In this document: positions 1 through 30,967 of the stretch, piece by piece
How positions within the stretch are numbered: position 1 is the stretch's first letter
How the letters are laid out: each line of letters starts with the position of its first letter
DNA from: Campylobacterota bacterium
Lineage (GTDB): Bacteria; Campylobacterota; Campylobacteria; Campylobacterales; Sulfurimonadaceae
Length of the DNA: 30,967 nucleotides
NCBI GenBank assembly: GCA_034661055.1
Contig: JAYEKO010000078.1
Coordinates: forward strand, 1-30,967
Direction of reading: 5' to 3'
The notes under the pieces: model-generated
Seen by the model: only the letters and a program-made list of their open reading frames with translations
Databases searched by the model: none
What the model was told of the DNA's origin: nothing
Position numbers and translations under genes: made by a program

Positions 1-626
1 GTTTGCTCTTTTATGGTTTTGGCTAAATCTTTGAGGATCTCATCACCCATAAGGTGACCATAAGTATCGTTAAAATCTTTAAACTTGTCTATATCTAGTA
101 TGATGAAACTTAGTGGAGTTTTTTCTCGTTTGTGTCGAGCTATCTCTTTGTCAAACTCCTCTTCAAAGTATGCACGGTTATGAATCTCTGTAAGCTCATC
201 CATGTAAGCTTTCTCTTCTAACTCTTTTTGATGTTTTTTGTAGTAGCGTTTGAGCTCTATATGCTCTTTAATAGCCTCTAGTTTCTCTTCAAGTTTCTCA
301 AGATGAATAGGTTTGAGTATGTAGCCATCAACCTGCATATCTATAGCATCCATAAAGTAGCTACTTTCACTATGTGCTGTAGTGAATATAACATGTTGTT
401 TGGGATTTATCTCTTTAATAGCCTTAACCATCTCAATACCGTTCATATTTGGCATCTTAATATCTGAAACAACAATATCTGGCTTGTGCTGTTTATAGAG
501 TTTTAAACCCTCTTCTCCATCGCAAGCAATAAAAAACTCACTTGAGAAATATTTTAAAAACTTACCAAGCTGATCCCTAATACCCTCTTCATCTTCTACA
601 TAAAGAATTTTTAAATTCATATTCAT
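1..626 (-). CDS. Response regulator / diguanylate cyclase (REC-GGDEF), 3' end outside window; not in ORF track
   Basis: Manual minus-strand translation from ATG at 626: MNMNLKILYVEDEEGIRDQL...PDIVVSDIKMPNMNG...FTTAHS...GYILKP (receiver domain), then DELTEIHNR...IILDIDKFKDFNDTYGHLMGDEIL (start of a GGDEF domain). Open to the window edge; AAAGG upstream. Confidence 0.9.
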   Translation of the reverse strand, partial: MNMNLKILYVEDEEGIRDQLGKFLKYFSSEFFIACDGEEGLKLYKQHKPDIVVSDIKMPNMNGIEMVKAIKEINPKQHVIFTTAHSESSYFMDAIDMQVDGYILKPIHLEKLEEKLEAIKEHIELKRYYKKHQKELEEKAYMDELTEIHNRAYFEEEFDKEIARHKREKTPLSFIILDIDKFKDFNDTYGHLMGDEILKDLAKTIKEQ

Positions 627-699
627 AAGAATACTACCTTTATCGACTTTATCTATTGTAACTAATTTATATGTAAAAAATTATTAGAGGTGCCCTAAA

Positions 700-1101
700 T
701 TATTTTAAGATTTTGTCGCGATGACTCTCTAATGTTTTTTTATGTAATAATCGATTGAGTTTATCTTGGGTTTTAGCGGAGATGTGCTGATCTTTTAGCT
801 CGTGGTTAACTGTTTTTTCTTTAACTGTTTTTTTAGGTTTTTTCTTTTCTTTATTGGGTTTAAAGTTGTAAAGAGCGTAAAAAAAGTAGAGTGTAAATCC
901 AAAAATAAGTAGCCATTTAAGCGCAAAAAAACCTTGAACAAAAAGACTTGGTTCCTCTCTTTGTGTGAGTTCAAAAATATCACTGTAAAAAAATGAGATT
1001 TCAGTAATGGCAATAATACCAAACATAATTGTGAAAATAGTGCTAAAGTAGTTTCTAAAAATAGCGTAGGTAAAAAGGGTTCTGTAGAGTGAGCGTAACA
1101 T
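700..1101 (-). CDS. Hypothetical membrane protein (2 predicted TM segments, Lys-rich tail)
   Basis: 133 aa with two hydrophobic stretches; its start overlaps the stop of the upstream 83-aa ORF at 1101. Confidence 0.6.
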   Translation of the reverse strand: MLRSLYRTLFTYAIFRNYFSTIFTIMFGIIAITEISFFYSDIFELTQREEPSLFVQGFFALKWLLIFGFTLYFFYALYNFKPNKEKKKPKKTVKEKTVNHELKDQHISAKTQDKLNRLLHKKTLESHRDKILK

Positions 1102-1352
1102 TAAAAAAGTGTTATTCCAAAAAATGCTAAAATACCCATAAGACTCATGCTTTTAATCTTATCGATAATTTTACGCTCTTCATCAGAAATAATAACTTCA
1201 AGCTCCTCTTCACTAAAGGAGTTAATATCACGCTGTGCTAAAATAATAGTTACTTTTGCATTGTCAATAGCACGTTCTCGAATTTTAAGCCGTACTTTTT
1301 CTCGTATTGAATCCGGTAGATCTGTAATGGGTTTTATGAAATTGCTTGCCAT
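1101..1352 (-). CDS. Small hypothetical protein with C-terminal hydrophobic anchor; probably leaderless
   Basis: 83 aa, C-terminus SLMGILAFFGITLF; extended -10 TGATATAAT ends 6 nt before the ATG. Confidence 0.7.
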   Translation of the reverse strand: MASNFIKPITDLPDSIREKVRLKIRERAIDNAKVTIILAQRDINSFSEEELEVIISDEERKIIDKIKSMSLMGILAFFGITLF

Positions 1353-1358
1353 GATGGC

Positions 1359-1367
1359 ATTATATCA
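1359..1367 (-). promoter_or_regulatory. Extended -10 sigma70 promoter (TGATATAAT)
   Basis: Minus strand reads TGA TATAAT GCCATC ATG. Confidence 0.65.
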
Positions 1368-1412
1368 GTTACAAATAAATAATGGGCATCTCTAAAAACA
1401 ATACTACTAAAG

Positions 1413-2186
1413 CTAAGACACCTCAATACCAAAGAGAGCAAAAAGTGCCCCTGAAATAATCAGATAGATTCCAAAAGGGGTGAAGTTGTATTTTGAGACA
1501 ATGGCTAGGAACCATTTTACCGCTATCCAGCCCACAATAAATGAGACAATAAAGCCAACAGCCAACACCTCAATATTCTCAAATGAGAGCATCTGATACT
1601 CTTTTAAAAGCATATACCCTGACGCTGCACCCATGGTCGGAATAGCCAGCAGAAATGAGAACATCATGGCAACATCGCGTTTTAGACCAATGAGCATCGC
1701 TCCTAAAATTGTACTTCCTGAGCGTGAGACACCTGGAATTAGTGAAAAAATTTGAAAAACTCCTACTTTTAATGCCTGCATATAGGTGATATTTTCAAGA
1801 AGTCTCACATCATGGTCGCTCTCTTTGTAGAAAAACTCAATAGTTAAAAAAGCGACACCAGTTAGAATCATCAATGCAACGGTGGAGTTGGCACTAAACA
1901 TCGCCTCAATCTGTTTATGAAAGAGAAGTCCTACCGCTCCTGTTGGGATAAAGGCGACAATAAGTTTGTACCAGATGTCTAAACTCTGCATGAGACGCTC
2001 TTTAAAAATAATCATAACGGAGAAGATAGGCGCAATCTGAATAATAATGTCATAAGCAGTTTTAAAACTGTTCTGTTTTACATGTAAAAGTTGCCCTACT
2101 AAGACAAGGTGCGCAGTTGAAGAGACTGGTAAAAACTCCGTTAGTCCCTCAATAATACCTAAAATAATGGAGTCAAAAATAGTCAT
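1413..2186 (-). CDS. uppP: Undecaprenyl-diphosphate phosphatase (BacA/UppP)
   Basis: GIIEGLTEFLPVSSTAH and PGVSRSGSTI motifs; multi-TM protein, 257 aa. Confidence 0.95.
   Translation of the reverse strand: MTIFDSIILGIIEGLTEFLPVSSTAHLVLVGQLLHVKQNSFKTAYDIIIQIAPIFSVMIIFKERLMQSLDIWYKLIVAFIPTGAVGLLFHKQIEAMFSANSTVALMILTGVAFLTIEFFYKESDHDVRLLENITYMQALKVGVFQIFSLIPGVSRSGSTILGAMLIGLKRDVAMMFSFLLAIPTMGAASGYMLLKEYQMLSFENIEVLAVGFIVSFIVGWIAVKWFLAIVSKYNFTPFGIYLIISGALFALFGIEVS
2077..2088. repeat. TTTACATGTAAA palindrome, exact copy (extends to 14 bp, 2076-2089)
   Basis: In uppP, encodes LHVK. Confidence 0.9.
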
Positions 2187-2212
2187 GTAAAATCTTTATA
2201 ATTTTTTATGAA

Positions 2213-2221
2213 AGTTTAGCA
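2213..2221 (-). promoter_or_regulatory. Putative extended -10 for uppP (TGCTAAACT)
   Basis: TGn plus TAAACT on the minus strand, about 26 nt upstream of the ATG. Confidence 0.4.
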
Positions 2222-2245
2222 TAATTTTACTCTTATACATTACTG

Positions 2246-2253
2246 GATATAAT
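2246..2253 (+). promoter_or_regulatory. Putative -10 box (GATATAAT) for the aminotransferase-purA operon
   Basis: gnTATAAT about 42 nt upstream of ATG 2296; AAGGA RBS before the start. Confidence 0.55.
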
Positions 2254-2295
2254 ACGCGGTTTTGAAATAATTTTTGATATATCCAAGGAATTTTA

Positions 2296-3429
2296 ATGCT
2301 ACTTTTTACTCCCGGTCCCACTCCAGTTCCTGAAAATGTTCGTAAGGCTATGGCAGACGTGACAATTCATCATCGTACTCCTGAGTTTGAGGAGATTTTT
2401 AAACGAACTCGTGAACTTTTATTAAAGCTTTTTGCTACCGAGGAAGTCGTAGTACTCGCCTCAACTGGAACGGGTGCTATGGAAGCAGCAGTAACGAACC
2501 TATGTAACAATACACTTTTAAGTGTCAATGCCGGAAAGTTTGGTGAGCGTTTTGGAAAAATTGCACGGGCATCAGATCTTAAAAATGTTGAACTCAAATA
2601 TGAGTGGAATACTCCAACAACAGTTGAAGATGTTGTTGCAGCAGTAAGAGACAACAGTAATATTGATGCGGTAGCAATTCAGATCTGTGAAAGTGCTGGT
2701 GGACTTCGTCATCCTGTTGAAGAGATTGCCGCAGCAGTTAAGGCTATTAATTCTGAGATAATGATTATTGCAGATGGGATTACAGCGATTGGTGTTGAAC
2801 GTATTGATGTTACCAATATTGACTGTGTCATTGCAGGAAGCCAAAAAGCATTTATGTTACCTCCGGGTCTCTCAATGCTCGGTCTTAGCAGTGCTGCCGT
2901 AAGTAAGGTTGGAGAAGGTAAAGGGTATTACCTTAATCTTGCATCTGAAATTAAAAAACAGCAACAAAACACAACAGCATATACTGCTGCAACAACTCTT
3001 ATTATCGGACTTTTAGAAGTTTTAGAGATGATTGAAGCGTATGAAAACGGTGGTGCTGGTAAATTGTATTGTGACACGGCACGTCGTGCTAAAGCGGTAC
3101 GTTTTGCACTTGAGGCTATTGGTTTACATGTATATCCTCAGGCTCCTGCAAAAGCGATGACGACAATTGATGATGATAATGCTGCCGAGATTCGTACTAT
3201 GCTAAAAACAGACTTTGGCGTTAATGTTGCAGGGGGCCAAGACCATCTTAAAGGTAAAATTTTTAGAATTAATCAGATGGGCCTTATTGAGCTAAGCGAT
3301 ATGGCATGGGTCGTTAACAGTGTAGAGCTCTGTCTAGCAACACTTGGACGTCGTAAATATGACGGAACTGCTAGTAGAGTTTTTAATGAAGAGTACTTTA
3401 AAACAAAATTGGCACCAAAAGAGAAGTAG
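2296..3429 (+). CDS. Class V PLP-dependent aminotransferase (alanine-glyoxylate/serine-pyruvate family)
   Basis: LFTPGPTPVP, HHRTPEF, TGTGAMEA, and PLP-lysine motif GSQKAFMLPPGL. Confidence 0.9.
   Translation: MLLFTPGPTPVPENVRKAMADVTIHHRTPEFEEIFKRTRELLLKLFATEEVVVLASTGTGAMEAAVTNLCNNTLLSVNAGKFGERFGKIARASDLKNVELKYEWNTPTTVEDVVAAVRDNSNIDAVAIQICESAGGLRHPVEEIAAAVKAINSEIMIIADGITAIGVERIDVTNIDCVIAGSQKAFMLPPGLSMLGLSSAAVSKVGEGKGYYLNLASEIKKQQQNTTAYTAATTLIIGLLEVLEMIEAYENGGAGKLYCDTARRAKAVRFALEAIGLHVYPQAPAKAMTTIDDDNAAEIRTMLKTDFGVNVAGGQDHLKGKIFRINQMGLIELSDMAWVVNSVELCLATLGRRKYDGTASRVFNEEYFKTKLAPKEK
3123..3134. repeat. Palindrome variant TTTACATGTATA (11/12)
   Basis: In aminotransferase, encodes LHVY. Confidence 0.75.
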
Positions 3430-5540
<2,111 letters not shown>

Positions 5541-5549
5541 GGATAACTT

Positions 5550-5969
5550 GTGAAAACACGCTTTACACAGCTGGTTAAATATAAAGACAGTGAGATGCAA
5601 AAGTGTGAGCGTGAGCTTTTACATGTAAATAATCAGCTTGGGGACGCTAAAGAAAAACTCCAAAACTCCTACGAGGTTTTAAGTCAACTGCAAACACCTC
5701 AAGAGGGTGAAATACGGACATTTGTACAGTCTAGAACCTCCTTGACAATTCAGCGCGATATTATAAAACAGCATACTCAAGAGGTCGATGTAATTACCAA
5801 TCGTGCCAATCAAGCTAAAGAGACACTAAAACTTGCTATGATTGAATATGAAAAATTTAAATATCTTGAGGCTGAACAGATTAAGAAGATAATGAAAAAA
5901 CGACAGGAAGCTGAAGTTAAAGAGCTTGATGAGGCTGCACTACAAACATTTATAGGTAAAAAAAGATGA
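5550..5969 (+). CDS. fliJ: Flagellar export protein FliJ-like
   Basis: 139-aa coiled coil with EYEKFKYL and KELDE; GTG start with GAGGA RBS; purA-fliJ order as in Helicobacter. Confidence 0.75.
   Translation: MKTRFTQLVKYKDSEMQKCERELLHVNNQLGDAKEKLQNSYEVLSQLQTPQEGEIRTFVQSRTSLTIQRDIIKQHTQEVDVITNRANQAKETLKLAMIEYEKFKYLEAEQIKKIMKKRQEAEVKELDEAALQTFIGKKR
5618..5629. repeat. TTTACATGTAAA palindrome, exact copy
   Basis: In fliJ, encodes LHVN. Confidence 0.9.
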
Positions 5970-6487
5970 TACGACTGCTACTTGGATGGTTACTAATTTT
6001 TAATTCACTTCTAGCTATTGAGGGAACCGATAAAATCTTCGATTGTACTAAGATTTTTGAAGAGCGTAAGGGGGAGTTGCTAGTTGAGTTAGAGCGACTT
6101 GATGAACAGCGTCAAGCTCTTGATGCACTTAAAACTGCAACCGATGAGCTTTTAAACAAAAAGCAGGTGATGCTAGAGGCCAAAGATCAAAACGTGACTG
6201 CAAAACTTACTGAGGTAAAAGATCGTGAAGCAAAAATAGAGAAGATGCTTCAAGAGAACAGAAAAATACTCGATGAGCTTAAAAATACAAAAATGGATAG
6301 TGTCTCACAGACCTATGCAAAAATGAAAGCTGGTGCCGCTGCACAGATTTTAAGTGATATGAATATTACAGAGTCATCTAAAATTCTCAGCTCATTAAAG
6401 CCTAAAACTGTTGGTAAGATTTTTGCAAAAATGGATCCAAAAAAGGCCTCCGAAATCACTTTAGAGTTGACTAAATCTCCAAAATAA
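5966..6487 (+). CDS. MotE/FlbB-like flagellar-associated exported coiled-coil protein
   Basis: Signal peptide, coiled coil, C-terminal YAKMKAGAAAQILSDM...KIFAKMDPKKASEI (MgtE-N-like); follows fliJ. Confidence 0.7.
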   Translation: MIRLLLGWLLIFNSLLAIEGTDKIFDCTKIFEERKGELLVELERLDEQRQALDALKTATDELLNKKQVMLEAKDQNVTAKLTEVKDREAKIEKMLQENRKILDELKNTKMDSVSQTYAKMKAGAAAQILSDMNITESSKILSSLKPKTVGKIFAKMDPKKASEITLELTKSPK

Positions 6488-6545
6488 TCAAATATTTAAC
6501 TTTCATACTGTAGAATACGCAAAATTATAATATTAGGGTAGTTGT

Positions 6546-7097
6546 ATGAAAGTCACTCTTGCACATGTACCACATGTATCGAACAAAATAGCAATTGATC
6601 TTAATAAAAGTGGATTAGTTCATATGACTAGCGGCTTAGATGCTGTTAGTAAAGAAGCTGAGAACATATTAGTTCAAAACATTAAACAAGAGCAGGCTTT
6701 AGAAGAGAAAGTCAATGAGATTGTTGATGCCAATGAAGAGGAGATAGACTTTTACTTGGCTGATGAGCGACAGCTCTTTTGGATGATTAAGAAGAAACTT
6801 GCCCCAGAATTTGGTGTAATTCTCTCTTATGAAGATCGTTTTTCTGATGTTGCTCATAAAATTCTTGATGCTCTTTATGAAGAGGACTTAATCAACTATG
6901 ATGTTACAGAAAATCGCATCAAAAATGTTATTTATGATGCGATTACCTCATTTATATCTGACAACGGCGATATTGAAGAGGAAGTTATTGAGAAGATGCG
7001 ATCATATAAACGTCAGTACATACCAGGGACTGATGAGTATGAGATTTTATATGACAAACTTTATCAAGAAGAGTTACAGAAAAAAGGAATGGCGTAA
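6546..7097 (+). CDS. DUF507-family protein
   Basis: 183 aa, acidic, with RSYKRQYIPGTDEYEILYDKLYQEEL; lies next to carA as in other Campylobacterota. Confidence 0.75.
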   Translation: MKVTLAHVPHVSNKIAIDLNKSGLVHMTSGLDAVSKEAENILVQNIKQEQALEEKVNEIVDANEEEIDFYLADERQLFWMIKKKLAPEFGVILSYEDRFSDVAHKILDALYEEDLINYDVTENRIKNVIYDAITSFISDNGDIEEEVIEKMRSYKRQYIPGTDEYEILYDKLYQEELQKKGMA

Positions 7098-8224
7098 TGA
7101 ATGATGCTTGGATCTATTTAGAAAATGGGACTTTTTTAAAAGCTAAAAGCTTTGGTGCGGACACTACCTCTGTAGGGGAGATAGTTTTTAATACTTCAAT
7201 GAGTGGTTATCAAGAGATTATGTCTGATCCTTCATACGCAGGGCAATTTGTTACGTTTACAGCTCCAGAAATTGGTAATGTGGGTGTTAATGCTCAAGAT
7301 ATGGAGAGTTCTAAAGCTCATGCTAAAGGGATGATAGTACGTAAATATCAGAAGCGTTATTCTAACTTTAGAGCTGAAGATTCTCTTGATGCGTTCTTAA
7401 AAGAGAATAACTGTATGGGTATTTGTGATATAGACACAAGATACTTAACAAAGATGCTACGTTCAGAAGGTGCTATGATGATGGTCGCATCAACTAAAAT
7501 TAGCGATAAAGAAGAACTTAAAAGTATCCTTGAAAACGCACCACGCATAGAAGATGTTAATTATATTGAGCAGGTGAGTACAAAGGAGTCTTATTTACAT
7601 GTAGATGGAACGTATGATGTACAAAAGTTTGTCTATAAAGAAGCCCCAGCACCGCAAGCAAAGATTGTAGCTATCGACTTTGGTGTTAAGCGTAACATCT
7701 TAAATGAGTTAACTCAGGCAGGTATTGCTGTAGAAGTTATTCCAAATGATTTTAGTGCAGACGCTTTAGTTGAGCGTTACAAAGCTAAAGATATTGACGG
7801 TGTCTTTTTATCAAATGGTCCAGGAGACCCTCTTGTTCTAAAAAAAGAGCAAGAGCAGATAAAAAAACTTATTGCCGCTAAAGTACCGATGTTTGGAATA
7901 TGTTTAGGACACCAGTTACTCTCAATTTCACATGGCTACGATACATTTAAGTTAAAATTTGGACACCATGGCGGAAATCACCCGGTAAAAAATATTGAAA
8001 CTGGTATGGTGGAGATTACAGCACAAAATCATAACTATAACGTCCCAGACAATATTACTGAAATTGCAACAGTGACCCATACAAATTTATTTGACAATAC
8101 AATTGAAGGCTTAAAATATAGTGATGCTCCAATTTTTTCAGTTCAGCATCACCCAGAGGCGAGTCCTGGTCCAAAAGAGAGTCAATACATATTTAGTGAG
8201 TTTCTTTCTCTGCTTAAAAGATAA
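7097..8224 (+). CDS. carA: Carbamoyl-phosphate synthase small (glutaminase) subunit
   Basis: GEIVFNTSMSGYQE, LSNGPGDP, GICLGHQ, QHHPEASPGP. Confidence 0.98.
   Translation: MNDAWIYLENGTFLKAKSFGADTTSVGEIVFNTSMSGYQEIMSDPSYAGQFVTFTAPEIGNVGVNAQDMESSKAHAKGMIVRKYQKRYSNFRAEDSLDAFLKENNCMGICDIDTRYLTKMLRSEGAMMMVASTKISDKEELKSILENAPRIEDVNYIEQVSTKESYLHVDGTYDVQKFVYKEAPAPQAKIVAIDFGVKRNILNELTQAGIAVEVIPNDFSADALVERYKAKDIDGVFLSNGPGDPLVLKKEQEQIKKLIAAKVPMFGICLGHQLLSISHGYDTFKLKFGHHGGNHPVKNIETGMVEITAQNHNYNVPDNITEIATVTHTNLFDNTIEGLKYSDAPIFSVQHHPEASPGPKESQYIFSEFLSLLKR
7594..7605. repeat. Palindrome variant TTTACATGTAGA (11/12)
   Basis: In the carA inter-domain linker, encodes LHVD. Confidence 0.75.
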
Positions 8225-8241
8225 AAGGGGAATAACCCCTT
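8225..8241 (+). terminator. Short hairpin after carA
   Basis: AAGGGG-AATAA-CCCCTT immediately after the stop; no clear U-tract on the + strand. Confidence 0.45.
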
Positions 8242-8290
8242 AAATTCCATACTTCTAGCTAAACCACAAAAAATTTCTAATACTAAAAAT

Positions 8291-8305
8291 GTTACTAAAA
8301 TGTTA
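8291..8305 (+). promoter_or_regulatory. Candidate OmpR/PhoB-family direct-repeat site upstream of ccoN
   Basis: GTTACTAAAATGTTA; TGTTA repeated at 11-bp spacing. Confidence 0.3.
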
Positions 8306-8426
8306 AATATTATAAAAATATTAAAATTTAAGATTAAATAAATCGCCTTAAAGATATTATTATGCTGTTAAATAATTTATTTTTTAAAAATAGATTGTTA
8401 CGCTTTGAATCTTAAGGAGGCTGTAT

Positions 8427-9908
8427 ATGGAGAATCGTCCATTAGAGTACGACTACACGGTTGCTAAATGGTTTATGTTTACAACTATTGTGCTTGGTAT
8501 TGTTGGAATGCTTGTTGGTGTTATTTTAGCATTTCAATTAGCATATCCTGAACTTAACCTGTTTTTAGGTGAAGGTTTAGCTGAATATACTAACTTTAGT
8601 CGTCTTCGTCCACTGCATACAGATGCAGTAATTTTTGGTTTTACGGTAAGTGGGATTTTTGCAACTTGGTACTATGTGGGACAACGTGTTCTAAAAGTAT
8701 CTATGGCAGAGTCACCATTTTTGATGTTTATTGGTAAACTACAGTTTGTACTTTATCTACTAACAGTTGCGGCTGTTGTTGTATCTCTACTTTTAGGTAT
8801 TACAACATCAAAAGAGTACGCAGAATTTGAATGGCCTATTGATATTGCTATTGTTGTTGTATGGGTACTTTTTGGTATTAGTATTTTCGGACTAATTGGT
8901 ATTCGTCGTGAAAAAGCACTATATATCTCTATCTGGTACTATATTGCGACATTCTTAGGTGTAGCAATGCTTTATCTATTCAACAACATGGAAATTCCTA
9001 CATATTTCGCTTCTGGTGGAATTGGCGCATGGTACCACTCAGTATCAATGTACTCTGGAACAAATGATGCGTTGGTTCAATGGTGGTATGGTCATAATGC
9101 GGTTGCATTTGGTTTTACAGTGCCTATTGTAGGAATGATTTATTACTTCCTACCAAAAGAGTCTGGTCAGGCAATTTATTCATATAAACTGTCACTACTA
9201 TCTTTTTGGGGATTAATGTTTGTTTATTTATGGGCAGGTGGTCACCACCTACTGTTCTCTACAGTTCCAGATTGGATGCAGACAATGGGATCAGTATTCT
9301 CAATTGTACTAATTCTACCTTCTTGGGGTTCTGCGATTAATATGCTTCTGACAATGAAGGGTGAGTGGCAACAAGTTGCATCATCTCCATTGATTAAGTT
9401 TATGATTCTTGCATCAACATTCTATATGTTCTCAACATTAGAAGGTCCAATTCAAGCAATTAAATCAGTAAATGCGATTGCACACTTTACAGACTGGATT
9501 GTTGGTCACGTACATGATGGTGTTCTTGGATGGGTTGTTTTCATGATTATGGCAGCACTTTTCCACATGGCTCCACGTGTATTTAAACGTGAGATTTACT
9601 CTAAATCTATGATGAATAACCAGTTTTGGTTACAGACTTTAGGTGTTATTCTTTACTTTACATCTATGTGGATTGCAGGTATTACTCAAGGTATGATGTG
9701 GCGTGCTCACGATGAATTTGGTAACTTAGCGTACTCTTTCATTGATACAGTAACTGTATTACACCCATACTATACAATTCGTGCGGTTGGTGGACTGTTA
9801 TACCTAGTTGGTTTCTTCATGTTCGCTTACAATATTTATAAAACTATGACGGTAGGTCGTAAAGTTGAAGAGAATGAACTTCAAACTGCATCGCCTATGG
9901 GCGCATAA
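8427..9908 (+). CDS. ccoN: cbb3-type cytochrome c oxidase subunit I
   Basis: RLRPLHT, KEYAEFEWPID, QWWYGHNAV, WAGGHHL, WIVGHVH; AAGGAGG RBS. Confidence 0.98.
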   Translation: MENRPLEYDYTVAKWFMFTTIVLGIVGMLVGVILAFQLAYPELNLFLGEGLAEYTNFSRLRPLHTDAVIFGFTVSGIFATWYYVGQRVLKVSMAESPFLMFIGKLQFVLYLLTVAAVVVSLLLGITTSKEYAEFEWPIDIAIVVVWVLFGISIFGLIGIRREKALYISIWYYIATFLGVAMLYLFNNMEIPTYFASGGIGAWYHSVSMYSGTNDALVQWWYGHNAVAFGFTVPIVGMIYYFLPKESGQAIYSYKLSLLSFWGLMFVYLWAGGHHLLFSTVPDWMQTMGSVFSIVLILPSWGSAINMLLTMKGEWQQVASSPLIKFMILASTFYMFSTLEGPIQAIKSVNAIAHFTDWIVGHVHDGVLGWVVFMIMAALFHMAPRVFKREIYSKSMMNNQFWLQTLGVILYFTSMWIAGITQGMMWRAHDEFGNLAYSFIDTVTVLHPYYTIRAVGGLLYLVGFFMFAYNIYKTMTVGRKVEENELQTASPMGA

Positions 9909-9924
9909 GAGAGAGGGGTAAAAT

Positions 9925-10617
9925 ATGTTTCATTGGTTAGAAAAACACCCGTTCTTTTTTGCGGTTGTCTTATTTATTACAATTGCTTTTGCAGGTTTAG
10001 TAGAAATTCTTCCAAACTTTGCTCAGGCGTCAAGCCCAACTGTTGGTACAAAACCGTACTCAACTTTAGAGCTTACAGGTCGTCATGTTTACATCAAAAA
10101 TAGCTGTAACGCATGTCACTCACAATTAGTTCGTCCGTTTAAGTCTGAAACTGACCGTTACGGTGACTACTCATTAAGTGGTGAGTATGCATATGATCGT
10201 CCATTCTTATGGGGATCTAAACGTACAGGTCCAGACTTAATGCGTGTAGGTAACTACCGTACAACAGACTGGCATGAGAACCACATGATGGATCCAGCTG
10301 GTGTTGTTCCAGGTTCAATTATGCCGGCATACAGATGGATGTTTACGAATATTGCAGATGTTGATACAGCATATGCAGAGCAGATAACTATTAAAAATGT
10401 ATTTAATGTGCCTTACAATAAACCGGTTCCTATGAAAGACGGTAGCACAGAAACAGTAGAACTAGCAGATACTCTTGAAGGTGCACATGCATCAGCATTG
10501 GAAGAAGCAAAATTAGTTGCTGCTGACATGAAAAATCAAGATGTAAAAGATGCAATTGCAGCAGGACAGATTCCTGAGATTGTTGCGTTAATTGCATATA
10601 TGAATAGTTTAAAATAG
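9925..10617 (+). CDS. ccoO: cbb3-type cytochrome c oxidase subunit II (monohaem)
   Basis: CNACHSQLVRP, WGSKRTGPDL, PGSIMPAY. Confidence 0.97.
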   Translation: MFHWLEKHPFFFAVVLFITIAFAGLVEILPNFAQASSPTVGTKPYSTLELTGRHVYIKNSCNACHSQLVRPFKSETDRYGDYSLSGEYAYDRPFLWGSKRTGPDLMRVGNYRTTDWHENHMMDPAGVVPGSIMPAYRWMFTNIADVDTAYAEQITIKNVFNVPYNKPVPMKDGSTETVELADTLEGAHASALEEAKLVAADMKNQDVKDAIAAGQIPEIVALIAYMNSLK

Positions 10618-10630
10618 GTAAGGTTTTATA

Positions 10631-10849
10631 GTGGATATTGCTGAATTACAAGCTTACGGTTATTTTTTTCTAACAGCGTTTTTGGTATTTGTACTTTATG
10701 GGTACATCTACCATCTTTATAGCTCTGAAAAAAAAGGTGAACGTGATTATGAAAAATATGGCAATATAGCTTTAAATGATGAAATAACCGATAAACCGGT
10801 TGAAGAGATCTCAAAAGATGATGATGAGACTCTAAAAAAGGAGGCATAA
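10631..10849 (+). CDS. ccoQ: cbb3-type cytochrome c oxidase subunit CcoQ
   Basis: 72 aa with a single TM, lies between ccoO and ccoP; DYEKY..IALND. Confidence 0.9.
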   Translation: MDIAELQAYGYFFLTAFLVFVLYGYIYHLYSSEKKGERDYEKYGNIALNDEITDKPVEEISKDDDETLKKEA

Positions 10850-11767
10850 ATGAATAAATTGGTACTCTGGGGAATACTAATTACTGTTGCAATGCTTGGA
10901 TTTACATATATGGCAGTTGGTGGGTCTAAAGGTGGACTTAACGGTGACATTGTAAATATCTTAACTATTGCTGCAGCTGTAGTTCTAGTACTTGTAACTG
11001 TATTTGTTGTAATTAAGTATGTTCGTCAAATGCAAACAGACACCGCAACAGGTGAGCTTTGTGATGAGAACTGGGATGGTATTGGTGAGTATAAGAATGA
11101 ACTTCCTATGGGTTGGGCTATTCTTTTCTTAATTCTAAATATTTGGTCAATCTGGTATATGCTAATGGGTTATCCTGTAAATGCATATTCACAAATTGGT
11201 GAGTATAATGAAGATTCAAAAGTACACAATGACAAGTTTAAAGCTAAATATGCATCAATTACTGGTGAACTTTTAGTGGATATGGGTGAATCAGTATTTT
11301 TGGCAGAATGTAAAGTGTGTCATGGTCTAACGGCTGATGGTATTGATGGTAAAGCTGCTAACTTAAATCAGCGTATTGAAGCGGTTTCTGTAAAGCATGT
11401 TGTTGAGAATGGTTCAAACTTCTTAGGCTATGCTGCTCCAATGCCAGATCGTAATGGTCTATTTAACATGAATACTGGTGCATTAATTACTGATGCTGAA
11501 ATCGCTACTGTTTCTACTTATGTAGCAAATGGTATGAGTGGTGACGGTGCTGACATATATACTGGAGCATGTGCTGCATGTCACAGTGCAGATGGCAAAG
11601 GTATGGATTTTGTAGCTCCAAATATTGCAGCTTACGATATTAAAACAGTTAAAGCTGTTCTTAATAATGGTAAAAAAGGTGCAATTGGTGCAATGCCAGC
11701 ATTTAATAGATTAAATGACAAGCAAAAAGAGGCTGTTGGTGCTTATATCAGTAGCATCAGTAAGTAA
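10850..11767 (+). CDS. ccoP: cbb3-type cytochrome c oxidase subunit III (dihaem)
   Basis: WDGIGEYKNELP.GW N-terminal motif; haem motifs CKVCH and CAACH; GAMPAF. Confidence 0.95.
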   Translation: MNKLVLWGILITVAMLGFTYMAVGGSKGGLNGDIVNILTIAAAVVLVLVTVFVVIKYVRQMQTDTATGELCDENWDGIGEYKNELPMGWAILFLILNIWSIWYMLMGYPVNAYSQIGEYNEDSKVHNDKFKAKYASITGELLVDMGESVFLAECKVCHGLTADGIDGKAANLNQRIEAVSVKHVVENGSNFLGYAAPMPDRNGLFNMNTGALITDAEIATVSTYVANGMSGDGADIYTGACAACHSADGKGMDFVAPNIAAYDIKTVKAVLNNGKKGAIGAMPAFNRLNDKQKEAVGAYISSISK

Positions 11768-11778
11768 GGAGAGTTAGT

Positions 11779-11985
11779 ATGAATGAGAATAGAAGTATAT
11801 TCGCACTCGATGGAATCACTGGCATGCTTATTGCAACAGTGTTACTGCTAAGTATCCTTGCTGGTCTTACAGTTTGGGGTATTGCAGTACAACAGGGTAG
11901 CGCAGATAAGTATTATTATCTGGAAAACGCTCAAGACATTAAGATGAAAAGCGTAGAAAACGTTAATCATCTTAAGTGGAAGTAA
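11779..11985 (+). CDS. DUF4006-family small membrane protein (cbb3 oxidase accessory)
   Basis: RSIFALDGITGMLIATVLLLSIL; directly after ccoP as in Campylobacter/Helicobacter; AAGGAG RBS. Confidence 0.8.
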   Translation: MNENRSIFALDGITGMLIATVLLLSILAGLTVWGIAVQQGSADKYYYLENAQDIKMKSVENVNHLKWK

Positions 11986-11996
11986 GGAGATACGTA

Positions 11997-12089
11997 ATGG
12001 ATAAAATTATTACATGGACAACTGTTCTTGCAGGTGTTATCATTACTTTATGGTCAGTATTAACTCCTAATCACTTATTTATTGGTTAA
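11997..12089 (+). CDS. 30-aa single-TM small protein in the cco cluster (not in ORF track)
   Basis: MDKIITWTTVLAGVIITLWSVLTPNHLFIG*; AAGGAG RBS at 11984-11989; fills the gap between neighbouring genes. Confidence 0.75.
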   Translation: MDKIITWTTVLAGVIITLWSVLTPNHLFIG

Positions 12090-12099
12090 GGGTCACTAT

Positions 12100-12792
12100 T
12101 TGACGCTTTCAAGAGGGCTCGCGGCCCTCATCCTCACAACACTTTTTTTTTCAACTCTTGAAGCTAAATATTTACATAAAGATGACGTAGTAGTAAATTC
12201 TGATTGGGCTTATAAAATTGAGTCTATTGGCGAAGAACTCTATGAGACAACAGGTGTTAGCCTTTATTTAATAATGAACAGAGAGTTAGAGAACAATCAA
12301 TCTATTATTGATTATGAAAAAGAGGTAATAAGTAAATTAGACGAACCTGCTGTCTTAGTGACCTTCATTGAGATTGATCAGAAAATTGATATTTTTGCAC
12401 GACCGGCATCATTATATGAAGATTTTAATAAAAAGCAAGTCTTAAGTCCTAATGCAGGAATTTCAGGTGCAATTGTATCTGCTTTAATGTTTGCACGAAG
12501 TTACGATGAGTTTAAGGAGTTCTTAACCACTAGTGGAGGAACAATTTTACCTATTTTAGCAAATAAGGCTAAAGCAAAAGATTTAACATCTAAATATTCT
12601 GTTGCAATGTTTAACGGTTATTCTGATGTTGCTGAACAGATTGCACTCTCTAATGGTGTAGAACTTAAATCTGCAGCAGGTAATGCAAACAAAGATACTC
12701 TTTTATTTTTTAAATTGATTTTCTACGGTATTCTTCTTTATGGAATTATCAGATACATAATTATAAAAGTTAAAAAGAAGAGAGAATCATGA
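12100..12792 (+). CDS. TPM-domain-like exported/membrane protein
   Basis: Signal peptide, IGEELYETTGVSLYL, C-terminal TM. Start placed at TTG 12100 (AAGGG RBS) because the track start at 12082 overlaps the 30-aa ORF. Confidence 0.65.
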   Translation: MTLSRGLAALILTTLFFSTLEAKYLHKDDVVVNSDWAYKIESIGEELYETTGVSLYLIMNRELENNQSIIDYEKEVISKLDEPAVLVTFIEIDQKIDIFARPASLYEDFNKKQVLSPNAGISGAIVSALMFARSYDEFKEFLTTSGGTILPILANKAKAKDLTSKYSVAMFNGYSDVAEQIALSNGVELKSAAGNANKDTLLFFKLIFYGILLYGIIRYIIIKVKKKRES

Positions 12793-13298
12793 GTAAAAAA
12801 GATAAAGCGCTTATTTGGCCCTACTCCATAGGGGCATCTATAGTGTTGGTATTTGGATTTTGTGTAGCAACTATTATTGTCTCATTTGAGCGTCCCGTTG
12901 AACCAAGTGACGAGTATATGAGAGGTTATCATGATACTGATGCAAATATTAATGAGATTATTGCTAAAGAGATAGCATTTAATAAGCGTTATACAATTGA
13001 GTATGTCAGTCAACAGATAAATATGAAAAACTATAGTGTTGAGTATAAAATTAATGACGTAAGTGGTAATCCTGTGGACAATGCAGAAGTCATAGCTGTG
13101 GTAACACGACCAAATAACCATAAACATGATGTGCAGCTGACTGATCCACTGATAGAGAATGGAATCTACACATTTAAAAGCATGACACTTCCTGAGCCAG
13201 GCAGATGGAATATTATGGTGCATGTAAAAGTTGATGGTTATGAGCGTTATTATAATTTAAAAGCTGATACTAGGTATGAAAGTACCTTTGAGTATTAA
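12789..13298 (+). CDS. ccoH: FixH/CcoH-family cbb3 oxidase assembly protein
   Basis: N-terminal WPY.I plus TM; VTRP; C-terminal beta-rich NGIY...LPEPGRWNI; located in the cco cluster. Confidence 0.75.
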   Translation: MSKKDKALIWPYSIGASIVLVFGFCVATIIVSFERPVEPSDEYMRGYHDTDANINEIIAKEIAFNKRYTIEYVSQQINMKNYSVEYKINDVSGNPVDNAEVIAVVTRPNNHKHDVQLTDPLIENGIYTFKSMTLPEPGRWNIMVHVKVDGYERYYNLKADTRYESTFEY

Positions 13299-13300
13299 AG

Positions 13301-15640
13301 ATGAGCTCTCATAAAGAGACCATTATACTACCAAGTTCACGGGCAATCCGTGAACAAAACTTTTCACTAAAGTCTAAAAACCAACTACTCCCATCTTTTA
13401 TAGCCATCTCCGAATTTATGCAACGTAGTACTATTGTAAACAATAGAGTTAATATTGATGAAGATAATAGAGTTATGCTACTTTTAGAAGCGGCAGATTT
13501 TAAAAACTTTTCACAATTAAATATTGAGAGAAATTTTTTTACTTTTACCTCCAACAGTAGTTATATTTTTCGTTTTTTTGAAGAGTTAAGTGCTGAAATG
13601 GTCAGCATAGAGACTTTAGAGTTAGCAGACAGTTATGCTGAGTATGAAGAGCATATTGAAATTTTAACAGAACTACATAAACGCTATAAAAAAGTGTGCG
13701 ATGATAATGCCGTATATGATAGAATCTTTTTACAAGAGTCATATATATTGAACGAAGAGTACATTAGAAGTCTTGGTAAAATTATTTTACATGTAGAAGG
13801 TTATTTAACAAATTTTGAGCTAAATATTTTACAAGAGTGTAGCCAATTAATTGAGGTCGAACTCATTTATGAAGCGAGTCAGTTTAATGAAAAATTGAGC
13901 TCAAAGTTTTTAGAGTTAGGGCTAGAACTTAAAATCGGATATGAGTATCGTATTGATTTTAAAAGAGTTCAAATTTTGTCACAAGGGAGTGTTAATAGAG
14001 TCTTTAATGTTACAACACAGTCATTTGGACAGCGACTGCTTCAAGTTGCCTATGTAAAACATAGAATTTACAAATATATTAATGCAGGGATAGAGCCTCA
14101 AAAGATTGTAGTGGTCACCCCTGATGAGAACTTCACCGACATGCTACGTGACTTTGACGATGAGGGCTATTTTAACTTTGCTAAAGGAGATGCTCTTAAT
14201 AGCTCTAAGTTCTATAGAGCACTTAAGGCTTATTATGACTATTTAGATAATAGTACTGTTGAGAATCTTAGTCGAATTAATAAGCTCTCGTTAGATAGCC
14301 AACTAAAAAGTAGTTTCAAGCGTAACATAAGTGAAATTAGTTTTGAAGATCTAATGACACCATTTTTAAACTATGAAGATAATAGTCGAATAAAAAAAAT
14401 AATTAGTGAAGAACTTTATAGTTTTAAAAATGTACTAAAGCAGTTGAGTGGTGCAACATTAAAATCAGCACTTCATCTTTTTTTAAAGCGAGTTGCATCT
14501 TGCTCAATTGATGATGTAGGTGGTGGCAAGATTACCGTTATGGGTTTATTAGAGACACGTATGGCCTCTTTTGATGGAGTTATTATTGTGGACTTTAATG
14601 AAGGTTTTGTGCCACGAAAAAGTGAAAAAGATCTCTTTTTAAACTCAAAGGTACGAGAGCGTTCCAATTTACCAACACTGCATGATAGAGAGTCTTTACA
14701 GAAACTTTACTACCATAACCTAATTAGTAGAGCTAAAGAGGTTTCAATCTCTTATGTAGAAGGAGTACATAGTTTGCCGTCACGTTTTTTAAAAGAGATG
14801 GATATTACTACTGTAACAAAGACCAATGATGAAGAGTACTCTAAAATCCTCTTTGAGCCAAAAAGTTTACATGTAAATCCAGATAAAGAGATTGAACTCA
14901 CATATGACTTTAAAAGTGAGCCACTCTCTGCTTCAAAACTCAAAATTTTTCTTACATGTAAACGGGCTTTTTACTACAAGTACATTGTAAAACTTAAGGG
15001 TCACGAGATTAAAAAAGATCTACCAAGTGAACATGAGATTGGAAATATTTTACATACTGTTCTTAAAGAGGTCTATTCGCTGCAAAACTCTTATAGTGAT
15101 TCGGATAATTTACGAAGTTCAATAGAGAGCGTATTTCAGAAGAAAATATTGGATAATGTCCTGCATGAATATCAATTAAAGCTCTGGCTAAAACGCCTAG
15201 AGCCTTTTATTGAAAATGAGATTAAAAGATTTTCTGAGGGCATTAAAGTTTTACATTGTGAAAAGCAGTTTGTTAAAGAGTATCGAGGCATAACTCTTAA
15301 TGGGGTTATTGATAGGGTAGATGAAAATGGTGAGTGTAGAGAAATTTTAGACTACAAAAGTGGTTCTTACAAACTATATAGTAAAAATGCCATAGAAAAA
15401 GCGGTAGATTTTCAGCTAGAGTTTTACTACCTCTTGCTTGGTCTAGGAGAAAAGAGTGTCGCATTTTATGACTTAAAAGAGTGTAAAATAGTAGAAGAAA
15501 ACTTTTTAAATGAAAAACTTGAACGTCTTGATGAGATTTTAAAAGAGTTGAGTCAAACAACATATTTTAGTTTTGAAATGACTGAAGATTTTTCAGTATG
15601 CAACTATTGTGATTATATTCATCTTTGTAAGAGAGGTTAG
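13301..15640 (+). CDS. addB: AddB-like helicase-nuclease subunit with PD-(D/E)XK nuclease and Fe-S staple cysteines
   Basis: LPSSRAIR, VMGLLETR, LSASKLKIFLTCKR, GVIDRVD..ILDYKSG, C-terminal CNYCDYIHLC. Confidence 0.88.
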   Translation: MSSHKETIILPSSRAIREQNFSLKSKNQLLPSFIAISEFMQRSTIVNNRVNIDEDNRVMLLLEAADFKNFSQLNIERNFFTFTSNSSYIFRFFEELSAEMVSIETLELADSYAEYEEHIEILTELHKRYKKVCDDNAVYDRIFLQESYILNEEYIRSLGKIILHVEGYLTNFELNILQECSQLIEVELIYEASQFNEKLSSKFLELGLELKIGYEYRIDFKRVQILSQGSVNRVFNVTTQSFGQRLLQVAYVKHRIYKYINAGIEPQKIVVVTPDENFTDMLRDFDDEGYFNFAKGDALNSSKFYRALKAYYDYLDNSTVENLSRINKLSLDSQLKSSFKRNISEISFEDLMTPFLNYEDNSRIKKIISEELYSFKNVLKQLSGATLKSALHLFLKRVASCSIDDVGGGKITVMGLLETRMASFDGVIIVDFNEGFVPRKSEKDLFLNSKVRERSNLPTLHDRESLQKLYYHNLISRAKEVSISYVEGVHSLPSRFLKEMDITTVTKTNDEEYSKILFEPKSLHVNPDKEIELTYDFKSEPLSASKLKIFLTCKRAFYYKYIVKLKGHEIKKDLPSEHEIGNILHTVLKEVYSLQNSYSDSDNLRSSIESVFQKKILDNVLHEYQLKLWLKRLEPFIENEIKRFSEGIKVLHCEKQFVKEYRGITLNGVIDRVDENGECREILDYKSGSYKLYSKNAIEKAVDFQLEFYYLLLGLGEKSVAFYDLKECKIVEENFLNEKLERLDEILKELSQTTYFSFEMTEDFSVCNYCDYIHLCKRG
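13786..13797. repeat. Palindrome variant TTTACATGTAGA (11/12)
   Basis: In addB, encodes LHVE. Confidence 0.75.
14866..14877. repeat. TTTACATGTAAA palindrome, exact copy
   Basis: In addB, encodes LHVN. Confidence 0.9.
14951..14962. repeat. Palindrome variant CTTACATGTAAA (11/12)
   Basis: In addB, alternative frame, encodes LTCK. Confidence 0.75.
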
Positions 15641-15642
15641 CA

Positions 15643-18384
15643 GTGAGTTTTGAGCCTTTTTTAGCTTATGAAGCGAGTGCTGGAAGTGGCAAGACATTTA
15701 TGCTTGTCGTAAGGTACCTGAGTCTACTTTTTATGGGAAAAGATCCATCTAAAATCTTAGCACTGACATTTACAAACAAAGCAGCCAATGAGATGCTTGA
15801 GCGAATAATTAACACCTTAGAGACTTTGCACCACAAAAGAGAGGGTGAGTTAAAAGAGATTAGTGCTGTTATTGGTAAAAGTCCTGATGAAATTTTGCAA
15901 CTTCGAGACGAGGTCTTAAAACGTTTTTTACATAGCGATACTAAAGTGATGACAATCGATAAATTCTTGGCCGCTGTTTTGCGTAAATTTTCACTTCATG
16001 CGGGCATTATGCCGACATTTTCTACTCATGAGTCGCAACATGAGATTAAAATTTTAATTCGATTTTTAAATGAACTTTTTGTGTCAGTTAAAGAGGACTC
16101 GTTAATTAATCTTACTCTGATTAATCATGCTAAACTCAGTGATACCATAGGACTTTTAAATCAACTTTACATGCTTAAAAGCAGACTTGATACATCGCAA
16201 TACGCGCCACAGACCTATTTACATGTAAAAGATGAGATATTGGCTGAAGTCAATAGACTAAAAGTGTTGGTACATACACATAATGATGCATCAAAAACTG
16301 CCAAAAATAGTGTCGATGTCAATAGTTTTGAAGCATTTTTAAAAAAGACCTGGTACACTAAAGAGAGCTTAAACTATTCAACTTATAAAAAATGTTTTGT
16401 GCCACAAATGGATGAACTGCTACTAAGCATACAGGCAAAGCTAAAGCAGTATTTTTATCTTAAAGAGCAGAACTATTTTTACGAGCTTTTTTCACTAGTA
16501 GATATTTATGAAAAAGGTAAGCTTTCTGTTGCCAAAGAAGATAGTGAACTCGGTTTTGATGATGTTACAGCACTAGTCCATAAGATGTTTTCAGATGAGA
16601 GTCTTTCTCGTGATTTTCTCTACTTTAGACTTGATGCTGAGATTGATCATCTACTGTTAGATGAATTTCAAGATACTAGTATAGTACAGTTTGAAATTCT
16701 TGCTCCCATCATTAATGAGATCTGTTCAGGTGTTGGTGTCAATGATGAGAAATCCCTCTTTTTTGTAGGCGATGTTAAGCAATCAATTTACCGTTTTAGA
16801 GGCGGAACCAAGGAACTTTTTTATGAAGTAGCATCACGTTATAATGTAAACGTAGCAGTACTTGGTACGAACTATAGAAGTTCAAAGTCAGTAGTTGAGT
16901 TTGTAAATAGTATCTTTATAGATAAAATAGATGCTTACAAGCCACAACAGATTAAAAAATATGCTAATGAGGGTGCTGTATCGGTTATTGAAAATGATGA
17001 ACTTTTAGAAGCAGCAGTTTTACATGTAAACCATCTACTTAGCCTAGGAGTAGATAGCAATGCTATTGCAATCTTATGTGCAACAAATGCAGATGGTGTT
17101 AAAATTGAAGAGGCTTTAAACGTACAAAACATTGATGTCGTGACCGAGACTACCTCAAAGCTCATTAACCAACAAGCCATACAAGCACTTATTGAGTATT
17201 TAAAATATATCTATTTTAAAGAGGAGATTTATGCGCGTAACTTCTTCTCACTAATTAATACTAAACCAGAGCCAATTGCTTATGTTGACTGTAAACAGCT
17301 AAATTTAGGAGCACATATAAAAAGTGTCATAGAAAAATATGAGCTTTTTAATGGTGATTTAAATAACATCAGTTTTCTTGAAACACTTTATAACTATAGT
17401 GATATTGAAGCCCTTATTTATGAATATGAGCGTATTGATACCACTTCTGTTCGGGCAGAGGAGATGGGTGTTAAAGTGCTGACAGTACATAAATCTAAAG
17501 GTTTAGAGTTCGATCATGTTATTGTTCTGGATCGATTTGGAGCTAAAAATTCTAATAGCGGCAGATTGATTTTTGAGTATGACGGTGTACATTTGCAAAA
17601 TGTATTCTTGCGTCAAAAAGGACGGGACAGCTTAGATGAAGCGTATAAAAATGCATTGGATAAAGATGCAAAGTTAGGCTTAGAAGACCGATTTAATGCT
17701 CTATATGTAGCTTTTACAAGAGCTAGAGAGAGTCTATTGGTTATTAAAAAGAGCAAAAGTTCACAGTTTGATATTTTAGACCTTGAAGTGATGAGCAGTG
17801 GAAATTTTCACCATAAAGAGGAAGAGGTGCAGACAAACAACGCCTCAAAAGAGAAGGCTGTGGTTGTGAATGATATCGCATACACCCCACTAAATTTAGG
17901 TCGCCAAGAAGAGTTGCTCAGAGGCGAGGAAGAGGATGAACAAAACCTGCACGCAATTGATTTTGGTTTAGCCTTGCACTACACATTGGAGATGGTAAAT
18001 CTGCATAATAGCAGTACTTTGGATGCGACTATGAACAGCGTCAAAAATAGATTTGGAGCACGTTTAGAGCATGAGGATTTTGATGCAATAAAACAGCGTG
18101 TCTTAAATCTTCTTAGTAACACTGAATTTCAAAGAGCTATTGTAGGTGAGTGTCATAAAGAACAACCCATAGCCTATAATGGTGAACTGCGTTATTTAGA
18201 TTTAATGGTCAATAGAGAAGATGAGGCGATTGTCATAGACTATAAGAGTTCACAACTCTTTTTAGAGAAGCATCTTCAGCAGATATCTTTTTATAAAAAA
18301 GCCCTCAAATCTATTTTAAATAAGCCAGTAACTTCTTATCTAATTTATCTGCTTGAAGAAGAAACTAAAATAGTTGAAGTTTAA
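15643..18384 (+). CDS. addA: AddA/RecB-like UvrD helicase-nuclease
   Basis: ASAGSGKT, LTFTNKAA, LDEFQDT, VGDVKQSIYRFRG, NYRS, TVHKSKGLE, LYVAFTRA; C-terminal nuclease YLDL...IDYKS; GTG start. Confidence 0.92.
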   Translation: MSFEPFLAYEASAGSGKTFMLVVRYLSLLFMGKDPSKILALTFTNKAANEMLERIINTLETLHHKREGELKEISAVIGKSPDEILQLRDEVLKRFLHSDTKVMTIDKFLAAVLRKFSLHAGIMPTFSTHESQHEIKILIRFLNELFVSVKEDSLINLTLINHAKLSDTIGLLNQLYMLKSRLDTSQYAPQTYLHVKDEILAEVNRLKVLVHTHNDASKTAKNSVDVNSFEAFLKKTWYTKESLNYSTYKKCFVPQMDELLLSIQAKLKQYFYLKEQNYFYELFSLVDIYEKGKLSVAKEDSELGFDDVTALVHKMFSDESLSRDFLYFRLDAEIDHLLLDEFQDTSIVQFEILAPIINEICSGVGVNDEKSLFFVGDVKQSIYRFRGGTKELFYEVASRYNVNVAVLGTNYRSSKSVVEFVNSIFIDKIDAYKPQQIKKYANEGAVSVIENDELLEAAVLHVNHLLSLGVDSNAIAILCATNADGVKIEEALNVQNIDVVTETTSKLINQQAIQALIEYLKYIYFKEEIYARNFFSLINTKPEPIAYVDCKQLNLGAHIKSVIEKYELFNGDLNNISFLETLYNYSDIEALIYEYERIDTTSVRAEEMGVKVLTVHKSKGLEFDHVIVLDRFGAKNSNSGRLIFEYDGVHLQNVFLRQKGRDSLDEAYKNALDKDAKLGLEDRFNALYVAFTRARESLLVIKKSKSSQFDILDLEVMSSGNFHHKEEEVQTNNASKEKAVVVNDIAYTPLNLGRQEELLRGEEEDEQNLHAIDFGLALHYTLEMVNLHNSSTLDATMNSVKNRFGARLEHEDFDAIKQRVLNLLSNTEFQRAIVGECHKEQPIAYNGELRYLDLMVNREDEAIVIDYKSSQLFLEKHLQQISFYKKALKSILNKPVTSYLIYLLEEETKIVEV
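16218..16229. repeat. TTTACATGTAAA palindrome, exact copy
   Basis: In addA, encodes LHVK. Confidence 0.9.
17019..17030. repeat. TTTACATGTAAA palindrome, exact copy
   Basis: In addA, encodes LHVN. Confidence 0.9.
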
Positions 18385-18429
18385 TTCTTAAAAAAACCTA
18401 AATTTAAGTGAGTTATAAGCTTATGAAAG

Positions 18430-18441
18430 TATAATTTCGCC
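18430..18441 (+). promoter_or_regulatory. rplM-rpsI promoter: -10 TATAAT followed by a GC-rich discriminator
   Basis: TATAATTTCGCC; AAAGGA RBS before ATG 18471. Confidence 0.6.
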
Positions 18442-18470
18442 ACTAAACAAGACTTGAAAGGAATTTTGGA

Positions 18471-18893
18471 ATGAAATTTACAAAAATTGCAACTCCAGAG
18501 ATGATTGAGCAGAATTGGATTCTTATTGATGCAGAAGGTAAAACTTTTGGTCGTATGATGACAGAGATTGCTACACATCTACGTGGTAAAAACAAACCAT
18601 ATTTTACACCAAATGTTGATTGTGGCGACTATGTTGTTGTTATCAACGCATCAAAAGCAGCTTTTAAAGGTGCTGGAAAAATAGCTGACAAAGAGTACTT
18701 CTCACACTCAGGTTACTTCGGTAGTACTAAAAGTGTTAAGATGTCTGAGCTTTTAGAGAAAAACCCTGAGAAGTTATTTAAACTATCTGCTCGCGGTATG
18801 CTACCTAAAACTAAATTAGGTGCTAAGCAGCTTAAAAAATTAAAAATTTATGCAGGTGCTGAGCATCCTCACACTGCACAAATTAGCAAGTAA
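18471..18893 (+). CDS. rplM: 50S ribosomal protein L13
   Basis: [36 protein letters not shown]. Confidence 0.99.
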
Positions 18894-18904
18894 GGAACAT
18901 TAAT

Positions 18905-19294
18905 ATGGCAAAAACTTACGCAACAGGACGTCGTAAAGCGTCAATCGCAAAAGTATGGTTAACTCCAGGTAGCGGAAATATCACTATTAATGGTCTTTCA
19001 TTAGACGCATGGTTAGGTGGTCTAGAAGCTAAAAAATTACGTGTTAAACAACCTTTAGCACTTACAAAACAGAATGAAAGCGTTGATATCGTTGCTACTA
19101 CTTTAGGTGGTGGTTTTGGTGGTCAAGCTGACGCACTTCGTCATGGTATCTCTCGTGCTTTAGTTAAGTATGATGAGTCATTCCGTGCAATCTTAAAACC
19201 TGAAGGTATGATGACTCGTGATTCACGTGTTGTTGAACGTAAGAAACCAGGTAAGCGTAAAGCACGTCGTTCTCCTCAGTTCTCTAAACGTTAA
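18905..19294 (+). CDS. rpsI: 30S ribosomal protein S9
   Basis: [34 protein letters not shown]. Confidence 0.99.
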
Positions 19295-19304
19295 TCGTTA
19301 CACT

Positions 19305-19339
19305 TTTTCAGTACCTTCAGTGGTACTGAAAACTTTTTT
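19305..19339 (+). terminator. Rho-independent terminator after rpsI
   Basis: TTTTCAGTACC-TTCAGT-GGTACTGAAAA (11-bp stem) followed by CTTTTTT. Confidence 0.85.
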
Positions 19340-19355
19340 AAACCCCTTTAATACA

Positions 19356-19364
19356 TGCTATAAT
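19356..19364 (+). promoter_or_regulatory. Extended -10 promoter (TGCTATAAT), probably giving a leaderless mRNA
   Basis: TGCTATAAT CTTCACC ATG; no Shine-Dalgarno. Confidence 0.7.
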
Positions 19365-19371
19365 CTTCACC

Positions 19372-20883
19372 ATGAAACTTTTACAACACGTTTTTTTTAT
19401 ATGCTTACTTTCAATCAATCTTCTTGCAAGTACGTTACATTTAACAACCTCGAGTAACCCATCTCGAATCAACCCCATACTAGCAACCGATTCAGGTAGT
19501 AGTGAGGTGGCAGGTTTTATTTTTAATGCACTAGTTAAATATGATAAAAATGCTAAAGAGATTGTTGGCGATTTGGCATCCTCATATTATTTTGAAAATA
19601 ATACGACACTAATCTTTAATTTAAGAGAGAATGTTACATGGCATGATGGAGTAGCATTTAGTGCTAAGGATGTACTTTTTACTTATGAACTTATAAACTC
19701 TCCTCAGGTTGTATCGCCTTATACCTCAACATTTAGAGAAGTTCATAGTGTCGAGGTTCTTAGTAAATACAGACTTAAAGTAATCTATAAAAAACCCTAT
19801 TTTAAAGCTTTAGAGACATGGATGATGGGGATTTTACCTGAACACCTTTTAAAAGATGAAGAAAATATCATGAGTAGTGAGTTCAATACTAATCCTATTG
19901 GAACAGGCCCCTACAAGCTTAAAACTTTAGAATTTTCAAAGAATATTGAGCTGAGTGCCAATGATGCTTATTTTGAACATCGCCCCTTTATTGATACAAT
20001 CTCTTTTCATGTTATTAGTGACCCAATGACCCGCTTTTTGATGCTTAAATCATCTCAAATTGATGTTGGGACACTTGAAGCCATGCAATTAGAACGTCAG
20101 CTTGATGCTGATTTTCATAACAGTTTTAACATTATTGAAGATATTTCAAAAAGTTACACCTATTTGGGCTTTAATTTACGAAATGAAAAATTTAAAGATA
20201 CTCGTGTTAGAGAAGCACTCTCTTTAGGTGTTAATCGTCAAGAGTTGGTAGATATCTTATTTCTTGGACATGGACAGGTGTGCCGTGGACCATTTCTTCC
20301 AGGGGGGCCTTCATTCAATGGCGAAGTGCAGGCTCCTGAATTTAACCCCAAAAAAGCTATAGAGCTTTTGAATGAGGCAGGGTACAATAAAAAGAACCCA
20401 TTTAAGTTTGAGATTGCAACATCAAACTCAAGTTCAATTCGTCCCTATGCTGCTCAGATAATTCAACACCAACTCTCAAAAATTGGTGTAGAGGTTACTT
20501 TGAGAATTATGGAGTGGCAAGCATTTTTAAATATGGTAGTGTTTCCTAGAGAGTTTGAAACCGTGCTATTAGGTTGGTCGCTCTCTTTATCACCTGATCC
20601 TTATCTTTTATGGCATTCAAATAATGACAAGCCTGGAGCATTTAATTTTATAGGGTATAAAAATAAAAAAGTTGACAGTTTAATACAGAAGATGCAAAGT
20701 ATTGTTCAACGGGACTCTTTAGCAGAGATTCAGAGAGAAATCTTTGCCCAAATTGTTAAGGACGATCCTTATCTATTTCTCTATATTCCAAATAGTATTA
20801 CGGTCGTTGATAAAAAATTAAAAAATATTGAACCAACTATTAATGGAATTTGGCACAACTATATTGATTGGAAAAAAAAGTGA
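19372..20883 (+). CDS. Peptide/nickel ABC transporter substrate-binding protein (family 5)
   Basis: Signal peptide; FNLRENVTWHDG..FSAKDVLFT; NPIGTGPYKL; DTRVREALS. Confidence 0.92.
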   Translation: MKLLQHVFFICLLSINLLASTLHLTTSSNPSRINPILATDSGSSEVAGFIFNALVKYDKNAKEIVGDLASSYYFENNTTLIFNLRENVTWHDGVAFSAKDVLFTYELINSPQVVSPYTSTFREVHSVEVLSKYRLKVIYKKPYFKALETWMMGILPEHLLKDEENIMSSEFNTNPIGTGPYKLKTLEFSKNIELSANDAYFEHRPFIDTISFHVISDPMTRFLMLKSSQIDVGTLEAMQLERQLDADFHNSFNIIEDISKSYTYLGFNLRNEKFKDTRVREALSLGVNRQELVDILFLGHGQVCRGPFLPGGPSFNGEVQAPEFNPKKAIELLNEAGYNKKNPFKFEIATSNSSSIRPYAAQIIQHQLSKIGVEVTLRIMEWQAFLNMVVFPREFETVLLGWSLSLSPDPYLLWHSNNDKPGAFNFIGYKNKKVDSLIQKMQSIVQRDSLAEIQREIFAQIVKDDPYLFLYIPNSITVVDKKLKNIEPTINGIWHNYIDWKKK

Positions 20884-21512
20884 CTATATTATTTGACTTA
20901 GACGGAACCCTAATTGATTCTACAGAAGCAATTTTAGAGAGTTTTCATAACTCTTTTAAAGTGCATAGGCATACAGCACCGAGCGATGAGAAGATTACTG
21001 CACTCATTGGTCATCCATTAGATGTAATGTATAGAGAGTTGGGTGTTAATGAGAATCAAGTGTGGAATTTTGTAGCAACCTATAAAGAGCATTATCGAAT
21101 AATTTCAAAAGAGAAGACTTTAATGCTAAAAAATGCTGTTGAAGCAGTAGAGTTGGCGAGTGCTCATGCTCGTGTTGGAATTGTGACAACGAAAACAGGA
21201 AAATACTCACGCGTACTCCTAGAGCACTTTGGAATTATGCACCATTTTGAAGTACTTGTAGGGCGCGAAGATGTCCAGAATCCAAAGCCTCATGCAGAAC
21301 CTATAGAAAAAGCAGTAGCGTTTTTTACATGTAATAAAGAGACCTGCTGGATGATTGGAGATACTCGTTTAGATTTAGAATCAGCCCAAAATGCTAAAAT
21401 TAATGCTGTTGGAGTACTTAGCGGTTACGATAATGCACAACAGTTGTTGAAATATTGCGATATTATAAAAAAAGATGCACTCGAAGCGGTACAATTCATC
21501 ATAAAGCAGTGA
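20880..21512 (+). CDS. HAD-superfamily hydrolase (phosphoglycolate phosphatase-like)
   Basis: LFDLDGTLIDS, KPHAEP, MIGDT..D. Likely GTG start at 20880 (GTGA overlap with upstream stop); the track start at 20868 is also possible. Confidence 0.88.
   Translation: MTILFDLDGTLIDSTEAILESFHNSFKVHRHTAPSDEKITALIGHPLDVMYRELGVNENQVWNFVATYKEHYRIISKEKTLMLKNAVEAVELASAHARVGIVTTKTGKYSRVLLEHFGIMHHFEVLVGREDVQNPKPHAEPIEKAVAFFTCNKETCWMIGDTRLDLESAQNAKINAVGVLSGYDNAQQLLKYCDIIKKDALEAVQFIIKQ
21324..21335. repeat. Palindrome variant TTTACATGTAAT (11/12)
   Basis: In the HAD gene, alternative frame, encodes FTCN. Confidence 0.75.
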
Positions 21513-21664
21513 TGAAATAACGCACTTTTTTTACCTTTTTAATATATGCTACTAAGTCAAGCTGAATTTAAGAGCAAGTTTCATAAAATACAAGGACATT
21601 TAGAGTAAAAAAAGATTTATTTTTTTAGTATTCTATAATTAACTTTTAATATGAGGGAGAACTC

Positions 21665-22228
21665 ATGCTAGAAATCAGATGGCACAGTCGTGCTGGACAA
21701 GGTGCCGTGACCGGAGCAAAAGGTCTAGCTTCTGTTGTAGCTGAAACAGGTAAAGAGGTGCAGGCATTTGCATTTTACGGCTCTGCAAAACGTGGTGCGT
21801 CAATGACAGCGTATAATAGAGTTGATGATGTACAAATTCTAGATCATGGAAAGTTTATGGAGCCGGATTATGTATTTATTCTAGATCCTGCACTAGCTTT
21901 TACTGATGATTTTACAGCAAACGCTAAACCGACTACAAAGTACATTATTACAACACATATGAGTAAAGCAGATTTAATCGCTCAAATTCCTGAGATTCAG
22001 GGAATTGAAGATAGAGTTTTTATACTTGACTGTTTTGGTATTGCACTTGACACAATTGGTAGAGCAATTCCGAATACACCAATGCTTGGTGCTTTCATTA
22101 AAGTAAGTGGTATGTTTGAGCTTGCAGAATTTCAAGAGTCAATGAAATCAGTTCTTGGAAAACTTCCACAAAAAATTATTGATGCAAATATGATTGCTAT
22201 TGAGCGTTCATACAATGAAGTAAACTAA
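21665..22228 (+). CDS. porC: Pyruvate:ferredoxin/flavodoxin oxidoreductase gamma subunit (PorC, also called PorG)
   Basis: EIRWHSRAGQGAVT, YGSAKRG, PNTPMLGA. Confidence 0.93.
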   Translation: MLEIRWHSRAGQGAVTGAKGLASVVAETGKEVQAFAFYGSAKRGASMTAYNRVDDVQILDHGKFMEPDYVFILDPALAFTDDFTANAKPTTKYIITTHMSKADLIAQIPEIQGIEDRVFILDCFGIALDTIGRAIPNTPMLGAFIKVSGMFELAEFQESMKSVLGKLPQKIIDANMIAIERSYNEVN

Positions 22229-22238
22229 AGGGCCTATA

Positions 22239-22649
22239 ATGAGTAAAAGTATTAAAGATATGGGTTGGAACGAGCTGGTTCAAGGAGCAGCTCTGTTCTC
22301 GTTTGAAGGTGAAGTTGACTATAGTATGGCAGAAGTACAGCCAGAAGATAGAAAGTACGCTGAAACAAACTCACGAAATGCATATGTAGGTGACTGGAGA
22401 GTTGAGAAACCGGTATTTAACAAAGACTTCTGTATTGATTGTCAATTTTGTTGGATCTACTGTCCAGACACTTCTATTATCTCTAGAGACAAAAAGATGA
22501 TTGGTGTGGATATGGATCACTGTAAAGGTTGTGGTATCTGTGTTGAAGTATGTCCAACTAACCCTAAATCACTGTTAATGTTTAATGAGCAGGCAGATAA
22601 TGAAGAATCACTAAATCAGTGGCCTGAAAAAGATGAGAAGGACGCCTAA
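22239..22649 (+). CDS. porD: Pyruvate oxidoreductase delta subunit, 2x[4Fe-4S]
   Basis: GDWRVEKP, CIDCQFCWIYCP, CKGCGICVEVCP. Confidence 0.93.
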   Translation: MSKSIKDMGWNELVQGAALFSFEGEVDYSMAEVQPEDRKYAETNSRNAYVGDWRVEKPVFNKDFCIDCQFCWIYCPDTSIISRDKKMIGVDMDHCKGCGICVEVCPTNPKSLLMFNEQADNEESLNQWPEKDEKDA

Positions 22650-23875
22650 TGAATAACAAAGTAATGGACCTAAAAAAGGTTGAGGTATGGGATGGCAACA
22701 TGGCTGCATCTCAAGCTTTCAGACAAGCTGATGTTGATGTTGTAGCGGCTTACCCTATTACACCATCAACTCCAGTTGTTGAAAACTACGCTACGTTTGA
22801 AGCAAACGGTTATATTGATGGCGGTTTTGTAATGGTTGAGTCAGAGCATGCTGCAATGTCAGCGTGTGTTGGTGCAGCTGCTGCTGGTGGTCGTGTTGCA
22901 ACAGCGACATCATCACAAGGTTTTGCATTAATGGTAGAGGTTCTTTACCAAGCTGCTGGTATGCGTTTACCAATTGTTTTAGCACAGGTAAACCGTGCTT
23001 TGGCATCTCCGCTAAATGTAAATGGTGACCATTCAGATATGTATCTTGGACGTGACAGTGGTTGGATTAATGTCTCTACATTCTCACCTCAAGAGGTATA
23101 TGACCTTACGTTATGTGCATTTAAAATCGGTGAGCACTTAGATGTTCGTCTTCCGGTTAATATTAACCAAGATGGTTTCATGTCATCACATACAGCACAA
23201 AACATTCGTACTTTAGATGATAAAGCAGCATGTGACTTTGTAGGAAAATACAAAGCAGTTAATGCAATGCTTGACTTCTCTAAGCCCGTAACTCATGGTG
23301 TTCAGACAGAAGAAGATTGGCACTTTGAGCACAAAGCAAAACAGCACGATGCAATGATGCGTTCACGTAAAGTGATTGATGAAGTTTTTGCTGAGTTTAA
23401 AGAGTTGACAGGTCGTGAATATAAAGCGGTTGAGTCATATAAAATAGAAGATGCAGAGGTTGCTATTGTCGCTTTAGGCACAACTTACGAGACAGCTAAG
23501 CTTTCTGTTGATGAGATGAGAAAAGAGGGAATTAAAGCTGGTGTTATTGCGCCTCGTGTCTTTAGACCATTCCCGCTTGAAGATTTAGCTGCACAATTAC
23601 AAAATGTAAAAGCAATTTCATGTATGGATAGAAGCGCACCTGGTGGATCTGTAGGAGCACTTTACAATGAGATTTCCGGAGCACTTTACAACTCGTCGGC
23701 ACGTCCAGTACTGAGTAATATTATTTACGGTCTTGGTGGTCGTGATATGACAGTTAGCGTATTAAATGAGATTTATAGAGACTTAGCTAAAGAAGCTGCG
23801 TCAGGAAAACTTAACGGAGCAATTCAGAGATTTGTTGGCGTTAGAGGACCTGAACTAAATTACTATAACGTATAA
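22649..23875 (+). CDS. porA: Pyruvate oxidoreductase alpha subunit
   Basis: AAYPITPST, ESEHAAMS, TATSSQG, YGLGGRD. Confidence 0.95.
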   Translation: MNNKVMDLKKVEVWDGNMAASQAFRQADVDVVAAYPITPSTPVVENYATFEANGYIDGGFVMVESEHAAMSACVGAAAAGGRVATATSSQGFALMVEVLYQAAGMRLPIVLAQVNRALASPLNVNGDHSDMYLGRDSGWINVSTFSPQEVYDLTLCAFKIGEHLDVRLPVNINQDGFMSSHTAQNIRTLDDKAACDFVGKYKAVNAMLDFSKPVTHGVQTEEDWHFEHKAKQHDAMMRSRKVIDEVFAEFKELTGREYKAVESYKIEDAEVAIVALGTTYETAKLSVDEMRKEGIKAGVIAPRVFRPFPLEDLAAQLQNVKAISCMDRSAPGGSVGALYNEISGALYNSSARPVLSNIIYGLGGRDMTVSVLNEIYRDLAKEAASGKLNGAIQRFVGVRGPELNYYNV

Positions 23876-23886
23876 GGAGGCAGAAA

Positions 23887-24843
23887 ATGAGTGGAAATAA
23901 AGTAATTAAAAACTTAAAGTCGTTTTCGACAGCTGCAGAACGTTTTGAAGGGTCTCATGTTCTATGTCCAGGATGTGCGCACTCTATTATTGTTCGTGAA
24001 ATTTTAAATGCAACTAATGATGATTTAGTTGTCTCTGCATCGACAGGATGTCTTGAAGTATGTACGGCAATTTATCCACATACTTCATGGGACTGTTCAT
24101 GGATTCATATTGGTTTTGAAAACAGTTCAACTGCGGTTGCTGGTGCAGAAGCAATGAATAAAGCACTTCGCAAAAAGGGTACTATTCCTGCTGATAAACC
24201 AGAGCCAAAGTTTGTAGCTTTTGGTGGTGACGGTGCAACTTACGATATTGGTTTTCAGTGGTTATCAGGCTGTTTTGAGCGTGGTCATGACATGATGTAT
24301 GTATGTTTAGACAATGAGGTCTATGCAAATACTGGTGGACAACGTTCAAGTGCAACACCAATTGGAGCGAGTGCAACAACATCTCCTGCTGGTAGTACCT
24401 CTTATGGTGAAAAACAGAATAAAAAAGATCTACTCTCCATTATGGCAGCACACGGTTCACCTTATGTGGCTCAAGTGGCTCCAAATAAGTGGAAAGATAT
24501 GATTAAAAAAATCCATAGAGGATTTGATACTAAAGGTCCAGTTTACATCAATGCAATGAGTGCATGTACAACTGAGTGGAAATTTGCACCACATGAGACT
24601 ATTGAAGTTTCTGACCTTGCAACAGACTCATTAGTGTTCCCACTATATGAGATTATTGACGGAAAAGAGTTAAACATCACTTACCGTCCAAAAAATATTG
24701 TTGCGGTACGTGACTATCTTGGGGCACAGCCTCGTTTCAAACACCTCTTTAAGCCTGAGTATGAATACTTAATTAAAGAGTGGCAAGAACGAACTGATAC
24801 TGCTTGGGACTACCTACAACGTCGTGAAGAAGCAAGAGTTTAA
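23887..24843 (+). CDS. porB: Pyruvate oxidoreductase beta subunit (TPP-binding)
   Basis: LCPGC, TGCLEV, GGDGATYDIG, DNEVYANTGGQRS. Confidence 0.95.
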   Translation: MSGNKVIKNLKSFSTAAERFEGSHVLCPGCAHSIIVREILNATNDDLVVSASTGCLEVCTAIYPHTSWDCSWIHIGFENSSTAVAGAEAMNKALRKKGTIPADKPEPKFVAFGGDGATYDIGFQWLSGCFERGHDMMYVCLDNEVYANTGGQRSSATPIGASATTSPAGSTSYGEKQNKKDLLSIMAAHGSPYVAQVAPNKWKDMIKKIHRGFDTKGPVYINAMSACTTEWKFAPHETIEVSDLATDSLVFPLYEIIDGKELNITYRPKNIVAVRDYLGAQPRFKHLFKPEYEYLIKEWQERTDTAWDYLQRREEARV

Positions 24844-24857
24844 TAACTCTTCTTCTT
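24827..24857. terminator. Probable bidirectional terminator hairpin between convergent porB and the DUF4139-like gene
   Basis: AAGAAG(C)AAGAGTT-TAAT-AACTCTTCTTCTT, spanning the porB stop. Confidence 0.55.
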
Positions 24858-24862
24858 ACCCT

Positions 24863-26224
24863 CTACTTTTTACTTCTATAATTTACTTCAAAACTTTCGG
24901 AGCTTTCGGCATTAACTACTACTGTATAGGTAACTAAGTTTCCTTTTTTGTATCGGTATGCCATAGAGGAATCAATACTACTAGTTGAGTTGTTATTAAA
25001 TGGAACCTGTAGCTCTACTTTTTTATTTTCATTGCTACTATTTTTTACTACATACTTAACCGTAGCATCGTAGTAGCGACGATCATCATTACGTTTAACT
25101 ACAGTCTGTGTTACTTTTACATCAAAGTTCTCACCAAGTCTTAGATGAATTGGAGTATCTTTGGCAGTATGCTTAATTGATGTTTCACCCAATAAGATAG
25201 TCATCCCTTTAGATTTAGAGTAGGTGCGCACAATGCCCTTAGGTAGAGGAAAGTCCATACCATCAAAATGAATGTATTGATTTACACCACGCTTAACTTC
25301 TCCATGAAGATAATTAGGGTTTGAAAGATAGACATCATAGCGTCTATTTACATGTAAATTTTTCTCATCAATAAATTTTATCTGTGTCTTCTCATTGTTA
25401 GCCAGGTTGACTTTAAAGGGAATAGAGTAGAAATGGTAACCTTCATGTGCAACATGCGCGACATTATCTTGTTCTGCCATAGGTGCAGACATTACCATAG
25501 CTTTTCTATACTTAACTTCTGGTCGCTGTGCTCTGTTGATGTCACCAGCTAGTACATGTAAATTAGTATCTTTAAAGGCTTTTCCTGAACGGTTGTTAAT
25601 TGTAATCCATCCACTTAAATCTACATTGTCACCATCTAAATTTACAATATAATCACTTTTCCAGCCAACTTTTTTGATTACATAATCAAGTTTCATCGTG
25701 GTGTCTAAATCTTTAAGAGAGTTAATATTCCAGACAAGCGAGGGTTTGGTAATAAGTGCATTTGGTACTGTTTTAAAGATAACATTACTGCTTTGAACTG
25801 AAATAATATTGTCTTCTTTGGTTCGCACTATACAGAAGTTGCCATCATGTGAAAGTAGAGTTCCCTCTATTGTCTCAAAGATTTTGGCGTCTTTTAGCAC
25901 TTTAACATGGACGACCTTATCGATATGAGCTTCTAATAGTTTTGAGCGTGTTAGCTTGTCAAATCGAAACTGTTGAGAGTTGAGTTTAATTGTTGATGGA
26001 AGCTCAATATTAACCGAGTCTGTCTCAATAGTATTGGCTACTCCTTCATAAACAATATGGCTGTCATGCCTATTTACATGTAAATTGCGCTCCTCATGAA
26101 CCAGTGCAATAGAGCCGTTATAGACAATGAGTGAATTCGTTTTCAAATCACTACTGAGAGCTGCACCAAAAGTACTATTTACAACTAGTAAAGATGAGAT
26201 GATACTTAAAGAAAATATTTTCAT
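24863..26224 (-). CDS. DUF4139-like exported protein
   Basis: Signal peptide; LIVYN..ALVHEER; WKSDY; LSGWITINNRSG; LHVLAGDINR; PLPKG.VR.Y; AAGGAG RBS. Confidence 0.75.
   Translation of the reverse strand: MKIFSLSIISSLLVVNSTFGAALSSDLKTNSLIVYNGSIALVHEERNLHVNRHDSHIVYEGVANTIETDSVNIELPSTIKLNSQQFRFDKLTRSKLLEAHIDKVVHVKVLKDAKIFETIEGTLLSHDGNFCIVRTKEDNIISVQSSNVIFKTVPNALITKPSLVWNINSLKDLDTTMKLDYVIKKVGWKSDYIVNLDGDNVDLSGWITINNRSGKAFKDTNLHVLAGDINRAQRPEVKYRKAMVMSAPMAEQDNVAHVAHEGYHFYSIPFKVNLANNEKTQIKFIDEKNLHVNRRYDVYLSNPNYLHGEVKRGVNQYIHFDGMDFPLPKGIVRTYSKSKGMTILLGETSIKHTAKDTPIHLRLGENFDVKVTQTVVKRNDDRRYYDATVKYVVKNSSNENKKVELQVPFNNNSTSSIDSSMAYRYKKGNLVTYTVVVNAESSESFEVNYRSKK
25347..25358. repeat. TTTACATGTAAA palindrome, exact copy (14 bp, 25346-25359)
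   Basis: In the DUF4139-like gene, encodes NLHVNR. Confidence 0.9.
25551..25562. repeat. Palindrome variant AGTACATGTAAA (10/12)
   Basis: In the DUF4139-like gene, encodes NLHVL. Confidence 0.65.
26073..26084. repeat. TTTACATGTAAA palindrome, exact copy (14 bp, 26072-26085)
   Basis: In the DUF4139-like gene, encodes NLHVNR. Confidence 0.9.
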
Positions 26225-26244
26225 TAGAAACTCCTTTTAATATA

Positions 26245-26253
26245 TGCTACACT
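26245..26253 (+). promoter_or_regulatory. Putative extended -10 for luxS (TGCTACACT)
   Basis: TGn-TACACT 24 nt upstream of the ATG; GAGGG RBS. Confidence 0.45.
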
Positions 26254-26277
26254 ATCAAAAAAAATAGAGGGTAACTT

Positions 26278-26784
26278 ATGCCATTACTAGACAGTTTTAC
26301 AGTGGACCACACCATTATGCCAGCTCCAGCAGTTCGTCGTGCCAAAGGGATGACAACTAAAAGTGGTGATGCCATTACCGTTTTTGATCTACGTTTTTGC
26401 AAACCTAATCAAGAGATTATAAGCGAGAGAGCCATTCATACTTTAGAACATCTCTTTGCCGGCTTTATGCGAGAGCACCTTAACTCCGATAGTGTAGAGA
26501 TTATTGATCTCTCCCCTATGGGGTGTCGTACCGGTTTTTATATGAGTGTTCTTGGTGAACCTGATGAGGAGTTGGTTGTTAATAGCTGGGAAGCATCAAT
26601 GAAAGATGTTCTTAATGTTAAGAAGCAGTCAGATATTCCTGAACTAAATATTTACCAGTGCGGTACTTTTACAATGCACTCATTAGATGAGGCCAAAGAG
26701 GTAGCGCAAACAGTACTTAGACGTGATATTGACATTATGGATAATGATGCATTGAAACTAGATATGTCATTAGTAGGAGCATAG
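26278..26784 (+). CDS. luxS: S-ribosylhomocysteine lyase (AI-2 synthase)
   Basis: [29 protein letters not shown]. Confidence 0.98.
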
Positions 26785-27087
26785 ATGTTTATTTTACTAC
26801 CAATGGACTCAGACAACACTCAGGAGGGAAAGTTAGTCTCACTTAATGATGTCAAAAAATGGGCACTTATTGAATTTGATGCTGGCGAGGTTATTGAAAT
26901 AAAGTACTTTGATACTCGCGAGGAGATAGAAGAGCTTATTGAGATTGTTGTTGTAGTAAGTGATAATGAGTATGTCTGGCCTTTTATAGAAAATCAGATT
27001 ATTGTACTAGTGGCTCATACTCAGCGTAGTATTGATGAGGTCATGGAGTCATTTATCTTTAAAGAACTGCATGAAATGGCGTATTAA
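26785..27087 (+). CDS. Acidic hypothetical protein (possibly NifB/NifX-like fold)
   Basis: 100 aa, abuts the luxS stop, AGGAG RBS; the fold assignment is a weak guess. Confidence 0.65.
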   Translation: MFILLPMDSDNTQEGKLVSLNDVKKWALIEFDAGEVIEIKYFDTREEIEELIEIVVVVSDNEYVWPFIENQIIVLVAHTQRSIDEVMESFIFKELHEMAY

Positions 27088-27567
27088 GTGAAACAGTTTT
27101 TAGAACTTTTTAACCCCTATCCAGGGAATCAGTTTCTACTGCTTACATCTCATAGTGATGAGATTACACCAGTTCTCGCACAGATGCTAGAGAATGTTAA
27201 TGGAACCTTGAGTCTACACTGTTTTCCTGGCAAACATGATGATGTGAAACTTGACAATATTAAACGTAGCGATATTGTAGATTTTAAATCACTTCCTAGA
27301 GCATTACCACGAAGTAACGACATGGTTATTCTTCAAGATGTGTATGCTCAGCATGAATTAAAAGAACGCATTATAAAACAGATGTATGCAACACTGGCAA
27401 ATACAGGTGATATTATCATTATGCAAAAACGCGGCACTATGGATTTTGAAAAAATGCTTGAGATGTTAGAAGCGTTTGAATTTCGTGCAGGAAATGCCAT
27501 TGATTGCCATCCTGATTACGACTTGGTAATGGGAAAAAAGATGCACATGTGGGGTAATGGGTTATAG
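27088..27567 (+). CDS. Hypothetical protein ending KKMHMWGNGL; integration target of the islet
   Basis: 159 aa, GTG start abutting the upstream stop; DMVILQDV..H...YATLANTGDIII weakly resembles the C-terminal half of a methyltransferase fold. Confidence 0.7.
   Translation: MKQFLELFNPYPGNQFLLLTSHSDEITPVLAQMLENVNGTLSLHCFPGKHDDVKLDNIKRSDIVDFKSLPRALPRSNDMVILQDVYAQHELKERIIKQMYATLANTGDIIIMQKRGTMDFEKMLEMLEAFEFRAGNAIDCHPDYDLVMGKKMHMWGNGL
27549..27560 (+). repeat. Left direct repeat (attL-like) GTGGGGTAATGG
   Basis: Identical to 30514-30525; encodes WGNG in both copies. Confidence 0.8.
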
Positions 27568-27734
27568 GACTTTTTTATACCCCTCAAATACTCACTTAAG
27601 CCCCTACATTATTGGGTTTTATTTAAAATATTATTTATTATATGAGTCATTCCATTTCAAGTACTTCTAGTCTAAAAAGTTTTACTTCAAGTTACTACTG
27701 TATACTTTAGAATATAAATGCTTAAAGAGAACCT

Positions 27735-29057
27735 ATGAATATAGAAGCTTTGATTAAAGAAAATATTTTATTGCAGCAACAGCTAGATGACTATAAAGGT
27801 TTGTTTGAAACTATAGATATTCCTATAATAATTATTGACGAGTCTGGCACATACCTTGACTATAATAGAGTATATTATAATCTTATGGGATATACAGATA
27901 AAAGTGAATTAATAAATTATCATCCGGCTAATGTATCTCCAAAATTTCAACCAGATGGGCTTGAATCATTTTCTAAAGCTAATGATATGATTCAAATGGC
28001 ATTGGAAAAAGGAAAACATAGTTTTGAATGGATGCATAAAAGACCTGATGGCAAAGAATTTCTTTCATATGTTACATTAGATGCAATAGACTATAATCAG
28101 AAAAAGTGTATACGTGCAGTTATAAATGATATATCAGAAAGAAAAAAACTAGAGCGCGTTGTTAAAGAGAAAACTAAAAAGATTGAAGAGCAAACTAAAA
28201 AGTTATTAAAAGCGCAACATATCTCCAAGATGGGTTTTTGGGAATTGAACCTAACAAATAATCAACTTTATTGGTCAGATGAAATATATAATATATTTGA
28301 AATTGATAAATCAGAATTTAAAGCATCTTATGATGGGTTTTTAAATGTTATTCATCCAGATGACAGAGGTTTAGTTAACGAAGCTTATTCTAATTCTTTA
28401 AAAACTAAAGAAAATTATTCTATTGAACATAGACTTTTAATGGATGATGGCAGAATTAAATGGGTTAGAGAAGAGTGTAATATTGAGTTTGATGTAGATA
28501 GAAATCCACTTATATCAGTCGGTGTTGTAATAGATATAACTGAACTTCATTTGACTCAACAAAAATTGATAGAACAGGCATATGCTGATGATTTGACAAA
28601 ACTTAATAATAGAAAATCTTACACTGAAAACATTCAAAAATTACTTTCTCAATACAAAAGATATCAAACACCATTTTCAATAATTATGTATGATATTGAC
28701 AATTTTAAACAAATCAATGATGTCTATGGTCATATTATTGGGGATAATGTATTAATTGAAATGTCACAACTAATTAAATCTCATCTTAGAGAGAGTGACT
28801 ATATATTTAGAATTGGTGGAGAAGAATTTATTATTTTACTTACTAAAACACAGATTAATAAAGCAAAATTAGTTTCTGAAAAAATCAGAAATAGTGTTGA
28901 AAATAATTTAAATACCATTAAAGATAAAAAAATTACAATTAGTATAGGTTTAACTGAAGTAGAAGAAAATGATACTGAAGATTCAATATTTCAAAGAGTT
29001 GATTCTCTTATGTATGAGTCAAAAAATAGTGGTAAAAATAGAGTAACTTCAGAGTAA
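27735..29057 (+). CDS. PAS-PAS-GGDEF diguanylate cyclase
   Basis: Two PAS/PAC regions (SPKFQPDG...FEWMHKRPDG; YWSDEIY..IHPDDR..DGRIKW); DDLTKLNNR, DIDNFKQINDVYGH; RESD I-site five residues before an intact GGEEF. Confidence 0.93.
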   Translation: MNIEALIKENILLQQQLDDYKGLFETIDIPIIIIDESGTYLDYNRVYYNLMGYTDKSELINYHPANVSPKFQPDGLESFSKANDMIQMALEKGKHSFEWMHKRPDGKEFLSYVTLDAIDYNQKKCIRAVINDISERKKLERVVKEKTKKIEEQTKKLLKAQHISKMGFWELNLTNNQLYWSDEIYNIFEIDKSEFKASYDGFLNVIHPDDRGLVNEAYSNSLKTKENYSIEHRLLMDDGRIKWVREECNIEFDVDRNPLISVGVVIDITELHLTQQKLIEQAYADDLTKLNNRKSYTENIQKLLSQYKRYQTPFSIIMYDIDNFKQINDVYGHIIGDNVLIEMSQLIKSHLRESDYIFRIGGEEFIILLTKTQINKAKLVSEKIRNSVENNLNTIKDKKITISIGLTEVEENDTEDSIFQRVDSLMYESKNSGKNRVTSE

Positions 29058-29088
29058 ATCTTGTTCCTTACAATAATGCTATTAAGTA

Positions 29089-30285
29089 TTATAACTTAAT
29101 AAAACCAAATAACCACAAGGGTATTTTTTTATTATTAGATGTAAAATCTATATCTATTGCTAAATAACTATTATTTAACTCTTTAATCTGTGAAAAAGAT
29201 TTATTTTTACCACCAACTTCAAAAATATACTCATCCACCTTAAAGTCTCCAATATCACTGTAGTAAATATTTTTAAAGCAATTTACAAAGTAAGTTTCTC
29301 TCAAAACTCCAATATCAAGTTCTAAATTAATTTTATTGGCATATGCATATAAAATATTAGTATTTGAAAAAAGTAGCTTTTGTGGTTTTTTAGATATTTT
29401 TTTTGAAAACTTCCTCATAGACTTAAAAATACCAGTATTATCCAATATATTTAGGTAGGTGTAGAGTGTTGGCTCACTTACACCAAACTCCCGCGCCAAA
29501 GATGCGACATTAACACTGAAATGTTTATTTGATGAGACCACAAAAAATATAAGCTTCTCAAAAATAGATATATGAGCATAATCTATTTTATTTAATGATG
29601 GTATATCTTCATGAATGATTTTATCTTGTGCATTATAAAGTTTTTGATTAAAACTATCTATACCTTCTAAATAAAATGGATATGCACCATATCGAAGATA
29701 ATTTTTAAATTCAGCATAGAGATTTTCATATTTGAATACTAGTTCTTTGGATATATTATCACTGTTAGTTAATATTTCATCTAAAGAGTAAGTGACAAGT
29801 TTTACATCATTTGTGATTTCAAAATACTCTTTAAAACTTAGTGTGGGCATGGTGTAAATAACTAATCTTCTGCTTAAATCATATTTCTCATATAATATAT
29901 TGAGCATTGATGATCCACTGATTCTAATTGTAAGATTTGGAAAACTATCGTAGATATTTTTAATCTCTTGTACCCAGTTTCTGTACTTATGCACTTCATC
30001 AACAACTACAACTCTGCCACCAAGCGAGTAAAATTCATCTACTAAATTATATAGCTTTAGGTTTATAAACTCTATATCATCTCCGCTCATATATAAACAC
30101 TTTTTTGTATGTGTTTTTATATATTGAAACAACAAAGTAGTTTTACCTACTCCTCTTGCTCCTATGAGACCTATTAATCTCTCGTCACTATTGATTATAT
30201 TAAAATACTCTTCCCTTATATAATCTGTATTTACTTTTGAGATATTTAGCTCTTGTTTTCGAGTAAAATAATCTATATTCATCAT
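29089..30285 (-). CDS. AAA+ ATPase (AAA_14/DUF4143-like) with HTH and C-terminal nuclease-like motif
   Basis: Walker A GARGVGKT, Walker B VVVDEVH, SGSS, LSRR, YLRYGAYP, HTH-like LAREFGVSEPTLYTYL, GDF...IFEVG. Confidence 0.85.
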   Translation of the reverse strand: MMNIDYFTRKQELNISKVNTDYIREEYFNIINSDERLIGLIGARGVGKTTLLFQYIKTHTKKCLYMSGDDIEFINLKLYNLVDEFYSLGGRVVVVDEVHKYRNWVQEIKNIYDSFPNLTIRISGSSMLNILYEKYDLSRRLVIYTMPTLSFKEYFEITNDVKLVTYSLDEILTNSDNISKELVFKYENLYAEFKNYLRYGAYPFYLEGIDSFNQKLYNAQDKIIHEDIPSLNKIDYAHISIFEKLIFFVVSSNKHFSVNVASLAREFGVSEPTLYTYLNILDNTGIFKSMRKFSKKISKKPQKLLFSNTNILYAYANKINLELDIGVLRETYFVNCFKNIYYSDIGDFKVDEYIFEVGGKNKSFSQIKELNNSYLAIDIDFTSNNKKIPLWLFGFIKL

Positions 30286-30307
30286 AAATCCTAAAATGTA
30301 TTTAGTG

Positions 30308-30316
30308 ATTATAGCA
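30308..30316 (-). promoter_or_regulatory. Extended -10 (TGCTATAAT) for the AAA ATPase gene
   Basis: Minus strand TGCTATAAT 22 nt upstream of the ATG; AGGA RBS. Confidence 0.6.
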
Positions 30317-30433
30317 TTATTTACATAAATATATATATGATACCTCTAAAAACCCTAAATAGCCTTGTTATAGTTTTGAAATATGATACTATTGTGATTG
30401 TAAAATATCTTATATCAACTTTGGAGGAAGCAG

Positions 30434-30532
30434 ATGTCAGTATCATTAAATTATGACCAAATGGCAATATCTGAAATGTTTATAATATTAGAAGAATTAT
30501 GGGATAAGCAACCGTGGGGTAATGGTCTGTGA
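30434..30532 (+). pseudogene. 32-aa chimeric ORF: probable truncated addiction-module antitoxin N-terminus fused to the duplicated WGNGL tail
   Basis: MSVSLNYDQMAISEMFIILEELWDKQPWGNGL*; GGAGG RBS at 30423-30427. The antitoxin resemblance (TIGR02574/PF09720-like E..LW) is from memory only. Confidence 0.45.
30514..30525 (+). repeat. Right direct repeat (attR-like) GTGGGGTAATGG
   Basis: Identical to 27549-27560; followed by TCTGTGA, which overlaps the next gene's GTG start. Confidence 0.8.
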
Positions 30533-30967
30533 TTGATGCTGTAAAGAGCCAAGATGGCTCTTTTACTGCATATTCAAAAGAGTATGATGAGCATTATCAC
30601 TCTACCAGAGATGGAGCATTAGGGGAGTCTCTCAATAAACATGTTATTCCTGCTCTTAACCATGTAAAAGAGAGATCTGAAATTACTATTTTAGATATCT
30701 GTTTTGGATTGGGTTTTAATACGCTTGCTACGCTTTACTATCTACATGTAAATCACATCAATAAAAAAGTCACTATAGTCTCTCCTGAACTTGATGGAGC
30801 ACTCGTAAAGGGACTAAAAGACTTTGAGTATCCAGATGTTTTTAAACCTTATTTGCATGTAGTAGAAGCGATTAGTAATCGTCATGAGTACCAAGATGAC
30901 AATTTACATGTAAATGTCATTGTAGGTGATGCAAGAGCCTATTTGCAAACCACAAATGAACAGTTTG
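30529..30967 (+). CDS. mnmD: MnmC/MnmD-type tRNA mnm5s2U34 methyltransferase domain, 3' end outside window; not in ORF track
   Basis: Manual translation from GTG: MIDAVKSQDGSFTAYSKEYDEHYHSTRDGALGESLNKHV...ILDICFGLGFNTL...VIVGDARAYL. Confidence 0.8.
   Translation, partial: MIDAVKSQDGSFTAYSKEYDEHYHSTRDGALGESLNKHVIPALNHVKERSEITILDICFGLGFNTLATLYYLHVNHINKKVTIVSPELDGALVKGLKDFEYPDVFKPYLHVVEAISNRHEYQDDNLHVNVIVGDARAYLQTTNEQF
30741..30752. repeat. Palindrome variant TCTACATGTAAA (11/12)
   Basis: In the mnmD-like gene, encodes LHVN. Confidence 0.75.
30903..30914. repeat. TTTACATGTAAA palindrome, exact copy (14 bp, 30902-30915)
   Basis: In the mnmD-like gene, encodes LHVN. Confidence 0.9.

Follow-up and report, generated by a model that had tools for sequence, protein, structure and literature searches.

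Does the 12-bp palindrome TTTACATGTAAA, which recurs throughout the window (the whole stretch of DNA analysed, 30,967 bp), reflect nothing but the genes in which it lies, or is it an element of the type of cyanobacterial HIP1 and the DNA uptake sequences? The word consists of an 8-bp palindromic core, TACATGTA, with TT and AA flanks. All eight predicted coordinates of exact 12-mers are correct (Table 1), and 100 dinucleotide shuffles of the window contained none. The recount also bore out the 15 predicted cores; shuffled windows had 0.89 on average and 3 at most. The seven non-exact copies are, as described before, six with 11 and one with 10 of the 12 positions matching, each with one perfect half-site.

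Table 1. Copies of the palindrome in the window (columns: copy, word, position, gene, encoded residues or frame)
exact 12-mer	TTTACATGTAAA	2077..2088, core 2079-2086	bacA/uppP-like gene 1413-2186(-)	Leu-His-Val
core, 11/12 flanks	TTTACATGTATA	3123..3134	aminotransferase-like gene	Leu-His-Val
exact 12-mer		5618..5629	fliJ-like gene	Leu-His-Val
core, 11/12 flanks	TTTACATGTAGA	7594..7605	carA	Leu-His-Val
core, 11/12 flanks		13786..13797	addB-like gene 13301-15640	
exact 12-mer		14866..14877	addB-like gene	
core, 11/12 flanks	CTTACATGTAAA	14951..14962	addB-like gene	Thr-Cys frame
exact 12-mer		16218..16229	addA-like helicase gene 15643-18384	
exact 12-mer		17019..17030	addA-like helicase gene	
core, 11/12 flanks	TTTACATGTAAT	21324..21335	HAD hydrolase gene	Thr-Cys frame
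exact 12-mer		25347..25358	DUF4139 gene 24863-26224(-)	
core, 10/12 flanks	AGTACATGTAAA	25551..25562	DUF4139 gene	
exact 12-mer		26073..26084	DUF4139 gene	
core, 11/12 flanks	TCTACATGTAAA	30741..30752	ORF 30529-30966	
exact 12-mer		30903..30914	ORF 30529-30966	

The genome of the window (G000; 1,908,352 bp in 92 contigs, 36.2% GC) contains 246 exact copies of TTTACATGTAAA and 899 of TACATGTA, about one core per 2,000 bases. An order-3 Markov model predicts 31.8 cores; the excess is approximately 28-fold. HIP-type elements are exact short palindromes enriched genome-wide by at least about 15-fold, and TACATGTA lies within this range. The concern that many other words might be equally enriched was dispelled, as none in G000 is comparable. 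The runner-up among palindromic 8-mers has an observed/expected ratio (O/E) below 5. A reversed control word occurs 33 times in G000 and 0-74 times across all 401 genomes. CATG by itself is not enriched (O/E 0.71, maximal-order Markov model).

The count proposed in the original prediction, genome-wide against Markov and codon-shuffled nulls, gave an excess far above both. Genes called as open reading frames hold 747 cores in G000, versus 128.5 ± 9.8 after a protein-preserving shuffle of synonymous codons and 32.2 ± 6.5 after codon permutation. As in HIP-type elements, copies lie within and between ORFs and exceed codon- and protein-aware nulls. Intergenic DNA is roughly twice as dense in cores as genes are (152 in ~188 kb, 0.81 per kb, versus 747 in ~1,720 kb, 0.43 per kb). 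The frame xTA-CAT-GTA, encoding Leu/Ile/Val-His-Val, is shared by 506 of the 747 genic cores. The predicted proteins of G000 contain the peptide LHVN 140 times with 4 expected (35-fold), LHVK 93 times with 5.9 expected and FTCK 36 times with 0.9 expected. At site 2077, all 11 aligned genomes of other genera, nine of them motif-poor, encode Gly and the genus of the window encodes His; the change from Gly to His coincides exactly with the core. A DNA-level pressure overrides codon choice and sometimes protein sequence. The case illustrates how far a DNA-level signal can bend proteins.

The unit of this pressure is the 8-mer. The 12-mer had been taken as the unit, which was not borne out; genome-wide it is only a genus dialect. 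The flanks are soft and independent: in G000, the frequencies of TT on the left (0.526) and AA on the right (0.522) multiply to 0.274, which is the observed value, and neither flank is present at 203 of the 899 cores. The core is exact. Its one-mismatch variants are not enriched in G000 (755 versus 987 expected, O/E 0.41-1.11), the lowest class being NACATGTA with changes at the outer positions (72 versus 148 expected). Flank preferences in G000 are the same between genes as in each of the three reading frames, are symmetric on average around the perfectly palindromic core, and carry no information further than ±3 bp from it. The most frequent 16-mers in G000 reach at most 24 copies. In ungapped alignments, the sites face unrelated sequence in the relatives, which indicates an origin by substitution, not insertion. 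A palindromic element of the REP, MITE or Rickettsia type was rejected on the grounds that there is neither a conserved longer unit nor block insertion. The flanks are genus-specific, with TTTACATGTAAA in the genus of the window, CTTACATGTAAG in G007 and G009, CTACATGTAG in G023 and CTTTACATGTAAAG at loci in records titled Sulfurospirillum. A hyper-abundant, genome-wide short word with lineage dialects is also what characterises DUS and USS.

Cores are evenly spread in G000, independent of gene orientation and of position within genes. C85 is the only contig with a significant excess of the motif, and none has a significant deficit. Cores per gene follow a Poisson-like distribution (1149 site-free genes, 1119 expected), and short-range spacing in the 92-contig assembly is random-like (CV 0.954 versus 0.995 ± 0.036 in simulations). 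Intergenic cores show no convergent excess (1.07 per kb between convergent, 0.89 between tandem and 0.82 between divergent genes). Confinement to one region, the other outcome considered beforehand, was not seen. A domain signal of the matS, parS or KOPS type was rejected, the copies being neither few, regional nor polar. A 39.9-kb plasmid carries 14 cores and two control words, a near-chromosomal density.

Individual sites are conserved. The congener G004, with 74% DNA identity, holds 76 of 109 G000 sites, against a baseline 8-mer identity of 11-18%, or 21-33% where amino acids are kept. Interspecies site conservation above background is a further property of HIP-type elements. G007 has 14 of 49 and G009 18 of 67 G000 sites in common; for G023 it is only 4 of 45, which lies at baseline. 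The core in the aminotransferase-like gene of the window is also present in G004, G002 and, independently, G023. That in the fliJ-like gene is present in none of the relatives aligned there.

The survey of relatives, likewise part of the original prediction, revealed a patchy distribution: 46 of 401 genomes of the order Campylobacterales are motif-rich. One family, probably the Sulfurospirillaceae, accounts for 36 of these among its 38 genomes. In the window's own family, 10 of 39 genomes are motif-rich, and they are scattered. Core density spans 0.04-0.6 per kb across genomes, and core counts within the genus g2 lie between 8 and 850. Enrichment in samples of four relatives is about 25-45-fold. 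An earlier description of the TACATGTA palindrome was not found in the literature search.

TACATGTA is almost certainly a HIP-type element. The suggested likeness to HIP1 and DUS stands, with a genome-wide word that sits in genes at counts well above codon-aware nulls. HIP1 (GCGATCGC) of cyanobacteria is also an exact 8-bp palindrome inside and between genes, 15-300-fold over-represented (PMC5861425), compared with ~28-fold for TACATGTA in G000. It likewise shows interspecies site conservation and lineages lacking the motif, and its function is now suspected in DNA transfer. Orphan methylases read an inner sub-word of HIP1, which the NlaIII-family enzyme associated with TACATGTA would, by homology, also do. 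TACATGTA is not HIP1 itself, being another, AT-rich word in another phylum. Its inner word is CATG, with an alpha-class m6A methylase of the NlaIII/HpyI family; for HIP1 these are GATC and CGATCG enzymes (PMC4390886). One-mismatch variants of TACATGTA are most depleted at the outer positions, whereas Elhai described a bias of HIP1 deviations to the outer positions. For HIP1, Xu et al. (2018) described a periodicity of 10-90 kb. Unlike HIP1, TACATGTA has flank dialects between genera, and its presence varies within one genus. With DUS of Neisseriaceae and USS of Pasteurellaceae it shares a density of ~1 per 1-2 kb genome-wide including genes, proteome distortion, interspecies stability, dialects on a core and a family-level distribution.

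A marker enzyme accompanies the motif. G000 encodes an orphan adenine methylase of the NlaIII/HpyI family, whose identity to the family members compared, that of G028 among them, is 52-54%; homologues are named 'Modification methylase NlaIII' in the sources. The methylase gene of G028 adjoins an IceA-like nuclease gene, and IceA-like genes are likewise found beside the methylases of G140, G101, G064, G333 and G073. The pair iceA1-hpyIM is an NlaIII-like CATG system (PMC13340068). Unlike in such systems, the methylase of motif-rich genomes is an orphan flanked by housekeeping genes, without an adjacent nuclease gene, and an IceA/R.NlaIII-like nuclease was not found anywhere in any of the 19 motif-rich panel genomes. 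A restriction-modification target was rejected: restriction sites are normally avoided, TACATGTA is ~28-fold enriched, and a cognate nuclease was found neither beside the methylase nor, in IceA-like form, in the 19 panel genomes.

NlaIII-family methylases, with CATG specificity assigned by homology, are present in 31 of 46 motif-rich versus 102 of 355 other genomes. One orphan lineage among them travels exclusively with the motif. Its residue 304 is His instead of Tyr, and the conserved KADKTENRNHK stretch is missing. All 24 genome handles with this His-type methylase are motif-rich (514-1727 cores), and it is in none of the motif-poor genomes typed. The 12 genomes of the f23 group typed with the His-type lineage all lie on a narrow plateau, with 0.45-0.58 cores per kb; where a methylase match is missing, f23 genomes have 0.04 to 0.50. 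A D12-class methylase was not found in four of five motif-rich genomes checked (G158, 611 cores; G316, 914; G149, 1128; G220, 1201). Fourteen sequences are not of the His type, from 13 other motif-rich or intermediate genomes and a plasmid copy in G046. Given these sequences and the four methylase-free genomes, methylation by the His-type lineage cannot be obligatory. The predicted link with CATG methylation held in part, with an orphan lineage confined to motif-rich genomes but four motif-rich genomes in which no D12-class methylase was found.

The preferred explanation, a tentative one, is a 'self' tag for uptake or recombination in natural transformation. Some factor would read the exact 8-bp word with two-fold symmetry in double-stranded DNA, and a DNA-level pressure would write the word into the whole chromosome and maintain it. 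Tagged fragments would be preferentially imported or integrated, with the central CATG probably adenine-methylated where the orphan methylase is present. The word would spread through biased transfer together with recombination, a mechanism put forward for DUS/USS and, more recently, for HIP1, and the flanks would co-evolve with a dimeric reader. Methylated HIP1 gave up to 100-fold higher transformation in Synechococcus (bioRxiv 2024.09.10.611283), and HIP1 abundance correlates with DNA-transfer genes (PMC13756078).

ComEC was found in all 41 genomes searched and a secretin in all 38. Like MutS, both occur irrespective of whether a genome is motif-rich or motif-poor. Competence genes do not separate the two groups, and therefore no receptor was identified. 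Documentation of natural competence in these genera was not found in the literature searched. DUS and USS are asymmetric words in both orientations with an excess in terminator regions between convergent genes, and one-off variants of USS are enriched. Unlike these known uptake sequences, TACATGTA is a perfect palindrome without a convergent-gene excess and without enriched one-mismatch variants, which argues against an uptake tag. A pressure on any resident replicon would explain the tagged plasmid equally well.

A methylation gate is known from the same order. In Campylobacter jejuni, import is restricted to DNA that CtsM has methylated at RA(m6A)TTY (PMC10046745); here too, an orphan adenine methylase marks a short palindrome. 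Unlike the CtsM site, TACATGTA has 8 bp, ~28-fold enrichment, a methylase of the NlaIII family and some motif-rich genomes without the methylase. RAATTY is a frequent 6-mer and is not known to be hyper-iterated. A bolder form of the self-tag reading is rather doubtful: TACATGTA would be the first uptake or self-recognition sequence in Campylobacterota, an adenine-methylation-gated palindromic tag with a dimeric receptor or recombination factor, whose genus dialects restrict gene flow. If true, the methylated RAATTY gate of C. jejuni and the HIP1 puzzle would be two faces of one mechanism, and the wide range of counts in g2 would amount to a natural experiment in which the reader could be sought.

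Methylation-coupled biased repair, Elhai's ratchet (PMC4390886), is an unlikely explanation that nevertheless accounts for several observations. A repair nuclease would read the hemimethylated exact palindrome after replication; site losses would always be corrected and site gains would sometimes escape, leading to accumulation up to a plateau. The all-or-none core with depleted one-offs is better matched by fidelity of the restriction-enzyme type than by a tolerant receptor. The perfect palindrome with CATG in its centre, the confinement of the orphan CATG-type lineage to motif-rich genomes, the narrow plateau of the 12 f23 genomes and the tagged plasmid are also consistent with biased repair, and 33 of the 38 panel genomes encode a MutS that has a mismatch-binding domain. 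However, MutS does not separate motif-rich from motif-poor genomes, MutH and Vsr were each found in none of five motif-rich genomes, and IceA-like nucleases were found in none of the 19. The methylase reads CATG by homology, yet CATG as such is not enriched in G000, and the enzyme is absent from four motif-rich genomes. On the basis of site conservation, Xu et al. (PMC5861425) argued against repair replenishment of HIP1, and sites of TACATGTA are likewise conserved.

Selection for nucleoid organisation, which Xu et al. (PMC5861425) proposed for HIP1, is improbable here. An abundant dimeric protein that structures the chromosome would bind the sites, and selection would keep each of them. The palindromic symmetry with independent half-site flanks, the site conservation well over background and the even spread over contigs, unrelated to gene orientation or position, agree with this, and lineage-specific flanks would suit a co-evolving protein. 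On the other side, selection would have to act on ~900-1700 sites, strongly enough to replace a conserved Gly and raise LHVN 35-fold, when the benefit of a single site is small. Short-range spacing is no different from random, congeners in g2 manage without the motif, and a candidate protein was not found.

A Chi-like signal, a role raised in the HIP1 preprint (bioRxiv 2024.09.10.611283), is very improbable. AddAB would read the word and switch from degradation to RecA loading, and a high density would protect self DNA. An AddB/AddA-like pair is encoded in the window (13301-18384), and ~1 per 2 kb falls in the range of Chi. Point mutations that alter AddAB specificity would account for the lack of correspondence between the motif and the presence or absence of genes. 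Chi sites, however, are asymmetric, strand-skewed and read on one strand. The symmetry of the perfect 8-bp palindrome and its flanks suggests instead a reader of double-stranded DNA and makes skew impossible, and an O/E of 28 with distorted proteins is far beyond Chi. That codon usage, dinucleotide bias, a frequent peptide motif or a small mobile element produced the excess is practically inconceivable and refuted by the nulls, in spite of the frame shared by 506 of 747 genic cores: shuffles give 0.89 instead of 15 cores in the window and 32 or 128 instead of 747 in genes, intergenic DNA is the denser, conserved flanks end at ±3 bp, sites are gained by substitution, and each of the 401 genomes has between 0 and 74 copies of the reversed control word.

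HIP1 has been unexplained for three decades, in part because almost all cyanobacteria have it and contrasts are few. TACATGTA is a second, independent system in another phylum for the study of HIP1-type repeats. It offers contrasts between close relatives with and without the motif, a spread of densities, genus dialects and a methylase lineage as a marker. Records titled Sulfurospirillum carry TACATGTA, and this genus includes cultured species with complete genomes. With cultured hosts, methylome, pull-down and transformation tests are directly feasible.

The 8-bp core TACATGTA has apparently not been described before. It is a genuine and strong palindrome of the type of HIP1, the iterated palindrome of cyanobacteria, with a comparative structure that is unusually informative. 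The original prediction described a 12-mer, TTTACATGTAAA, which is this core with the flanks preferred in the genus. All eight exact copies claimed for the window were confirmed; 100 dinucleotide-preserving shuffles contained none. The 15 claimed cores were also present (shuffle mean 0.89, maximum 3), and the seven non-exact copies match the 12-mer at 11 (six copies) or 10 (one copy) of 12 positions, with one perfect half-site each. The genes around these sites are ordinary housekeeping genes: a bacA/uppP-like gene, purA, fliJ, carA, ccoN, an addB/addA-like pair, a HAD hydrolase and a GGDEF protein. The genome of the window (G000, in which the window is contig C78; 1,908,352 bp in 92 contigs, 36.2% GC, 83% complete) has 246 exact 12-mers, 899 cores, 1103 ACATGT and 6220 CATG. 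The expectation of an order-3 Markov model is 31.8 cores, which gives an observed/expected ratio (O/E) of 28; for the runner-up 8-mer palindrome, the ratio stays below 5. Among 10-mers, TACATGTAAA leads by a wide margin: it has 942 copies, and the first unrelated word has 180. CATG alone is not enriched (O/E 0.71, maximal-order Markov). It belongs to the under-represented short palindromes of this genome, together with GATC (0.57), GGCC (0.61) and CTAG (0.66), although the enriched word has CATG at its centre.

A crude ORF caller yielded 1689 genes, taken as ORFs of 100 aa or more without overlap, which together cover 90.1% of the genome. These genes contain 747 of the 899 cores, and 152 are not wholly within a gene, corresponding to about 0.43 cores per kb inside and 0.81 per kb outside. 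The excess withstood a protein-preserving null: shuffling of synonymous codons within each gene gave 128.5 ± 9.8 cores, with no more than 144 in any of 30 runs; permutation of the codons gave 32.2 ± 6.5. The observed 747 cores lie above both values, so codon choice and protein sequences are both bent by the word. Several peptides are inflated accordingly: LHV (412 observed, 79 expected), LHVN (140, 4), LHVK (93, 5.9) and FTCK (36, 0.9). The genic cores are read as xTA-CAT-GTA in 506 cases, as xxT-ACA-TGT in 194 and as TAC-ATG-TAx in 47. Composition, codon bias, a peptide motif and a mobile element were each rejected by tests as the cause.

The information profile in G000 consists of an invariant 8-bp core and soft flanks; past ±3 bp nothing is informative. 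The left flank prefers A (0.60), T (0.68) and T (0.73), and the right side is the mirror image. These preferences are identical in 121 purely intergenic sites and in all reading frames, and the flanks are therefore part of the DNA signal. They are independent of each other: TT on the left has a frequency of 0.526, AA on the right of 0.522 and both together of 0.274, which equals the product (chi-square p = 0.97). Neither flank is present at 203 of the 899 cores. In G000, words with one mismatch to the core show no enrichment (755 observed, 987 expected). Depletion is strongest for the class that retains ACATGT and has lost the outer T/A (72 versus 148 expected). This lack of enrichment indicates an all-or-none recognition over 8 bp, as by restriction-type enzymes. 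One-mismatch words were also sought as a decay signature in genomes of intermediate density; their ratios to the control word, the reversed core, were 0.88-1.06, without an excess. The four lineages sampled are similar in core density (0.43-0.65 per kb). The flanks differ between genera, so a survey with the exact 12-mer undercounted other genera.

Conservation of cores between G000 and four relatives, and flank dialects
Genome or group	DNA identity	Cores shared with G000	Baseline 8-mer identity	Dialect
This genus (G000)				TTTACATGTAAA
G004 (same genus)	74%	76/109	11-18% (21-33% where amino acids kept)	
G007 (other genus)	69%	14/49	8-14%	CTTACATGTAAG
G009 (other genus)	63%	18/67	4-8%	CTTACATGTAAG
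G023 (other genus)	64%	4/45	4-8%	CTACATGTAG
Sulfurospirillum-titled loci				CTTTACATGTAAAG

The enrichment is genome-wide and not regional, as anticipated. No contig of G000 is significantly motif-poor and only one, C85, is significantly motif-rich. Spacing within contigs is approximately random (CV 0.954 versus 0.995 ± 0.036 in simulations), and 9 gaps exceed 8 kb versus 11.6 expected from random placement. Cores are uniform along the gene length, and 1149 genes are without a core versus a Poisson expectation of 1119. Intergenic densities are 0.89 per kb between tandem, 1.07 between convergent and 0.82 between divergent genes. The even spread rules out a matS/parS-like domain signal, and the uniform genic and intergenic placement rules out a link to promoters or terminators. 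Gene-specific enrichment is weak: of 1689 genes, the top one carries 7 cores over 2655 bp (p = 2e-4), and no gene class stands out. The window carries a pair of AddB-like (PD-(D/E)XK nuclease) and AddA-like (UvrD helicase) genes with 5 cores in 5.1 kb. This is about twice the genic average and alone not significant.

A lineage-specific signal was expected, and the survey of related genomes agrees. Motif-rich genomes, defined by at least 99 cores, are restricted to two families among 401 genomes of the order: f1, the family of the window, and f23, which we infer to be Sulfurimonadaceae and Sulfurospirillaceae. Nine of 41 relatives have 421-1299 cores, namely G000 to G005 of this genus and three genomes of other genera (G007, G009, G023). 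The remaining 32 have 2-58 cores, with 1-62 copies of the reversed control word. In the even sample of 401 genomes, 46 are motif-rich: 36/38 in f23 (up to 1727 cores), 10/39 in f1 and 0/324 in the other 24 families (maximum 50 cores). A second sample of 201 genomes had the same two motif-rich families. Variation within f1 is large; genus g2 ranges from 8 to 850 cores and genus g38 from 99 to 914. The motif-rich genera are not together in a PurA tree, which is approximate and based on one gene. G023 is placed within a clade of eight motif-poor genera, G009 is paired with one motif-poor genus, and four motif-poor genera fall into one clade with this genus and G007.

Core sites are maintained. 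Orthologues from samples of the four relatives were aligned to G000, and cores at the same aligned position were counted as shared. A partner without the core usually differs at 3-5 of 8 positions in ungapped alignment, which indicates that sites arise by substitution and that near-sites are short-lived. In syntenic DNA, seven motif-rich relatives have 31 cores in 105 kb and eight motif-poor relatives have 1 core in 134 kb. The core in the bacA/uppP-like gene encodes Leu-His-Val in this genus. The 11 aligned genomes of other genera have Leu-Gly-(Val/Leu/Ile) at this position, except for one with Met-Gly-Val. Here, with histidine in place of a kept glycine, a DNA signal has clearly prevailed over a conserved residue. 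Another core of the window occupies a conserved Leu-His position, and G023 reached the same position independently.

Methylases of G000 comprise one D12-class adenine methylase (326 aa), encoded between xseA and an S49 peptidase gene, one m5C methylase and no PF01555 enzyme. The m5C methylase gene is cut by a contig end and adjoins a gene for a 203-aa BglII-like nuclease; the pair is probably a type II restriction-modification system that has nothing to do with the motif. The source records of homologues of the D12-class enzyme with 53-54% identity call them 'Modification methylase NlaIII'. In motif-poor genomes, an IceA-like (R.NlaIII-like) gene often adjoins the homologue (G028, G140, G101, G064, G333, G073), and four further ones have weaker matches. 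The iceA1-hpyIM pair is characterised as an NlaIII-like CATG system in the passage cited (PMC13340068). Judged by this homology, the methylase family is very probably CATG-specific. A search for ICEA (PF05315) found the gene in 1/38 panel genomes, a motif-poor one of another family; it was absent in 19/19 motif-rich panel genomes.

The NlaIII-family methylase is present in 133/401 genomes of the order, that is, in 31/46 motif-rich genomes and 102/355 others. Typing of 85 sequences at residue 304 of the G000 enzyme revealed a histidine in 29, of which 24 come from as many genomes (7 of f1, 17 of f23) and five from named loci. These genomes (514-1727 cores) and loci are all motif-rich, and all 29 sequences lack the otherwise conserved stretch KADKTENRNHK. 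The other 56 have tyrosine or another residue; 42 are from motif-poor genomes or loci and 14 from genomes with at least 99 cores (G023, G078, G162, G187, G194, G227, G280, G308, G366, G373, G380, G403, G404 and a plasmid copy in G046). The exchange of Tyr 304 for histidine and the loss of KADKTENRNHK may have changed the DNA specificity. A single clade of the His-type was not rejected by an AU test (p = 0.85). A quick free tree was 25 log-likelihood units worse than the constrained one, for a group that was defined once the alignment had been seen and that involves long branches. His-type genes are orphans with housekeeping neighbours that vary by lineage (xseA, recO, trmA, tsaD, a serine hydrolase, a transglutaminase-like gene), and no partner gene common to their neighbourhoods was found. 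Motif-rich loci with the f23-type methylase include six titled Sulfurospirillum, and also 'Arcobacter sp. MAG-3'. In one set of typed f23 genomes, the 12 of the His-type all lie at 0.45-0.58 cores per kb; f23 genomes without a methylase match have 0.04 to 0.50. Both are related genomes and not independent samples.

The suspected link to a CATG methylase thus stands in part. In its favour, the His-type lineage is confined to motif-rich genomes. Against it, four motif-rich genomes are without a D12-class methylase: G158 (one contig, 611 cores), G316 (914), G149 (1128) and G220 (1201). They reject the methylase as a necessary factor, and the 102 motif-poor carriers reject the family as a sufficient one. 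In our reading, the His-type lineage depends on the motif, because it was never found without it, and the methylase is not strictly required for the motif. Broken methylase genes with stop codons inside the matches occur in G403 and G035; in G035, the iceA-like gene beside it is likewise broken. The neighbourhood serine hydrolase, methylase, tsaD is common to loci of three genera of the family (L256 of G132, L011 of G023, L008 of G024), which suggests an old chromosomal position, motif-rich or not.

Of the known kinds, HIP1 comes closest. It is described as an exact 8-bp palindrome, 15-300-fold over-represented and conserved within and between ORFs (PMC5861425), tied to orphan methylases (PMC4390886) and correlated with DNA-transfer genes (PMC13756078); methylated HIP1 is reported to raise transformation (bioRxiv 2024.09.10.611283). 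The present word differs in sequence, phylum, methylase class, pattern of one-off variants, dialects and variability within a genus. DNA uptake sequences (DUS/USS) have a high copy number, distort the proteome, keep stable sites and form dialects. The present word has these four features in common with them. DUS/USS are also asymmetric words with an excess near terminators and enriched one-off variants; all three features are absent here. Within the order, the closest precedent for a mechanism is Campylobacter jejuni, which imports only DNA methylated by CtsM at RAATTY, according to the passage cited (PMC10046745). Open full text of PubMed Central and bioRxiv yielded no bacterial report of TACATGTA among the papers inspected. 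In the same open sources, no paper on a Sulfurimonas uptake sequence and nothing relevant on a Sulfurospirillum methylome or on natural transformation in Campylobacterota with Sulfurimonas was found; PMC4687349 mentions Sulfurospirillum only for GATC.

In the favoured model, the core would be a self-tag on DNA for uptake or recombination, a reading that is put forward tentatively. A methylation-coupled repair ratchet seems rather unlikely; MutH (PF02976) and Vsr (PF03852) were each found in 0/5 motif-rich genomes. A role as structural binding sites is doubtful, and a Chi-like signal is very improbable. Candidate readers failed as discriminating genes: ComEC (PF03772; 41/41 genomes), the secretin (PF00263; 38/38) and MutS_I (PF01624; 33/38) are present in motif-rich and motif-poor genomes alike.

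Coordinates of the features discussed
Feature	Sequence	Position
bacA/uppP-like gene (minus strand)	window	1413-2186
Core with His for Gly	window	2079-2086
Core at conserved Leu-His	window	3125
AddB/AddA-like pair	window	13301-18384
D12-class methylase (minus strand in L001)	G000, C91 (L001)	11104-12081 (1369-2349)
m5C methylase and BglII-like nuclease	G000, C22 (L002)	2240-4947
Broken methylase gene	G403, C21	15070-15456
Broken methylase gene	G035, C8	138777-139977
Plasmid (39,868 bp)	G046, C2 (L259, L260)	
Intergenic repeat arrays	viral contig L292	1700-3700
Inovirus-like prophage region	viral contig L343	

The plasmid of G046 has 14 cores versus 2 control words, and four of these cores are inside its NlaIII-family methylase gene, the 3' end of which is replaced by an IS21 element. 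The other genes encode ParA/ParB, the toxin-antitoxin proteins YafQ, HicB and AbiEii, as well as McrBC, Sir2 and two UmuC/UmuD-like pairs; no obvious reader was seen in this gene content. Viral contigs scanned with the Sulfurospirillum dialect gave mostly chance matches, and 55/80 loci hold the seeded copy alone. One viral contig, L292 (15,054 bp, 29% GC, with a terminase and a sigma-like factor), has intergenic CTTTACA / TGTAAAG arrays beside TTGACA boxes, with five CTTTACATGTAAAG copies in a stretch of 180 bp. These arrays look like phage promoter or operator repeats and are probably a phenomenon separate from the genome-wide motif. Another viral contig, L343 (11,868 bp), carries a transposase besides Zot-like and pIV-like genes. 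Its 7 cores are all located in the left 6 kb and none in the half with the phage genes.
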